47,460 nt of DNA from Gemmatimonadota bacterium (GTDB taxonomy: Bacteria > Gemmatimonadota > Gemmatimonadetes > JACCXV01 > JAHWKZ01). The notes beneath the pieces were generated by a model, which saw only the letters and a list, made by a program, of their open reading frames with translations, was not told the origin of the DNA and ran no database searches. Made by a program: the position numbers and the translations under genes. The stretch is from NCBI GenBank assembly GCA_035698825.1, contig DASSBK010000160.1, positions 1 to 47,460 of the forward strand. Reading direction: 5' to 3'. This document shows positions 1 through 47,460 of this stretch, piece after piece. Numbering within the stretch: the stretch's first letter is position 1; each line of letters opens with the position of its first letter.

Positions 1-342
1 CGGCCGGCCGGGAGTCGAGAACCGTTCCGCCTCCGCCCGCGCGATCCTGGCCGCCTCCCGGTTGAGCTCCACGACCCTCTCCGACAGACCATATTCCTCG
101 ATGGCGAACCTGTTGGCCCTGAACGAGTTGGTCTCTATGACGTCACATCCCACCTCAAGGAACGAGGCATGGATGGCGGCGATCACGTCGGGGCGTGTGA
201 GCGAGAGATTGTCGTTGCATCCCTCGAGGGCAGGCCCGCCGAAGTCGGCAGCCGTGAGGTCCAGCGCCTGGATGCTGGTCCCCATGGCCCCGTCGAAGAC
301 GAGCACGCGCTCCGCGAGCAGATCGAGGTAGGGATGCGACAT
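1..342 (-). CDS. metH: Methionine synthase, N-terminal homocysteine-binding (S-methyltransferase) domain; the 3' part of the gene lies beyond the window start
   Basis: Hand translation of the minus strand from ATG at 342 gives MSHPYLDLLAERVLVFDGAMGTSIQALDLTAADFGGPALEGCNDNLSLTRPDVIAAIHASFLEVGCDVIETNSFRAN..., open to position 1. DGxMGT and IH..F...G.D.IETN.F are typical of the Hcy-binding barrel of MetH-type enzymes. It is absent from the ORF track because it has no stop in the window. Confidence 0.7.
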   Translation of the reverse strand, partial: MSHPYLDLLAERVLVFDGAMGTSIQALDLTAADFGGPALEGCNDNLSLTRPDVIAAIHASFLEVGCDVIETNSFRANRFAIEEYGLSERVVELNREAARIARAEAERFSTPGRP

Positions 343-355
343 GAAGGAGTCGAAG

Positions 356-1477
356 CTAGCGGGAATCGCGAGGGCGGGGCACCGCCGCGGACGGGGGCCC
401 CGTCACCGGCGGCCTCGCTTCCGCCTCGCGCGCCTCCTCGGCGGTGATCGCGGCGCGCACGAACGCCAGGATCGTCAGGTTGAAGATGAGCTCGACCAGC
501 GCCGCGAACTGCTCGCTGTAGAAGCTGAACACCTGCACGAGCAGGATCGAGGTGACGATCGCGCGCTCGAACATGCGGAACGCGGCGACGCGCGAGACGC
601 CGATCCGCACCACCCCCATCAGGACGAACCAGCCCGCCAGGCCGGACGCCGCGAGCTGCGCCACCTCCAGCGGCGAGAGCTCGACCATCCGCTCGGCCAC
701 GCGGCCCACGAAGCGGATGTCCAACACCTGCCGCCAACCGAGACCGACGACGAAGATCAGCATCGCGCCGTAGGCGAGCTTGAGCAGCAGCTGTCCGACG
801 AAGAACGCGATGACCGCGGCGTCGAAGCCCCGCGCCGAGGCCAGGCGATGATAGCTTTCGCTCACGCGGCTCCGGGCGCGCCGCCAGACCGGAAACCCCA
901 GCCACGGCAACGGCTCGATCCGTTCGAGCGTGCTCCTGAGCGGCGCCACCAGCGGATGCGCGGGATCGCTGCGCAACAGGTACTCCTGCGCGCGCTCCAT
1001 CTCGCGCTTGTCGAGGTCGCCGCGTGCCAGCTCCTGGAGCTCCTTCAGCGCGTTCAGCAGGTATTCCTCGGACGTGCTCGTCCGCGGCCGGTGGATCGTG
1101 TGAACGATCAGGAACACGACGACGAACACGACGTAGATGATCGCGACCGCGGGCTGGAAGAAATAGTCGTTCGAGCGCGTGACGAACTTGCCGATCTCGT
1201 CGACGAAGAGTCCGAAACCGATGCCCCCGACGACCGCCGCGATCTGCATCGCGGGCCGGTCCAGGAACGAGAGCGCCGTGATCAGAGCGGCGAGCATGAG
1301 GAGGCCGCCCCACAGGACGTGCGCGAAGTGGAGGAGGTCTCCTCCCACCGAGGGGTACCCCGCCAGGTGGAGCGCCAGGCGCACGATCAGGACCGTGGAC
1401 ACAGAAGCCACGAGGAACAGCTCGAACAGGTCGGGTGCTTCGAACGCCCGGACGAAGAGGCGCCGCTTGGGCCTCAC
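356..1477 (-). CDS. Polytopic inner-membrane protein of unknown function
   Basis: 373-aa track ORF with several long hydrophobic segments (LFELFLVASVSTVLIVRLAL, WGGLLMLAALITALSF, AVAIIYVVFVVVFLIV, AMLIFVVGLGW, LAGWFVLMGVV). The GTG start overlaps the tatD stop (GTGA). No family recognised. Confidence 0.65.
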   Translation of the reverse strand: MRPKRRLFVRAFEAPDLFELFLVASVSTVLIVRLALHLAGYPSVGGDLLHFAHVLWGGLLMLAALITALSFLDRPAMQIAAVVGGIGFGLFVDEIGKFVTRSNDYFFQPAVAIIYVVFVVVFLIVHTIHRPRTSTSEEYLLNALKELQELARGDLDKREMERAQEYLLRSDPAHPLVAPLRSTLERIEPLPWLGFPVWRRARSRVSESYHRLASARGFDAAVIAFFVGQLLLKLAYGAMLIFVVGLGWRQVLDIRFVGRVAERMVELSPLEVAQLAASGLAGWFVLMGVVRIGVSRVAAFRMFERAIVTSILLVQVFSFYSEQFAALVELIFNLTILAFVRAAITAEEAREAEARPPVTGPPSAAVPRPRDSR

Positions 1478-2265
1478 GTCAGTGCGTAGAAGGCCTGCGC
1501 GTTTGCGCGCGTCGCGGCCGCGAGAACGGCGTCGGGCACCCCGCGGCGATCCGCCAGCGCCGACACGGTAGCCGGAAGGAAGGCCGGCTCGTTGCGGCGC
1601 CCGCGGTGCGGGACGGGGGCGAGGTAGGGAGCATCGGTCTCGACCAGCAGACGGTCCACGGGTACGGGGGGCACGAGCGCCGCGGCGTCGAAGGAACCGA
1701 AGGTGGCGATGCCCGAGAAGGAGACGTAGAACCCCCGTTCCACCGCTTCCCCGAGCATGTACGCGGAGCCCGTGAAGCAGTGGAGCACGACCCTGGCGGG
1801 GGATATCCCCGAGTTGTCCAGGATCTTCAGCGTGTCCTCCTCGGCGTCCCGCGAATGGACTACCGCCGGCAGGTCACGCTCGCGCGCGATGGCGAGCTGG
1901 TCGGCGAAGGCGATGCGCTGAATGGCGCGGGGGCTGTTGTCGTAGTGATGGTCGAGGCCGATCTCGCCGACCGCTATCGCTCCGCGATCGAGCTCCGCCA
2001 CCACGGCGCGGCGGGTTTCCGGCGACCACCGCGAGGCCTCGTGCGGGTGCAGCCCGGCGGTGAACCAGAGCCGGGGCCGCATTTCCTGGTCCGCGGAAGC
2101 CGTCGCCAGAGCGCGGGCCTGTGCCGCGCTCTCGGGATCGGATCCGATGACGACGATCTCCCGCACCCCCGCCTCCCACGCACGCGCGATCGCTTCGTGC
2201 CGGTCGGGATCGAAGCGCGCGTCCTGCAGGTGGCAGTGCGAATCGAAATAGAGGCTGACCGACAT
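1474..2265 (-). CDS. tatD: TatD-family metal-dependent hydrolase
   Basis: 263 aa. N-terminal YFDSHCHL, VVHSRDA, LHCFTG and ETDAPYL motifs are characteristic of TatD/YcfH hydrolases. Confidence 0.9.
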   Translation of the reverse strand: MSVSLYFDSHCHLQDARFDPDRHEAIARAWEAGVREIVVIGSDPESAAQARALATASADQEMRPRLWFTAGLHPHEASRWSPETRRAVVAELDRGAIAVGEIGLDHHYDNSPRAIQRIAFADQLAIARERDLPAVVHSRDAEEDTLKILDNSGISPARVVLHCFTGSAYMLGEAVERGFYVSFSGIATFGSFDAAALVPPVPVDRLLVETDAPYLAPVPHRGRRNEPAFLPATVSALADRRGVPDAVLAAATRANAQAFYALT

Positions 2266-2303
2266 GCGCGGCGATACCAGGCGCTCGCCGAGACCGGTTC
2301 AGG

Positions 2304-3260
2304 TCACCGGCGCGCGCCGACCTTCGTCTTGCGGGCGCCGGTCGCCGGGGCGCGCCCCTCTTCGAACCGGCGATGCCACTCGAGGACCAGCGGGGCGGCG
2401 ATGAAGATCGACGAGTACGTACCGATCAGGATGCCGATCAGCAGCGCGAAGGCGAAGTCGTGGATCACCGAGCCGCCCATGAAGAAGAGGAAGAGCAACA
2501 CGATGAGCGTGGCGCCGCCGGTGATGATCGTGCGGGAGAGTGTCTGGTTCACGGAGGTATTCACGACCTCGGCATACGACTCCCGACGCATCGAGCGCAG
2601 GTTCTCCCGGATGCGGTCGAACACGACGATGGTGTCGTTCAGGCTGTAGCCGACGATGGTGAGGAACGCGGCCACGACGGCCAGGGAGATCTCCTTGCCC
2701 ACGAGCGCGAAGATCCCCACCGACATGACGATGTCGTGAAACGTCGCGATGATGGCCGCAAGGCCGAACTTGAAGTCGAACCGGAACGCGACGTAGATCA
2801 TGATGAGCGCCATGGCATAGAGGATCGCCCGGAGGGCCTGCCCCTTGAGCTCGTCGCCGATCTTTGGACCCACCGCCTCCGCGCGGACCACCCGGAAGTT
2901 CTTCCCCTCCAGCTGCGGAGCCCCCCGGAGCTGGGCCTCGATCCGGTCGCGAAAGGCATTCTCCTGACCGGGCGGCACCTGGGCCCGGATCACGAAGTCG
3001 TTTATGTCGCCGAAGCGCTGGACCTCGCTCGACTTCAGCTCCTCCATGTCCGCCAGGGCCTCGCGCAGCGCCTGGCTCTCGACGGGCTCATCGAACTCGA
3101 GCTGCATCAGGGTGCCGCCCGTGAAGTCGATCGAGTACTTCAAGCCGCCGCGCACCACGACCACGGCAACGGCCAGGAGAGTCAAGCCGATCGAGATCGC
3201 GTAGCCCCAGTTCTTGAATCGGAGGAACGGATAGTTCGCGTCCTTGAACAGCCACATCAT
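2304..3260 (-). CDS. secF: Protein translocase subunit SecF
   Basis: Only the 3' 318 codons of the 623-aa track ORF are SecF-like (MMWLFKDANYPFLRFKNWGY...KYSIDFTGGT...SLNDTIVVFDRIREN). Residue counting places the ATG at 3260, overlapping the secD stop (ATGA). Confidence 0.9.
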   Translation of the reverse strand: MMWLFKDANYPFLRFKNWGYAISIGLTLLAVAVVVVRGGLKYSIDFTGGTLMQLEFDEPVESQALREALADMEELKSSEVQRFGDINDFVIRAQVPPGQENAFRDRIEAQLRGAPQLEGKNFRVVRAEAVGPKIGDELKGQALRAILYAMALIMIYVAFRFDFKFGLAAIIATFHDIVMSVGIFALVGKEISLAVVAAFLTIVGYSLNDTIVVFDRIRENLRSMRRESYAEVVNTSVNQTLSRTIITGGATLIVLLFLFFMGGSVIHDFAFALLIGILIGTYSSIFIAAPLVLEWHRRFEEGRAPATGARKTKVGARR

Positions 3261-4987
3261 ATGCTCAACCTCGTAGGCGAGAACTTGTTCAACCAGGTCA
3301 TGAAGATCGTTCGCGTCACGAACACCGCCGTGAAGATCGAGGAGACGATGCCGATCGTCAGGACCACCGCGAAGCCCTTGATCGGGCCCGTGCCGAACTG
3401 AAAGAGAACGGCGCCCGCGATGAGGGTCGTGATCTGAGAGTCGAGGATCGTGACCAGGGCGCGATCGAATCCGGTGTCGAGCGCGGCCCTTACGGTCTTG
3501 CCGAGAGCCAGCTCTTCGCGCACGCGCTCGAAGACCAGCACGTTGGAATCGACCGCCATGCCGATGGTGAGGATGAGCCCGGCGATACCAGGCAGCGTGA
3601 GCGTGGCGCCGAACGCCGCCAGCGCCGCCAGGATCAGGACGACGTTGAGCAGCAGCGCGACATCGGCCACCAGGCCCGAGGCTCGATAGTAGAAGATCAT
3701 GAACGCCACCACGCCGATCACGCCGAGCAGACCGGCGATCTTCGCGGAATCGATGGAATCGGCTCCCAGTGATGGATCGACGGTGCGCTCCTCGATGATC
3801 CGCAGCGGCGCGGGAAGGGCGCCGGCTCGCAGGACGATCGCGATGTCGCGTGCCTCCTCGACCGCTTCGAACCCCTCGATGCGGGCCTGACCGTTCGCAA
3901 TCGGCTGATTGATGTTCGGGGCCATGCGGACGACGTCGTCCAGTACGATGGCCAGCCGCTCGTTCACATGCGCGCGCGTGATGTCGGCGAACTGCTGCGC
4001 GCCGTCCGCGGTCAGTTCCAGGGAAACGATGGGCTGGCTCGTGAACTGCGTGTCGAAGCCGGCGCTGGCGGTAGCCACGGCCTCGCCCGTCATCAGGGGC
4101 TCGGCGTGCACGATGTAGAGGCTCCGGTAGGACCTTCCGTCGGAGAACGTCTCGGCTTCGCCGCTCCACAGCCATTCGTAGCCGGGCGTGAGGGCGAGCT
4201 GCGCGGCCGAGTCTGCGAGCATCGCCTCGACATCCGCGACCCGGTTATCCGGGACGAGGAAGTCGTTCTGGTCGCTCCCTCGCGGAATCGTCTGAAGAAG
4301 CGACGAGAGCGGCCGGTCACCGCCGCCTGCCAGCTCGGCCACGCCGGAGGTATCCGCCGGTGCGGTCTCCTGCGCCCCGGTCAGCTCCTCGAGGGACTGT
4401 CCCTCTGCCGTGTCCGCGGTCACGGCCATCGTGGTGTCCGAGGCGGCGGACGAGTCCGCGCCGGCCGCCGGCTCCGCCGGGGCCCGGACGTTCCGGCCCG
4501 CCAGGGCGGCGTCGACCGCCCGGATCTGGTCGATCGCGTCCTGGCCGTCGACCACGAGCTGGAATTCCAGATACGCGGCCTGCTGAACCAGGGTCTTGGC
4601 GCGTTCTTCGTCCTGGATTCCCGGCAGCTCCACGATGATCCGATCGTCGCCGACCTTCTGGATCAGCGGCTCGGAGACACCGAACTGGTCGACCCGGTTG
4701 CGGATGATCTCGAGCGCGCGATCGATCGCGTCGCTCTGCTCCTCGCCGGTAAAGGAGTTCCCCGTATCGTCCAGCTCGAGCTCCAGGTGCATGCCGCCCT
4801 GGAGATCCAACCCGAGCTGGATCGCACCCTCGGTGAGGCGATCCCACTCGTTCGAATCACGCTCCTGCAGAGCGGCACGCTGATCGGGCGACATCGTGTA
4901 ATAGCGATAGGTCGGCCACAGGAACCAGGCCGACGCGAGGATGGTGAGGCCCACGATGAGCCAGCGAATCTGGATGTTGCGTCGCAT
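3257..4987 (-). CDS. secD: Protein translocase subunit SecD
   Basis: LGLDLQGGMHL, a large periplasmic P1 region and the C-terminal RND-like TM bundle (DSNVLVFERVREE). I chose the start at ATG 4987 (MRRNIQIRWLIVGL...), preceded by GAGGA-cctt. The track start at 5029 is a TTG alternative. Confidence 0.85.
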   Translation of the reverse strand: MRRNIQIRWLIVGLTILASAWFLWPTYRYYTMSPDQRAALQERDSNEWDRLTEGAIQLGLDLQGGMHLELELDDTGNSFTGEEQSDAIDRALEIIRNRVDQFGVSEPLIQKVGDDRIIVELPGIQDEERAKTLVQQAAYLEFQLVVDGQDAIDQIRAVDAALAGRNVRAPAEPAAGADSSAASDTTMAVTADTAEGQSLEELTGAQETAPADTSGVAELAGGGDRPLSSLLQTIPRGSDQNDFLVPDNRVADVEAMLADSAAQLALTPGYEWLWSGEAETFSDGRSYRSLYIVHAEPLMTGEAVATASAGFDTQFTSQPIVSLELTADGAQQFADITRAHVNERLAIVLDDVVRMAPNINQPIANGQARIEGFEAVEEARDIAIVLRAGALPAPLRIIEERTVDPSLGADSIDSAKIAGLLGVIGVVAFMIFYYRASGLVADVALLLNVVLILAALAAFGATLTLPGIAGLILTIGMAVDSNVLVFERVREELALGKTVRAALDTGFDRALVTILDSQITTLIAGAVLFQFGTGPIKGFAVVLTIGIVSSIFTAVFVTRTIFMTWLNKFSPTRLSI

Positions 4988-5062
4988 AAGGTCCTCGACG
5001 AGCGCGCCGGAGCGAGGCCGCGAAGGCAAGCGATGGTCCTGGAAGAGCGGTGCGAAGCGGCG

Positions 5063-5091
5063 AAACTAGACGCCGCCTCCGATCATGTCAA
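5063..5091 (-). promoter_or_regulatory. Putative sigma70-type promoter for secDF
   Basis: Minus strand reads TTGACA (5091-5086), a 17-nt spacer, then TAGTTT (5068-5063). It lies directly after the upstream OMP stop and about 75 nt upstream of the secD ATG. The promoter consensus for this lineage is unknown. Confidence 0.35.
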
Positions 5092-6291
5092 TCAGCTGTC
5101 GGGACGATCGCGGCGCCATTGTTCGAAGGTCCTGAACCCCACGCCGAGACGCAGGAACGACTCCTCGAGGCCGTGATCGTCCAGCGAGCCGCGCTGGCCG
5201 TATTCCACGACCACGTCCACTCCGCTCCGTCCGGCCGCGCCGAGAGTGCGACCGTACCCCAGGGATGCGACCCATTCCGTGACCGGGTCGCCATCGATCT
5301 CGAGCGGTAGCCGGCGCCATCGGTAGCCCAGCCGCAAGGGCGCCTGCGGGCCAAGAACCATCGCCCGCTCGACGGCCGAAGCGTATTCGATGCCACCGCC
5401 CACCTCGACCGCGTCCCCGAACCCGACGCTCTCGAGGCCCTCGAGGTCGAACGACGACCACGACGACCGGCGGTAGCCCGCGGTGGCGACGAGCCCCGGA
5501 GACGGCTGCCAGGCGGCGCCGAGGATGACCTCGCCCGGGAGGTCGAACTCCGATCGCACGCCCTCAAGAGCGTCGTCCGCGGCCTGCGTGATTTCGCTCT
5601 CGATCGTCGGGCGGTGCCGGTACGCCGCGCTCACGCGGACTTTCGGCCCGATGGCGCGCTCGAGCCCGACCGTGAATCCGATCCCTCCGAAGTCGCGCGA
5701 CAGGCTGTCGCTCGCCGCCAGAGCCCCCGCGCTCAGATCCTCGAGGTCCACCACGCGGACGATCTCGCGCGATCCGAGATAGAAGTCGGCGGATATGCCC
5801 ACCTGCGTCGCCGCGTCGAAGGAGTAGGCGACCGCGGGCGACAGCACGGACACGCCCCCCGTGGACTCCAGCTCCACGGGAATGCTGTCTCCCTCGAACT
5901 CCACCGTCGCTTCGAGATCGGTGTCGAAGTCGACGAACTGATAATACCCGACTCCGAACACGCTCCCCTCCCAGGCGGGGATCACGATCTGGGCCATCGG
6001 AAACATCACGTCCGTGAAGTCTCCGGTGGCGTCCTCGCCGTCGACGGTCACGTTCTGTCCGATGAGGGAGAGATACAGGCCGGCCCGCCGGAATCGCGCG
6101 ATCGGCGCCGGATTGGCCAGCGAGAAGACGTCGCCGGTCACTCCGCTCCCCGCGCCGCCCAGGGATCGGGAGCGGATCGTGGAGCCCTCCTCGGGGACGG
6201 CGAAGGCCGGCAGGTTGAACACGCTCTCCTGCGCGCGCCCGGCGGCGGGGACTGCGATCGCAACGAGGAGCAGCGGCAACCAGCGGGTCAC
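5092..6291 (-). CDS. Predicted beta-barrel outer-membrane protein
   Basis: GTG at 6291 (residue 58 of the track ORF) gives [22 protein letters not shown], a signal peptide. The rest has alternating amphipathic beta-strand character with Gly/aromatic-rich segments (GVGYYQF, VSAAYRH, ATAGYRR, LRLGYRW, LRLGVGF). The GTG overlaps the lipoprotein stop (GTGA). Family not resolved. Confidence 0.6.
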   Translation of the reverse strand: MTRWLPLLLVAIAVPAAGRAQESVFNLPAFAVPEEGSTIRSRSLGGAGSGVTGDVFSLANPAPIARFRRAGLYLSLIGQNVTVDGEDATGDFTDVMFPMAQIVIPAWEGSVFGVGYYQFVDFDTDLEATVEFEGDSIPVELESTGGVSVLSPAVAYSFDAATQVGISADFYLGSREIVRVVDLEDLSAGALAASDSLSRDFGGIGFTVGLERAIGPKVRVSAAYRHRPTIESEITQAADDALEGVRSEFDLPGEVILGAAWQPSPGLVATAGYRRSSWSSFDLEGLESVGFGDAVEVGGGIEYASAVERAMVLGPQAPLRLGYRWRRLPLEIDGDPVTEWVASLGYGRTLGAAGRSGVDVVVEYGQRGSLDDHGLEESFLRLGVGFRTFEQWRRDRPDS

Positions 6292-7544
6292 GGGGAATCC
6301 TCTCCAAGGCCCGGATCGGAGGGCGGGATATAGAGGAGCCGGATCCGGGGACGCACGTCCGCCGGCGCGTCGGGCCCGAAGAACCGCACCCCGCCGAAGA
6401 CACTCCGCTCGTCGAACATGGTGAGCGCGAATCCGAGCCGCGAATCGGGGTCGCGGATCCATTCCCGCACGAGCCGCGTCAAGGATGGGGACTCGAACGA
6501 CAGCGTGTCGCCGGAGGCGGCCCCCGGCGGCACCACCGCGGCGCCCAGGACCGTGGCGGGCGTGACCGAGCTGAGCACCGTCTTCTCGCCCACGAAGTCC
6601 GACAGCACCTGGCGCGCCAGGACCGTGAGGGTGTCGCCCGGCACCCGCGCTTCGTCGATCGTCAGGACGAGCCTCGCCGCGGCGATCGTCACCCCGTCAG
6701 GGATCGCGTCGATGTCCGGGTCGAGGAAGATCCTCCGCACGGGCTCCGCGCCGTTCACGACCAGCCCCCCGTCGGACGCCAGCGACGCCTCGTCGTCGAC
6801 GATGAAGACGTCCCCGATAGCCAGGATCGTGGCCGCCGCACCGGGGCCTGGAAACTCGACTTCGACGTCGAGAAGGGGGCCGTTCCGGTTCGTGCCCCCG
6901 ACGCCGCGGGAGGCGAAGGCGACCATCTCTCCGGGAGTCTGCTGGACGAGGATCACCCCATGGTTCTCGACCGCGCCGGAACGCCAGTCCGCGATCAGAT
7001 CGAGGGGGAAGTCGACCCGCACGGAGTCCGGTTGTCCGGGTCCGATCGTGATCTCCGCGATCGGTTCCGGGTCGAAGTCCCCGCCCGGCTGGGACCACGA
7101 GGCTCCCAGGAGTCGCCGCTCCCAGGTCGCCGCCTCCTCGTCCCACTCGCTCGTAACGCGGTGGACAGTGAAGGTCACCGGCGAGGCGGGCGTGGGACTG
7201 TACGTCAGCCGCAGTTGAGCTTCCACGACCTCCACGTCGACGGGCAGCGAATCGAACGCCTCGAAGCTGAACTGGAACAGTGCGCGGCTGGCGAATCCCG
7301 GGTCTTCAGGCCAGTCGAGCGCGGTGACGAGGCGCTCGCTCTCCGCGCGATCCGACGGAAAGATCTCGTAGTCCAGCGCGCGGCTGAAGTCCTTAAGTGC
7401 CAGGGACTGGACGCCCCCCGCCAGGATTCCGCCGGGGAGCAGCTCCACCCCGACGGGGCTGGCGCCGTCCTCCGAGCAGGCTGCGACGAAGAGCGCGGAT
7501 CCGAGAGCCAGCGCCCTCCATCGATGTGCCTGGACAAAGCTCAT
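6288..7544 (-). CDS. Lipoprotein with two DNRLRE-like beta-sandwich repeats
   Basis: Signal plus lipobox-like [46 protein letters not shown] and FASRG...[10 protein letters not shown] resemble the DNRLRE carbohydrate-binding-type domain, and a weaker second copy is present. The ATG overlaps the eutN-like stop (ATGA). Confidence 0.6.
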
Positions 7545-7828
7545 GTCGCGCGGGTCACCGCACCGCCGACGTCGTATTCGTCGACGATCGCCATGATGAC
7601 CGCATCTACGGGACGGCCGTCGGTGAGGGCGGTCTGCCGCGCGGATGAGCCGGTGGCGTAGAGCACCACCTCCCCGGCTCCGGCGCCGACCGCGTCGGCG
7701 GCCACCACGTACCCCTTCTCGTTCGCCATCTCGAGATCCAGGTTGCGCACGACGAGGAGCTTGAGGCCCTGAAGCTTCTCGTCCTTGCGGCTGGCCACTA
7801 CCGCGCCGATCACGCGACCCATCTTCAT
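7541..7828 (-). CDS. EutN/CcmL-family (BMC-P vertex pentamer) protein, orphan
   Basis: 95 aa: [31 protein letters not shown]...[13 protein letters not shown]...[12 protein letters not shown], typical EutN/CcmL length and sequence pattern. Residue counting places the ATG at 7828, overlapping the cdd stop (ATGA). The upstream part of the 185-aa track ORF is a shadow of cdd. Confidence 0.75.
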
Positions 7829-8223
7829 GGCTGCCCTTTCGTGAAGCGGAACGGATGGGGCAGGAGGCGATCGAGGGTGAACTCGTGTCTCGAGCCGTCG
7901 TCGGTGACGACGATCACCTCGAGCTCCGGGGCGAACTCCGCCAGCGCCTGCCGGCAGCTTCCGCAGGGATAGGGCTCGCTTCCCCCCGCCGTCACTACCA
8001 TCCTGCGAAACGATCGGACACCGGCGGAAACGGCGGCGAAGAGCGCGCTCCGCTCGGCGCAGCAGGTGACGGAGTAGGATGCGTTCTCGACATTGCATCC
8101 GGTGAAGACGCTTCCGTCGGCGGCTTCGAGAGCGGCGCCGACCGAATAGCCGGAATACGGAGCGTAGGCCCGCGCTCGCGCTTCGTTCGCCAGCGATTCG
8201 AGCGTCACGTGCGCTTCGCTCAC
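7825..8223 (-). CDS. cdd: Cytidine deaminase (homotetrameric type)
   Basis: 132 aa with the zinc motifs CAERSA and PCGSCRQ. The GTG start overlaps the DUF1844 stop (GTGA). Confidence 0.9.
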
Positions 8224-8696
8224 GGGCTCACCTTGAGGTACATCGTCCGCAGATGGTCCAGAGCCCGCCGGAGGTACTCCTGCTCGTCGGGCGGAAGGTT
8301 CCCCTGCGTCCGCTGCTCGACGATGCCGAGCAGATCGATCTCCCGCTTCGCCCAGCGGGGCAGCACCCGCCGCTCGCCTTCGGGTGTCAGAGGAAGCTCT
8401 CCGAGATACCGCAGGGCCTCCTCGATGTGCGGTCCGATGAGCTCGAGGAAGGACGGCTCCGGAGGATCCATCTGCGCCATCTGGTCCAGGTACGCGGCGA
8501 TCTCGTCCCCCGCGGATGGCGATCCAACCGAAGCGGGATCCGCGGTCGGTTCGGGCTCCGCGTCCGGAGGGGCGATCTCCACAGCCGGCGCTGCCGGCGC
8601 GTCGGACACGTCGGTAGGCGCCGCCGGTGCGGCGGGCTCCGCATCGGTCTCGTCGCGATGAGCCGACCTGCGCTCGCGGAATCTGCTCTCGGTCAT
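8220..8696 (-). CDS. DUF1844-like protein with an acidic Pro/Ala-rich N-terminus
   Basis: 158 aa. The C-terminal half ([18 protein letters not shown]...[36 protein letters not shown]) matches the DUF1844 pattern (..AK..ID.L..L..KT.GNL...E...L). The ATG overlaps the alr stop (ATGA). Confidence 0.65.
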
Positions 8697-9907
8697 CGAT
8701 CCTCCTCCAGCACGTTCCGGCGAACGCGGCGGCCGATCCCCGTCAAAATCGAGTACGCGATTCCGCCGGCGGCGGCGGCCACGTCTTCCGCGGACTGGCG
8801 GGCATCGTCCTGACGGCCGATGAGCGTCGCGATCTCCCCGGCCCGCAGATCTGGGAACGGCGTGGCGTCCACCATCGTCAGGTCCATGCAGACCGCTCCA
8901 CGGATCGGCGCGTAGCTACCGCGCAGGAGAACGCGGCCTCGATTCGACAGGGCGAGCGGCCACCCGTCCGCGTACCCCACACCCAGCAGCGCGATCCGCT
9001 CGGGCGCGCGGGCGACGTAGCTGCCGTGGTAGCTGACGGCGTCGCCGGGAGCCAATTCCTTGACCGCGACGACGCGGGCATGCCACGACAGCGCCGGCTC
9101 GAAAGGAGGAGGGCCCGGCCCTTCGGCTGCGCGCCATCGTCCGGCATCGTCGTCCGGCGCGATCTCCCCCGCGGCGCCGTACACGGCGATCCCGGGCCTC
9201 ACGAGGATCCGCGGAGACCCGCCCCGCGCGCCGAGCCTCGTCGCGCGCGCGAACCGGAGCGCGGCGGCGCTGTTGGCTGCATGCAGGCACTCCACCCGCA
9301 CGCCGCGCGTTTCGAGCTCGGCGAGCACCGCGTCGAACCGGTCGAGCTGTCGCTCCGTGGGGCCACGCCCCGCCTCGTCGGCGCTGGCGAAGTGGGTGAA
9401 GATACCGGCCACTCTGAGGCCGGGCAATTTCGCGACACGGGCGATCAGCTCGATTGCATCCCGATCCCAGGCGCCGGTGCGGCCCATGCCCGTGTCGACG
9501 TCCGCGTGCACCTCCATCGTGCGCCCGCGGGCCCGGGCCGCTGCGTCGAAGGCTTCGGCCTGCGCGATCGAAGTGATTCCCGGAACGACCGCGAGATCGA
9601 GCGCGCGCCCGGCCTCGGCGGGAAGGAGCGGCATCAGGCAGACGACCGGGTCGTCGAATCCCGCCTCGCGGAGCCGGGCCGCCTCGTCGAGCGCAGCCAC
9701 CGCGAACCCCCATACGCCGGCGGCACGCGCCGCCCGCGCTGCCGGCTCGATTCCATGCCCGTAGGCGTCGGCCTTCACCACCATGAGGACACCACACGAC
9801 TCCGGCAATCGCTCGCGGAGCGCGCGGACGTTTCGCGCGAGGACGCCGAGATCGACGTCGATCCAGGTCCGCGCGGTCGAATCGTCCAGAATGGGGGGCT
9901 CGATCAT
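8693..9907 (-). CDS. alr: Alanine racemase
   Basis: Start MIEPPIL at 9907 (residue 176 of the 579-aa track ORF, by residue count). Has the PLP-lysine motif VVKADAYGHG and the C-terminal YAPIRGAVCMDLTMVD beta-domain. Confidence 0.9.
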   Translation of the reverse strand: MIEPPILDDSTARTWIDVDLGVLARNVRALRERLPESCGVLMVVKADAYGHGIEPAARAARAAGVWGFAVAALDEAARLREAGFDDPVVCLMPLLPAEAGRALDLAVVPGITSIAQAEAFDAAARARGRTMEVHADVDTGMGRTGAWDRDAIELIARVAKLPGLRVAGIFTHFASADEAGRGPTERQLDRFDAVLAELETRGVRVECLHAANSAAALRFARATRLGARGGSPRILVRPGIAVYGAAGEIAPDDDAGRWRAAEGPGPPPFEPALSWHARVVAVKELAPGDAVSYHGSYVARAPERIALLGVGYADGWPLALSNRGRVLLRGSYAPIRGAVCMDLTMVDATPFPDLRAGEIATLIGRQDDARQSAEDVAAAAGGIAYSILTGIGRRVRRNVLEEDR

Positions 9908-9977
9908 ATCGGCGGCGTAGGATAGGGAGCGGCGCAGAGGGCGACAACTCGTCGCCGGCGCCCTACCTTCGCGCGCC

Positions 9978-10793
9978 ATGGGCGAGTCCGAGCCACCCGG
10001 CGGCTCAGCCGGCTTCGAGCCGCGCTTCGAGGGAGTGCTGGCTCTCCTGCGCAGGCTGCGTGGACCCGAGGGCTGTCCATGGGATCGCGAGCAGACGCCG
10101 CGCTCGCTCCTTCCGTACCTGATCGAGGAGGCGCACGAGGTCGCGCACGCGATCGAGGCCGGCGACGATCGTGCCGCGACCGACGAGCTCGGCGACCTGC
10201 TCCTCCATGTCGCGTTCCAGATCGTGATCGCAGAGGAAGAGGCGCGCTTCGACATGCAGGCCGTCGCCGGCGGTCTGATCGCCAAGATGGTACGCCGCCA
10301 TCCGCACGTCTTCGGAGACGCGGAGTACCAGGGCCAGGGACACCAGGCGATGTGGGAGCGCCTGAAACGCGAGGAGAAGGCGTCGGCCGACGATTCCGGA
10401 GTGATCGGGCGGCTGCCCGAGCACCTCCCCACGCTCGTCCGCGCCTACCGGATGCAGGAGAAGGCGGCTTCGATCGGGTTCGACTGGCCGGACGCCGCCG
10501 GCGCGCGGCGCAAGGTCGACGAGGAGATCGCCGAGACCGATGGCGAGGCGGCGGCCGGCACTCCGGAGTCCCTCGAGGAGGAGTTCGGCGACCTCCTGTT
10601 CGCGCTCGTCAACTGGGGACGACTGCTGGGCGTCCATCCCGACACCGCGCTGCGCCGCGCCAATCGCAAGTTCGAGTCCCGCTTTCGCGGCCTCGAGGCG
10701 CTGGCCGCGGAGCGCGGCATCGACGTGGAGCGGTCTTCGCTGGACGTGCTCGACGGGCTGTGGAACGAGGTCAAATCGGCGGAGAGAGGCTGA
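9978..10793 (+). CDS. mazG: Nucleoside triphosphate pyrophosphohydrolase MazG
   Basis: 271 aa with a tandem MazG fold: CPWDREQT...YLIEEAHEVAHAIE and EEFGDLLFALVNWGR..., then RRANRKFESRF. Confidence 0.9.
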   Translation: MGESEPPGGSAGFEPRFEGVLALLRRLRGPEGCPWDREQTPRSLLPYLIEEAHEVAHAIEAGDDRAATDELGDLLLHVAFQIVIAEEEARFDMQAVAGGLIAKMVRRHPHVFGDAEYQGQGHQAMWERLKREEKASADDSGVIGRLPEHLPTLVRAYRMQEKAASIGFDWPDAAGARRKVDEEIAETDGEAAAGTPESLEEEFGDLLFALVNWGRLLGVHPDTALRRANRKFESRFRGLEALAAERGIDVERSSLDVLDGLWNEVKSAERG

Positions 10794-10828
10794 CCGCGCT
10801 CCACCAGGTCAGCCGCGTGGGGCGAACC

Positions 10829-12133
10829 TCAGGGCGTGATCCGGTTCATGAGCCGCGGGAACGGGATCGCCTCGCGCAGGTGGTCCAGGCCGCAGATCCA
10901 CGAGACCGTCCGCTCCAGGCCCAGCCCGAACCCGCTGTGCGGGACGCTGCCGTACTTCCGCAGGTCGAGGTACCAGTCGTACGGCTCTTCCGGAAGCCCC
11001 TGCTCGCGGATACGCGCGATCAGGCGGTCGAGATCGTCCTCGCGCTGCGAGCCTCCGATGATCTCCCCGTACCCCTCCGGCGCGAACAGGTCGTCGCACA
11101 GCACGACCTCCGGCCGCTCCGGATGTTCCTTCATGTAGAACGCCTTTACGGCCTTGGGGAAGGAGTGCACGAAGACGGGGCGGTCGAACTCGGCGGTCAG
11201 CAGCGTCTGGTCCTCGCCGCCGAAGTCCTGTCCCCACGCGATCTTCGACCCCTTTCCCTGCAGCAGCTCCACCGCCTCGTCGTACGACAGGCGCGGGAAC
11301 GGGCGCTCGACCCGCTCCAGGGCGGACGCGTCGCGGCCCAGTCCCGACAGGTCGTCGCGTCGACGCTCGAGGACCCGCTGGACGACGAACTCCACCAGCT
11401 CCTCCTGCAGCGCCATGTTGTCCTGCCAGTCGTACCACGCCATCTCGGGCTCGAGCATCCAGAACTCGGTGAGGTGGCGCCGGGTCTTCGACTTCTCCGC
11501 GCGGAAGGTGGGCCCGAAGCAGTACACCTTGCCGTGCGCCATCGCTCCGGCCTCCACGTAGAGCTGGCCCGTCTGGGCAAGCGAGGCGTTGCCCAGGTCG
11601 AAGTACTCGGTTTCGAACAGGGTGCCGGCCTCCTCGCCGATCGCGCGGGTGAGGATGGGCGAGTCGAGGCAGACGAAGCCCCGATCGCGGAAGAACTCCC
11701 GGATCCCGAAGATCACCTCGTCGCGGATGCGCATGATGTGCCACGGGCGGGACGAACGCAGCCAGAGATGGCGGTTGTTGAGGAGGAAATCGATCCCGTG
11801 CTCCTTGGGGCCGATGGGATAGTCCTCGGCGATCTGCACGGGCTGTACGTCCGATAGCGCGAGTTCGTAGCCGCCCGGAGCGCGGGCGTCTTCCCGCACC
11901 TTGCCGCGGACGATCAGCGAAGACTCCTGCGTGAGACGCTGGTGCGCGCTCCAGGTGTCCGGGCCGACCTCCTTCTCGACCAGGACGCACTGGGCGATCC
12001 CGCTGCCGTCGCGGACCAGCAGGAACGAGATCCGGCCACTCGAGCGCTGGTTATACAACCAGCCGCGCAGCTCGACCGTTTCTCCAACGTGGTCGCGCAG
12101 GTCGGCGATCGATACCCTCTGTTTGTCGCTCAT
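10829..12133 (-). CDS. asnS: Asparagine--tRNA ligase
   Basis: 434 aa. N-terminal OB fold (VELRGWLYNQRSSGRISFLLVRDGSG), class II motif 2 FGPTFRAEKSKTRRHLTEFWMLEPEMAW (AsnRS-type EFWM.EPE) and motif 3 GFGLGLER. Confidence 0.9.
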   Translation of the reverse strand: MSDKQRVSIADLRDHVGETVELRGWLYNQRSSGRISFLLVRDGSGIAQCVLVEKEVGPDTWSAHQRLTQESSLIVRGKVREDARAPGGYELALSDVQPVQIAEDYPIGPKEHGIDFLLNNRHLWLRSSRPWHIMRIRDEVIFGIREFFRDRGFVCLDSPILTRAIGEEAGTLFETEYFDLGNASLAQTGQLYVEAGAMAHGKVYCFGPTFRAEKSKTRRHLTEFWMLEPEMAWYDWQDNMALQEELVEFVVQRVLERRRDDLSGLGRDASALERVERPFPRLSYDEAVELLQGKGSKIAWGQDFGGEDQTLLTAEFDRPVFVHSFPKAVKAFYMKEHPERPEVVLCDDLFAPEGYGEIIGGSQREDDLDRLIARIREQGLPEEPYDWYLDLRKYGSVPHSGFGLGLERTVSWICGLDHLREAIPFPRLMNRITP

Positions 12134-12164
12134 TTCGGCCGGGAAGCTAGTCTGGAGGTAGGGC

Positions 12165-13295
12165 TTGTCAATTCGATCCGCGATGGTCGCTCTCGCGTGC
12201 GCCGCGTCGCTCCTTTCGAAGCCCGCGCTCGCTCAGGATGACTCGCCGGGTGAGGGCGACGCACTCGTCCTCGACGCTTCACCGGTGATTCCCGTCGACC
12301 TCTCCCACCCCTGGGAGCAGGTCTGGAAGCTGGAGATCTCCCGCGGCGGATCCGCACCACTCGTGTGGGCCGATTCCCTGCTCCTCGTCGCGAGCCTCGA
12401 TCGGAACGTACACCTGGTGACCGTAGCGCCCGAGCCGCGCGTTCGCTTCAAGGAGAACTTCCGCGGGGGGTTCAGCGCCGCGCCGATCGTCACCACACGA
12501 CGGATCTACCTGCCCGAGCTCGAGACCGGCGGACGCCTGATCGCGCTCGACCGCTCGACGGGCGAGGCGGCGTGGGAAGCGGATGCGGGGGACCTGGCGA
12601 GCAGCCCCATCCTCGAAGGTGGCCGGATCTACACCGTTTCGACCCTCGGCGAAGTGAGGGCCTGGAGCGAAGAAGGCCTCGACCTGTGGTCGACCGACCT
12701 CGAGACGCGCGTCACCGCCCGCCCCGCTCTGCTCGGCGACGTGCTGGTCGTGGCGTCGACCGACGGGTTGCTCCACGCCGTGGACGCCGGCGACGGCACC
12801 GTCGTCGACACCTCCAATCCGGACGCGGGCCCGATCTGGGGCGACCCCGTCGTGGTGCAGGGTTCCGGCGGCGCGACCGCGGTCTTCGCCACGCTCGGCG
12901 GGCAGCTGCTGGAGGTAGGCCCCGACCTCGCCGTCGTCCGGCAGCGTTCCTTCCCGTCGCGGTTCTATTCCGGCCCCACGCGCGCGGGCGAGCGACTCTA
13001 CCTGGCGGGACACGAGGGTACGATCTGGTCCTACGACTGGATGGGAGACGCCATCGACTGGAGGCTGGACCTGGAGGACTCCACGGTGCGCATGGCGCCG
13101 GCCGTGGGGGACGATTACGTGGCCGTCGGAGACCTCGCGGGAACCCTCTTCGTGATCGACCGCGCGCGCGGCGACGAGCTCTGGTCCACGCGTCTCGACG
13201 GCGCACTCACGTCCACCCCGCTATTGCGCGGCGACGAGCTGTACGTAATGACCGAGAACGGAACCCTCTACGCCTTCCACCCGATCGCGCCCTAA
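12165..13295 (+). CDS. PQQ-like beta-propeller repeat protein (BamB-like fold)
   Basis: 376 aa with a signal sequence and repeated ...G.l.A.D...G...W... blades (LIALDRSTGEAAWE, LHAVDAGDGTV, LFVIDRARGDELWS, LYAFHP). TTG start at 12165 lies 6 nt after GGAGG; ATG at 12183 is an alternative. Confidence 0.75.
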   Translation: MSIRSAMVALACAASLLSKPALAQDDSPGEGDALVLDASPVIPVDLSHPWEQVWKLEISRGGSAPLVWADSLLLVASLDRNVHLVTVAPEPRVRFKENFRGGFSAAPIVTTRRIYLPELETGGRLIALDRSTGEAAWEADAGDLASSPILEGGRIYTVSTLGEVRAWSEEGLDLWSTDLETRVTARPALLGDVLVVASTDGLLHAVDAGDGTVVDTSNPDAGPIWGDPVVVQGSGGATAVFATLGGQLLEVGPDLAVVRQRSFPSRFYSGPTRAGERLYLAGHEGTIWSYDWMGDAIDWRLDLEDSTVRMAPAVGDDYVAVGDLAGTLFVIDRARGDELWSTRLDGALTSTPLLRGDELYVMTENGTLYAFHPIAP

Positions 13296-13304
13296 CCCTC
13301 TAAA

Positions 13305-13424
13305 GGGCGCTCAAAACGGCCCAGATGCAAGGCGCGCGAGGAGTCCGTTCCGAGGCGTGGTGAATCCCACGCCGCAGGAACGGCGACGAAGCGCAACGCC
13401 GCAGATGCGCCGTTTTCAGCGCCC
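13305..13424. repeat. Long-hairpin palindromic element, copy A
   Basis: The 16-nt terminal arms GGGCGCTCAAAACGGC and GCCGTTTTCAGCGCCC pair at 15 of 16 positions. Inner stems are GTCCGTTCC / GGAACGG.GAC and an apical GGCGTGG-tgaatc-CCACGCC (13354-13373). It lies between convergent genes. Confidence 0.8.
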
Positions 13425-13429
13425 GCAGA

Positions 13430-13548
13430 GGGCCTTCAAAACGGCTCGGATGCAAGGCGGGCGACGAGAGGAGTCCGAGGCGTACGATCTGTACGCCGCA
13501 GGACGACACGAAGAGCCCAACGCAGCAGACGAGCCGTTTTCAAGGCCC
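13430..13548. repeat. Long-hairpin palindromic element, copy B (tandem with A, 5-nt spacer)
   Basis: Arms GGGCCTTCAAAACGGC and GCCGTTTTCAAGGCCC keep the same 15/16 pairing and the same C-C mismatch. The apical hairpin is GGCGTAC-gatct-GTACGCC (13479-13497). Shared blocks with copy A include GATGCAAGGCG, AGGAGTCCG and CGCCGCAGGA. Confidence 0.8.
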
Positions 13549-13550
13549 GA

Positions 13551-16490
13551 CTAGTAGTTGTAGCCGATGAAGAAACTGTAGTGGGACTGATCACGCCCGT
13601 CGGGGAACAGCTCGCGCTTGTCCTCGACTTCGAAGCGCCGCGCCCAGTCGAACCGCACGACGAACGGGCCCCCCAGCGGGTAGCGGATCGAGGCGCCGTA
13701 GCTCCCCAGCAGGCCGGCCCAGTTGTCCAGCTCATGAAGCTCCCCGTCCGACCCCTCGTACAGGCCGTCTGCCGTCCATGCGTTGCCCACGTCGACGAAG
13801 AGCCCTCCCCAGATCCCGTTGGCGAGCAGGATCGCGGGCCCGCTGAGATTGTAGTTCGGGCGCAGGATCGGGAAACGCCACTCCTGGTTCAGGAGCACGC
13901 TGTAGGTCCCGCTCAGGATCCAGCTCGGATAGCCGCGCAGGGATGCCGGCCCGCCCAGGTAGTAGAACGTCGGCACGTCGCCGCTCGCGAACCGGCCGCG
14001 CGCGCGCACCGCATACGTCGTGTTCAGCGAGGTGCGGAAGTACTTGCGAGCGTCGACCAGGACGTCGGTCGACTCCAGCGTCCCCTCGGAGGCATTCAAC
14101 ACCGAGCTGAGCGTCACGTTCACGCGCTGCCCGTCGACCGGCCCTACGGGACCCCACAGCGAGTTGTCGTAGACGTACCCCAGCGAGCCGATCGTCAGCC
14201 ACGCATCCCGCAGGAAGAGGTCCTCGATGTCATCGAGATCGTTGGGCAGCTCGGTCAGGTTGTTGCGTTCGAAGGCCAGCTCGGTCTCGACCCGCTGGAA
14301 CTTCGAGATCGGATAACTGAGCAGGCCGGTCGCCCCCCAGCGCTCCTCGAAGAAGTCGTTCCGGATGCCGATGCCCTCCTGCCCCAGGCCCGGCCCGCCG
14401 AACTCCGTCCCCAGGAGCGACGCGAAAAACGAGCGATAACGGTAGGCCCCGACTCCCCAGTTCAGCCGCTTCTTCAGGTTGATGTACGTGAGCGCGCCGG
14501 TGAAGCCGGAGAGGATGTTCGTGCGCCCCTGCTGGGCATTGACCTGCGCCACGATCAGGTGATCGCCCATCAGGTCGGAGAAGAACATCTGGGCGCCCTG
14601 GCCGCGGGTGCCGTCCTCGGCGAAGGCGAGCGCGCCGGACGCGAAGTCGAGGCCGAACTCCCGCTCGTAGTCGCGCTGGACGTACTGCCCCGCTTCCGGC
14701 AGGATATCCTCCCACTGCCAGTCGGGTACCTCCGGATCGACGGACAGCGCCACGGTCTCGGGGATTCCGGTGGGGATATCCACGCGGTAGATCTGGTAGG
14801 ACTGGTTCTCGAAGGCGCTGAAGACGGCCTGGTCGCGGCCCTCCAGCCGCACCCAGCGTGGGTGCATCGTCCCGGCTGAGTACGTAGACGCGCGGAAGCC
14901 GGTCCCCTGGCGGTCGACGACATACAGGTCGAGCGTCCCGGAGCGGTCGGAGGCGAACAGGATGTGACTCCCGTCGGGGGACCAGTCAGGATCACGGTCC
15001 ACCCAGCGCCCGAACGTCAGTGGCTGGATACGCCGGCTGCCGACCTCGAACAAGTACAGGTTCCTCGCCCCCTCCGGCCCGAACGGCGTGCGGTCCGACG
15101 CGAACACGATCGTCTCGCCGGTGGGCGACCACCGCGGTGCCGTTTCCAGATACCGGTCGTTCGTGAGGCGATCGAGCCGATCCGTGACGATGTCCCACAC
15201 GTAGAGATCGGCGTAACCGGCCCGCGACAAGCCCGCGAACACCAGCCGCCGGTTGTCCGGCGCCCACGAGGGCGACGACAGGACGACAATGTCTTTCCAG
15301 CGGCGCTCATGCTCGCGATCCCCGGACCGCAGGTCCGCCACGTACAGGACGTCGGACGCCCCCGCCTTGGCGACGAACGCGATCCGGCCCTCGCGGTTCA
15401 CGTCGATCGTCGAGAGCAGCGGGTGGAACGTCTCGTAGTCGCCCGAGCGACCGGCGGTCACGACGGTTTCCAGGTCCTCGTCGACACCGGTCAGGTCGGC
15501 GGTTCCGATCGTCGCATAACCCGAGCGGAGCGTCAGGTAGCTGAGCGCCGGCTCGTCGCCGAGCACGCCCGCGGGCACCACCGCGGGAGTGAAATTGAGC
15601 CGGCCCTCGGTCACGACCGGGGTGGCGGTGGTTCCCGCGGGAAGCTCCCCGGCGAGTTGCGGGAAATACCGCTGGCGCAGGTGCGTCTTCCACTCGCCGT
15701 TCGCCTCCGCGAGCGTGATTCCGTAGACCTTCCGGAAGGCGGTAGAGAAGTTCTTGTACTTCCACTCGCTCTCGAGGAGCTCGACCACACGCTCCTCACC
15801 GTAGCGCACCTTGAGGAACTCGAACGCCTCCTGCCCCAGCTTGTAGATCGCGAAGGAGCCGGCGAACTTGTCGAGCTCCTGGAGATCCGGGACGAGCCCG
15901 TTCAGCAGCAGGTCGCGAACCACGAGATCGCCTTCCGCGTTCCATGGCCCCGACCAGAACTCCGCCAGGCCCTCGGTGAACCACAGCGGTGAGTTCCACT
16001 CGTAGCCGCCGGGGTGCACGCGCTTGAGGTGCCCGCCCTTCCGTGCCTGGAAGACGTGCACGAGCTCGTGGCGGATCACGTGCCGGAAGTCCGCGTAGCT
16101 GCCGTTGAACGGCAGCGCCACGCGCCCCTTGAGGAATTCGGTGAAGCCGGCCACGCCCTCGGGCAGGAAGAACGGAACGATGTTGGTCTGCTCGAAGTGC
16201 TGGTGGCTGGCGAACACCACCATCGGGATCCGCTCCTGGGGAACGTAGGAGAACTTGCGGCTGAGGAAATCGAAGCTCTCCTCCGCATAATCGATGGCGA
16301 TCAGCGCCAGCTCCCGCTCGTCCGGATAGAAGTAGAGGTCGACGTGCTCGGACGAGAGCACCTCCCAGTCGAAGTCCTCGTACTGGATCTTGTTCTTTCC
16401 GAAGGTCGAGTACTGAGCCGAGACCGGAGCTGCGGCGAGGAACAGGACGGCGAGAAGGATCGGAATGGAGCGAGCCGGAAGGAGGTGCAC
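13551..16490 (-). CDS. Tri-domain outer-membrane protein: MA-clan metallopeptidase-like domain, TolB-type (PD40) beta-propeller repeats and an Omp85/surface-antigen beta-barrel
   Basis: GTG at 16490 (residue 52 of the track ORF), 6 nt after GGAG, gives VHLLPARSIPILLAVLFLAAAPVSAQ as a signal. HExxH is present (VIRHELVHVFQ), then FTEGLAEFWS. PD40-type repeats: WAPDNRRLVFAG, PRWSPTGETIVFASDR, PDWSPDGSHILFASDRSG. The C-terminal ~380 aa is barrel-like and ends FFIGYNY. Confidence 0.8.
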   Translation of the reverse strand: MHLLPARSIPILLAVLFLAAAPVSAQYSTFGKNKIQYEDFDWEVLSSEHVDLYFYPDERELALIAIDYAEESFDFLSRKFSYVPQERIPMVVFASHQHFEQTNIVPFFLPEGVAGFTEFLKGRVALPFNGSYADFRHVIRHELVHVFQARKGGHLKRVHPGGYEWNSPLWFTEGLAEFWSGPWNAEGDLVVRDLLLNGLVPDLQELDKFAGSFAIYKLGQEAFEFLKVRYGEERVVELLESEWKYKNFSTAFRKVYGITLAEANGEWKTHLRQRYFPQLAGELPAGTTATPVVTEGRLNFTPAVVPAGVLGDEPALSYLTLRSGYATIGTADLTGVDEDLETVVTAGRSGDYETFHPLLSTIDVNREGRIAFVAKAGASDVLYVADLRSGDREHERRWKDIVVLSSPSWAPDNRRLVFAGLSRAGYADLYVWDIVTDRLDRLTNDRYLETAPRWSPTGETIVFASDRTPFGPEGARNLYLFEVGSRRIQPLTFGRWVDRDPDWSPDGSHILFASDRSGTLDLYVVDRQGTGFRASTYSAGTMHPRWVRLEGRDQAVFSAFENQSYQIYRVDIPTGIPETVALSVDPEVPDWQWEDILPEAGQYVQRDYEREFGLDFASGALAFAEDGTRGQGAQMFFSDLMGDHLIVAQVNAQQGRTNILSGFTGALTYINLKKRLNWGVGAYRYRSFFASLLGTEFGGPGLGQEGIGIRNDFFEERWGATGLLSYPISKFQRVETELAFERNNLTELPNDLDDIEDLFLRDAWLTIGSLGYVYDNSLWGPVGPVDGQRVNVTLSSVLNASEGTLESTDVLVDARKYFRTSLNTTYAVRARGRFASGDVPTFYYLGGPASLRGYPSWILSGTYSVLLNQEWRFPILRPNYNLSGPAILLANGIWGGLFVDVGNAWTADGLYEGSDGELHELDNWAGLLGSYGASIRYPLGGPFVVRFDWARRFEVEDKRELFPDGRDQSHYSFFIGYNY

Positions 16491-16555
16491 GCAGATCTCC
16501 TGCCTGAAGGTCGGGCTGGCGCCCGTAAGTATGGGCTTGCGCCCGCGCGGCGAGC

Positions 16556-16576
16556 AAGAAACGGGGGTGAGCCCCG
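16556..16576 (-). terminator. Weak candidate intrinsic terminator ending the long minus-strand array
   Basis: Minus strand reads CGGGG-ctcac-CCCCG followed by TTTCTT, about 40 nt downstream of the thioesterase stop. The stem is short (5 bp). Confidence 0.3.
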
Positions 16577-16615
16577 GGACCCCGAAGGCCAAACGCCGCA
16601 CCGCCAACGGACGGT

Positions 16616-17062
16616 TTATTCGCGCCGCCTGTCCCCCGCCCACTGGCCCGGTCCGCGCTCCAGGGCCTTCGCGATCTCGGCGGGGATCCTGCGGGGACGA
16701 CGCTCCCCATCGAGCGCGATCAGCACGGTCTCCCCCGTCGCCAGCGGGCGTCCACCGGCCTCCAGCTCGTAACCGAAGGCGACGCTGCGGCTGCGGACGG
16801 CGATGACGCGGGTCGCGATCTCCACCCGCTCGCCGTACCGGGCCGCCCCCGCGTAGCGACAGCGCGCCTCCATCACGGAGAACAGGGCGCCCTCGGCCTC
16901 CATCCGGTGGTAGGGAAAGCCGAGCGCCTCGAGGTAGCGGGTGCGGCCGATCTCCATCCAGACGAAGTAGTTGGCGTGATAGGCGACGCCCTGCTGGTCG
17001 GTCTCGGCGTAGCGGACCTCGACCTCCGCCACGACCGCGTCGCCCCGCACGTCGCCGGTCAC
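16616..17062 (-). CDS. Acyl-CoA thioesterase, hotdog fold (YbgC/4HBT family)
   Basis: Only the 3' 148 codons of the 947-aa track ORF look real: VEVRYAETDQQGVAYHANYFVWMEIGRTRYLEALG... The GTG at 17062 overlaps the upstream stop (GTGA); GTG at 17050 is an alternative. Confidence 0.8.
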   Translation of the reverse strand: MTGDVRGDAVVAEVEVRYAETDQQGVAYHANYFVWMEIGRTRYLEALGFPYHRMEAEGALFSVMEARCRYAGAARYGERVEIATRVIAVRSRSVAFGYELEAGGRPLATGETVLIALDGERRPRRIPAEIAKALERGPGQWAGDRRRE

Positions 17063-18738
17063 GACGTCTCCGGAAGCCGGAGCTCGGCCAGGAGCATCCC
17101 GATCGAGAGCTCCTTGCCCCACTCGGCCGCCACCGCGCGCGCGGCGGAGGCGAGAACCGGTCCCGCCACGCCCACGTGGAGCGCGCCCCGCAGGTGGGCA
17201 GCGAGCTGCCTTCCGGCGCCCAGCGCGATCAGCGCGCCGACGGCCGCCAGCTCCCGCATGTCCGGCCCGGGCGAGCCCGGCCGTCCCAGCACCTTGCCGT
17301 ACCCCTCGACCAGTGTCCACTCGGCGATCTCGGGATGCAGGCGCTCGAGCCGGATCCGGAGCGGCTCGTAGTGATCCCCATACACCCGTCGGCACAGGGC
17401 TTCGCCGCGCTCGCGGAGCGTCTCCGCCGAGCTCGCCTCGGTGCGTCGCTCCCCGCGCTCGCGGCCGTCCCGCGACGCCCACCCCTGCCAGGTGAAGAAC
17501 GCGTTGATCGTGCGCGGGAACCCGGCGAATAGATAGGTCTGGAGGAGGAGCTCCTCGATGTCGTCGGAGGCGATCGCCCCGGCCCCCTCGAGGGCCGCCA
17601 CGAGCCGCTCGGCGTCGCCACTCGCCGCGGCGGCGCCCAGACGGATGACGGCCGCCGCCTCGGCGGCCGATACCGGTGCGGCGGGGGCCCCGCGGTCCCC
17701 CCGGTCCGCCTGCTCCAGTGGGAGCCGCGCGTCGATCCGCCCGACCCAAGTGCCCGACCGGTTGATGATCGTCGGCCGGGCGTGGGCCTCGAGCACGGGA
17801 TCGCCCGAGGCGTCCACCTCGCCCAGCTCCTCGAGGAGAGCCAGAAGCGCCGGGCCCTGGGCCCGCCTGGCGCCGTCGAGAACCTTGAGCGACAGTGCCC
17901 GCGGGCCGTCCCCGCGCGCGCCGCGGAGCGCGGCGCAGAACACCCCCTCGGCGCCGGTCTTGACGATGAGCCGGTCGCCCGCGCGACGCAGCAGATCGCT
18001 GTCGAGACGGCCCGTGCCGCCGACGTGCGCGGGCTGGGCCTCCATGGCGTCGAAGATCCGACCGACCGCCACCTCGCGGGACGACTCCCGGCGCGCGTCC
18101 GCGACCGCCAGGGCGGCCCACGCGCGGGCCATGGCCGTCACGGGCATCGCGAACGTCACCGCCCCGCAGCCGTCCACCGCCCTGCCGATCCTCTCCTGGT
18201 CCATGCCGGCGAGCTCGGCGAGGGTGCGCCAGATCCTCTGCTGCAGCGGATGGTCGGGCGCGAGGTACGAGGCGACGGGCCAGCCGAGCGCCCGGCAGAC
18301 GACGAGCATGCCCGCGTGCTTGCCCGAGCAGTTGTTGTGGATCGCGGTGGGGCTCTTGCCCCGCCGGCGCAGCTCCTCCGCGGCAGCCGCGTTCCCCGGC
18401 TCGTGCGCGCCGCAGCGGAGGAGCGACTCGTCCAGCCCGGCCTTCGCGAGGATCGACCGGACCGCGTCGAGGTGGAAGGGCTCGGCATCGTGGGAAGCGG
18501 CCATGACGGCGAGCTCCTCCGGGGCGAAGCCGAACCGCTCGATCAGCCCCTCCTCGACCAGCGGAAGGAGCTGGATCGGCTTGGCCGAGGACCGCAGCCA
18601 GGCTCTCCGCTCCGGGTCGCCGTGGCGATGCAGCGTGCGCCCCCGCCCGTCGACCACAGCCGCCGCCACCGCGTGGAGCGACTCGAGCTCCTCGCCGCGC
18701 CACACGCGCACTCCCGCCAGGTTCCGGAGCGGTCCCAT
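17059..18738 (-). CDS. Fusion protein: asparaginase II family domain plus C-terminal carboxymuconolactone decarboxylase (AhpD-like) domain
   Basis: 559 aa. N-terminal ~340 aa: RSSAKPIQLLP, HNNCSGKHAGML, VDGCG, KTGAEGVFC (Asparaginase_II pattern). C-terminal ~190 aa: EELLLQTYLFAGFPRTINAF and RELAAVGALIALGAGRQLAAHL (CMD/AhpD-like). Confidence 0.75.
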   Translation of the reverse strand: MGPLRNLAGVRVWRGEELESLHAVAAAVVDGRGRTLHRHGDPERRAWLRSSAKPIQLLPLVEEGLIERFGFAPEELAVMAASHDAEPFHLDAVRSILAKAGLDESLLRCGAHEPGNAAAAEELRRRGKSPTAIHNNCSGKHAGMLVVCRALGWPVASYLAPDHPLQQRIWRTLAELAGMDQERIGRAVDGCGAVTFAMPVTAMARAWAALAVADARRESSREVAVGRIFDAMEAQPAHVGGTGRLDSDLLRRAGDRLIVKTGAEGVFCAALRGARGDGPRALSLKVLDGARRAQGPALLALLEELGEVDASGDPVLEAHARPTIINRSGTWVGRIDARLPLEQADRGDRGAPAAPVSAAEAAAVIRLGAAAASGDAERLVAALEGAGAIASDDIEELLLQTYLFAGFPRTINAFFTWQGWASRDGRERGERRTEASSAETLRERGEALCRRVYGDHYEPLRIRLERLHPEIAEWTLVEGYGKVLGRPGSPGPDMRELAAVGALIALGAGRQLAAHLRGALHVGVAGPVLASAARAVAAEWGKELSIGMLLAELRLPETS

Positions 18739-18744
18739 CGTCGG

Positions 18745-19647
18745 CTACAAGTTGGCGGCGGTGAGGGGCTCGCGCACGGTCCGCCTCTGGAGAGTCAGGA
18801 AGATGCCGGCCAGGACGAGCGCGCCCCCGATCCAGGTCGCGGCGCGCGGCGTCTCCGCCAGGAGTAGCGCGGCCCAGAGGGCGGACCCCACGGGCTCGCC
18901 GAGGATCGCGACGTTGACCTTGAAGGCCGGCAGATAGCGGAGCGCGTAATTCATCGACGAGTGGCCGACGATCGTGGGGACGATCGCGAGGCCCGCCAGC
19001 GCCGCCCACGTCGCAGGTCCCCATCCGGCCAGGGCGCTCCCGGTGGCCAGCGCGCCCGCCAGGAGCCACGCCGCGGTGGCCGCATAGACGACGACCACGT
19101 ACGGGACCAGGTCCTTGGTCGCGCGCAGCATCTTGGCGAGCACGTAGTAGCCCGAGATCCAGAGCGCACCGAGAAGCGCCAGGAGGTCGCCCGCCAGCGC
19201 CCGCCGGTCGATGGCGAAATCGGCGCCGGCGATCACGACTGTCCCCGCGATGGCGAGTCCCATCCCGAGCCATGCGGTGCGGGACGGACGCTCGCGCAGG
19301 AAGGCGCGGCCGAGGACGGCCACGAACACGGGCTGCGTGCTGACCAGGACCCCCGATGCGGCGACCGAGGTGTATTCGAGCGACGAGATCCAGCACGCGA
19401 AGTGGAGGGCCAGGAGGAGCGCCGCGCCCGCGCCCGTCCACCAGTCGATCCCGCGCCACGCGCGCCAGAATCGGATCCGGGCCGCCCCGCAGAACGCCGC
19501 CAGGAGCGCCGCCGCCAGCGCCATTCGCCAGAACGCGATCGAGATCGCGGGGGCGTCGGCCCAGCGGACGAGGATCGCCGCCCAGGTGAGGGCGACGACT
19601 CCCAGCGTCATGACGGGTCCGGCGCGATGTCCGCGCCCCGGGCTCAT
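18745..19647 (-). CDS. EamA/DMT-superfamily transporter (10-TM type)
   Basis: 300 aa from ATG 19647, which overlaps the GT4 stop (ATGA). Two EamA-like halves (WISSLEYTSVAASGVLVSTQPVFVAVLG and GHSSMNYALRYLPAFKVNVAILGEPVGSALWA). ATG at 19611 is an alternative start. Confidence 0.8.
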   Translation of the reverse strand: MSPGRGHRAGPVMTLGVVALTWAAILVRWADAPAISIAFWRMALAAALLAAFCGAARIRFWRAWRGIDWWTGAGAALLLALHFACWISSLEYTSVAASGVLVSTQPVFVAVLGRAFLRERPSRTAWLGMGLAIAGTVVIAGADFAIDRRALAGDLLALLGALWISGYYVLAKMLRATKDLVPYVVVVYAATAAWLLAGALATGSALAGWGPATWAALAGLAIVPTIVGHSSMNYALRYLPAFKVNVAILGEPVGSALWAALLLAETPRAATWIGGALVLAGIFLTLQRRTVREPLTAANL

Positions 19648-20873
19648 CGGCCGATCGCCTCGCGGATCACGCGCTCCCACTCCGCGCAGCAGACGCCGCG
19701 CTCGAATCCCGCGCGGAAGGCGTCGCGAGCCCGTTCCCCCATCCGCCGCCTTCCCTCGGGATCCCCGCGCAGCGCGCGAAGCGTCTCGACCAGCCGATCG
19801 GTCGCCGACGTTCCTTCCTCGGCGGGGTCGATGACGTGTCCGATCCCCGCGTCCTCGATCGTGCGGCCGCTCTCCGATCCCCGCGGACCGATCATGACCA
19901 CCGGGCGTCCCGCGGCCATGATCCCGTAGAGCTTGACCGGGACCACGAGCCCGGCCATGTCGCCGCGCAGCGTGAGGAGGTGGACGTCCGCCAGCGTGAG
20001 CGAATCCGCCAGCTCGCGGCGCGGCCGGTAGTCGAGGTACCGGAAGTTCCGGTTGCGCCCGGCCCTGGCGACGATCTCCGCCTTGCGGGGGCCGCCGCCC
20101 ACGAACACGAACTCCATCCCCGGGTCGTCCGCGAGGCGATCCATGGCCCGCAGCACCTCGTCGAACCGATGGGCGAGGCCCGCGTTTCCCGAGTACATGA
20201 CGACGAACTCGTCCCCGATCCCGAGCTCCCGGGCGAGCGGATTGCCGGAGCGGCTCGCGCCGTCCGGCTCGACGTCGTGGCTCCACACCGGAATCGTCCG
20301 GATGGCGGAGGCGGAGACGCCCTTGTCGACCAGCCGCTCCTTCATGCGCGGTCCGAGCGCCACGACGAACTCCGCGCGCCGATGGCTCGCGCGATCGACC
20401 GGCTCGAGCGCCCGCGCGATCCAGGTCGGCAGGATTCCCAACGCGACCTCGATCTCCGGATGGACGTCCATCGACCAGATCGCGTACCGGCGGCCCCGCA
20501 CGAGGCGCGCGATCCACCCCGACACGGGCAGCATCGACGGCGTCGTCAGGAGGACGACGAGATCGCGACGCGGGCCAGTGGCGAGCCGCGCGGCGACCTG
20601 CGCGAGGAAGGCGACGTACTCGAGCAGGCGGCCGCGGTGGCTCCGCCTTCCGAGCGCGAGCGACGGGAGGCGCGTCACCCGCACGCCGCGCCGGATCTCC
20701 CGCGTGGGCGCGTCCACCCGCCCGCCCTCGTACGCCCCCTGGCTGCAGAGCACACCCACGTCGAACCCCCTGCCCACCAGGTGCTCGGCGAGATCGGAGA
20801 GGATCTGTCCCGTCGCGGCGACGTCGGGCCAGTAGTGCTGGTTGACGAACAGGATCGAGGGCTTCCGCGTCAC
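19644..20873 (-). CDS. GT4-family glycosyltransferase (WcaI/WbuB-like)
   Basis: 409 aa from a GTG overlapping the carbamoyltransferase stop (GTGA): VTRKPSILFVNQHYWPDVAATGQILSDLAEHLVGRGFDV... and PVKLYGIMAAGRPVV. The remainder of the 1213-aa track ORF is shadow. Confidence 0.8.
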   Translation of the reverse strand: MTRKPSILFVNQHYWPDVAATGQILSDLAEHLVGRGFDVGVLCSQGAYEGGRVDAPTREIRRGVRVTRLPSLALGRRSHRGRLLEYVAFLAQVAARLATGPRRDLVVLLTTPSMLPVSGWIARLVRGRRYAIWSMDVHPEIEVALGILPTWIARALEPVDRASHRRAEFVVALGPRMKERLVDKGVSASAIRTIPVWSHDVEPDGASRSGNPLARELGIGDEFVVMYSGNAGLAHRFDEVLRAMDRLADDPGMEFVFVGGGPRKAEIVARAGRNRNFRYLDYRPRRELADSLTLADVHLLTLRGDMAGLVVPVKLYGIMAAGRPVVMIGPRGSESGRTIEDAGIGHVIDPAEEGTSATDRLVETLRALRGDPEGRRRMGERARDAFRAGFERGVCCAEWERVIREAIGR

Positions 20874-22615
20874 GCGGGGCGGGGCTTCGTCACGACGAAC
20901 GGCCCGAGGACCAGGGTGTCCATCTGCGTCCGCAGAAAGCAGTCCAGGGCCTCTTCGGGCCGGTTGACGATGGGCTCGTTCTCGTTGAACGAGGTATTGA
21001 GGACCATCGGCACGCCGGTGCGCCGGGCGAAGCTCCGGATGAGCCGGTGGTACAGCGGGTTCGCCTCGGCCGTGACGGTGTGCGGGCGGCCCGAACCGTC
21101 GACGTGCGTGACCGCGGGGATCAGCGGCCGCTTCTCCTCCCGGATCCCGTAGACCTTCATCATGAACGGCACGTCGTCGTCGACCTCGAACCATTCCCCC
21201 ATCGCCTCGCGCAGGATGGAAGGGGCGAAGGGACGGAAGCGCTCGCGCAGCTTGATCTTCGCGTTCAGGACCTCGCGCATGTCGGCGCGGCGGGGATCGC
21301 AGAGGATGCTGCGGTTGCCGAGTGCCCGCGGGCCTAGCTCCATCCTCCCCTGGAACCACCCCAGGACCTCGCCGTCCGCGATCCGCTCGGCGACTTCCTC
21401 GCAGAGCGCCTCCTCGTCCGCGATCTCCCGCACCGAGCACGCCTCCAGCTCCCCCGCCGCGGAATCGAGCGCGCCCCGCAGGCTGTCGCGATCGTAGCCC
21501 GGACCGTAAAAGGAATGGATCATGGCCGCGGGGCGCTGTCCGCCGGAAGCCTCGCGCCAGGCGACCAGTGCGGCGCCGACCGCTCCGCCGCCGTCTCCCG
21601 GCGCGGGCGGCGCGAAGACTCTCCGGAATGGCGTCTCGCGCGTCACCTTCCCGTTGGCGACCGAGTTCATCGCCGCCCCCCCCGACAGGACCACCGCGTC
21701 CAGCCCATAGCGGGCATGGAGCGACCTCAGGAGCTCTAGGACCGCCTCCTCGAATCGCGCCTGCGCGGAGCGCGCGACATCGAAGTGGCGCTGCTCGAGC
21801 TCTTCCCCGTCCCGGCGCGCGGGACCCAGGAGCTCCTCCAGCGCCTCGGTGTAGTGCCGCTCGACGGTCGGGGCCCCGGACTCCCAGCGGTACGCGAGAT
21901 CCTCGCGATGGTGGCGGAAGAACTCGAGGTCGAGGCGGAACTCCCCGCCCGGCAGCGTCGTCACGACCTTCCGCATCTCCTCCATCCGGGTGGGCGACCC
22001 GTACGGCGCAAGCCCCATGACCTTGTACTCGTCTCCGTACTTCGGGAACCCGAGATACTGCGTGATGGCGAGGTAGAAGATCCCCAGCGAATGGGGAAAG
22101 TACACGCGCCCGTCGAGGCGCATCTCCACGCCGTGTCCCACGCCCCAGGAGGCGCTCGAGAAGTCCCCGAACCCGTCCACGGAGAGGAGCACGGCGTCGG
22201 CGAAGGGCGATACCAGGAACGCCGAGCCCTGGTGCGCGAGGTGGTGCTCGACCTTCTCGATCCGCCCGCCGAAGCGGCCCGGGCCGGAGCGGGAGAGATC
22301 TTCCTCGATGCCGCCGATCCGCCGCGCGTTCCGGAGCCGGTCGCGGACGAGCCCCACCTGCGGCCGGTGGCGGAGCCCCCACGCGATCTTGCGCCCGAGG
22401 TTCGCGCGTGGATCGCGATTGACCGCCACGACGTCCACGTCGCCCAGGTCGAGGCCTCCCTCGCGCAGGCACCACGCGATCGACTCGGCGGGAAAGCCTG
22501 CCCAGTGCTTGAGCCGCCGGAAGCGCTCCTCTTCCACCGCCGCGACCAGGCGGCCGTCGACGACGAGAGCCGCGGCCGCGTCGGCGTGGTAGGCGTTCAA
22601 GCCGAGCACGTTCAT
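20870..22615 (-). CDS. Carbamoyltransferase (NodU/CmcH family)
   Basis: 581 aa from ATG 22615 (residue 85 of the track ORF), which overlaps the upstream stop (ATGA). MNVLGLNAYHADAAAALVVDGRLVAAVEEERFRRLKHWAGFP, then SGGAAMNSVANG and the C-terminal NTSFNENEPIV. Confidence 0.88.
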   Translation of the reverse strand: MNVLGLNAYHADAAAALVVDGRLVAAVEEERFRRLKHWAGFPAESIAWCLREGGLDLGDVDVVAVNRDPRANLGRKIAWGLRHRPQVGLVRDRLRNARRIGGIEEDLSRSGPGRFGGRIEKVEHHLAHQGSAFLVSPFADAVLLSVDGFGDFSSASWGVGHGVEMRLDGRVYFPHSLGIFYLAITQYLGFPKYGDEYKVMGLAPYGSPTRMEEMRKVVTTLPGGEFRLDLEFFRHHREDLAYRWESGAPTVERHYTEALEELLGPARRDGEELEQRHFDVARSAQARFEEAVLELLRSLHARYGLDAVVLSGGAAMNSVANGKVTRETPFRRVFAPPAPGDGGGAVGAALVAWREASGGQRPAAMIHSFYGPGYDRDSLRGALDSAAGELEACSVREIADEEALCEEVAERIADGEVLGWFQGRMELGPRALGNRSILCDPRRADMREVLNAKIKLRERFRPFAPSILREAMGEWFEVDDDVPFMMKVYGIREEKRPLIPAVTHVDGSGRPHTVTAEANPLYHRLIRSFARRTGVPMVLNTSFNENEPIVNRPEEALDCFLRTQMDTLVLGPFVVTKPRPA

Positions 22616-23382
22616 GCGCGCTTCCTTCGCGCCTCCATGAGCTTGAGCGAAAGGATCCCTTCGGCGACCGCCCGCTGCGCCGTATAGTACAGGCCGGCTC
22701 TCCCGTCGAGGACCAGCCCGCGACCGAACAGGCAGTAGAGCGTGACCGCGGGAGGGCCCAGCACCATCGTGGAGCGCAGACGGTCGGCCCATCCCAGCTC
22801 GCGCATCGGGGAGACGGCCAGCTTGGCCGCCTCCCGCTCGGCGTACTTCGCCTGGTTCCGCAGCCACCGCTTGAGGCTCTTGCGGTCGTCGTGGAGGATC
22901 GGCGTGCGGAGCGAGCCGCTCGCGCCCGCGACGCGCACGCGCTGGGTGTGGCCGTCCTGGTCGAAGGCGGCGAGCTCCCTGCGGAACAGCACCTGACGCG
23001 GGGGATACAGCGATCCCCGCAGCTTCCGGCCGAGCACCACGTACTCGAACGGCGCGAAGAACCCGCTCTCGGCCGGCTCCTCCGGGAGCGCGGCGATCTC
23101 CTCGACGAGCGCGGGCGGGACCAGATAGTCGGCGTCCAGCGCCAGCGCCCAGGGGGTTTCGACGGCGGCGAGCGCGTAGTTGCTCTGCCCGGCGTGCGTA
23201 TCGAAGGCTCGCGAGCGCACCTCGACGTTGGGATGGGAGCGCGCGATCTCGACGGTGCGGTCGCTGCTCCCGCTGTCGACGACAAGCACGCGCCCGGCCC
23301 AGCGGAGCCGGGCGAGCACGCGCCCGATGTTCGGCTCCTCGTCGAACGTCAGGACGAACGGGGTGATGGCCGACAGATCCAC
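22612..23382 (-). CDS. GT2-family glycosyltransferase
   Basis: 256 aa from GTG 23382, 1 nt after the upstream TGA: VDLSAITPFVLTFDEEPNIGRVL...VLVVDSGSSDRT...LALDADY (DxD). Confidence 0.75.
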   Translation of the reverse strand: MDLSAITPFVLTFDEEPNIGRVLARLRWAGRVLVVDSGSSDRTVEIARSHPNVEVRSRAFDTHAGQSNYALAAVETPWALALDADYLVPPALVEEIAALPEEPAESGFFAPFEYVVLGRKLRGSLYPPRQVLFRRELAAFDQDGHTQRVRVAGASGSLRTPILHDDRKSLKRWLRNQAKYAEREAAKLAVSPMRELGWADRLRSTMVLGPPAVTLYCLFGRGLVLDGRAGLYYTAQRAVAEGILSLKLMEARRKRA

Positions 23383-23383
23383 G

Positions 23384-24532
23384 TCAGTCCCGCCGCACGC
23401 AAGCGGGCGCGTCGCGCTCGCCGGCCAGCCAGCGGTAGACGTCGAGCATGCGGCGGGCGATCGCGGGCCAGGCGAAGCGCTCCGCCACGAGCCGGCGGCC
23501 GCGCGATCCCATCTCGCGGCGATCGGCGTCCGGGAGCGCGGCCGCCTGCCGGATCGCCGCGGCCAGGGGCTCGACGCCGGCCTCGATCCACCAGCCGCAG
23601 CCATGCTCCACGAGCGACCGCCACGGCGCCGCGCGCGTCGTGATCACCGGCACCGAGCTCGCCAGCGCCTCGGCCACGACGGCGCCGAAGTTCTCGCTCG
23701 AGGTCGGCAGCACGAACACGTCCGCCGTTCCGTGGAGGTCCCACTTCTCCGCGTCGGGCACGGCGTCGCGGAATCGGATCCCCGCGTCCGCGCCGAGCTC
23801 CCTGGCCCGGCGCTCGATCGTCGCGCGGTGGCCGCGCTCGTCGGGGCCGGCGATGACGAGCTCCCAGCCCGCGGGGCGCGCCACCCGCCACGCCTCGACG
23901 AGCGGCTCGAGGCCCTTCGTGGGGTGGATGCGCGACAGAAAGAGGAAGCGCCGGGTCCGGTCCGGCGCGCCCGGATCGCGCTCGCCCGCCGGCGGCAGAT
24001 CGACGCCGTTGGGGACGATCGCGATCGGGACTCCGATCCCGGCCGCCCGGATCTCTTCGGCCTCGAGGTCGGAGGTCGCGTGCAGTGCGTCGGCCGCCTC
24101 GAGGTCGCGCTCCTGGTACGCGCGCCACGCGATCCGCTTCCGCCAGCCGCGATGCGCGAGGGACCACTCCGACAGCATTCCCCGCGGGCTGACGATCCGC
24201 GCCACTGATCGCCGCGCCGCGACGCGGGCCGTGGCGCGGTTGCTGTCGAGCCAGATCCCGTGGTCGTGCACCGCGCGCGCGCGCGTGGCGGCGAGCCGCT
24301 CTTCGAGGAGTCGCGTGAAGGGACGCCGCCGCGGCTGCACCCTTCCCCATCGGCGGGCCACCCCCGAGGCGCGCACTGGAACGCCGGGGTCGAACCCGGC
24401 TTCGCCGGTCACGATCTCGATCCCCGCGCCCATCTGCGCTAGGGATCGGCACAGGGCGGCGACGGAGCGCGCCGGCCCGCCCTCGGCGTGCGCGAGGCGC
24501 GCGATCGTGTGCACGACGGAAACCTCGGTCAC
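23384..24532 (-). CDS. GT4-family glycosyltransferase
   Basis: 382 aa from a GTG overlapping the upstream stop (GTGA). FLFLSRIHPTKGLEPLVEAW and PTSSENFGAVVAEALASSVPVITT (EX7E). Confidence 0.8.
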   Translation of the reverse strand: MTEVSVVHTIARLAHAEGGPARSVAALCRSLAQMGAGIEIVTGEAGFDPGVPVRASGVARRWGRVQPRRRPFTRLLEERLAATRARAVHDHGIWLDSNRATARVAARRSVARIVSPRGMLSEWSLAHRGWRKRIAWRAYQERDLEAADALHATSDLEAEEIRAAGIGVPIAIVPNGVDLPPAGERDPGAPDRTRRFLFLSRIHPTKGLEPLVEAWRVARPAGWELVIAGPDERGHRATIERRARELGADAGIRFRDAVPDAEKWDLHGTADVFVLPTSSENFGAVVAEALASSVPVITTRAAPWRSLVEHGCGWWIEAGVEPLAAAIRQAAALPDADRREMGSRGRRLVAERFAWPAIARRMLDVYRWLAGERDAPACVRRD

Positions 24533-25665
24533 GAGCGCCCGCGCACGCCGCGCGTGTCGAGGATCTGCTCGAGCCGCGCCCGGAACCGCTCGGGCCCGAA
24601 GCTCTCGATGACGCGCCGCCGCAGCCGGGCGGGGTCGTAGATCGCGCGATTGGGATGCCTGCCGCTCAGGACTTCCACGGCCGCCGCCGCGAAGGCTCCC
24701 ACGTCGTCCGGGTCGACCAGCACGCCGATCTCCCCGTCGAGCAGCGCGTCCCGCGCGCCGTCCCGGTCGCCGGCGATCGCGGGCTTGCCGCACGCCATCG
24801 CCTCGAGGTAGACGATCCCGAACCCCTCGCGCTTGCTCGGCATCGCGAAGGCGCTGCAGAGAGCGTAGTAGTCCGGCAGCTCCGCGTCGGGAACCGGCCC
24901 CGTCAGCGTCACGCACGACGCGAGCTCGAGGTCCCGCACGCGCCCCTCGATCCTCGCCCGGTCGTCCCCCTCCCCGACGAGGACATAGCGGAGTCCCGGG
25001 ATCCGGGCGCGGATCGCGGGCAGCGCCTCGAGCACGAGGTCGTATCCCTTGTGGCGGTCCTGTCCGGCCAGCCTCGCAACGGTGAGCAGCACGGGCTGAC
25101 CGGGCTCGACGCCGAGTTGCGCCATGAGCGCCGGCGAGGGCTCGCGGGGGCGGAACAGCGCGGGGTCGAACGTCCCCGGTAGGAGCGCGATCCGCGACGG
25201 GTCGAGAGCCTGCTCCTCGATCAGGCGGCGCTCCGTGTACCGGCTCACCGACAGGACGCAATCCGCCCTCGCGAGCGCGCGCTTCAGCGCCGGCCGCTCG
25301 ACGCCCCACGCCTCGATGCCATGGGCCACGATCCAGAAGGGGCTCCCCGTGCGCGGCAGCCAGTCGAAGACCGCGGCGAAGTTCAGATGCCCGACGACGA
25401 TCAGACGCGGCCGGTCGACCAGGGCGCGGAGCGCCACCGCGGCCGCAAAGGCCGGCGTCCGGATCCGGCGCGGCACCGCGCCGCTCGCGTGAACGCGCAC
25501 TCCGGGAAGCCGCGCGCCGTTCGCGCGATCGTTCTTGAGAAAGACTTCGTACTCGGGCTCCGGCCAGGCCTGGCGGAGCGCAGCGAGCAGGAACCCGGAG
25601 TACCGCTGGATGCCGCCGTGGGTCGCGGCGAGATCCGGCAGCCAAACGTGGCAGGAGACGCTCAC
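24529..25665 (-). CDS. GT4-family glycosyltransferase
   Basis: 378 aa from a GTG overlapping the upstream stop (GTGA). LLTVARLAGQDRHKGYDLVLEAL and PSKREGFGIVYLEAMACGKPAIAG (EX7E). Confidence 0.8.
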   Translation of the reverse strand: MSVSCHVWLPDLAATHGGIQRYSGFLLAALRQAWPEPEYEVFLKNDRANGARLPGVRVHASGAVPRRIRTPAFAAAVALRALVDRPRLIVVGHLNFAAVFDWLPRTGSPFWIVAHGIEAWGVERPALKRALARADCVLSVSRYTERRLIEEQALDPSRIALLPGTFDPALFRPREPSPALMAQLGVEPGQPVLLTVARLAGQDRHKGYDLVLEALPAIRARIPGLRYVLVGEGDDRARIEGRVRDLELASCVTLTGPVPDAELPDYYALCSAFAMPSKREGFGIVYLEAMACGKPAIAGDRDGARDALLDGEIGVLVDPDDVGAFAAAAVEVLSGRHPNRAIYDPARLRRRVIESFGPERFRARLEQILDTRGVRGRS

Positions 25666-26831
25666 CGCACCTTCCCGCGCACGTACGCGACTGCCTGCAG
25701 GGTGCCGTCCACCGCGCGCTCGGCCGAATACGATGCCACGTGCGCGCGCGCCCGGCGGCCCATCTCCGCGCGCGCGGCGCCATCCGCGCTCATCGCGAGG
25801 AGCGTCCGCGCGAGCGCGTCTACGTCTCCGAAGGGGAAGATCCGCCCGGTCTTCCCGTCGATCACGAGATCGGGCCCGCATCCCACGCGATCGCTGACGA
25901 TCGCGGGAAGCCCGTGGACCATCGCCTCGTTGACGACCAGGCCCCAGGTCTCCCCGTAGTCGGAGGGAAGAACCAGGCAGTCGGCCGCCACGTACGCGCG
26001 GCTGATCTCCGACTGGTTCAGGAATCCGGCGAATTCCGCCCCCGCCTCGTGACGCGCGGCATACCCTCTGGCAACCCCCTCCATCTCCCCGGTTCCCACC
26101 ACCAGCGCGCGGATCCGTGGATCGCTCCGGCGGGCGTTCGCGCACGCCGCCAGGAAGTCGAGAACGCGCTTCTTGCGAACGAGCTTTCCAGCGAACAGGA
26201 AGCAGATCTCCTCCGGAGCGACGCCCCAACCGGCGCGGATCGAGTCCCGCTCCGGCATCCGCGCAGCCGCCTGGGCGGCGAAGCGCTCGTTGTCCACGAA
26301 GTACGGGACGGGGAATATCCGCTCCGCGGGCACGCCGTTCCGCAGGTAGAACTCGCGGTTCGCCCGGCCGATGGCGAGGCACGCCTCGAAGCGGGCGAGA
26401 AGCCACCGATGGGCCGCGCGCATCCAGATCGCCCGGCGGCGCAGTCCGCTCGACTCGGCACGAACGAGACACGGGATCCCCAGCCGGCGGCAGGCGCGCA
26501 GGACCTGGAGGAGCGGCAGAGCGTTCCATCCCCCCACGATGACGGCCTCCGGGCGGTCGCGCGCGAGCGCCGCTTCCACTCCCGGCGTCCGGCTCGTGAA
26601 GAAGCCCCCCAGCGACGGCTCCCGGGCGGTGTTCTCGAGCTCCTCCCATCGATAGCCGTCGAGGAGAGGCACGTCCCACGCGAAGTCCGTCCCGAAGCCC
26701 ACGCCCTGCTGCCGGGGGCCGGGAAGGAGCGCGAAATAGACGGTGAGATCCACGCCCTCGCGGCGCGCGAGCGCGCGATACCACGGAACCTGGTACTGGA
26801 CCGGGTGGGTCGCCGCGATCGCCAGCTTCAA
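25662..26831 (-). CDS. GT4-family glycosyltransferase
   Basis: 389 aa. The only start near the domain boundary is TTG at 26831 (TTGA overlap with the upstream stop): LKLAIAATHPVQYQVPWYRAL..., FLFAGKLVRKKR and PSDYGETWGLVVNEAMVHGLPAIVS. Confidence 0.75.
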   Translation of the reverse strand: MKLAIAATHPVQYQVPWYRALARREGVDLTVYFALLPGPRQQGVGFGTDFAWDVPLLDGYRWEELENTAREPSLGGFFTSRTPGVEAALARDRPEAVIVGGWNALPLLQVLRACRRLGIPCLVRAESSGLRRRAIWMRAAHRWLLARFEACLAIGRANREFYLRNGVPAERIFPVPYFVDNERFAAQAAARMPERDSIRAGWGVAPEEICFLFAGKLVRKKRVLDFLAACANARRSDPRIRALVVGTGEMEGVARGYAARHEAGAEFAGFLNQSEISRAYVAADCLVLPSDYGETWGLVVNEAMVHGLPAIVSDRVGCGPDLVIDGKTGRIFPFGDVDALARTLLAMSADGAARAEMGRRARAHVASYSAERAVDGTLQAVAYVRGKVR

Positions 26832-28237
26832 CGGCGGACGCCCGCCTCGCGCGCGACCCCCGCGGCCGGGCGTGGCGGCGCGCCCTCGCGGATCCCCGGG
26901 ATCGCCAGGGCCAGCCCGAGGACCAGGCCGAGGATGTAGAGGACGAGCGGATCGCCGTAGATCTGATGCGCCACCGCGTACATGACGGCGTTGGCGAAGA
27001 GGAACGCCATGAGGCCATAGGCGTAGCGCGTCCTGCGGTATCCGCCGCCGCGGCCCGCGATGCGCGATAGCCGCCAGAGATGCCGGCCGAGCGCGAAAGC
27101 CAGGACGAGCACGATGACGAGCCCCGGCGCTCCGAGCTCGGCGACGACCTTTCCCAGGCCGCCCTCCGCGGCGGAACCCACGAGCTGCTGACCGCCCCCG
27201 AAGTACTGCGCGCCCTGGCTTCCCGTCCCCGCGCCGAGCCCGAACCAGCCGTTGCGATGGATCGTGAACCAGATCGCGCGCGTGCTGAATCGGCGATACC
27301 GTTCCGCCTCCTCCAGCCCGAGGCTCGCTCCCCGTTGGTAGTACGGAGAGATGCCGAGGATGTCGCCGGTGTCGGTGAACGCGAGCAGCCCCACGCCGAC
27401 GAGACAGAGGCCGAATAGCACGAGCGCGGTCTTCACGGCCCGCTTCCGGAACCAGGCGAGACACGCGAGGTACGCCAGCACGAACAGGGCGATGTCGACC
27501 AGGCCCTTCCGCCTGCCGGTGAACATCAGACCCACGAGGAAGTAGAGGCCCAGCAGCGCGGTGGGCCATACGACGGCCAGGACCTTGCGCCGGGAGAGGA
27601 AGAGCATGACGAGGAAGCAGGTCGCCATGGCGAGGTGCCAGGCGGCGACCTCCGGCGCGCGGAAGAAGCCGCTGGCGAGGCTGAGCTGCTGTCCGGTCGG
27701 TGAGTACGCGACGAGCCCGACGCCGACCGCGTCCAGGATCTTCCAGTCGTAGCCGGCGCGCGCGAGGTAGATGCCGGCCGCCATGATCGTCACGCCGATC
27801 AGGTACCAGCGCACGAGCTTTCGGAGGTCGCGCGTGGTCCGGGCGTACGCGAAGCCGAGCAGCACTCCGGGTATCGGCCCCAGGTAGGCCAGGAGACCGA
27901 TGCCCGCGATGACCGGGTTGCCTGTGTTCGCCAGCGCGGCCACGCTCTGGATACCGACCAGCAGCAGGAACAGGATCAGCGGGACACGGAGCCCCGATCC
28001 GCGCGCGAAGAGCGGCCGGAGCGTCAGAGGGACGCCGCGCAGGCGCGCGCCGAGCAACGTCGCGCCGACGAGCAGGAAGACGAGCACGCTGAGGTAGAGA
28101 GGCTCCTCGGGGACGAGCTTCCGCATCGGGTCGAGCGCGAAGCCGAACAGGAGCGTGATGATCACGCCGGCGCGCCAGTGCACGACGCAGACGAGCGCGA
28201 GCGCCGCCGCGACGACGAGGACATCCCACGCGATCAC
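26828..28237 (-). CDS. O-antigen ligase/polymerase-like (Wzy_C-type) polytopic membrane protein
   Basis: 469 aa with about 11 hydrophobic helices and a large loop (YYQRGASLGLEEAERYRRFSTRAIWFTIHRNGWFGLGAGTG...AEGGLGKVVAELGAPG) resembling the Wzy_C/WaaL periplasmic loop. The GTG start overlaps the upstream stop (GTGA). Confidence 0.7.
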   Translation of the reverse strand: MIAWDVLVVAAALALVCVVHWRAGVIITLLFGFALDPMRKLVPEEPLYLSVLVFLLVGATLLGARLRGVPLTLRPLFARGSGLRVPLILFLLLVGIQSVAALANTGNPVIAGIGLLAYLGPIPGVLLGFAYARTTRDLRKLVRWYLIGVTIMAAGIYLARAGYDWKILDAVGVGLVAYSPTGQQLSLASGFFRAPEVAAWHLAMATCFLVMLFLSRRKVLAVVWPTALLGLYFLVGLMFTGRRKGLVDIALFVLAYLACLAWFRKRAVKTALVLFGLCLVGVGLLAFTDTGDILGISPYYQRGASLGLEEAERYRRFSTRAIWFTIHRNGWFGLGAGTGSQGAQYFGGGQQLVGSAAEGGLGKVVAELGAPGLVIVLVLAFALGRHLWRLSRIAGRGGGYRRTRYAYGLMAFLFANAVMYAVAHQIYGDPLVLYILGLVLGLALAIPGIREGAPPRPAAGVAREAGVRR

Positions 28238-29202
28238 GAAGCCGCCTCCGCGGCGTGATCGCCCTCGGCGGGAGCCTCGCGACCCGGCAACGCTCCGTCA
28301 CGCGACCCGGTGGGCATCGCGAGCCGTGGGCCCCGCGCCGCCAGGCCGACCGCCCACAGCAGGCCCAGCGTCTCGGCCACCAGCGTCACCGGGATCCACC
28401 ACGGGCGGCGCAGGTGGTGTCGGGTCCGGACCGAGCGCGCGAGCCGCCCGGCGATCTTCACGGGAGCGGAAGCCGGCGAGCTCGTCCGCAGGATGCGGTA
28501 GAAGGCACCCACCGAGTGACCCGGCCGGATCGTCCGCAGGTGGCTGCCGTAGGACCGCGTGCCGCCCGCGGGGGCCCGGAGGTGCCGGACCGTGGCCCCC
28601 GGCTCGAACAGGACGCGGGCGCCAGCCGCGATCGCGCGCGCGCAGAGCTCCGCCTCGTAGCCGTACGCCGCGCGAACGAAGTTTTCGTCGACCCCTCCGA
28701 TCCGGAGCGCGAGATCGCGCCGGATCGAGAAATTCGCGCCGATCGCCTCCGTCACCCAGCTGCGCCCGGCGGCGTTGAACCGGAATGGAGTGGACGTCCC
28801 CGGCACGGGCTCCTCGCCGGGCTGAAGGACCTGCCCCGCCACCACCGACGCCCCGGACCTCCGATGCGCGTCGCGGTGCGCGGCGATCAATGCCGGACCG
28901 GGGATCACGTCGTCGTCCAGGAAGAGCACGATCTCCGATCGCGCGCGGCGGAGCCCGACGTTCATGGCGGCCGGTATCGATGGGTCCCGCAGCCGGATCC
29001 AGTCGATCGCCGCCGCCGCCGCGAGGTCCTCGAGCTCGCGCTCGACGTCGGGCGAGTGGCGCGGCGTCTGATCGACGACGAGGACCTCGGAGGGCGGCGG
29101 AACCAGCTCCAGCACGCGGCGCACCGTCTCCACCAGGACCCGATCCCGCCCGTAGGTGACGATGACCGCGGAGACTCCGCCCCCCTCGGGCGCGGCGCTC
29201 AT
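28234..29202 (-). CDS. GT2-family glycosyltransferase
   Basis: 322 aa from ATG 29202 (ATGA overlap). VSAVIVTYGRDRVL...VLVVDQT...FLDDDVIPGP (DxD) and GANFSIRRDLALRIGGVDENF. Confidence 0.8.
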   Translation of the reverse strand: MSAAPEGGGVSAVIVTYGRDRVLVETVRRVLELVPPPSEVLVVDQTPRHSPDVERELEDLAAAAAIDWIRLRDPSIPAAMNVGLRRARSEIVLFLDDDVIPGPALIAAHRDAHRRSGASVVAGQVLQPGEEPVPGTSTPFRFNAAGRSWVTEAIGANFSIRRDLALRIGGVDENFVRAAYGYEAELCARAIAAGARVLFEPGATVRHLRAPAGGTRSYGSHLRTIRPGHSVGAFYRILRTSSPASAPVKIAGRLARSVRTRHHLRRPWWIPVTLVAETLGLLWAVGLAARGPRLAMPTGSRDGALPGREAPAEGDHAAEAAS

Positions 29203-30173
29203 TCGGGCCGGGCCCGCCAGCGCCCGATCGTCGACCCCGCGCCGGCCTGGAGCAGGCGCAGCCAGCTCGGCGCGTGGAGCGGGCGCAGCCGGACCGCCCG
29301 GCCGAGGTAGCCGAGGCATCGCAGGTCCTCGTTCCGGCGGAGCGCTTCCCCGATGAAGTAGTTGGCGGCCGCGATCCGCCGCGCGCCGTGCGCGGGTCCC
29401 TCGGGCTTGAGGATCGACGCCAGCTCGAGCACTTCCGCTTCCGACCGTCCTGCCCGGCGCAGCTCGAACGCGCGGCGCGCGAGCCGCCCCAGACGGTGCT
29501 GAACCTCGCGAAACGAAGAGCTCCGGCTCGCCGGCAGCACCAGCGCGACGTAGAGCGCCTCGGGCAGGACCTGGTAGCGGCCCGCCTCCGCCAACCGGTA
29601 CCAGAGGTCGTGGTCCTGCGCCAGGTAGAACTCCCGCCGATAGCCGCCCACCCGCTCGTACGCGTCCCGGCGGAACATCACGCTGCCATGATGGGTGGGG
29701 AGATCCGTCAGGGTGACTCTTCCGCTCTCCTCGACCACGATGTCCGCGGGCGCGCGGGCCCGACCGGAATCCCGCGTCGTGTACAGGTACTCCATCCGAG
29801 GCCCGCGATACTCGGTCCAGCACGAGACGAAGGCCAGCTCGGGGTCCGCGTCCAGGGCGCGCTTCTGGCCGGCCAGGCGTCCGGGGAGCGAGAGGTCCGC
29901 GGCGTCCTGCCGCGCGACGTACGGGCCGCGGGCCCGGGAGCAGCCGAGGATCAGGGCCTCGGTGAGGCCGAGCCGCTCCTGGCGGAGGAGGCGCACACGC
30001 GGGTCGCGAGCCGCGAAGCCGCGGAGGAGATCGCCGGAGCCGTCCGTCGATCCGTCGTCGACGACGATCAGCTCGAGGTCGACGCCCTCCTGCGCGAGGA
30101 CGCTCCGCATGGTCGCTTCCAGGTATTCGCCCGCGTCCTGGACGCTCATGACTACGCTGACGGAGACGCTCAT
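29199..30173 (-). CDS. GT2-family glycosyltransferase
   Basis: 324 aa from ATG 30173 (ATGA overlap). VSVSVVMSVQDAGEYLEATMRSVLAQ...LIVVDDGSTDGS...YVARQDAAD, then QDHDLWYRL. Confidence 0.8.
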   Translation of the reverse strand: MSVSVSVVMSVQDAGEYLEATMRSVLAQEGVDLELIVVDDGSTDGSGDLLRGFAARDPRVRLLRQERLGLTEALILGCSRARGPYVARQDAADLSLPGRLAGQKRALDADPELAFVSCWTEYRGPRMEYLYTTRDSGRARAPADIVVEESGRVTLTDLPTHHGSVMFRRDAYERVGGYRREFYLAQDHDLWYRLAEAGRYQVLPEALYVALVLPASRSSSFREVQHRLGRLARRAFELRRAGRSEAEVLELASILKPEGPAHGARRIAAANYFIGEALRRNEDLRCLGYLGRAVRLRPLHAPSWLRLLQAGAGSTIGRWRARPE

Positions 30174-31048
30174 CCTGCCAGGACCCTTTCCGCGCGCTCC
30201 CTCCACGCGCTCACCGGATGCCCGAAGCGCTCCTCCAGGATCCGCAGATCCTGGATGCACGTTCGAGCGAGCTCGCGTTCGACCGCGGCCGGAATCGGCT
30301 TCGGCGCTCCTCCGTGGACGATCCGATACAGATCGGGAGTCAGGACCGAGTCGTCCGTCGCGACTCCCAGGAAATCGAAGATACGCGTCAGGAGCGCGCG
30401 GGGATCGGAGCGGACCTCTTCCATGAACCCGGTGAAGATCCGATCCGGCGGAAAATGGCGGCTCCAGGCATCGAGCGTCCCCCGGTAGTCGCCGCGCGCC
30501 ACGACCATCGGATCCCCAGCCAGCGTCAGCGCCACCCCTTCGGAGTCCAGCGACAACCCTCTCAGCCGTGCGAGCATCCTCATGTTCGACCACGCGCGAT
30601 CAATGGGATCCCGCATCAGGTACAGGATCCGGAGATGGGGAAAGGCATCCCGAACCCGGCCGACTTCGTCAGCGGACAGGAGCGCATATTCGGGCGTGAT
30701 CTCTCCGGTGACTCTGGACGATCCGGCGCGGAAGAGAGATTGGTACCAGGCATCGCTCCGCCGGCCGAGGAAGAAGAGCAGGTCCCAACGGACCCGGCGC
30801 GCATCGAACGATCGCAGATCGGACAGGAGGCGCGGCTTCATCGTGCGTCTCAACCGCCGATTGACCCAATCCCTCCCCCACAGTCGCCCCGCGATTCCAG
30901 CATGCGAGTCTTCGCTGCGATGCGTGAAGTAGTGAAGCTCCTTGATCGGCGGAAGCCAGAGACGGGGGTGAGCGCGAAGGCACCTGTAGAGCCAGGTGCT
31001 CGCGGCTTTCTGGGCTCCGATTCCCAGGAAGTGTGGAAGCTCATCCAC
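30170..31048 (-). CDS. PAPS-dependent sulfotransferase (Sulfotransfer_1-like, HS3ST/NDST-like motifs)
   Basis: 292 aa. 5'-PSB loop FLGIGAQKAASTWLY and 3'-PB segment ILYLMRDPIDRAWS. The GTG start at 31048 overlaps the upstream gene by 8 nt. Confidence 0.8.
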   Translation of the reverse strand: MDELPHFLGIGAQKAASTWLYRCLRAHPRLWLPPIKELHYFTHRSEDSHAGIAGRLWGRDWVNRRLRRTMKPRLLSDLRSFDARRVRWDLLFFLGRRSDAWYQSLFRAGSSRVTGEITPEYALLSADEVGRVRDAFPHLRILYLMRDPIDRAWSNMRMLARLRGLSLDSEGVALTLAGDPMVVARGDYRGTLDAWSRHFPPDRIFTGFMEEVRSDPRALLTRIFDFLGVATDDSVLTPDLYRIVHGGAPKPIPAAVERELARTCIQDLRILEERFGHPVSAWRERAERVLAG

Positions 31049-31826
31049 TGCCGTATCCCCAACGGCGCATGGCCTCGCCCGCGACTTCGTCCACGGCGGC
31101 TCGGCTGGTGGAATCGAGATGCTGGTCGGACCTGGGGTCGGGACGTCGGATCAGACTCGTGTCGAACGCCCGGGCGTCCACGCCGAGATACGCGGCGATC
31201 CCTTCCACGCAGCGGCGCGGATCATCGACCAGATCCTCGAATCGCACGGCGTGCACTCGCGACAGGTTCCGCTCCACGCTCTCGATCGCCCGCACCCAGT
31301 TCGCCGCCACCTTTGCAGGAGTGTCGATCCGTTCCGTCCAGCTCCGGCCGCGCCATGCGGTGCGCACGCGCGCCAGGGTGGACGCCGTCACCGGACGACA
31401 GTCCCGGATGATGACGATGCGGCGGAGCCCTTCCCGGAACGCCAGGTCGTCGAGCTCGAACACGTACCGCGGCAGCTTGTCACCGACCCACAGGCGGCGG
31501 AGCGTCCGGGACAGCAGGTCCGCCACGGTCTCGAGCCCGACCACCTCGCCTCGGCGCCGCCACAGGCGGTAGCGGAACTCGCCCACGAAGCGCCGGCTCG
31601 TCCAGGCCCTCGCGCGCGGTGTCCCCGCTCCCACGCCCCGCACGGGGCGATCCCGAAAGCCGAGCCGCAGGCTCCGACGATATTCCGGGTACGGACTGTC
31701 CAGCCGCTCGAATGCGCCCAGCTCGAACGTGGCCTCCACGTCGGGATGGGTGTTCAGGAGTCGGGTGAGCACGGTGGTTCCCGAGCGCGGGTGGCCGGTT
31801 ACGAGGAACGGGTGGGGATGGATCAC
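31041..31826 (-). CDS. PAPS-dependent sulfotransferase (Sulfotransfer_3-like)
   Basis: 261 aa from GTG 31826, 2 nt after the upstream TAG. FLVTGHPRSGTTVLTRLL and IVIIRDCRPVTAS; the C-terminus has RFEDLVDDP....IAAYLGV, typical of the family. Confidence 0.75.
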   Translation of the reverse strand: MIHPHPFLVTGHPRSGTTVLTRLLNTHPDVEATFELGAFERLDSPYPEYRRSLRLGFRDRPVRGVGAGTPRARAWTSRRFVGEFRYRLWRRRGEVVGLETVADLLSRTLRRLWVGDKLPRYVFELDDLAFREGLRRIVIIRDCRPVTASTLARVRTAWRGRSWTERIDTPAKVAANWVRAIESVERNLSRVHAVRFEDLVDDPRRCVEGIAAYLGVDARAFDTSLIRRPDPRSDQHLDSTSRAAVDEVAGEAMRRWGYGSG

Positions 31827-31828
31827 GC

Positions 31829-32740
31829 CTACACCCCGGCGTCCGCGTATCCCCAGTGCGCCAGCTCCTCCGCCGCGACGGTGTGGAAGCGGCGCGCCTC
31901 GCTCCTGGTCCAGGACCGCCAGCGACCCACCGGATCGAAGCCCTCCGAGGCGGCCTCCTCTCCGCTCCAGTCCAGTCCTTCGGCAGGCTCTCCGACGAAC
32001 GACGAGCCCCGGACACCGATGGCCGCCAGGGCGCTCCACGCGAAGTCTTCGTGCGGCAGGTGGAGGAACTCGAGGATCCCGCGTATCTGGGCTTCCGGCT
32101 CCCGCACCAGGTCCTCGAAGCGCACCACGCGTGCCCGCTCGGCGGCCTCCGGCGTCTCCAGAAACGCGCGCACTCCACGGCTCGCGTCGCGCCAGCGGCT
32201 CGCCAGTTCTTCGATGGGACCGCGGAACGCCCGGCGGTAGGTGCGGGGGTGGAGGATGTGGAAGCCCGGCGGCTTCGCGAAGGACGTGCGCAACGACGAG
32301 CACGCGATGTCCCGCCCGTCCCGCATGAGGACGATCAGCTGAGAACGGGGGAAGAAACGGGGGAAGCGGTCGAGATTCCGGACGGACGGTTCCTTGAGCA
32401 CGATGCGCTGACCCGCGGGAATCCCGGCGGAGGCCCACTCGAGCCATGCGTCCCCAACGAGCGCCAGCACGTCGTCCTCTTCCAAACCCGGCAACTTCGG
32501 AGCGCGCGCCATCGCGCGCGCATACGTGACCAGGGGATCGGAGTTGCGCAGGTGCGGGAACTCCCAGATGCGGCGCGGACTCGCGGAGAGAGCGGGATGG
32601 CATCGGAGCGCCCGGGCGAGGTAGTTGGTGCCCGACCGGGGCAGCACCCCGTGCACGAAGACGTCGCCGCTCCTCAGGACTTCCCCCGCCGCGCCCGGCG
32701 GCGATCGAGCGCGCACATCAGGCTTCCCAGGCGGTGCCAT
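31829..32740 (-). CDS. PAPS-dependent sulfotransferase (Sulfotransfer_3-like); start uncertain
   Basis: VFVHGVLPRSGTNYLARAL, LIVLMRDGRDIACS and VRFEDLVREPE...ILEFLHL. ATG 32740 (MAPPGKPDV...) overlaps the upstream GT2 by 67 nt. GTG 32716 and CTG 32677 are alternatives. GTG 32656 would remove the strand preceding the P-loop. Confidence 0.7.
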   Translation of the reverse strand: MAPPGKPDVRARSPPGAAGEVLRSGDVFVHGVLPRSGTNYLARALRCHPALSASPRRIWEFPHLRNSDPLVTYARAMARAPKLPGLEEDDVLALVGDAWLEWASAGIPAGQRIVLKEPSVRNLDRFPRFFPRSQLIVLMRDGRDIACSSLRTSFAKPPGFHILHPRTYRRAFRGPIEELASRWRDASRGVRAFLETPEAAERARVVRFEDLVREPEAQIRGILEFLHLPHEDFAWSALAAIGVRGSSFVGEPAEGLDWSGEEAASEGFDPVGRWRSWTRSEARRFHTVAAEELAHWGYADAGV

Positions 32741-33657
32741 CCCACGACCGCGGCGAGCGCGCCGTAGATTCGAAGGTCGAGCCTGCCGTCGCCGTCGCCC
32801 TTCGCCGCCCGGCCGGCCAGCGCATGGAGCTGGCGCGCTTCGGCGGCCAACCCGGCCGCGCCGCATTGCCGGGAAAGGAGGAAGAGCTCCCGGACGTAGT
32901 GGCGCATCTCCTCGTCCCGCGGCCCGATCCCCGCCCGCACCGCATGGCCGAAGATCAGCGCGTGCGCGGCCGCCCGGTCGCGCAGCTTCGCCGGGTCGCT
33001 CGATCCGTTGCGGCTCAGGCGGTCGGCGGCATGGCCGCGCTGCTCGGACACGAACTCGGGCACGTACGCCAGCCGGTACCCGAGGGCCGCCACCCGGCAG
33101 TCGTACTCCCAGTCCTCCTCGTTCCATAGCGCCGTCCACGGGCCCGCCGCGTCGGTCACGCTGCGGCGGTAGAGCGGCGTCGACGTGCCCCACCAGCGGT
33201 CGACCAGGAACGACGGGAACATGCTCACGATCCGCTCCCCTGTGCGTCGCCACGCGCGATCAGCTCCGCCTCCGGCCTCGTCGACATAGCGGGTCTTCCC
33301 GTAGCACACGCCGCACTCGGGATCATCGCCGAGGGCGCACACCTGGCTTTCGAACTTCCCCGGGAGCAGCACGTCGTCGCTGTCCAGGTACTGGATGAAC
33401 TCCCCGCGCGCCTGCCTGCGACCGGTCTCGCGCGCGACGCCGGGGCCGCCGTTGGGAATGTGGTAGGCGCGCACCTCGGGATGATGCTCGGCCAGGGAGT
33501 CCGCCACCCGGGACGTATCGTCCGTCGATCCGTCGTCGACGATGAGGACCTCCACCGGACGGTACGACTGCGCGAGCACGCTCTCGACGGCTTCGACCAG
33601 CATCGCCGGTCTGTCGTGCACCGGAACGATCGTCGACACGAGCCCGGGCTCGATCAC
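32674..33657 (-). CDS. GT2-family glycosyltransferase
   Basis: 327 aa. The GTG start overlaps the upstream stop (GTGA). VSTIVPVHDRPAMLVEAVESVLAQ...VLIVDDGSTDDT...YLDSDD. Confidence 0.85.
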   Translation of the reverse strand: MIEPGLVSTIVPVHDRPAMLVEAVESVLAQSYRPVEVLIVDDGSTDDTSRVADSLAEHHPEVRAYHIPNGGPGVARETGRRQARGEFIQYLDSDDVLLPGKFESQVCALGDDPECGVCYGKTRYVDEAGGGADRAWRRTGERIVSMFPSFLVDRWWGTSTPLYRRSVTDAAGPWTALWNEEDWEYDCRVAALGYRLAYVPEFVSEQRGHAADRLSRNGSSDPAKLRDRAAAHALIFGHAVRAGIGPRDEEMRHYVRELFLLSRQCGAAGLAAEARQLHALAGRAAKGDGDGRLDLRIYGALAAVVGWHRLGSLMCALDRRRARRGKS

Positions 33658-34706
33658 GGGGCCGCTCCGCGGGCCGCGGCGTACGCGGGGTCCGGACCCT
33701 CGATCCGACCGAAGGCCCGCGCGGTCAGCTCACGGACGCGAGCTTCGGCGGGCAGGGCCGAGCGCTCGTCCAGCAGCCTCGCGGTGTCGCGGTCGCGCGC
33801 TCCTTTGCCCGGCTGCCCGGCGTGGTGGAGATGGACCAGCGGGAGGTAGCCCCAGTGCCAGACCGTGCGCACCGCGCAGCGCTCCCAGAACTCGTTGTCC
33901 TCGCCGCCCCATCCGACGAACTCCTCGTCGAAGCCGCCGAGCGCGAAGAACGCGTCGCGATCGACCGCGACGCTGCCGCCTCCCTCGAGGTTCTGAATCA
34001 CCCGCTCCGGACGTCCCGCGACGGGAGCCCCGGCCAGGACGCGCGCGCTCTCTCGCTCGTCGAGGTAGAAGACGAAGCGCTTGAGATTCATCACCTCGTA
34101 TCCCTTCCCCCGGATCGCCAGCGCTTCGGCCGCATAGCCGCGGGGCACCAGCATGTCGTTGTCGTGGAAGACGAGCATCCCGCCTTGCGCTGCGCGCGCG
34201 CCGACGTTGAACGCCCACGCCCGTGAGTAAGGCATCCCCTCGGGGATCGGCGTATGAAGGTACCGCACCCAGGCGGGGAGGCAGCCGGCCAGCTCCTGCC
34301 GCGCCGATTGCTCGACCAGCACGCATTCGATCGCCGGGCCCGCCTGCGCCGCGATCGTGGCGAGGACGCGCGACAGATGAGGAACGCGATCGGTCCCCCG
34401 ATGCCCGATCACGAACGTCACGTCGGGCTCGCGCGAGGGCTGCGGCCGATCGGCGAACGCGAGCGGCCATTCCCGGAGAGCCCGCGCCATGAGGCGGCCC
34501 CCCAGGGAGGGAAAGACGTCGCAGGCGTGCAGCCGACTCGTCCAGCGGCCCTCGGGGCTCGCGCCCTGGCCCCCGGGGCCCAGCCGGATCCGATCGCGGC
34601 GATTCCCGATCCGCGTCCAGTGCCTGCCGCGGGACCCGGCCGGGCCGTGGAGGTTCCACTCGTACGAGGGCCAGTCCAGGAGGATCGCGCCGAGCCTTGC
34701 CCGCAT
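33654..34706 (-). CDS. Glycosyltransferase with a galactosyltransferase-type C-terminal (Glyco_transf_7C-like) signature
   Basis: 350 aa from ATG 34706, 8 nt after the upstream stop. VTFVIGHRGTDRVPHL, FHDNDMLVP (DxD) and GGFDEEFVGWGGEDNEFWERC, which resembles the WGGEDDD region of beta-1,4-GalT-type enzymes. Confidence 0.7.
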   Translation of the reverse strand: MRARLGAILLDWPSYEWNLHGPAGSRGRHWTRIGNRRDRIRLGPGGQGASPEGRWTSRLHACDVFPSLGGRLMARALREWPLAFADRPQPSREPDVTFVIGHRGTDRVPHLSRVLATIAAQAGPAIECVLVEQSARQELAGCLPAWVRYLHTPIPEGMPYSRAWAFNVGARAAQGGMLVFHDNDMLVPRGYAAEALAIRGKGYEVMNLKRFVFYLDERESARVLAGAPVAGRPERVIQNLEGGGSVAVDRDAFFALGGFDEEFVGWGGEDNEFWERCAVRTVWHWGYLPLVHLHHAGQPGKGARDRDTARLLDERSALPAEARVRELTARAFGRIEGPDPAYAAARGAAP

Positions 34707-34714
34707 CGCCGCCT

Positions 34715-35713
34715 TCACGCCGCCCGGGTCCGCGTGCGTCGCGGGCCGTCGGGGCGCAGGATCGCGCGTCCCAGGCCGGCCGCGAACCTCGGGTCGAGCG
34801 CCCACCGCGGGTCGCGCGCGAGCAGCCGGCCCGCGAAGCGCACCGCCGCCCTCCGCCCTATCCCGCTTCCCAGCCGGTGGAGGCACCATCGCGCCTTGTC
34901 CCGATACGCGCGCGACAGGACCGCGACGTTCCCGGGAGAGACCTGCGGCGATCGTCGGGCCCACGCCAGCACGTCGCTGAGGACCCCGACGTCCCGCAGG
35001 CTGTCCAGCGCGCCCGGCTTCCAGATGTTGCCTTCGTGTCTGCGGTAGAGTGCCACCGGGCGCGCGATCTCCCCGACGGAGAAACGCCCGCAGGCCGCCA
35101 TCCGAAGCCAGAGGTGGAAGTCCTCGCTGCGCTCCCGCGTCGGCCGGAAGAGGCCCGCCTTCGCGAACATCCGGGCCCGCACCAGGATGTTGGACGTGTG
35201 CAGCGAACAGCTTTTGTGAAGGAGGCAGGCGGCCAGGAACCCGTCGGCCGGAATCGCGGTCGTTCGGGGCCCATACATGAGAGCCCGCTCGCCCCAGCGC
35301 TTCCGTTCGGCGGCATCATCGAACAGCATCTCCGTCACCTCGACGACCCCATCCAGGGAGGCGTCACCGTCGAGGAGATCCACGGAGCGTCGGAAGCGGT
35401 GCGGCAGCATGATGTCGTCGGAGTCGAGGAAGCAGACGTACGCGCCGCGCGCGGCTTCGATCGCCAGGTTGCGGCTCGCCGGGGAGCCCAGATTCCGGCC
35501 GCCGGGGTGACGCAGGACGCGCACCACCCCCGGGTTGCGGGCGCGGATGACTTCCACGACCCGGCTCGTTCCGTCGGTCGAGCCGTCGTCGACGAGGAGG
35601 ACCTCCAGGGCCGGATACTCCGTCGCCAGGACCGATTCCACGCTCTCCCGGACGAATCGCTCGCGGTCGAAGACGGGGATGATCACGCTGACCTTCGTCG
35701 CGGACGCGCTCAT
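34715..35713 (-). CDS. GT2-family glycosyltransferase (paralog of 39010-39936)
   Basis: 332 aa from ATG 35713 (ATGA overlap). VSVIIPVFDRERFVRESVESVLAT...LLVDDGSTDGT...GSPASRNLAIEAARGAYVCFLDSDD. Confidence 0.85.
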   Translation of the reverse strand: MSASATKVSVIIPVFDRERFVRESVESVLATEYPALEVLLVDDGSTDGTSRVVEVIRARNPGVVRVLRHPGGRNLGSPASRNLAIEAARGAYVCFLDSDDIMLPHRFRRSVDLLDGDASLDGVVEVTEMLFDDAAERKRWGERALMYGPRTTAIPADGFLAACLLHKSCSLHTSNILVRARMFAKAGLFRPTRERSEDFHLWLRMAACGRFSVGEIARPVALYRRHEGNIWKPGALDSLRDVGVLSDVLAWARRSPQVSPGNVAVLSRAYRDKARWCLHRLGSGIGRRAAVRFAGRLLARDPRWALDPRFAAGLGRAILRPDGPRRTRTRAA

Positions 35714-36690
35714 GCGCGCTCGCCTGGCGGCCAATCGGTCGAATCCCGGTAGATGGGCGGGCCGCATCGCTCCCAGGTGCTCCGGATCACCTCCAGGTCG
35801 GCGGCGGGAACTCGCGTCCGCCAGCGATCCGCGAGCGCGGCGCTCACCCGCACGACTCCGTGCTCGCCGTCCGCGCCGTTCCCCTTGCCGGCGGTCAGCC
35901 GCACGTGCTCCCGCCGGACGCACTCGTCGTGGGCCAGGTCGAGGCGTTCGAACAGCGCCCGGAATCCGCCGATCGGGTCGCGGCAGAGCTCCTCGAAGAA
36001 CACGCGGATCATCGATCCGGGGTTGCGCTCGGAGAAGTCCCACAGCGCGCTCGCGACGCAGGCGCAGAAGACGGTGCCGGAGAAGGCATCCTCCCGGCCG
36101 GCAGCCTCTTCCATCGCTCCCGCCATGGGACTCAGCGGCCCCTTCATGAGTGCCGGGTTCGCCAGGAGCCTCCGGACGAGCGACCCGGTCGGCCAGCCCA
36201 GGCGAAGAAAGCTGCCGACGACGGCGGCGGGGTGGCGGAACACGATCAACGCCCTCATACCGTGACGGCGCACCAGATATTCGGAGAGGAGGGCCGCCGA
36301 CGGATCCTTGATCAGCACGCGGCGCGGCGTGATCGGCAGGAGGCGCAGGGGCATGAACCAGCGGCCCGACCTCGGCAGCCGGAGGGTGGCGCGGTGCCCG
36401 CCGCCGAGGAGCCGCGACACCAGCCGGTCGATGTCCGGCCGCGCCGCTCCGGCTTCGGCGTACGCGAGCTCCTCTTCCCATAACCCCCGGTTCGGGTTGA
36501 ACGGCTCGTGGAGGTGCCACAACCCGGCTGGCGCGAGCATCGCTCCGGCCCACGTGGTTCCCGATCGATAGACGCCGGTGACCAGGATGGGCGGTCCGGG
36601 GCTGACGGACAGAAGCGCGCGGCGCGTGGCCGGATACCCGCGCCATGCGGACCAGGCCTGCCCGGCGGCGAGCCTCACCGGGGCGAACAT
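35710..36690 (-). CDS. PAPS-dependent sulfotransferase (Sulfotransfer_3-like)
   Basis: ILVTGVYRSGTTWAGAML and ALIVFRHPAAVVGS. ATG 36690 gives 326 aa with a 16-nt overlap. GTG 36678 would instead give a GTGA overlap with the upstream stop. Confidence 0.7.
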   Translation of the reverse strand: MFAPVRLAAGQAWSAWRGYPATRRALLSVSPGPPILVTGVYRSGTTWAGAMLAPAGLWHLHEPFNPNRGLWEEELAYAEAGAARPDIDRLVSRLLGGGHRATLRLPRSGRWFMPLRLLPITPRRVLIKDPSAALLSEYLVRRHGMRALIVFRHPAAVVGSFLRLGWPTGSLVRRLLANPALMKGPLSPMAGAMEEAAGREDAFSGTVFCACVASALWDFSERNPGSMIRVFFEELCRDPIGGFRALFERLDLAHDECVRREHVRLTAGKGNGADGEHGVVRVSAALADRWRTRVPAADLEVIRSTWERCGPPIYRDSTDWPPGERA

Positions 36691-38024
36691 GCCTGCCCGG
36701 CCTCCACCCGGTCCAGCTCCGCTGCCTGCCGGAAGAACTCCTCCCGGCCGAGCCCGGCACCGTACGCGTGCGGCCACTCGCCCCCGGAGCCGGCGTCCGG
36801 GCCGGTCCGTCGCGCCAGGCGCCGGACCGTCTCCGCGGGACGCGGTCCCGCCCACCGCTCCAGGCGCCCCGTGGCCGCAGGGACGGGCGGCGGGGCGGCC
36901 GGAGGCAGGGGCGGCAGCGCCAGGACGCCCGCGAGCGCCCGCTCCCATGCCTCGATCGAGCGCTCGGAACTGTAGCGCCCGCGCACGAGCTCCCGCCCTC
37001 CCGCCGCCAGCCGGTCGGCGAGCGCGGGCTCTCGCGTGAGCCGGGCCAGACGTCGTGCCGCCGCCTCGACATCGGCCGGTTCGAACAGGAGCGCATTCTC
37101 CTCGTCTCGCAGCGCGCCCTCGAGCCCGGAACCCAGGTAGCGGGACGCGACGACGGGCACACCCGCGGCCATCGCCTCCCACGCGACCAGTGGGCCCGTC
37201 TCCCAGGCCGATGGAACGATCAGCGCGTCGATCCTCCCGTAGAAGAGCGTGGGGAGCTCGCTTCCCGCCACCGGTCCGAGGAACACCGTCCGCCCCTCCG
37301 GCATGTCCCGGCGGAGCTTGTCCTCGTCCGGGCCGCCACCGGCGATCGTCCATTCGTGGAGAATGCCCATCTCGTCGAGCGCGCGGGAGACGAGCGGCAG
37401 GTCGCCGACCCGCTTCTGGGATTCCTCCAGCCGGCCGGCGTACCCGATCCGCAGCCGGGAACGGCCTTCGGCGACCCGAGGGCGCGCGGCGGCCCTCGCC
37501 ACGCCGTACGGCGCGTAGAACACCCGATCGGAGGCGATTCCCCCGACCACTTCCAGAAGCCGGCAGGTCAGACGATTCGTTCCAACGGCTCCATCCACGA
37601 CCCTTCGGAAGCGGAGCGCGTCGGCATAGAGCTCGGGCTCGATCCCGTGCACGGTCATGAGGCCGCGCGTCGAACTCCCCGCCGCTCGTACGCGCTGGAG
37701 CGCCGGGAAGAGGTCGGGGATGTTGACCGAAAGCGCGACGTCCGGGCGCTCGCCGGTGAGGGCCCGGACGAGCGCGCGGCAGCGTCCCTCGGGAGTCCCC
37801 GTCGCGCACGGGATCCGGATCCAGCGCTCGTGCGGATGCGACGCGATCAGCCGCTCCGGTCGATGGTGCCGCGGCCCCTCGACCAGTCCCAGTACCGGAT
37901 CCCATCCCTTCCGCGCGAGGCCGGGGACGACGGCATCCAGCCAGCTCGCGAGCCCGCCGAGGAGGTGGGCGGAGCCGGCCACGAACAGGAGCCGCCGCGA
38001 CCGCGGACGGGACATCCGGCTCAT
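36675..38024 (-). CDS. GT4-family glycosyltransferase with a ~100-aa Pro-rich C-terminal extension
   Basis: 449 aa from ATG 38024 (ATGA overlap). RIGYAGRLEESQKRVGDL and PSAWETGPLVAWEAMAAGVPVVAS (EX7E). The tail is ALPPLPPAAPPPVPAATG... of unknown function. Confidence 0.78.
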   Translation of the reverse strand: MSRMSRPRSRRLLFVAGSAHLLGGLASWLDAVVPGLARKGWDPVLGLVEGPRHHRPERLIASHPHERWIRIPCATGTPEGRCRALVRALTGERPDVALSVNIPDLFPALQRVRAAGSSTRGLMTVHGIEPELYADALRFRRVVDGAVGTNRLTCRLLEVVGGIASDRVFYAPYGVARAAARPRVAEGRSRLRIGYAGRLEESQKRVGDLPLVSRALDEMGILHEWTIAGGGPDEDKLRRDMPEGRTVFLGPVAGSELPTLFYGRIDALIVPSAWETGPLVAWEAMAAGVPVVASRYLGSGLEGALRDEENALLFEPADVEAAARRLARLTREPALADRLAAGGRELVRGRYSSERSIEAWERALAGVLALPPLPPAAPPPVPAATGRLERWAGPRPAETVRRLARRTGPDAGSGGEWPHAYGAGLGREEFFRQAAELDRVEAGQACSPR

Positions 38025-39013
38025 CTGGTTCCCTCCTCCCCGGCCGGGGGCCGCCGGGGCTGGACCGGGGGCCGCCGGGGCTGGACCAGGAACCTGGCGG
38101 CGCTCCCCCAGAAGTATCGGCGGCGCAGGGAATCGGGCCGCGACAGAGCCAGGCGCGCCAGCCACCTCCAGCAGCTCCACCGCGGAGCCCCCTCGTGGAA
38201 CATCCGCCATCCGGTCGATATCGCGTCCTCGGTCCTCAGCCGCCGGGCCTGTTTCCGGTCCGCGGACGGCAGCATACGCTCGAACTCGTCGCAGATCCGC
38301 ATCCGCTCCCGGAGGAAGGGATTGTCCACGCCGCGACGACGGGTCACGGTCTTGGACTCCCCGTGGAGGCGGAACCGCGCGGCCGGGGGGCCCGCATGAC
38401 AGACGAGCGGATACCCCGCGGCGACCAGCTTCATGAAGAAGTGCCGATCGAACGCATAATGGTATCGGGTGTCGAACCCCCCGAGCGCGGCCCACTGCTC
38501 GCGACGCCAGAAGACGCCGGGCTGATGAAGGCCGACCCTGCCCAGAACCCACTGGAGCAGATCGTTGGCGGCCGTCTCCGCCGGAACGGAGCCGACCCTC
38601 GAACTGAGCCTGGGGGCAGGCTCGATCCGCTGCGGTCCTTCGGCCGAGAAGTCCTCCACCGGATACGCGTGCCAGGCCCGATCGGGCCCGGACCGGAAAT
38701 CCGCGACTACCCGCGCCAGGCATCCGGGCTCGTACAGGTCGTCGCTGTTCAGGTACCCGACGATCTCTCCGGTGCCCAGGGAAAACCCCTTGTTCAACGC
38801 GTCGGCCTGACCGAGATCGGGCTCACTCACCCAGTGGGCGAGCCGTCCCTCGTAGCGCTGCAGGATCTCCACGGTGCTGTCGCTGCTCCCTCCGTCGATC
38901 ACGATGTACTCCAGATCCGGGAGCCCCTGGTCCAGAACCGATCGCAATGTCTCCTCGATGAACTGCCCTTGATTGAAGCTCGGCGTGACGATCGTGATCG
39001 TCGGTGCCTTCAT
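38021..39013 (-). CDS. GT2-family glycosyltransferase
   Basis: 330 aa from ATG 39013 (ATGA overlap). ITIVTPSFNQGQFIEETLRSVLDQ...YIVIDGGSSDST...YLNSDD. The C-terminus contains the duplicated VQPRRPP. Confidence 0.85.
   Translation of the reverse strand: MKAPTITIVTPSFNQGQFIEETLRSVLDQGLPDLEYIVIDGGSSDSTVEILQRYEGRLAHWVSEPDLGQADALNKGFSLGTGEIVGYLNSDDLYEPGCLARVVADFRSGPDRAWHAYPVEDFSAEGPQRIEPAPRLSSRVGSVPAETAANDLLQWVLGRVGLHQPGVFWRREQWAALGGFDTRYHYAFDRHFFMKLVAAGYPLVCHAGPPAARFRLHGESKTVTRRRGVDNPFLRERMRICDEFERMLPSADRKQARRLRTEDAISTGWRMFHEGAPRWSCWRWLARLALSRPDSLRRRYFWGSAARFLVQPRRPPVQPRRPPAGEEGTR
38046..38087. repeat. Perfect 21-bp tandem duplication inside the 3' end of the GT2 gene
   Basis: GGGGGCCGCCGGGGCTGGACC occurs at 38046-38066 and again at 38067-38087. 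It is in frame and encodes VQPRRPP twice on the minus strand. Confidence 0.9.
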
Positions 39014-39936
39014 CTCTCGCGGACGGTCTCGACGGTCGGCACGCGCGATGCCAGGATCGCGCGCTGCAGATTCTTCCAATAGAGTGTCCGCAGGAGGAAG
39101 TGGGGATTCGCCCTGGCCGAGGCGCCCAGGATCCGGATCGCCAGACGTGACTCCCCTCGCCGCATCAACCGGTCGCACACGAACAGCATCTTCCCCCAGA
39201 TCACCTCCCGCAGAGCGGCGATTCTCTCTCGCTCCAGGTCGCGGCCGTGAGTCCACCCCAGGGCTTCGAGATACGCCAGCAGGCTGTTCTGAAGGATCAC
39301 GTCCGTATTGCCGGCGTGTCGGCGGCACACGACCACCGGATCCGGCCCTCCGGCGACGATGTGCGCCGACAGAATCAGTTTGGCCCACAGGGCGAGATCC
39401 TCGCAGGTTCTGAGGCGCTCGCTGAACCCTTCCGCCTCCACGAAGCATCGCCGCCTGAGGAGGATCGAGTTCGTATTCCACCGGATGCCCGGGCCCGGCG
39501 CCACATCCGGCAGCAGCGAATCTCTATGGGTTTCTCTGGGGGCCCCGTCCTCTTCCTGGACCAGATACCGCTCGGCGACTCCGTCGATCGTGGGATCCCC
39601 GTCCAGCAAGGGCACGGCGACGCGGAACCGGTTCGGGAGCGCGACGTCGTCGGAGTCGAGGAAGCAGACGTAGGCTCCGGTGGACACCCGCACTCCCAGG
39701 TTCCGGGAGGCTCCAGGGCCGTGATTGCCGCCGTCTTCATGCTGGAAGACCCGGATCCGCCCGGAGTGGCCGCGCTCCAGCTCCCGGGCTCCGTTCAACG
39801 TGTCGTCGCTCGACCCGTCGTCGACGATCACGATCTCGAGGCCCGGATAGCCGGTCGCGATCAGGGAATCGACCGCCCCGACCAGAAAATCGAGACGGTT
39901 GCGGACGGGGACGATGACGGACACGGGGGTGGTCAT
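39010..39936 (-). CDS. GT2-family glycosyltransferase (paralog of 34715-35713)
   Basis: 308 aa, ATG start. VSVIVPVRNRLDFLVGAVDSLIAT...VIVDDGSSDDT...GPGASRNLGVRVSTGAYVCFLDSDD. Confidence 0.85.
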   Translation of the reverse strand: MTTPVSVIVPVRNRLDFLVGAVDSLIATGYPGLEIVIVDDGSSDDTLNGARELERGHSGRIRVFQHEDGGNHGPGASRNLGVRVSTGAYVCFLDSDDVALPNRFRVAVPLLDGDPTIDGVAERYLVQEEDGAPRETHRDSLLPDVAPGPGIRWNTNSILLRRRCFVEAEGFSERLRTCEDLALWAKLILSAHIVAGGPDPVVVCRRHAGNTDVILQNSLLAYLEALGWTHGRDLERERIAALREVIWGKMLFVCDRLMRRGESRLAIRILGASARANPHFLLRTLYWKNLQRAILASRVPTVETVRER

Positions 39937-39942
39937 AGGCGG

Positions 39943-40716
39943 TCAGGAGCGTCGGGTCAGTAGTCGTCTGAAGCGCCCGGCGGGACCGCCCCCGTGTTCG
40001 AAGGCCTCCTTGCACCGGTTGTACAGCTCGCGATCCTGGCGGTTGTAGCGTCGGATGACGTCCGCCTCGTTCGGCGTCGGACGCGACGCGTCCGTCGGAC
40101 GGACGACGTTCTTCTCGCGATATGTACCGATCCGCAGCCCCGTCATGCGCCGCAGACGCTGCAGGGTCTCGTCGAATCTCTCGAGGAGCCCGACGAGCAA
40201 AAAGTCTCTCTCGATGTTCGTCCAGGCCTCTTCGAGCAGCGCGCTGTGGTCTTCGCCGTACCCGACGACGGAAGGACCGTAGGGGGCCTGCGCGATGTCC
40301 TCCACACCGCTGATCTGACGTACCTGGCCGTCGTTCACCTCTGTCGTGATCCCGCTCTCCACATAGTCGGCGACCGTCATCTTTCCGCTCACCACCGCGG
40401 AGTGGAGGTAATGGTTCTCGTGCGAGCGCACGAAGTCGAAGTGGGAGACCACGCGGGAGACCGGTTCACGCACGATGGTGAAATACCGCGCGCGTCTCGG
40501 GGCAAGCAGCTCGTGCCAGCCGTAACAGAGGTGGCCGAGGAGCAGTTCGATGCGCTCGCGCTCGGTTTCGGAGAGTCCGGCCAGCTCGTTCCTCGAACCG
40601 GCGATGTTCCTCCCGTCGACCGAAAAGCGACGATCCTCCGGTACCGCCTCCGTGAGAATCGACGTCAACGTGGTGCCCCCGCATTTCGGAATGTGCATGA
40701 AGATCAGGGGCTGCAT
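39943..40716 (-). CDS. Sulfotransferase family 2-like protein (HS6ST-like P-loop)
   Basis: 257 aa from ATG 40716, 5 nt after the wzt stop. LIFMHIPKCGGTTLTSIL (compare the animal 6-O-sulfotransferase HIQKTGGTT type) and YFTIVREPVSRVVSHF (3'-PB type). Confidence 0.75.
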   Translation of the reverse strand: MQPLIFMHIPKCGGTTLTSILTEAVPEDRRFSVDGRNIAGSRNELAGLSETERERIELLLGHLCYGWHELLAPRRARYFTIVREPVSRVVSHFDFVRSHENHYLHSAVVSGKMTVADYVESGITTEVNDGQVRQISGVEDIAQAPYGPSVVGYGEDHSALLEEAWTNIERDFLLVGLLERFDETLQRLRRMTGLRIGTYREKNVVRPTDASRPTPNEADVIRRYNRQDRELYNRCKEAFEHGGGPAGRFRRLLTRRS

Positions 40717-40721
40717 GGACC

Positions 40722-41999
40722 CTATTCCCGAGCCGTCGGGGCCTGCCAGACCAGCAGGGGTGCGATCTCTCCTGGCCGCCCGAGCACCACGTAGTCCGGA
40801 TTCGGCACGTCGAACAGCACGTTGATGGCGGGGCCCTCGACGTCCCTGAGCAGCCAGCCCCGACCGTGGATGGTCGCGCATGGATGGATGTGATAGATGC
40901 CCCCGTTCAGGAGATCGGCTGGTATGACGGCCTGAAGGATATGCGCATCCCGTCCGGTCTCCGTCAGGAGCTCCTCTCGATCGTTGTGAAACGTCTGGAA
41001 CACGAGGCCGCCGGTCAGGGCGTGGAGCTCGAAGCCGATCTTCAGGAAGGGCATGGGCCGCCGGAGCTTGAATTCGAACTCCACCACGACTGGCTCCTGG
41101 CTCTTGAAGTCGGCACGGATGTCCCCTTCGATCGAACGCGTCCTCACGGCCAGGAGTTGAAAGGGCTCGTCTTCCGAAGCGTTCGCGAAACGAACTTCTC
41201 CATACCGTGGCCCGCTGCTGGGGTTCGAGGAGAGGTAGCGGTCGATCGTCTCCGCGGCCGGGCCGTCCATCACGACCTGTCCGTCCTTCAGCAGGATCGC
41301 GCGCTTGCAGAGAGAAGCGATGGCGGACATGTGATGGCTGACGAAGATCACAGTGCGACCCTCCTTCGACACCTCGTCGAGCTTGCCGAGGCATCGCTTC
41401 TGGAAGGCCGCGTCTCCCACCGCCAGGACCTCGTCGACGAGCAGGATCTCCGGCTCCAGATGAGCGGCGATGGCGAACGCGAGCCGCACCCGCATGCCGG
41501 AGGAATACCGCTTGACCGGCGTATCCATGAACCGCTGCACGCCTGAGAATTCGACTATGTCGTCGAACTTCCGCTGGATCTCCGATCGTGTCATTCCGAG
41601 GATCGCGCCGTTCAGGAACACGTTCTCGCGTCCCGTCAGCTCGGGATGGAAGCCCGTACCGACCTCGAGCAGGCTTCCGACGCGACCGTGCAGCTCTATC
41701 CGTCCCTGCGTGGGCATGGTGATCCGGGAAAGGATCTTGAGCAACGTGCTCTTGCCCGCTCCGTTCTCCCCCACCAGGCCGACGACTTCCCCGGTTTCGA
41801 TGCGGAAATCGACGTCCCGCAGAGCCCATATGCGATCCCCCGTACCATTACCCGCGCCGGCGACGTCGCCGACCTTCCACGGCTCGGCGTCGTTCCGCGT
41901 GCGGTGCCACCAGCGCTGAAGGTCCTCCCGCAGAGTGCCGGCTCCGATCATGCCCAGGCGATACTGCTTGGACACGTTTTCGACGCGAATCACGCTCAT
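40722..41999 (-). CDS. wzt: Polysaccharide ABC exporter ATP-binding protein Wzt with a C-terminal carbohydrate-binding-type domain
   Basis: 425 aa. Walker A GENGAGKST, signature YSSGMRVRLAFA, Walker B ILLVDEV. An extra ~170-aa beta-rich C-terminal domain (residues ~255-425) has the length and position of Wzt_C. Confidence 0.88.
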   Translation of the reverse strand: MSVIRVENVSKQYRLGMIGAGTLREDLQRWWHRTRNDAEPWKVGDVAGAGNGTGDRIWALRDVDFRIETGEVVGLVGENGAGKSTLLKILSRITMPTQGRIELHGRVGSLLEVGTGFHPELTGRENVFLNGAILGMTRSEIQRKFDDIVEFSGVQRFMDTPVKRYSSGMRVRLAFAIAAHLEPEILLVDEVLAVGDAAFQKRCLGKLDEVSKEGRTVIFVSHHMSAIASLCKRAILLKDGQVVMDGPAAETIDRYLSSNPSSGPRYGEVRFANASEDEPFQLLAVRTRSIEGDIRADFKSQEPVVVEFEFKLRRPMPFLKIGFELHALTGGLVFQTFHNDREELLTETGRDAHILQAVIPADLLNGGIYHIHPCATIHGRGWLLRDVEGPAINVLFDVPNPDYVVLGRPGEIAPLLVWQAPTARE

Positions 42000-42014
42000 G
42001 CTCGCCCTCTCGGC

Positions 42015-42887
42015 CTATACCGTGTCCATGAAATTGCGTTCGACCCGATTGAAGAGCAGGACACCGCAGATCAGGATCACGAGAGTGAACACGAAGCTGT
42101 AGGCCAGGTGGCCGAAGCTCACCGTGCCGGCTCCCAGGAAGCCGAACCGGAACGCCTCCACCAGCGAGGACATCGGGTTCAGCAGGACCAGCAGCCGGTA
42201 TCCGTCCGGCACCTCTGACAATGGGTACACGATCGGGGTCGCATACATCAGGAGCTGCACCCCGAAGGTGACCAGGTTGCTCAGATCGCGATAGCGGGTC
42301 GTCAGGGAGGACACGATGATGCCGAAACCCAGCCCCAGCGCTCCCATGAGCAGGACCACGATCGGAGCCGCCAGCATCCACGCGTTGGGATCCACCGGGG
42401 ATCCCCGAAATCTGAAGTACACCAGGAACGCGAGGAACAGCGCGAACTGGATTCCGAACGCGATCATGCTGGAGATCGAGATCGAAACCGGAATGGCCAT
42501 GCGCGGGAAATAGACCTTGCCGAACATGCTGGCGTTGGCGATGAACGTACTGGAAACCTTCGTGAGCGTGGTAGCGAAGTAACTCCAGATCACGTAGCCC
42601 GCGAAATAGAACAGAAAGGGCGGCAGGCTGTCGGTCGGGATGCGGGCGATGCGACCGAACACGATCGTGAACGTGACCGTGGTCAGGAGCGGCTGAATCA
42701 CGTGCCACGCGGGCCCCAGGATCGTCTGCTTGTACTGGGCGAGGAAGTCCCGACGCACGAACAACGCGACGAGATCCCGGTATCGCCACAGCTCTCCGAG
42801 CCGGAAATCGAGCCATCTGGTCTCCGGACCCAGAATCGTGACCCATCGGTCTTCGGCCGCGTGGTCGAGTTCACGAGTCACGTTCAT
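42015..42887 (-). CDS. wzm: Polysaccharide ABC exporter permease Wzm (ABC-2 type)
   Basis: 290 aa. LWRYRDLVALFVRRDFLAQYKQTILGPAWHVIQPLL, the typical ABC-2/Wzm/KpsM N-terminal motif, followed by 6 TM segments. Confidence 0.9.
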   Translation of the reverse strand: MNVTRELDHAAEDRWVTILGPETRWLDFRLGELWRYRDLVALFVRRDFLAQYKQTILGPAWHVIQPLLTTVTFTIVFGRIARIPTDSLPPFLFYFAGYVIWSYFATTLTKVSSTFIANASMFGKVYFPRMAIPVSISISSMIAFGIQFALFLAFLVYFRFRGSPVDPNAWMLAAPIVVLLMGALGLGFGIIVSSLTTRYRDLSNLVTFGVQLLMYATPIVYPLSEVPDGYRLLVLLNPMSSLVEAFRFGFLGAGTVSFGHLAYSFVFTLVILICGVLLFNRVERNFMDTV

Positions 42888-42991
42888 CGCTCTCGTTCCC
42901 TCATGTCCGTTGGTGGTCCCGCCCGGTCCGCTCGGTGTCGCGGACCACGGATCGGATCCGATGGACGGCGATCATGCCGCGTGGCGAGGGA

Positions 42992-45141
<2,150 letters not shown>

Positions 45142-45154
45142 GCAGGACCTCGAG

Positions 45155-45871
45155 TCAGATCTTCTTTTGCCGGGTCTCCCAGCGACCGGAAACGCTGACC
45201 CACAGGGATAGAGCGATGAGACGAACGTCGAGCCACAGGGACCGCCTCCGTATATAGAGCAGGTCGTAGCGGAATTTCCTCCTGCGGTCCACGTCCTTGG
45301 GCAGGTACAGAGTGGCCAGGCTGGTGAGTCCGGGAAGTACGCTCATCCGCCGCCGGAACTCCGGCAAGCGGTCCCAGACGGTGGGATTCCCGTCGTCGTC
45401 GTGAACCACCTCCCCGAACGCGAGCGGTCGCGGACCGACGAAGCTCATCTCCCCCTTCATGATGTTGAGGACCTGCGGCAACTCGTCGATGCCGAAGCTG
45501 CGCAGCACGGCGCCTACTCGCGTGACCCGATCGTCTTCGTCGCAGGCCTCGACCACGCCGTGCTTCTCGTCCGAGTCCGGCACCATCGTCCGGAACTTGA
45601 ACAACTCGAAGAGCTTGCCCCCTCGACCCCATCTGCGCTGCCGGTAGAGAACCGGCCCGCCGTCCTCGAGCTTGACCGCCAGCGCGATCAGCGGCCAGGC
45701 GGGTGCGGTCGTCAACAGCAGAACTCCACCGAAGGCGAGGTCCAGGGCCCGCTTCGACAGGGACTCGCTTTCCAGGGGGATGAGTTCTTCGGCGGCGGCC
45801 CCAGTCACGACCGAGAGGGGGCTTGCCGTGGTCGTGGCGGGGAATGGCGCCGCAGATGGCGATGGTGTCAC
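45155..45871 (-). CDS. Small monotopic phosphoglycosyl transferase (bacterial sugar transferase family), the initiating enzyme
   Basis: 238 aa. GTG start 6 nt after GGAG. SKRALDLAFGGVLLLTTAPAWPLIALAVKLEDGGPVLYRQRRWG, KFRTM, DELPQVLNIMKGEMSFVGPRP and LPGLTS. Confidence 0.85.
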   Translation of the reverse strand: MTPSPSAAPFPATTTASPLSVVTGAAAEELIPLESESLSKRALDLAFGGVLLLTTAPAWPLIALAVKLEDGGPVLYRQRRWGRGGKLFELFKFRTMVPDSDEKHGVVEACDEDDRVTRVGAVLRSFGIDELPQVLNIMKGEMSFVGPRPLAFGEVVHDDDGNPTVWDRLPEFRRRMSVLPGLTSLATLYLPKDVDRRRKFRYDLLYIRRRSLWLDVRLIALSLWVSVSGRWETRQKKI

Positions 45872-45949
45872 GCAGTCTCCTTCGTAGGCGTATAGGTCCC
45901 GAAGTCGACCCGGACTTCGCGCGAAAGATCCCCCGGAAATGCCCGCAAG

Positions 45950-46930
45950 TCAAGTCGCAGGGCGGGATTCGCTCAACCGCGTTTCGATCTCCGCAGACCG
46001 GCGCGGAGTCATCAGCGAGTGGAGGATCTTCCACGTTCGCGGATAGGTGGATTCGAGGCCCGCCTGACGCGCCGCGACGAACCACTCGAATAGGTCGCGT
46101 GGCGTGTCGAGGTCCCGTTCCGGCGCGAGCATGCGGAACGCGATTCCGCGCTCGGCGAGGCGGTCGCGGACGGCATCGAGCTCGCGGCCCGTGCTCCAGG
46201 GGATGTCCCTGAGGAGACCCGCAGCAGTTCGCGCGAAGCCGATCAGATAGAGGCCTCCGTCGTCGGCCGGACCAAGCACGACGGGCGCCGTTTCCAGGGC
46301 GCTCCATGCTTCGCCGATCCGCGCGATCGTCAGCCCCGGGCAATCGCTTCCCACGACGACGACGCGACCCGCCTTGCCGCGCTGGATCTGCCCGACCACC
46401 GCCTCGATCCGCTCGCCGAGATCTCCGGGCGGCTGAATCAGGAGCCGGCGCCGGGGACCGAGAAGACGCTCGAGGTGCCGCCGGCTCGTGGCGGGCGTGA
46501 AGGCGACCGTCAGGCGCGCGTCCGCGGATTCGGCGACCTCGATCGTGTCGACGAGGAGCGCCCGGTACAGGTCCGCGGCCTCGTCGGCCCCGAGCGCCGG
46601 TGTGAGGCGGGTCTTCACGCTCCCGGGGATGGGCGCCTTGGCGAAGATCGCGACCTCGGGGCGTGGCCCGCGCGGGCGCGACGGCCGGCTCGCCGGCCGT
46701 CCGCGGCCCGCCGCAGCGGCACGCGGCCTGCCGGCGCCGCGCCCCTTGCCTCGTTCCTTCCCACCGGACCGCCCCTTCCCGCCGGGACGGTCGCCCTTCG
46801 CGCCGGTTCCGCGTCCCTTCCCACCCGCTCCGCGTCCCTTCGCGCCGGGCCCGCGACCCTTCCCGCCCGGTCCCCGCCCCTTGCCGCCGGAGCCGCTCCG
46901 GCCTCCTCCGCCGGTGGGCCGATCCACCAC
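45950..46930 (-). CDS. DUF2064/TIGR04282-type glycosyltransferase-like protein with a ~90-aa Gly/Lys/Arg-repeat N-terminal extension
   Basis: Core: VAIFAKAPIPGSVKTRLTP...VVVGSDCPGL...GPADDGGLYLIGF. There is no ATG/GTG/TTG between the core and GTG 46930/46927, which directly follows the upstream TAG, so the repeat region appears to be translated. Confidence 0.65.
   Translation of the reverse strand: MVDRPTGGGGRSGSGGKGRGPGGKGRGPGAKGRGAGGKGRGTGAKGDRPGGKGRSGGKERGKGRGAGRPRAAAAGRGRPASRPSRPRGPRPEVAIFAKAPIPGSVKTRLTPALGADEAADLYRALLVDTIEVAESADARLTVAFTPATSRRHLERLLGPRRRLLIQPPGDLGERIEAVVGQIQRGKAGRVVVVGSDCPGLTIARIGEAWSALETAPVVLGPADDGGLYLIGFARTAAGLLRDIPWSTGRELDAVRDRLAERGIAFRMLAPERDLDTPRDLFEWFVAARQAGLESTYPRTWKILHSLMTPRRSAEIETRLSESRPAT
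46730..46888 (-). repeat. Degenerate 21-nt (heptad) coding repeat, [G/A]-K-G-R-G-x-G
   Basis: Minus-strand translation gives GGKGRGP GGKGRGP GAKGRGA GGKGRGT GAKGDRP GGKGRS GGKERG KGRGAG. The plus strand shows the matching CCCTTCCC/CCCTTCGC periodicity. Confidence 0.8.
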
Positions 46931-47460
46931 CTAGCCCCTCCTGCGAAGGAGCGCTTCGCGGAGCGCTCCGGTGATACGGCGGGGCGGCATGCCGCGCATG
47001 GCGTCGGAGGAGGGCGGGACGATTCCCCGCGTCCGGAGCCATCCCGCCGCGCGCCCGCGGAGCTCCCAGTACCTCGTGCGGTGGCGGATCCAGGGCATGA
47101 GACCGGGAGGCAGCTGGTAGCGTTCCATCTGGCGCTCGAGCCTCCGCGGGTCGATCCGATGACCGAGCCGGTCCGCGAGCTCGAGCACCACCGGGTGCGA
47201 CTCGTACACGCGCCAGACGTCGCCGAGCGGGCGCTGCTCCCGGGAGCGGTCCCAGGTCGCGTTCCGCCGAGCCGGATCCAGGGGGACACGCTCCATAAGA
47301 TCCAGGCCCGCGAACTCCGCCAGCCTCGCGACCACTCCGGCGGGGGCCGCGAATAGCTCTTCCGAGGAAACGGAGAGAAACGGAACGTCGGGCAACCGCG
47401 CGTGTGTCTCCAGCGCCGCGGCGTGCCGTTCGGCCCATTCGTAGAGGATCCTCTCGAACA
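46931..47460 (-). CDS. Probable sulfotransferase, C-terminal part only (5' end beyond the window)
   Basis: The frame of the 154-aa track ORF stays open upstream to the window edge (hand translation ...FERILYEWAERHAAALETHARLPDVPFLSVSSEELFAAPAGVVARLAEFAGLD...). The YE.L...P......L..F.GL tail resembles sulfotransferase C-termini. The PAPS loop is not visible. Confidence 0.45.
   Translation of the reverse strand, partial: FERILYEWAERHAAALETHARLPDVPFLSVSSEELFAAPAGVVARLAEFAGLDLMERVPLDPARRNATWDRSREQRPLGDVWRVYESHPVVLELADRLGHRIDPRRLERQMERYQLPPGLMPWIRHRTRYWELRGRAAGWLRTRGIVPPSSDAMRGMPPRRITGALREALLRRRG

Follow-up and report, generated by a model that had tools for sequence, protein, structure and literature searches.

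The repeats described here are closest in kind to the REP, REPIN and ERIC sequences of other bacteria, from which they depart in architecture, in the breadth of phyla that carry them, in a strand asymmetry defined relative to the neighboring gene, and in the precision with which they abut the ends of genes. REPs and REPINs, which are mobilized by the Y1 HUH transposase RAYT (Bertels & Rainey 2011, PMC3116915; Nunvar 2010; Di Nocera 2013, PMC3733652), are likewise high-copy extragenic palindromes. A REPIN forms a hairpin in single-stranded DNA or in mRNA, shows compensatory changes and has conserved blocks about 71 nt apart, and its excised form carries a 5' single-stranded tail (PMC3116915). 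In E. coli, 260 of 496 REPs lie no more than 15 nt from a stop codon (PMC12306157), and REPs can themselves supply TAG stops (PMC3733652). Our repeats share with REPINs a hairpin of about 100 nt, two conserved blocks about 70 nt apart around a compensating spacer, a 5' single-stranded tail, the lack of a target-site duplication (TSD), occurrence in clusters and as decayed remnants, and proximity to stop codons. They differ in that they are not doublets of self-palindromic REPs of 20–40 nt and have no GTAG or CGTC tag, in that the strand that folds is antisense to the abutting gene, and in that their core is common across phyla, whereas REPIN populations are described as lineage-specific and vertically inherited. 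The core also resembles the Y-type REP of E. coli, as read at the rayT locus (GGATAAGGCG...CGCCGCATCC versus GGATGCAAGGCG...CGCCGCAGATGG), a likeness that we treat as a lead and not as a test.

The ERIC/IRU, YPAL, Correia/NEMIS and RUP repeats (Delihas 2008, PMC2229807) are also imperfect palindromes of ~100–150 bp that form one long stem-loop. Like the repeats considered here, they are intergenic, are co-transcribed with their neighbors and occur as internal insertion and deletion variants, and orientation-dependent effects on upstream mRNA have been reported for ERIC (PMC2229807). Those families are flanked by TA or other TSDs and end in conserved terminal inverted repeats, whereas ours has no TSD and variable termini; they also occur in other phyla, and we established no sequence relation between them and our family.

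The window (the whole stretch of DNA that was analyzed, 47,460 nucleotides from a Gemmatimonadota bacterium, with a G+C content of 69.7%) holds two copies of the repeat, placed, as an earlier note on this DNA had said, between convergent genes. The features of the region are as follows.

12165..13295, + strand: gene for a BamB-like PQQ beta-propeller protein, convergent with the Omp85 gene below; its stop codon is 9 nt ahead of copy A.
13305..13424, + strand: copy A, 120 nt; the strand favored for folding is the + strand of the window; outer stem GGGCGC/GCGCCC, basal stem TCAAAACGGC/GCCGTTTTCA with a C-C mismatch.
13324..13334, + strand: 5' core motif of copy A, GATGCAAGGCG, in which lie the AA bulge and half of the tandem G.A pairs.
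13395..13405, + strand: 3' core motif of copy A, AACGCCGCAGA.
13425..13429, + strand: spacer GCAGA between the copies, 5 nt, matching a weakly conserved 5' flank of the family, GCRRA/CGNAGG.
13430..13548, + strand: copy B, 119 nt; outer stem GGGCCT/AGGCCC; 135 bits against our covariance model R1 on the + strand.
13449..13459, + strand: 5' core motif of copy B, GATGCAAGGCG.
13519..13529, + strand: 3' core motif of copy B, here a variant, AACGCAGCAGA.
13551..16643, − strand: PD40/Omp85 (BamA/TamA-family) gene, whose called product in public assemblies is 979 aa.

Copies A and B are direct repeats, about 80% identical and 125 nt apart, and a repeat search gave each of them inverted arms of 24 nt. 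A gap of 2 nt separates the TAG stop codon of the Omp85-family gene (13551–13553) from the base of copy B. The match of copy A to model R1 on the + strand was masked by a 3-nt overlap with copy B. We found no further copies within the 47-kb window, and the window as a whole gave no match in Rfam (at the gathering score) or in a tRNA search. The earlier note had proposed that each copy folds end to end, and indeed both fold as single hairpins with z about −8: the RNA minimum free energy is −74.0 kcal/mol for copy A (z = −7.7) and −68.7 kcal/mol for copy B (z = −8.8), and none of 200 shuffles of either copy folded as well. When energies were computed for both strands, the reverse strands of A and B proved about equally stable. 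Most of the detail that the note had drawn from a comparison of the two copies was borne out when we read the sequence. The outer stems listed above differ by a paired change; the apical stem is GGCGTGG/CCACGCC in A and GGCGTAC/GTACGCC in B; the middle stem is GCGC/GCGC in A and GGGC/GCCC in B; the loops differ (TGAATC in A, GATCT in B); and the C-C mismatch, in TCAAAAC/GTTTTCA, is common to both. Its statement that a segment GTTCC/GGAAC is found on both arms of A and is missing from B holds only roughly: A has CCGTTCC/GGAACGG where B has GTCC/GGAC, and B has other extra bases. The pattern of the two hairpins is far beyond chance, and the same architecture is found in more than 150 copies elsewhere.

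Copies elsewhere are numerous and come from several phyla. When one genome per species was scanned with the 5' arm TCAAAACGGCNNNGATGCAAGGCG, 37 loci were returned, most of them in Gemmatimonadota metagenome-assembled genomes (MAGs), with 5–8 matches in each of several fragmentary bins. Other genome loci are from Methylomirabilota/NC10/Rokubacteria, including a 2.7-Mb contig, and from one MAG labeled Sulfotelmatobacter. A match in a rumen MAG (L025) looks like a chance or remnant match, and we rejected it as a member of the family. With the covariance model R1, which was built from 30 copies, we found about 10 extra copies in 280 kb of DNA flanking the genome loci; these copies, for which the search pattern was not required, still hold GATGCAAGGCG ... 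AACGCNGCAGAT. A further 560 kb of flanking DNA gave about 11 extra copies, and the frequency of copies in the flanks suggests a density of roughly one copy per 30–50 kb in carrier genomes. The genome copies number about 45, from Gemmatimonadota, Methylomirabilota/NC10 and one MAG labeled as Acidobacteriota. A scan of metagenomes anchored on the core alone (GATGCAAGGCG, 55–85 nt, AACGCCGCAGA) yielded at least 126 loci, whose sources include sediments, soils, wetlands and sludge; the basal stems of these loci fall into many unrelated types of sequence, every one of which is complementary. The sequence of the window itself recurs at 99–100% identity in several soil metagenomes. Two copies are on contigs filed as viral: the first pattern used for viral sequences was too loose (86 stretches), and rescanning 80 loci with model R1 left two that were real. 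A blastn search of the plasmids in PLSDB gave no match. Rfam 15 gave no match to the hairpin region on either strand at E ≤ 10, nor to the elements of nine loci of other subtypes at E ≤ 1, and a literature search by sequence words and keywords brought up no description of such a repeat family. The family is undescribed and very widespread, in several phyla of soil and sediment bacteria.

The anatomy of the element is given here in the orientation of the model, which is the strand read as the + strand of the window. At the 5' end is a short, unpaired, subtype-specific extension, which in a "long form" is made up of the 5' half of the basal stem, directly repeated, and a mini A/U hairpin. The basal stem is ~21 bp long. 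Its outer 6–10 bp vary freely yet pair, its inner part usually sets A5 in the 5' arm against U5 in the 3' arm, and a C-C mismatch is conserved at position 12; basal sequences are specific to subtypes (CAGGCTGC, GATGGTTTCG and GGAGCCTG, among others). The core is nearly invariant and asymmetric, with GAUGC-AA-GGCG opposite CGCC-GCAGAU, and by inspection it pairs as an A-U pair, tandem G.A/A.G pairs, three Watson-Crick pairs, a bulged AA and then GGCG/CGCC. The conserved halves thus pair with each other across an asymmetric loop, and neither half is a hairpin by itself. Above the core are a variable middle helix and an apical hairpin in which the motif RRGGCG...CGCCGCAG is repeated and the loop is variable. 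Deletion variants (L006, L029, L007:4881 and L016:2500) retain only the basal module, and insertion variants (L024, L028, L133 and L164) have an extra hairpin, GGGTACCCACCGAAGGTGGGT, on either arm.

Three further interpretations of this anatomy were tried and rejected. The conserved ATG within GATGCAAGGCG opens only short frames, and all spacings from 80 to 84 nt occur between the core anchors; because lengths differ in steps of 1 nt, the element is not coding. The tandem G.A pairs do not make a K-turn or a C/D box, as the sequence lacks the geometry of a 3-nt bulge. The outer stem is not a copy of target sequence, for identical stems recur at unrelated loci.

Covariation in the hairpin was very strong in both of the alignments in which we examined it, A2 (39 genome copies) and A3 (108 metagenome copies). 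Standard pairs made up 96.8% of cells in A2, versus 83% after shuffling, and 92.8% of cells in A3, versus 75%. When the partner was slid by 1–3 columns, the paired fraction was 34–40% in A2 and 35–43% in A3. Both sides had changed at 21 of the 36 pairs in A2 and at 32 of the 36 in A3, and orthologous copies also differ from each other by paired substitutions (for example, L027/L034 and L014/L031). The number of copies, their presence in several phyla and this covariation together support the suggestion, made in the earlier note from the two copies, of a structured RNA or a REP/MITE-like palindromic repeat family.

The mismatches that do occur are unequally divided between the strands. In the basal stem, which the core-anchored search leaves unconstrained, isolated mismatches, read on the model strand, were G.T/T.G in 84 cases versus A.C/C.A in 8. 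Over all helices there were 213 G.U versus 35 A.C, with G.U at 20 different pairs. The model strand was the more stable of the two in 130 of 141 distinct copies; the strands differed on average by −8.9 kcal/mol with RNA parameters and −3.3 kcal/mol with DNA parameters. We know of no mutational bias that produces a tenfold wobble asymmetry on one strand, and conversion within the palindrome, which had been raised beforehand as another way to preserve complementarity, cannot explain it either. We therefore conclude that one particular single strand, whether RNA or DNA, must fold. The hairpin structure is under selection, and on one strand only.

These results bear on a resemblance to bidirectional intrinsic terminators that had been pointed out for the two copies. 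The resemblance is real. Both copies have the arrangement of A tract, GC-rich hairpin and T tract, which gives a U tract on both strands between convergent genes; copies are found at gene ends; and in most subtypes the A5/U5 tracts are conserved with fixed polarity. What it leaves unaccounted for are a covarying helix outside the U tract and subtypes that lack U tracts: several have none, and one has the A/T polarity reversed. A scan for consensus terminators at the region found no match. The U run here is 4 nt long and is inside the stem. Ordinary terminators that are alike merely as GC-rich hairpins with A/T tracts would likewise not be expected to show the strand asymmetry, the internal loops or the long conserved sequence of this family, about 70 nt of which is nearly invariant in more than 150 copies from different phyla. 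As a full explanation the idea is effectively refuted by this conservation of sequence, and we consider it very improbable. The conserved A5/U5 tracts do suggest a side-effect as a terminator or insulator, which is possible.

We next consider where the copies lie. All copies of the genome set are intergenic. In 78 of 115 copies an open reading frame of at least 120 codons on the opposite strand has its stop codon no more than 90 nt from the core, on the 3' side of the model strand, and in 42 of these 78 the stop is 19–22 nt from the core (mode 21 nt), that is, at the end of the 21-bp stem. (Distances were measured from the core, as a measure based on gapless extension of the stem was smeared by the C-C mismatch.) The abutting stops are TGA in 33 cases, TAG in 29 and TAA in 16. 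There is no fixed GTAG or CGTC tag beside the stem; the TAG is the stop of the neighboring gene and is replaced elsewhere by TGA or TAA. Copies that have no open reading frame on the abutting side have diverse flanks there, and hence the stop codon is not part of the element. Small intergenic spacers, such as the empty site of 7 nt described below, account for some of the abutments but not for all: at metK-ahcY in L024, 65 nt remain beyond the element. No known choice of target at the level of DNA explains an abutment of 0–2 nt to all three kinds of stop, or the near-zero spacing to a tRNA end. On the 5' side of the model strand the distances to genes are broad (13–83 nt), with no matching peak and a small cluster of long forms. 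Some open reading frames enter the element and end at an internal TGA, as does the BamB-like gene of L251, and one copy directly follows a tRNA-Met gene at its 3' end. Among the neighbors are housekeeping genes whose synteny is conserved (metK, ahcY, asnS, Omp85 and tRNA genes).

Orientation is biased as well. Where the neighbors run in one direction, 35 copies have the folding strand antisense to them and 11 have it sense (22 versus 4 in the initial set). GC skew has a weak relation to the orientation of the element (48:33), one that is explicable by gene orientation, and so orientation tracks the neighboring gene rather than replication.

A hairpin that is antisense to the gene before it and set against its stop codon calls to mind the attC sites of integrons, the single-stranded substrates of a tyrosine recombinase (an integron-type integrase, or one like Xer), with the adjacent gene as the cassette. 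Like our repeats, attC sites (57–141 nt) are variable hairpins defined by structure, have one active strand that is antisense to the upstream open reading frame and starts at or within its stop codon, and have conserved extrahelical bases in a variable stem with an apical structure that varies in length; TSDs are lacking here, as that model would have it. It is nevertheless contradicted by the absence of an R/L box consensus, for no RYYYAAC/GTTRRRY (R''/R') boxes were found at the base of the hairpin, and by the absence of an intI/attI context; in about 1 Mb around the copies no integrase recurred. The copies are dispersed in mixed orientation and do not form arrays, and the genes that flank them are core genes in conserved synteny. 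An attC-like origin is accordingly one to which we give scarcely any credence.

The orthologous junction between the Omp85 and BamB-like genes shows how copies come and go. The junctions compared are listed in order of the identity of their Omp85 gene or protein to that of the window.

Window, Omp85 identity 100%: two direct copies.
L250, 95% (protein): no copy; an unrelated spacer of 554 nt.
L251, 92% (protein): inverted copies, one next to each gene, and a remnant in between.
L023, about 85% (DNA): a single copy with a 3' remnant.
L252, 85% (protein): one copy.
L253, 83% (protein): a remnant of 23 nt.
L254, 81% (protein): empty, with 7 nt between the two stop codons.
L256, 68% (protein): two copies in inverted orientation, each of them against the stop of its own gene.

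Gain, loss, inversion and decay at orthologous sites are rapid and take place among close relatives. A classical MITE derives by deletion from an insertion sequence, and a DDE-type transposase moves it by cut-and-paste through its terminal inverted repeats. Such a derivation would fit the size of the element (100–150 bp), its inverted-repeat ends, its intergenic location in many copies and its insertion and deletion variants. No TSD of 2–8 nt was found at any boundary offset, direct-repeat counts not exceeding those obtained by partner shuffling, and the loci around the copies (about 1 Mb) held neither a longer element with the same ends nor a transposase. Moreover, the termini are the least conserved part of the element and covary where a MITE would have them fixed, and a wobble bias on one strand is unexpected for a substrate of double-stranded DNA. 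We regard a DDE-type MITE as highly unlikely. What we see is not a classical MITE that makes TSDs, nor is it a collection of ordinary terminators, and at least one defining feature that we tested contradicts each of the three readings, attC-like, MITE and plain terminator.

A weightier alternative, though one we hold to be doubtful, is that the element is a cis-acting structured RNA. The folding strand would be transcribed toward the 3' end of the abutting gene and would act as a protein-bound or intrinsic terminator or insulator, stopping convergent or antisense transcription just before it entered that gene; the sense-strand version, being weak, would leave operon transcription and the termination of translation undisturbed, and copies would have spread by duplication or recombination. 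Much of the evidence above is congenial to such an RNA: the tolerance of G.U on one strand at 20 pairs, with the series C-G, U-G, U-A that is typical of RNA helices; the mean strand difference of −8.9 kcal/mol under RNA parameters; the tandem G.A pairs and the conserved bulge; the A5/U5 tracts with their fixed polarity; an orientation that follows gene direction and not GC skew; and a core conserved across phyla. Its main weakness is one of transcription. In 35 of the 93 copies for which both flanks could be read, the 90 nt upstream contain no end of a gene on the folding strand, so that nothing obvious would transcribe that strand, and we found no conserved promoter at a fixed distance from the element. 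In addition, covariation extends to the outermost helix, which is 3' of the U tract and would be absent from a terminated RNA; the U tract is missing from several subtypes, and in one the A/T polarity is reversed; and the loss, gain and inversion of copies among close relatives fit poorly with a function tied to particular loci.

The explanation that we favor, and to which we give about an even chance of being right, is that the element is a non-autonomous mobile hairpin of the REP/REPIN kind, which an enzyme encoded elsewhere probably moves in the form of single-stranded DNA, and that it is only secondarily a terminator or insulator. Family membership, conservation of structure, strand asymmetry, bias of position and orientation, gain and loss, and the absence of TSDs are all observed; a reading of the REP/REPIN/ERIC type is suggested by the copy number, the turnover, the insertion and deletion variants, the core set in a covarying hairpin, the want of TSDs and the 5' tail. 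The strand that bears GATGCAAGGCG is the sole strand kept foldable. Folded as a single strand, most likely of DNA with a short 5' tail, it would be the substrate of an enzyme supplied in trans, for which the best candidate is an HUH/Y1 transposase of the RAYT or IS200 kind, and that enzyme would copy or move the element without duplicating the target site. Absence of a TSD is what is expected of HUH-type transposition. Copies persist at the 3' ends of genes with the weaker-folding strand mostly in the sense mRNA of the abutting gene. The weaker strand may be tolerated there because a strong fold would act as a polar terminator or block at the stop codon. As a by-product, the element would probably terminate transcription between neighboring genes or insulate them from one another.

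Several observations do not sit easily with a REPIN-like mobile element. The family has no doublet of short-palindrome REPs and no fixed GTAG or CGTC tag. In the IS608 model the active strand is on the lagging-strand template, which is the sense strand of genes co-oriented with replication; against an expectation of that kind, the folding strand here is antisense to the abutting gene, and it follows gene direction (35:11) more closely than GC skew (48:33). A search for RAYT/Y1 proteins in ~1 Mb around ~170 copies (tblastn with E. coli RayT, and a regular expression HUH...Y...NP) found none, though with one RAYT locus per genome only about 1–2 matches would be expected, and clustering of the neighboring open reading frames for a protein family that recurs beside copies returned only generic GGDEF and ABC families. 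The G.U pairs spread over many positions and the tandem G.A pairs look RNA-like, and the abundance and spread of G.U together with a core found across phyla fit a functional RNA at least as well.

It is also conceivable, though we think it unlikely, that the element is something outside these categories: either a widespread, non-selfish, strand-specific module of gene ends that a conserved host factor binds at the conserved asymmetric core, or the substrate of a single-strand transposition system of a new type that finds gene ends, both stop codons and a tRNA 3' end, and is shared across phyla. A host-factor module could take either of two forms, both possible. It could be an RNA that insulates the 3' ends of genes from antisense or convergent transcription, or it could be a hairpin in the DNA of the template strand that acts on transcription or topology at the ends of genes.

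Finally, we note some implications. The family is a frequent, unannotated feature of these high-GC MAGs, where it can be expected to break assemblies, seed false open reading frames and confuse the prediction of terminators. REP and MITE models leave two of its features unexplained, namely, its strict antisense foldability on one strand and its near-zero spacing from stop codons. The core, being conserved across phyla, could be used to find the mobilizing enzyme. If the family is REPIN-like, then such replicators would extend far beyond the Proteobacteria, in which they have been studied, and would be found also in Gemmatimonadota, in Methylomirabilota, probably in Acidobacteriota, and in many uncultured lineages of sediment and soil.

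At the junction between the convergent Omp85 and BamB-like genes, where the window carries its two copies of the palindromic element, the orthologous site in the closest relative (95% protein identity; L250:4438-4991) is without repeats. The gap is occupied there by an unrelated 554-nt sequence, which may contain a small ORF. In a second relative, 70% identical, the BamB-like neighbor has been replaced (L255:5446-5799); roughly 1 kb downstream from the Omp85 gene there is an HTH ORF of the IS481 type (LZ_Tnp_IS481). A metagenome contig (L245:1-1418) matches the window at 99.9% as far as window position 12811, within the BamB-like gene, and diverges completely beyond it; the break marks either a chimeric assembly or a rearrangement in the strain. 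Elsewhere in the window (5100-9000), downstream of the Asn/Asp-tRNA synthetase gene, gene calls for the same organism identify MazG, alanine racemase, DUF1844, a cytidine/dCMP deaminase and a microcompartment vertex protein of the EutN/CcmL type.

In L010 (3400-3775), which has two tRNA-Met(CAT) genes in tandem, the outer stem of the element begins immediately past the 3' end of the second (3653). In L024, a contig binned as Sulfotelmatobacter, 5.8 kb holds four copies in mixed orientation, a density far exceeding the family average.

L024:1874-5756, one copy 3' of each of kdsC, metK, ahcY and a 168-aa ORF

In some copies another small hairpin module, GGGTACCCACC-GAAG/GCAG-GGTGGGT, is inserted in one arm or the other; it has the appearance of a mini-element nested in the repeat, with a distribution of its own.

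L024:3334-3510, copy with the inserted hairpin
L028:589-735, copy with the inserted hairpin
L133:4585-4734, copy with the inserted hairpin
L164:2169-2315, copy with the inserted hairpin

Close to a contig end, L037:3230-3420 has two 5' halves of the element spaced 150 nt apart, and the 3' parts that follow them differ; tandem amplification or recombination may have produced this variant.

IMG/VR lists as viral two contigs that each carry a copy; the name of one of them there (L097) bears a genome-type taxon id.

L097:1575-1682, copy on a viral-filed contig
L108:4164-4291, copy on a viral-filed contig

The L097 copy retains the core, the family's near-invariant asymmetric motif, and its basal tracts are reversed in polarity (CCCTTTTCGGG ... 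CCCGAAAAGG); it therefore cannot be a U-tailed terminator.

We compared the core with the Y-type REP, an extragenic palindrome, flanking the transposase gene rayT of E. coli K-12.

L038:7460-7495, rayT flank
L038:8195-8335, rayT flank

The GTAG tag of the REP at this locus includes the TAG stop codon of yafL. The Y-type REP (GTAGGCCGGATAAGGCG-loop-CGCCGCATCCGGC) resembles the family core save for two symmetric 2-nt insertions.

Follow-up and report, generated by a model that had tools for sequence, protein, structure and literature searches.

The DNA analysed here, referred to as the window, is a 47,460-nucleotide stretch of a contig from the metagenome-assembled genome (MAG) of a soil Gemmatimonadota bacterium. 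An uninterrupted run of 27 consecutive minus-strand genes was found at positions 19644-47460 with a codon-bias gene caller, in agreement with an earlier interpretation made from the sequence without database searches (the sequence-only reading). Pfam searches matched the families listed in that reading, with five GT4 (g19, g22, g23, g24, and g35) and eight GT2 glycosyltransferases (g21, g26, g27, g31, g32, g33, g36, and g37), a DUF2064 protein, a small phosphoglycosyltransferase (PGT), Wzm and Wzt, and a carbamoyltransferase (Table 1). The list summed to 26 genes, as the 27th gene, g42 (43969-45141), had been left out. Within this glycan block, 19 of the 26 junctions overlap by at least 4 bp and one abuts with no gap, so that the block is likely one transcription unit. 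Three further genes (g16-g18) are probably co-transcribed with it: the gaps to the block and among the trio are 32, 6, and -4 bp, the sole terminator-like hairpin on the minus strand lies at 16576-16562, and the trio also follows the GT4 gene in L012, one of the related loci compared.

Table 1. Features of the glycan locus and the adjoining genes, with coordinates in the window.
Gene	Predicted product	Position	Strand	Evidence
g16-g18	Thioesterase (g16), asparaginase II-CMD fusion (g17), EamA transporter (g18)	16616..19611	-	Pfam
g19	GT4 glycosyltransferase; last gene of glycan block	19644..20873	-	Glyco_trans_4_4 57 bits, Glycos_transf_1 35 bits
g20	O-carbamoyltransferase (NodU/CmcH/TobZ/NovN family)	20870..22615	-	Carbam_trans_N 172 bits, Carbam_trans_C 231 bits
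g21	GT2 glycosyltransferase	22612..23382	-	Glycos_transf_2 50.6 bits
g22	GT4	23384..24532	-	Glycos_transf_1 91 bits
g23	GT4	24529..25665	-	Glycos_transf_1 127 bits
g24	GT4	25662..26831	-	Glycos_transf_1 102 bits
g25	WaaL-like polytopic membrane protein (O-antigen ligase family)	26828..28237	-	Fold match; 11 TM-like segments
g26	GT2	28234..29202	-	Glycos_transf_2 46 bits
g27	GT2	29199..30173	-	Glycos_transf_2 86 bits
g28	Sulfotransferase (Sulfotransfer_3)	30170..31048	-	Sulfotransfer_3 71 bits; GAQKAASTW, RDPIDRAWS
g29	Sulfotransferase (Sulfotransfer_3)	31041..31826	-	Sulfotransfer_3 74 bits; HPRSGTT, RDCRPVTAS
g30	Sulfotransferase (Sulfotransfer_3)	31829..32716	-	Sulfotransfer_3 76 bits; LPRSGTN, RDGRDIACS
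g31	GT2	32674..33657	-	Pfam
g32	GT2, plus Glyco_transf_7C match	33654..34718	-	Pfam
g33	GT2	34715..35713	-	Pfam
g34	Sulfotransferase	35710..36690	-	Sulfotransfer_3 30.8 bits (cutoff 27); YRSGTTW, RHPAAVVGS
g35	GT4	36675..38024	-	Glyco_trans_1_4 70.6 bits
g36	GT2	38021..39013	-	Glycos_transf_2 88 bits
g37	GT2	39010..39936	-	Glycos_transf_2 97 bits
g38	Sulfotransferase, Sulfotransfer_2 / Gal-3-O-sulfotransferase type	39943..40716	-	Sulfotransfer_2 31.4 bits (cutoff 22); IPKCGGTT, REPVSRVVS
g39	Wzt ATPase with C-terminal extension of ~170 residues	40722..41999	-	ABC_tran 87 bits
g40	Wzm permease	42015..42887	-	ABC2_membrane 66.5 bits
g41	GDP-L-fucose synthase (Fcl type)	42992..43972	-	Epimerase 186 bits
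g42	Geranylgeranyl-reductase-family flavoprotein	43969..45141	-	FAD_binding_3 53.6 bits
g43	Small monotopic PglC-like polyprenyl-phosphate phosphoglycosyltransferase	45155..45871	-	Bac_transf 180 bits
g44	DUF2064 / TIGR04282 nucleotidyl- or glycosyl-transferase-like	45950..46930	-	DUF2064 96 bits
g45	Sixth sulfotransferase, C-terminal 175 residues; gene runs past window edge	46931..47460	-	Sulfotransfer_3 17.9 bits (partial)

The g19 ortholog in L012 occupies the same position, and the tandem GT4 trio g22-g24 (23384..26831) shares 78-84% identity with its orthologs in L008. The L008 identities of g31 and g32 are 73-77%, and even the distant L010 and L009 retain recognisable copies of both; g33 is without an ortholog in L008. 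The only sugar-nucleotide gene of the locus is the Fcl-type g41, which matched the GDP-L-fucose synthases 8du0 (1.6e-65) and 1bws (1e-60) of the PDB end to end, its NCBIfam Fcl score of 278 bits being under the 500-bit cutoff. Uronic-acid and hexosamine genes are both missing from the locus, which therefore gives no sign of a GAG backbone, and the earlier description of the product as "GAG- or fucoidan-like" was not upheld. Among the remaining genes, g42 scored 148 bits against the cutoff of 158.8 for TIGR02032 (GG-red-SF), is 93% identical in L008, and lies at the same position in L011. The PglC-like g43 has one hydrophobic segment, and NCBIfam EPS_sugtrans covers its C-terminal catalytic domain only. 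For g44, the TIGR04282 score of 169.9 bits exceeded the cutoff (134), and a 342-aa ortholog in L011 backs the long form of the gene.

The sequence-only reading had counted six sulfotransferases, and its PAPS-binding 5'-PSB and 3'-PB motifs were found where it had placed them. Five of the six scored above the Pfam thresholds. The sixth, g45, was completed from L001, a contig 99.95% identical to the window; at full length it reached a marginal 27.0 bits for Sulfotransfer_3 (cutoff 27). Ahead of its annotated start, the same reading frame encodes a canonical PSB loop, DRSGTT, and RHPVVTAAS comes after it. A conserved in-frame TAG lies near its 5' end. A seventh sulfotransferase gene is located just outside the window, divergently oriented and not in the operon. 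All seven proteins combine a PSB-type loop with a subsequent R-x7-S segment, an arrangement absent from the 38 other window proteins, and g34, the weakest in the window, was modelled confidently by AF2 (pLDDT 92.3), the best 50 Foldseek PDB matches of the model all being PAPS sulfotransferases. Judged by profile scores, motifs, and fold, these proteins are genuine members of the PAPS-sulfotransferase superfamily. No TM-like segment was detected in any of them, and they are predicted to be soluble, cytoplasmic enzymes. Their pairwise identity is at most 30% over any extended alignment; being so divergent, they probably act on different acceptor sites.

The individual sulfotransferases differ in distribution. 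The most widely conserved one of the locus is g34, for which 93 homologs were found, those with a name all belonging to MAGs of Gemmatimonadota and Longimicrobiales. The gene g28 (GC 0.646), the PSB loop of which is non-canonical (KAAST), is accessory and without an ortholog in L008. Directly downstream of wzt lies g38, which also matched Gal-3-0_sulfotr (27.3 bits, cutoff 27) and was found in L006 and L017 and missing from L008 and L019. In the PDB, g30 matched TPST1/2 (3e-5) and the sulfotransferase of CurM by sequence. Among solved structures, those nearest to the Sulfotransfer_3 genes are sulfotransferases that act on protein tyrosines and polyketides, not on glycans. The carbamoyltransferase g20 matched NovN 9s2t (3e-90) and TobZ 3ven (4e-78) over its full length.

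The export genes proposed earlier were confirmed at the family level by Pfam. The best PDB match of g39 (8.6e-65, query 55-322) was a 404-aa "ABC transporter" chain, 7k2t/8dku, which we take to be the full-length Aquifex aeolicus O-antigen Wzt. The Wzt_C domain, one of the suggested HMM checks, was not significant on g39 (E = 0.024), and its C-terminus is 22% identical to that of the L008 Wzt. The permease g40 (GC 0.606) matched NCBIfam galactan Wzm/RfbD and KpsM under their cutoffs, and the GC content falls to 0.61-0.64 across g38-g40. For the Wzy/WaaL-like g25, Wzy_C scored 20.4 bits, under the Pfam cutoff of 31.7, and no sequence-level PDB relative was found, while the AF2 model (pLDDT 83.7) gave WaaL 7tpg as the best PDB fold match (E 2e-7, TM 0.52/0.59). 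FtsW and RodA followed (next-best E 6e-5); a fold search of this kind cannot tell WaaL apart from Wzy or from protein O-oligosaccharyltransferases of the PglL type. Some homologs of g25 are automatically named "O-antigen ligase family protein" (NCBI) or "O-antigen ligase" (JGI). Outer-membrane machinery (BamB, Omp85, and BamG-like proteins) is encoded near the locus.

As stated earlier for the window, Pfam detected no sat/cysDN/cysC, Wzx, Wza/Wzc, or KpsDE among its 45 genes. The PAPS genes sat/cysDN/cysC were also not found in the related loci read, nor were Wzx, PCP, OPX, or Kps genes found in the 5.4 kb past the window edge.

The synteny search that had been recommended revealed collinear loci in several related soil Gemmatimonadota lineages. 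L006 is collinear at 69-87% identity, and L008, L011, and L012 are collinear with different decorating genes. The best-conserved genes relative to L008 are g22-g27 (78-86%). In contrast, wzm and wzt are only 36-44% identical inside flanks of 56-93% in the comparisons with L008, L011, and L012, the L008 Wzm being at 36%. L012 encodes an acetyltransferase-sulfotransferase fusion, and L019 is an independent Wzm/Wzt locus, also with sulfotransferases. Across the related lineages, the GT backbone is retained together with g25 and the carbamoyltransferase; what is exchanged is the complement of sulfotransferases and the wzm-wzt cassette. This distribution is that of a variable, serotype-like surface antigen.

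We favour, with moderate confidence, the reading that the locus is a roughly 28-kb operon for an ABC-transporter-dependent, O-antigen-type surface glycan, predicted to be sulfated, carbamoylated, exported by Wzm/Wzt, and ligated by a WaaL-like enzyme. By its family, g43 would prime the chain, presumably on a polyprenyl-phosphate carrier, which g42 might, speculatively, saturate. Chain assembly at the cytoplasmic face would fall to the 13 single-domain GT2 and GT4 enzymes, possibly with the DUF2064 protein, with L-fucose from g41 as a likely sugar. While still cytoplasmic, the chain would be decorated by the six soluble PAPS-type sulfotransferases, whose family, fold, and solubility fit such a role and whose glycan substrate is suggested by context, and by the TobZ/NovN-type O-carbamoyltransferase. 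By homology, Wzm/Wzt would export the finished lipid-linked polyanion, and g25 would transfer it in the periplasm, most likely onto lipid A-core, for delivery to the surface by Lpt; this would explain why Wza/Wzc or KpsDE are not needed. The multi-site sulfated, carbamoylated, and Wzm/Wzt-exported glycan proposed earlier thus survived the family, fold, operon, and conservation tests, with sulfation still a prediction, in part because PAPS synthesis genes were not found in the window or related loci.

Several observations count against this reading, among them the sub-cutoff Wzy_C score and ambiguous fold match of g25, the marginal g45, the non-glycan nature of the nearest solved Sulfotransfer_3 relatives, and the lack of PAPS-synthesis genes in the window and the related loci read. 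ABC-type O-polysaccharides are usually built by few, often multidomain, enzymes, and 13 single-domain glycosyltransferases are many for such a polymer; the product may be a long non-repeating oligosaccharide, or core and O-chain together. The operon could also be two joined pathways, g19-g27 for LPS outer core and ligation and g28-g45 for the O-chain, with carbamoyl on the core and sulfate on the O-chain. In favour of this division, the conserved half (four GT4, three GT2, WaaL-like, and carbamoyltransferase genes) contains g22-g27, the genes best conserved in L008, and the variable half (PGT, Wzm/Wzt, GT2s, and sulfotransferases) holds all variable or absent genes (g28, g33, g38, wzm, and wzt); in enterobacterial waa operons, too, waaL lies among core glycosyltransferase genes. 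The translational coupling of the whole set as a single unit with no internal break argues against it, as does the lack of recognisable Waa equivalogs among the carbamoyltransferase and GT4 genes. We consider such a split somewhat improbable, and it is a refinement of the favoured reading rather than a true alternative.

The same biosynthesis could also serve another acceptor, g25 being a PglL/WsaB-type O-oligosaccharyltransferase acting on surface or S-layer proteins, or the polymer being free or capsular. The Wzy_C superfamily includes protein O-oligosaccharyltransferases, to which the weak Wzy_C score of g25 and its want of a sequence-level PDB relative leave room, and 13 glycosyltransferases suit a long defined oligosaccharide. 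The layout also resembles the S-layer glycan (slg) clusters of Firmicutes, which combine Wzm/Wzt, a Wzy_C-type transferase, and many glycosyltransferases. However, the clear margin of WaaL in the fold search, the O-antigen ligase names of homologs, the outer-membrane machinery nearby, and the absence of capsule export genes make this reading unlikely. More doubtful still is a glycan that is lightly or not sulfated, some or all of the sulfotransferase-like proteins having different targets (lipid A, small metabolites, or peptide tyrosines), using another donor, or being inactive paralogs. The TPST and polyketide-enzyme relatives, the g28 loop, the marginal g45 with its in-frame TAG, the divergent seventh gene outside the operon, and the missing PAPS genes are in its favour. 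Against it, the sulfotransferase genes are interleaved and translationally coupled with glycosyltransferase genes, all of the proteins retain intact PSB and 3'-PB motifs, the L012 fusion is typical of glycan decoration, and independent Wzm/Wzt loci (L019 and Vibrio) carry sulfotransferases as well.

An operon predicted to assemble a surface sugar chain, sulfate it at several sites, carbamoylate it, and export it is unusual, though the kind has precedents, including synechan as a sulfated glycan. The claims that characterised systems usually have one or two such enzymes, and that the locus could not be matched to a described pathway, were overstated. The ABC-transporter-type sulfated capsule locus of Vibrio sp. 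KMM 8419 has three sulfotransferases and a product of solved structure (PMC11641403); it is a precedent in kind. ABC-type sulfotransferase clusters have also been predicted in cyanobacteria (PMC8205485), a further precedent for this kind of locus.

The window has a G+C content of ~70%, at which spurious frames flood a raw ORF list. Genes were called with a codon-bias model trained on the window itself, which gave 45 genes (g1-g45). The last 27 of these form an unbroken run of glycan genes on the minus strand up to the window end, as a sequence-only reading had claimed. Pfam searches agreed with that reading on five glycosyltransferases (GTs) of the GT4 type (g19, g22, g23, g24, and g35) and eight of the GT2 type (g21, g26, g27, g31, g32, g33, g36, and g37), and likewise on the DUF2064 protein (g44), Wzm (g40), Wzt (g39), and the Fcl-type epimerase/reductase (g41). 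The small Bac_transf phosphoglycosyltransferase (PGT) g43 was recovered with 180 bits. The entries of the itemised list add up to 26 and omit g42. Below 19.6 kb lie housekeeping and envelope genes, encoding SecDF, TatD, alanine racemase, MazG, a class II aminoacyl-tRNA synthetase, BamB, an Omp85-PD40 protein, asparaginase II, and EamA, and no tRNA or Rfam matches were found in the window.

Coordinates of the features discussed in the text (window or compared locus)
Feature	Sequence	Coordinates	Strand	Position or match
BamG-like barrel protein	window	5092-6291		
EutN/CcmL pentamer-type microcompartment vertex protein	window	7541-7828		between a DNRLRE-domain protein and cytidine deaminase
BamB	window	12285-13295		
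979-residue Omp85 protein	window	13551-16490		
Terminator-like hairpin	window	16576-16562	minus	after g16
EamA-family transporter, asparaginase II-CMD fusion, 4HBT thioesterase	window	16616-19611	minus	gaps of 32, 6, and -4 bp after the glycan genes
Glycan block, g19-g45	window	19644-47460	minus	to the window end
Sulfotransferase g28	window	30170-31048	minus	
g38-g40 (sulfotransferase, Wzt, Wzm)	window	39943-42887	minus	
g42, geranylgeranyl-reductase-family flavoprotein	window	43969-45141	minus	between the priming PGT and Fcl
Seventh sulfotransferase, ST7	L001	2593-3381	opposite, divergent	between dxr and rseP; Sulfotransfer_3 103 bits, Sulfotransfer_1 49 bits
5' region of g45	L001	4896-5033		~430-570 bases past the window end (47460)
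Acyltransferase-sulfotransferase fusion	L012	5086-6276		
Unrelated metagenomic Wzm/Wzt locus	L019	2629-13609		

In the block, 19 of the 26 junctions between genes overlap by at least 4 bp, one abuts, and the only two sizeable gaps measure 104 bp (fcl/wzm) and 78 bp (DUF2064/PGT). Between 13000 and 21000, one terminator-like site and no sigma-70-like promoter were found. Since the first terminator-like hairpin on the minus strand comes only after g16, the three downstream genes, for the EamA-family transporter, the asparaginase II fusion with a carboxymuconolactone decarboxylase-like domain (CMD), and the thioesterase, may be co-transcribed with the glycan genes. The same trio also follows the terminal GT4 gene in L012, a related locus.

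Five genes of the block, g28, g29, g30, g34, and g38, belong to the PAPS-dependent sulfotransferases, all of them scoring above the Pfam gathering score. Sulfotransfer_3 matched g28, g29, g30, and g34 with 71.3, 74.1, 76.0, and 30.8 bits, respectively (cutoff 27), and Sulfotransfer_2 matched g38 with 31.4 bits (cutoff 22), a gene that was also touched by the Gal-3-O-sulfotransferase profile. A loop of the PAPS 5'-phosphosulfate-binding (PSB) type, (K/R)-x-G-T/S-T, near the N-terminus, with the 3'-phosphate-binding R-x7-S segment 70-130 residues further on, is present in these five proteins, in an extended g45, and in a seventh sulfotransferase located beyond the window (ST7), and the pair was found in none of the other 38 window proteins. 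In PDB sequence searches, g30 matched TPST1/2 and the CurM sulfotransferase, and nothing significant was obtained with g34, g38, or g45; tyrosine and polyketide sulfotransferases are the closest solved relatives that the Sulfotransfer_3 genes have. None of the sulfotransferases received an equivalog name from NCBIfam, whose NoeE model matched g29, g30, and ST7 weakly. The sulfotransferase alpha/beta fold was checked for g34 alone, the weakest of the complete sulfotransferases and an exact match to an NCBI hypothetical protein (locus tag VFH82_06570). Its AF2 model, built from 36 homologs, had a pLDDT of 92.3 and a pTM of 0.91, and all of the top 50 Foldseek matches in the PDB were PAPS sulfotransferases (TM 0.34-0.54), including the CurM sulfotransferase, TPST1/2, Stf1, SULTs, and NDST. 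The seven sulfotransferases share at most 30% pairwise identity over any extended alignment and none of the seven has a TM-like segment, which argues that they are old, divergent, and cytoplasmic enzymes rather than recent duplicates. Genes for PAPS synthesis (sat, cysDN, cysC) were found neither in the window nor in the compared loci L001-L019.

The sixth in-window gene of this kind, g45, is cut by the window edge, and was followed on the JGI contig L001, which matches the window at 99.95% identity and reaches 5.4 kb past its end. Upstream of the operon, L001 carries uppS, cdsA, dxr, ST7 on the opposite strand, rseP, and then g45. ST7 interrupts an otherwise universal uppS-cdsA-dxr-rseP string, and is also kept in the collinear relative L011. 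With Sulfotransfer_3, the in-window part of g45 scored 17.9 bits and the full annotated protein of 308 aa 27.0 bits (cutoff 27); inclusion of the upstream PSB-coding stretch brought no gain in Pfam (Sulfotransfer_3 26.6 bits, Sulfotransfer_1 17 bits). When the g45 family was aligned to g34 and g30 by hhalign the motifs lined up in a non-significant alignment. The annotated protein appears to have no PSB loop. On L001, the stretch immediately ahead of the annotated GTG start encodes, in the same frame, a loop (TTDRSGTTLL), and longer g45 homologs have PRSGTT at the PSB position; g45 is thus very probably a sulfotransferase with a mis-annotated 5' end. Of the six sulfotransferases claimed by the sequence-only reading, five are assigned by Pfam, and the sixth, exactly at the cutoff, is very probable from its upstream loop.

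In the 5' region of g45, the annotated GTG start excludes the PAPS-binding loop. Upstream and in frame, an ATG overlapping the rseP stop (TAATG) is followed by eight codons (PGPSGPGR), a TAG, and then RREIAIPHPVLLTLTTDRSGTT. The in-frame TAG and the same layout recur, with synonymous changes, in L015 (83% identical) and L011 (68% identical). In L013 and L014 the frame is open, yet no ATG, GTG, or TTG stands ahead of the loop. In all lineages examined, the Ile codon of I(P/S)HP is ATT or ATC, and GGGA lies 8-10 nt before it. This layout suggests that g45 is translated by AUU/AUC initiation or by UAG read-through.

The carbamoyltransferase g20 had been read as NodU/CmcH, and its membership of the NodU/CmcH/TobZ/NovN family was confirmed by both domains, Carbam_trans_N (Kae1-like, 172 bits) and Carbam_trans_C (YrdC-like, 231 bits), and by end-to-end alignment with the solved relatives NovN (3e-90), GdmN, and TobZ (4e-78), covering residues 1-578. 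The NodU equivalog of NCBIfam matched g20 partially, with 131 bits against a cutoff of 1000. The Fcl-type protein g41 aligned end-to-end with GDP-L-fucose synthases of known structure (1.6e-65). The flavoprotein g42 scored 148 bits with TIGR02032, just short of the cutoff of 158.8 bits, and is 93% identical in the relative L008, against 56-86% for the other genes there. A possible role is to saturate the polyprenol carrier, which could give a dolichol-like lipid in a bacterium.

A Wzm/Wzt exporter had also been claimed, and an ABC-2 permease (g40, ABC2_membrane 66.5 bits) and a Wzt/TagH-type ATPase (g39, ABC_tran 87 bits) are indeed encoded together in the locus. The closest solved relative of g39 is a 404-aa 'ABC transporter' chain of 7k2t/8dku (8.6e-65), which we take to be full-length O-antigen Wzt from Aquifex aeolicus; TarH/TagH and mycobacterial RfbE come next. 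The alignment to this full-length chain stops at residue 322 of g39, which has a C-terminal extension of ~170 aa placed like a carbohydrate-binding domain. The extension is 22% identical to the C-terminus of the L008 Wzt, which has a Wzt_C match; its own similarity to Wzt_C is not significant (E 0.024, 15 bits, cutoff 30.4), so that a carbohydrate-binding domain, which only the terminator-coupled subclass has, is plausible and unproven. The polytopic membrane protein g25 has 11 hydrophobic segments and stays below the Wzy_C cutoff (20.4 against 31.7 bits), and a profile built from 38 homologs gave no PDB sequence match. Its AF2 model (pLDDT 83.7) is closest in fold to the O-antigen ligase WaaL (7tpg; E 2e-7, TM 0.52/0.59), and then to FtsW and RodA, a match that cannot tell WaaL from PglL-type protein O-oligosaccharyltransferases or Wzy. 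As the earlier reading had stated for the window, Wzx, Wza/Wzc, and KpsDE were not found among its 45 genes, nor were they in the 5.4 kb beyond; Wzy polymerase and PCP/OPX genes were likewise undetected in both stretches, g25 being the only Wzy_C-like protein. A pathway that has Wzm/Wzt and lacks Wzx does not require a polymerase, which makes ligation the economical role to assign to g25. The lack of Wza/Wzc and KpsDE fits an LPS-linked product carried outward by Lpt.

In ABC-transporter-dependent pathways the chain is completed on the cytoplasmic face before export, and the cytoplasm is the sole compartment offering both PAPS and carbamoyl phosphate to soluble enzymes. Following this established knowledge, g43 would prime the synthesis, the 13 GTs would elongate the chain, the six sulfotransferases and g20 would sulfate and carbamoylate it, g39/g40 would export it, and g25 would ligate it. 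Families, fold, and localisation in this scheme come from the protein analyses, while we infer which substrates are used, how many sulfates each repeat carries, and what the ligation acceptor is. ABC-type O-polysaccharides are not typically made by thirteen single-domain GTs; the operon may therefore specify both core and O-chain, or else a long glycan without repeats.

Three other types of system or product were considered and rejected. For a group 2/3 capsule (KpsMT) system, KpsE/KpsD and KpsC/KpsS were undetected among the 45 window genes, and the KpsM equivalog of NCBIfam matched g40 with 50 bits against a cutoff of 300. A synechan-type (xss) system, as defined in PMC8205485, was discarded: sulfotransferases and GTs are there, but the window lacks genes for Wzx, a Wzy polymerase, PCP, and the XssQ/R/S regulators. 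The 'GAG- or fucoidan-like' polyanion of the sequence-only reading lacks specific support, since Fcl is the only sugar-nucleotide gene, and the GAG-like version was dropped as uronic-acid and hexosamine pathway genes are absent.

The predicted ABC-type O-antigen pathway resembles those of E. coli O8/O9a, Klebsiella O12, and A. aeolicus in the Wzm permease and Wzt ATPase, the cytoplasmic chain completion on a polyprenyl carrier with a WaaL-like ligase, the lack of Wzx, Wzy, PCP, and OPX, and the Wzt C-terminal extension at the position of the carbohydrate-binding domain. Those pathways, however, prime with WecA instead of a small Bac_transf phosphoglycosyltransferase, use a few multidomain GTs where the window locus has thirteen single-domain ones, and have a WbdD- or WbbB-type terminator, which is absent from the window lineage. 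Unlike them, the window locus has six sulfotransferases and a carbamoyltransferase, and the C-terminal domain of g39 falls short of Wzt_C significance. The rhizobial NodH/NoeE/LpsS and NodU enzymes share with it the superfamilies and, as predicted here, the cytoplasmic sulfation and carbamoylation of a glycoconjugate, but their substrates are lipo-chitooligosaccharides or existing LPS and one or two modifying enzymes are involved; all rhizobial equivalog cutoffs were widely missed by the window proteins.

The earlier statement that the locus cannot be matched to a described pathway is overstated, as precedents exist. The capsule cluster of Vibrio sp. KMM 8419 also has sulfotransferase genes within an ABC-transporter-type polysaccharide cluster; its product is chemically proven to be sulfated, and sulfation in the cytoplasm before export has been proposed (PMC11641403). 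This gammaproteobacterial capsule cluster has 3 sulfotransferases over ~80 genes and includes cysNDC (PMC11641403), whereas the window locus is without PAPS or capsule export genes and, with 6 sulfotransferases in 28 kb and 1 adjacent, has a much higher sulfotransferase density. The synechan xss cluster of Synechocystis PCC 6803 likewise combines sulfotransferases from different subfamilies with GTs (~8 in xss), and its gene numbers roughly match the sugar and sulfate stoichiometry (PMC8205485). It differs in having Wzx/Wzy/PCP with an OPX gene elsewhere, 2 sulfotransferases, the XssQ/R/S regulators, and a megaplasmid location, none of which is seen in the window locus; ABC-type sulfotransferase clusters have also been predicted in cyanobacteria (PMC8205485). 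From Pontiella sulfatireligans F21, a sulfated exopolymer was predicted from a sulfotransferase among eight GT2/GT4 genes (PMC7356697). That cluster is putatively GAG-like, has one in-cluster sulfotransferase, and belongs to a marine Kiritimatiellae host in which a sulfated polymer was detected by dye assay (PMC7356697). Given the Vibrio, synechan, cyanobacterial, and Pontiella precedents, the window locus is not a new kind of system. What is new is the little-studied phylum, the exceptional density of sulfotransferases together with a carbamoyltransferase, and the O-antigen-type rather than capsule or Wzy context; in full-text literature, nothing was found linking Gemmatimonadota with sulfotransferases or sulfated glycans. 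The observations of the sequence-only reading are confirmed, and its interpretation is supported in part.

A synteny check revealed collinear or related loci (L006, L007/L008/L011, L012, and L010); the scan of GTDB genomes with g38 gave a single locus and the metagenome scan with the Wzt C-terminus four. L006, from a GTDB Gemmatimonadetes MAG, is collinear from wzt to g27 with 69-87% amino-acid identity. The L007/L008/L011 lineage is more distant (g34 65% identical) and retains the whole frame in the order rpsB-tsf-pyrH-frr-uppS-cdsA-dxr-(ST7)-rseP-g45-DUF2064-PGT-flavoprotein-Fcl, and then GT2/GT4, g34, GT2s, two sulfotransferases, GT2s, the WaaL-like gene, and GT4s. In the L008 lineage the flanks are 56-93% identical to those of the window, while identity is just 36% for Wzm and 44% for Wzt; this lineage lacks g38, g33, and g28, and has a methyltransferase and a different sulfotransferase next to the transporter. 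In the window, GC drops in genes that L008 replaces or lacks, to 0.61-0.64 in g38-g40 and 0.646 in g28 against 0.70 for the cluster. Taken together, this suggests that recombination or horizontal transfer has exchanged the transporter cassette and some of the sulfotransferases, while the glycosyltransferase backbone stayed conserved. In a third lineage, the Gemmatimonadota MAG locus L012 (GCA_036556305.1), a fusion of acetyltransferase and sulfotransferase and more sulfotransferases occur, with the carbamoyltransferase in the same place, and the distant L010 keeps Wzm/Wzt, a g34-type sulfotransferase, and the GT core and adds a pyruvyltransferase. Judged from gene content, five to seven sulfotransferases per locus are the norm in this Gemmatimonadota clade, with a predicted decoration pattern that varies like serotype determinants. 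The L012 fusion joins a hexapeptide-repeat acyltransferase to a Sulfotransfer_3 domain, an acetyl/sulfo decorating enzyme in one polypeptide. In the unrelated metagenomic locus L019, two Sulfotransfer_3 genes are present, an FkbM methyltransferase gene comes directly after wzt, a gene for a B12-binding radical SAM protein stands immediately upstream of wzm, and the Wzt C-terminus is 43% identical to that of g39. Its gene content shows that ABC-type glycan loci with sulfotransferases also occur outside this clade.

A bolder reading, which we regard as improbable, is that a clade of soil Gemmatimonadota carries an LPS-linked glycan that owes its negative charge almost wholly to sulfate esters, at five to seven sites, and is assembled on a polyprenol carrier that is partly saturated. 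A Wzt C-terminal domain would gate its export by reading a sulfated, not methylated or phosphorylated, chain end made by the wzt-adjacent Sulfotransfer_2 enzyme g38, and the resulting hygroscopic, metal-binding polyanion could aid the success of the phylum in dry soils. The swap of the wzm-wzt-g38 cassette in L008 for one with a methyltransferase and another sulfotransferase fits such a cap. In L019, however, which has the nearest other related Wzt C-terminus, a methyltransferase follows wzt and no g38 homolog is present, so the comparative evidence is not specific and the sulfate cap is kept within this bolder reading only.

Sulfated polysaccharides are central in animal and algal biology, and to our knowledge the bacterial ones are treated as rare and seen mainly as a feature of cyanobacteria or of marine life. 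The Gemmatimonadota are soil bacteria that are abundant and poorly cultured, and we know of no account of their surface chemistry. If six or seven sulfotransferases of a conserved operon indeed serve one surface glycan, Gemmatimonadota could be a major source of sulfated glycans on land. This would matter for the retention of water in soil, for metal binding, for organic-sulfur cycling, and for recognition by phages or predators. The sulfation, and hence this significance, is predicted from sequence. For glycoengineering, the operon further provides a compact collection of divergent, putative carbohydrate sulfotransferases from bacteria.

Some genes outside the glycan block deserve mention. 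The EutN/CcmL-type vertex protein (99.7 bits) stands alone, as no BMC-H shell genes were found beside it in the window. The 979-residue protein has an unusual architecture, combining PD40/WD40-like beta-propeller repeats, a weak Peptidase_MA-like stretch, and a C-terminal Omp85 barrel, and the genes of the BamG-like barrel and BamB lie near it.

Follow-up and report, generated by a model that had tools for sequence, protein, structure and literature searches.

The window analysed here, a 47,460-nucleotide stretch from the MAG of an uncultured Gemmatimonadota soil bacterium, carries a Wzm/Wzt (ABC-transporter) glycan cluster of about 34 kb, with 13 glycosyltransferases (GT2/GT4) and a carbamoyltransferase. 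Three sulfotransferase genes, ST-A, ST-B and ST-C, lie back to back between two of the GT2 genes (Table 1). Judged from its sequence, the locus is of the ABC-transporter-dependent (Wzm/Wzt) glycan assembly type, and no MOP/Wzx family member was found among the genes scanned with profiles, up to the end of the window at position 47460. An earlier reading of the sequence only had suggested three regiospecificities on one repeat unit. This picture fits Wzx/Wzy systems; at a Wzm/Wzt-type locus with 13 glycosyltransferases, such as the present one, it need not hold.

Table 1. Features of the glycan locus, in window coordinates
Feature	Position	Strand	Description	Basis
ST-A	30170..31048	-	292-aa sulfotransferase, HS3ST-like	Pfam, PDB sequence matches
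ST-B	31041..31826	-	261-aa sulfotransferase, TPST/CurM-like	Pfam, Foldseek, TPST1 profile match
ST-C	31829..32716	-	295-aa sulfotransferase, TPST-like	Pfam, Foldseek, TPST1 profile match
Upstream GT2	32674..33657	-	glycosyltransferase, conserved left border of the variable slot	PF00535 1e-28
Downstream GT2	29199..30173	-	glycosyltransferase, conserved right border of the slot	PF00535 2.7e-24
ST-D	35710..36690	-	divergent sulfotransferase-like, same operon	weak PF13469 9e-7, P-loop region only
ST-E	39943..40740	-	family-2 (Gal-3-O / HS6ST-like), adjoins wzt	PF03567 2.6e-7, PF06990 2.3e-6
Wzt	40722-41999	-	ABC ATPase	PF00005 1.9e-24
Wzm	42015-42887	-	ABC-2 permease	PF01061 3e-18
Wzy_C / WaaL-like	26828..28237	-	membrane protein, probable ligase	PF04932 4.6e-4, under cut-off
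Bac_transf	45155..45871	-	initiating phosphoglycosyl transferase	PF02397 3e-53

The minus-strand ORFs of the three genes are where the sequence-only reading had placed them, and the two junctions that it described, an 8-nt overlap and a 2-nt gap, are both exact. The stop codon of ST-B (31041-31043) is overlapped by the GTG start of ST-A at 31048 (sequence GTGGATGA), this GTG being the only start upstream of the ST-A P-loop, while the 2-nt gap separates the GTG start of ST-B at 31826 from the TAG stop of ST-C (31829-31831). At its other end, the stop of ST-A overlaps the ATG of the next, downstream GT2 gene in an ATGA junction. The three proteins have a pI of 9-11, and no hydrophobic segment was found in any of them. 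The sequence-only reading had spoken of six sulfotransferases. Five are backed by Pfam (ST-A, ST-B, ST-C, the weak ST-D and the family-2 ST-E), and the presumed sixth, a truncated ORF at 46931-47458, gave no Pfam match. ST-D matches ST-C by BLASTP (9e-5) and is kept in relatives at 57-82% identity; the WaaL-like protein is conserved there at 60-89%. For PAPS supply, the same genome carries on another contig (C187) a 622-aa fusion of PUA_2, ATP-sulfurylase and APS-kinase.

All three proteins match PF13469 (Sulfotransfer_3; cut-off 27 bits), with E-values of 1.8e-19 for ST-A (71.3 bits), 2.4e-20 for ST-B (74.1) and 7.1e-21 for ST-C (75.9). They also pass the cut-off of 22 bits for PF00685, at 36 (E 5.5e-9 for ST-A), 33 and 28 bits respectively. 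The P-loop contexts are those described earlier, FLGIGAQKAAST in ST-A, GHPRSGTT in ST-B and VLPRSGTN in ST-C, and the 5'-phosphosulfate-binding loop reads GAQKAAST, an invariant PRSGTT and PRSGTN respectively. The 3'-phosphate-binding motif (R-x7-S) is invariant in all three (R146...S154, R141...S149 and R140...S148). By profile and by motif, ST-A, ST-B and ST-C are thus members of the PAPS-sulfotransferase superfamily. The only NCBIfam model matched by ST-B and ST-C, weakly, was that of the Nod-factor fucose sulfotransferase NoeE (NF052394), with 24.6 and 25.2 bits; membership was rejected, the equivalog cut-off being 500 bits.

Sequence divergence among the three is large. BLASTP aligned ST-B and ST-C with 27% identity over 232 aa (E 3e-8) and ST-A and ST-C with 27% identity over 146 aa (E 3e-3), and it detected no significant similarity between ST-A and ST-B. 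When profiles were compared with profiles, only ST-B and ST-C formed a closer pair (E 1.5e-22), ST-A being remote from both (1e-9 to 1e-12). A recent duplication, already discounted in the sequence-only reading, is excluded by these values. They point to two deep lineages, ST-A of HS3ST type and ST-B with ST-C of TPST/CurM type.

The key residues of ST-A are K14 in GAQKAAST, the segment K36-E37-L-H39-Y-F, and R146...S154 in MRDPIDRAWS. Among 26 homologs, down to 37% identity, K14, K36, E37, H39, R146 and S154 vary little or not at all; in the homolog alignment E37, H39 and F41 are invariant and K14 is at least 90% conserved. Searches of the PDB by sequence returned 3rnl (1.6e-11) and HS3ST3A1 (2.7e-8), and K36-E37-L-H39-Y-F41 aligns to the EPHFF motif of the latter, with E37 opposite its Glu. 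With HS3ST1/3A1 (PDB 1t8t, 6xkg, 3uan) and the bacterial 3rnl, ST-A has in common a Lys-containing 5'-phosphosulfate-binding loop, an E-x-H-(F/Y)-F segment with the catalytic Glu, and an RDPxxRxxS 3'-phosphate-binding motif. Of the description of this protein as Sulfotransfer_1/HS3ST-like, the label HS3ST-like holds, HS3ST3A1 being the nearest characterised solved relative, but the label Sulfotransfer_1 does not, that family scoring 36 bits against 71 for Sulfotransfer_3. ST-A would thus work in the manner of an HS3ST, but filing it in the HS3ST family itself was rejected: the confident alignment covers only residues 98-230, the uncharacterised 3rnl is closer, and the best Pfam family is PF13469. 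Besides, the HS3STs are Golgi type-II membrane proteins, whereas ST-A is predicted to be a soluble bacterial protein.

In ST-B, whose homologs are 260-263 aa long, the key residues are R14-S-G-T17, E35, D116-K117 and R141...S149, and all of R14, S15, G16, T17, E35, D116, K117, R141 and S149 are invariant in the homolog alignment. Its family profile matches TPST1 at 7e-16. R14 is aligned with the TPST Arg, K117 with the Lys of the TPST 'NKDP', and E35, 21 residues past the P-loop Arg, with the second Glu of 'GEE'; the catalytic residues of TPST2 we take to be R78, E99 and K158. The AF2 model (pLDDT 92) had as best Foldseek matches the CurM and OLS sulfotransferase domains, Stf9 and TPST.

The corresponding residues of ST-C, counted from the ATG at 32740, are R35-S-G-T38-N39, E60, K116, R140...S148 and G245-S-S247. 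R35, G37, T38, N39, K116, R140 and S148 are invariant in the homolog alignment, and E60 is conserved in 90% or more. Against TPST1 the family profile gives 2.8e-18, with R35 and K116 aligned to the TPST Arg and Lys. E60 falls 3-4 residues off the TPST Glu in this direct alignment and opposite E35 of ST-B in the alignment of the ST-B and ST-C profiles, and the candidate catalytic Glu of ST-C was placed by the latter route. The AF2 model (pLDDT 84, residues 2-20 disordered) is best matched by TPST2 and TPST1 (Foldseek E 1e-9). Among the best 50 PDB fold matches of each of the ST-B and ST-C models, all have the sulfotransferase fold, retinol dehydratase being included for ST-C.

ST-B and ST-C have in common with TPST1/2 (PDB 3ap1, 5wrj) and the CurM/OLS domains (4gbm, 4gox) their fold (Foldseek E 1e-8 to 1e-9, TM about 0.55-0.63), the PRSGT P-loop with a Glu about 21-25 residues later, the Lys of 'KDP/KEP/DKxP' and the RD(G/C)R..S 3'-phosphate-binding motif. 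Identity is 16-21%, and ST-B and ST-C lie within a glycan operon, a setting other than peptide or polyketide synthesis; in view of the TPST identity and of this setting, the two were not filed as TPST members. They differ from each other by a conserved C-terminal GSS motif, present in ST-C and absent from ST-B.

Three candidate starts had been listed for ST-C, and all are real: ATG 32740, GTG 32716 and CTG 32677, each overlapping the upstream GT2 gene (stop at 32674-32676). In four congeners ST-C starts with a GTG at the 32677 position, which overlaps the GT2 stop as GTGA. In the present genome this ancestral GTG at 32677 is CTG, which makes GTG 32716 the likely start; the public gene call (P0040) is of 295 aa. 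ST-A has also lost the start codon used by relatives, the ancestral ATG having become ACG. Nearby in-frame alternative starts are preceded by purine-rich stretches for both genes. With the ancestral starts of ST-A and ST-C lost, expression may be lower than in the relatives.

The composition of the slot varies among relatives. The order C-B-A is found in G006, G007 and G003 and on one JGI metagenome contig, and C-B without A in G005 and on one ENA contig, while G004, G008 and G009 have A but neither B nor C. The A-only, B+C and A+B+C variants, which occur within a single Gemmatimonadota genus, all sit between the same two GT2 genes, and orthologs of the upstream one (67-84% identity) adjoin ST-C or ST-A. 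Orthologs of ST-A in G006 and G007 are 81% identical to it. The species that have only A carry, one gene upstream, a hexapeptide-acyltransferase-sulfotransferase fusion. Given these arrangements, the genes behave as independent modules, and the sulfation pattern should therefore differ between species. Somewhat speculatively, the space between the GT2 genes might be a swappable 'sulfation cassette'. Each species would then show its own sulfate pattern, a 'sulfo-serotype', on a carbamoylated, glycosaminoglycan-like polyanion that is conserved in other respects, and as many as five or six sulfation activities would be involved. We regard this as possible but doubtful; if true, it would be a mechanism of cell-surface diversity new for soil bacteria.

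The three genes are under purifying selection, with dN/dS ratios against the G006 orthologs of 0.17 (ST-A), 0.18 (ST-B) and 0.22 (ST-C), compared with 0.11-0.20 for neighbouring genes. Neither near-identical paralogs nor inactive proteins, the two outcomes that would have spoken against three separate activities, were seen, identity being at most 27%, the PAPS and catalytic-type motifs intact and dN/dS 0.17-0.22. From motifs and dN/dS, none of the three looks inactive. Three distinct specificities are plausible.

The best explanation, to which we give a probability of about three in four, is that the three tandem genes encode soluble sulfotransferases that work in the cytoplasm with PAPS as donor, each acting on a different hydroxyl or sugar of a lipid-linked glycan before its export. 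One long operon would build the glycan on a lipid carrier by means of the Bac_transf primer, the 13 GT2/GT4 enzymes and the carbamoyltransferase. The three proteins, separately translated but translationally coupled, would remain soluble in the cytoplasm and take sulfate from PAPS made by the fused ATP-sulfurylase/APS-kinase. ST-A would work with the Lys of its P-loop and with Glu-x-His as base, the other two with a P-loop Arg, a Glu base and a Lys. Each would sulfate its own position at the cytoplasmic face, and the product would then leave through the Wzm/Wzt transporter, to be ligated, probably, by the WaaL-like protein. We infer the glycan acceptor, the distinct specificities and the cytoplasmic timing; the bacterium probably makes a multiply sulfated polysaccharide.

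Other readings were considered. At least one of the three enzymes could be a terminator, adding sulfate solely at the non-reducing end once the chain is complete, thereby stopping elongation and maybe providing a signal recognised by Wzt. Terminal caps are used by ABC-transporter systems such as those of E. coli O8/O9a and Klebsiella O12, and the present locus is of Wzm/Wzt type with no Wzx among the scanned genes. We nevertheless hold this to be unlikely: to our knowledge sulfate caps have been demonstrated for no ABC-transporter-dependent system, and ST-A, ST-B and ST-C sit among glycosyltransferase genes far from wzt, ST-E, which adjoins it, being the more obvious candidate. A terminator among the three could be reconciled with our main explanation, which would then hold for the remaining two.

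Among solved structures, the nearest relatives of ST-B and ST-C are enzymes for peptides (TPST) or acyl-ACP (CurM) instead of sugars, which counts against the glycan reading. ST-B and/or ST-C might be no more than co-located with the glycan genes and sulfate a Tyr in a secreted protein or peptide in the manner of RaxST/TPST, a lipid or a small molecule; JGI labels ST-C homologs 'protein-tyrosine sulfotransferase', and of the solved structures TPST1, TPST2 and the sulfotransferase domain of CurM come closest. This is quite improbable given the translational coupling to GT2 genes on both sides, a position kept in every relative examined, the low TPST identity, and the operon, in which no candidate precursor peptide gene was seen; the weak NCBIfam match, moreover, points to an enzyme that sulfates a sugar, the fucose sulfotransferase NoeE. 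We give least credit to the idea that three genes do not mean three sites, the enzymes being redundant on a common site or acceptor, or partly decayed, with one a non-catalytic pseudoenzyme. The start codon used by relatives is indeed missing from two of the three genes, and A, or the pair B and C, is absent from some relatives. Yet the proteins are at most 27% identical and belong to different lineages, the PAPS and catalytic motifs have all stayed intact, each gene has a dN/dS of about 0.2, and the lost starts have nearby in-frame replacements behind purine-rich stretches.

Few bacterial sulfated-polysaccharide pathways are genetically defined, and they have been described as essentially cyanobacterial (PMC8205485, PMC13390465). 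The xss (synechan) cluster of Synechocystis sp. PCC 6803, plasmid-borne and of the Wzx/Wzy type, encodes the sulfotransferases XssA and XssE, and sulfate content roughly follows the number of sulfotransferase genes (PMC8205485). Like the present locus, it combines several glycosyltransferases with more than one sulfotransferase from distinct subfamilies. Going by the cluster descriptions, its two sulfotransferases contrast with three abutting ones, at least two more, a carbamoyltransferase and Wzm/Wzt here, in Gemmatimonadota instead of a cyanobacterium. In the wps-1 cluster of Actinoplanes missouriensis, WpsB and WpsH belong to different families and are both needed for the phenotype (PMC13390465). 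Common to both loci are an HS-sulfotransferase-like member in a predicted EPS cluster and a non-cyanobacterial soil bacterium, sulfation being a prediction in either case; wps-1 is Wzx/Wzy-dependent, with two non-adjacent sulfotransferases, in a different phylum. A glycan cluster with several sulfotransferases is thus of a kind already known or predicted elsewhere. New here are the A+B+C, B+C and A-only variation between the same GT2 genes and the lost ancestral start of ST-C. Our literature search found no paper linking Gemmatimonadota to sulfotransferases.

The compact operon offers a natural panel in which to look for carbohydrate sulfotransferases of different specificities, with three divergent candidates whose catalytic motifs are intact and two more close by; the natural variants without A or without B and C extend it, and the genome has a PAPS synthase on another contig. 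Enzymes of this sort would be of use in the production of GAG-like polymers and would help to explain the polyanionic matrices of soil bacteria. As is proposed for the present enzymes, the carbohydrate sulfotransferases of rhizobia (NodH, NoeE, LpsS) and mycobacteria (Stf0, Stf9) work in the bacterial cytoplasm with PAPS, on the sugars of lipo-oligosaccharides or lipid-linked ones, but with a single sulfotransferase per pathway instead of a tandem set; one of them, Stf9, is among the fold matches of ST-B.

Third-position GC indicated that, from about 13.5 kb onwards, the window (G+C content about 70%) carries minus-strand genes in a nearly unbroken series up to its end. Because this measure supported the minus-strand frames only, the antisense ORFs of the region were rejected as high-GC artefacts. 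Within this series, ORFs and Pfam matches agreed, far beyond chance, on the three consecutive sulfotransferase genes proposed from sequence, here called ST-A, ST-B and ST-C. Each also matched Sulfotransfer_1, more weakly, as a second Pfam family. The two junctions first read by eye were exact: the GTG of ST-A and the TGA of ST-B overlap by 8 nt, and the TAG of ST-C is separated by 2 nt from the GTG of ST-B. The stop codon of ST-A overlaps the ATG of the downstream GT2 gene as ATGA. The P-loops read GAQKAAST in ST-A, HPRSGTT in ST-B and LPRSGTN in ST-C. In an NCBIfam search, ST-B and ST-C matched NoeE below threshold only, and ST-A gave no match.

Coordinates of the sulfotransferase genes, their neighbours and related loci (window positions unless a contig or locus is named)
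Feature	Location	Strand	Product and match
ST-A	30170-31048	minus	292 aa; Sulfotransfer_3 (Pfam), full length, E 1.8e-19
ST-B	31041-31826	minus	261 aa; Sulfotransfer_3 (Pfam), full length, E 2.4e-20
ST-C	31829-32740 at longest	minus	303 aa; Sulfotransfer_3 (Pfam), full length, E 7.1e-21
Upstream GT2	32674-33657
Downstream GT2	29199-30173
Further GT2	34715-35713
ST-D	35710-36690		sulfotransferase, weak match
ST-E	39943-40740		sulfotransferase family 2
ORF cut by window end	46931-47458		175 visible residues
Protein at downstream operon end	16616-19459		947 aa; last ~130 residues 4HBT thioesterase
PAPS synthase (G000)	contig C187, L022 1062-2930	minus	622 aa; PUA_2 + ATP-sulfurylase + APS-kinase fusion
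Other Sulfotransfer_3 loci (G000)	C42:13714-14463; C316:15451-15999; C93:4106-4654; C72:2265-2810
Fusion gene of G008	L020 5313-6758		Sulfotransfer_3 fusion, Pfam 9.8e-13
Fusion gene of G004	L021 about 10270-11500		Sulfotransfer_3 fusion, Pfam 3.5e-9
ST-B paralogs	G002:C282:13681-14478; G005:C175:3796-4602; G006:C181:2584-3390; G003:C270:6095-6823

The possibility that the tandem arose by recent duplication was ruled out by divergence. By BLASTP, ST-A and ST-B showed no significant similarity, ST-A and ST-C shared 27% identity over 146 residues (E 3e-3), and ST-B and ST-C 27% over 232 residues (E 3e-8); the earlier judgement that the genes are too divergent for recent duplicates thus holds, with pairwise identity of at most 27%. 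Profile-profile comparison of the families linked B to C with 99.5% probability (E 1.5e-22), A to B with 97.5% (7e-12) and A to C with 96% (2e-9). From these figures, ST-B and ST-C are distant relatives within one lineage, and ST-A belongs to another. With identities this low and two of the sulfotransferases of the window unalignable, these comparisons stand in for a tree, which would be unreliable. Among the scored candidates, the ST-A family comprised 743 proteins at E <= 1e-5, some of them named from other phyla, and the ST-C family 61; that of ST-B comprised only 39, almost all orthologs at least 58% identical. More distant ST-B paralogs (38-42% identity) lie on other contigs of four relatives; none was found in the window's own genome (G000) at E <= 1e-8.

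The relatives in the genome collection, Gemmatimonadota/Gemmatimonadetes MAGs, hold differing sets of sulfotransferases in the slot bordered by the same two GT2 genes. The full set, in the order C-B-A, was present in G006, G007, G003 and a JGI soil metagenome contig (63-81% identity). G005 and an ENA contig had only C-B, ST-B and the GT2 gene being 44 nt apart, and G004, G008 and G009 had only A (47-51% identity). No ortholog of the upstream GT2 was detected at E <= 1e-30 in G001, G002, G012, G013 or G015. With the sets A, C-B and C-B-A occurring in one slot, each sulfotransferase behaves as an independent module. This modularity agrees better with different roles than with redundancy of the three enzymes, and suggests that sulfation patterns are species-specific. 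Two further differences were seen in the neighbourhood. G004 and G008, which lack ST-B and ST-C, carry an extra gene one position upstream, between the GT7C-like gene and GT2, in which N-terminal hexapeptide repeats (LbH acyltransferase-like) are fused to a Sulfotransfer_3 domain unrelated to ST-A, ST-B or ST-C beyond motifs. The GT2 gene at 34715-35713 also varies as a module of the locus: G006, G008 and G004 have it, and in G007, G005 and G003 it is missing at the corresponding position, with ST-D coming immediately before the GT7C-like gene.

Of 120 sampled Gemmatimonadota genomes, all at least 90% complete, 30 contained strong Sulfotransfer_3 matches, and in several of these two or three matches fell inside a span of a few kb; three directly abutting sulfotransferases as here were found in none of the sample. 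Of the systems described so far, those nearest to this one are the synechan xss cluster (PMC8205485), whose two sulfotransferases come from distinct subfamilies, the Actinoplanes wps-1 cluster (PMC13390465), whose two belong to different families, and a Pontiella cluster (PMC7356697). Our literature search returned no paper tying Gemmatimonadota to sulfotransferases in this sense. The tandem is real and well formed, of a kind already known and still uncharacterised; the variation of slot content among relatives is new here.

All three proteins are divergent and keep their predicted catalytic and PAPS-contacting residues, none looking like the near-identical or inactive paralog that the sequence-only reading had set against its own proposal. 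ST-A aligned with 3rnl, a sulfotransferase structure from a bacterium (1.6e-11), and with human HS3ST3A1 (2.7e-8), its K36-E37-L-H39-Y-F stretch lying opposite the EPHFF segment, which holds the catalytic Glu of 3-O-sulfotransferases. In 26 homologs, the most distant of them 37% identical, residues G11, A12, Q13, K36, E37, H39, F41, R146, P148, R151, W153 and S154 were invariant, and K14 was at least 90% conserved. Invariant in the ST-B family were G11, P13, R14, S15, G16, T17, E35, D116, K117, P119, R141 and S149. Its profile matched TPST1 at 7e-16, with E35, 21 residues past the P-loop Arg, falling on the second Glu of 'GEE' in TPST, and K117 on the Lys of 'NKDP'; the equivalent positions in TPST2 are E99 and K158. 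The ST-C family (invariant R35, G37, T38, N39, K116, P118, R140, D141, G142, S148, E209 and G245-S246-S247) matched TPST1 (2.8e-18), its K116 aligning with the Lys of TPST. Its E60, at least 90% conserved, aligns with E35 of ST-B, yet lies a few residues off the TPST Glu, so that its role as catalytic base is one we infer. For the AF2 models (pLDDT 92 for ST-B, 84 for ST-C), the best 50 PDB matches listed for each were all proteins of the sulfotransferase fold, led by CurM, OLS, Stf9 and TPST for ST-B and by TPST2 and TPST1 for ST-C; retinol dehydratase was among those of ST-C, the others being sulfotransferases. Against the G006 orthologs, dN/dS was 0.17 for ST-A, 0.18 for ST-B and 0.22 for ST-C, with 0.11-0.20 for neighbouring genes.

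The three candidate starts previously listed for ST-C, ATG 32740, GTG 32716 and CTG 32677, are all present. Four congeners have GTG at the 32677 position, overlapping the upstream GT2 stop as GTGA, and ST-C orthologs are mostly called from there, at 281-284 aa. Two of these four lack the upstream ATG, and one lacks GTG 32716. The recorded ST-C product of the window is 295 aa long, from GTG 32716, and a GGGAAG lies 6 nt upstream of that codon. Position 32677 is thus the ancestral start, and the start used here is most likely GTG 32716, overlapping GT2 by 43 nt; the alternative is weak initiation at the CTG that stands at 32677 in the window. In the AF2 model, residues 2-20 of the long form are disordered. 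Whichever start is used, the fold stays the same. In ST-A, the ATG of the nearest relative, G006, is replaced by ACG at 31054-31052, and the start must be GTG 31048. Two of the three genes, ST-A and ST-C, have lost the start codon of their closest relatives, with an in-frame GTG near each; this may lower expression, or may be no more than drift or an assembly consensus.

By Pfam, the operon encodes a Bac_transf primer, a GDP-sugar epimerase/reductase, Wzm and Wzt, thirteen GT2/GT4/GT7C-like transferases, a NodU-type carbamoyltransferase and a Wzy_C/WaaL-like membrane protein. The count of six sulfotransferases put forward earlier stands for five, ST-A to ST-C with ST-D (weakly) and ST-E; the truncated ORF at 46931-47458 had no Pfam match. 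By its gene content the pathway is glycan assembly of the ABC-transporter type, in which the whole chain is completed on the cytoplasmic side. No membrane-spanning stretch was seen in ST-A, ST-B or ST-C, which are basic proteins with a pI of 9-11. Since the chain is finished on the side of the cytoplasm, where PAPS is found, and the enzymes are soluble, the most economical mechanism would be for the glycan to be sulfated while still lipid-linked, ahead of its export. That three regiospecificities serve one repeat unit, as the sequence-only reading suggested, is a reasonable but unproven proposal, and the idea of a repeat unit is doubtful for such a pathway.

The G000 assembly (2.78 Mb, 96% complete) contains a PAPS synthase fusion, adjoined on C187 by a biotin-carboxylase-type gene, and four more Sulfotransfer_3 loci, two of which match the family far better (E 2e-37 and 6e-29) than ST-A, ST-B or ST-C. 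This sulfotransferase load is high for a small, 2.8-Mb genome. The 947-aa protein at the downstream operon end had no Pfam match in its first ~800 residues. Finally, G+C falls to 0.62-0.67 over 39000-44000 (ST-E, wzt, wzm, epimerase), versus 0.70-0.75 in the glycosyltransferase and sulfotransferase block, which is consistent with a different origin of the export module.
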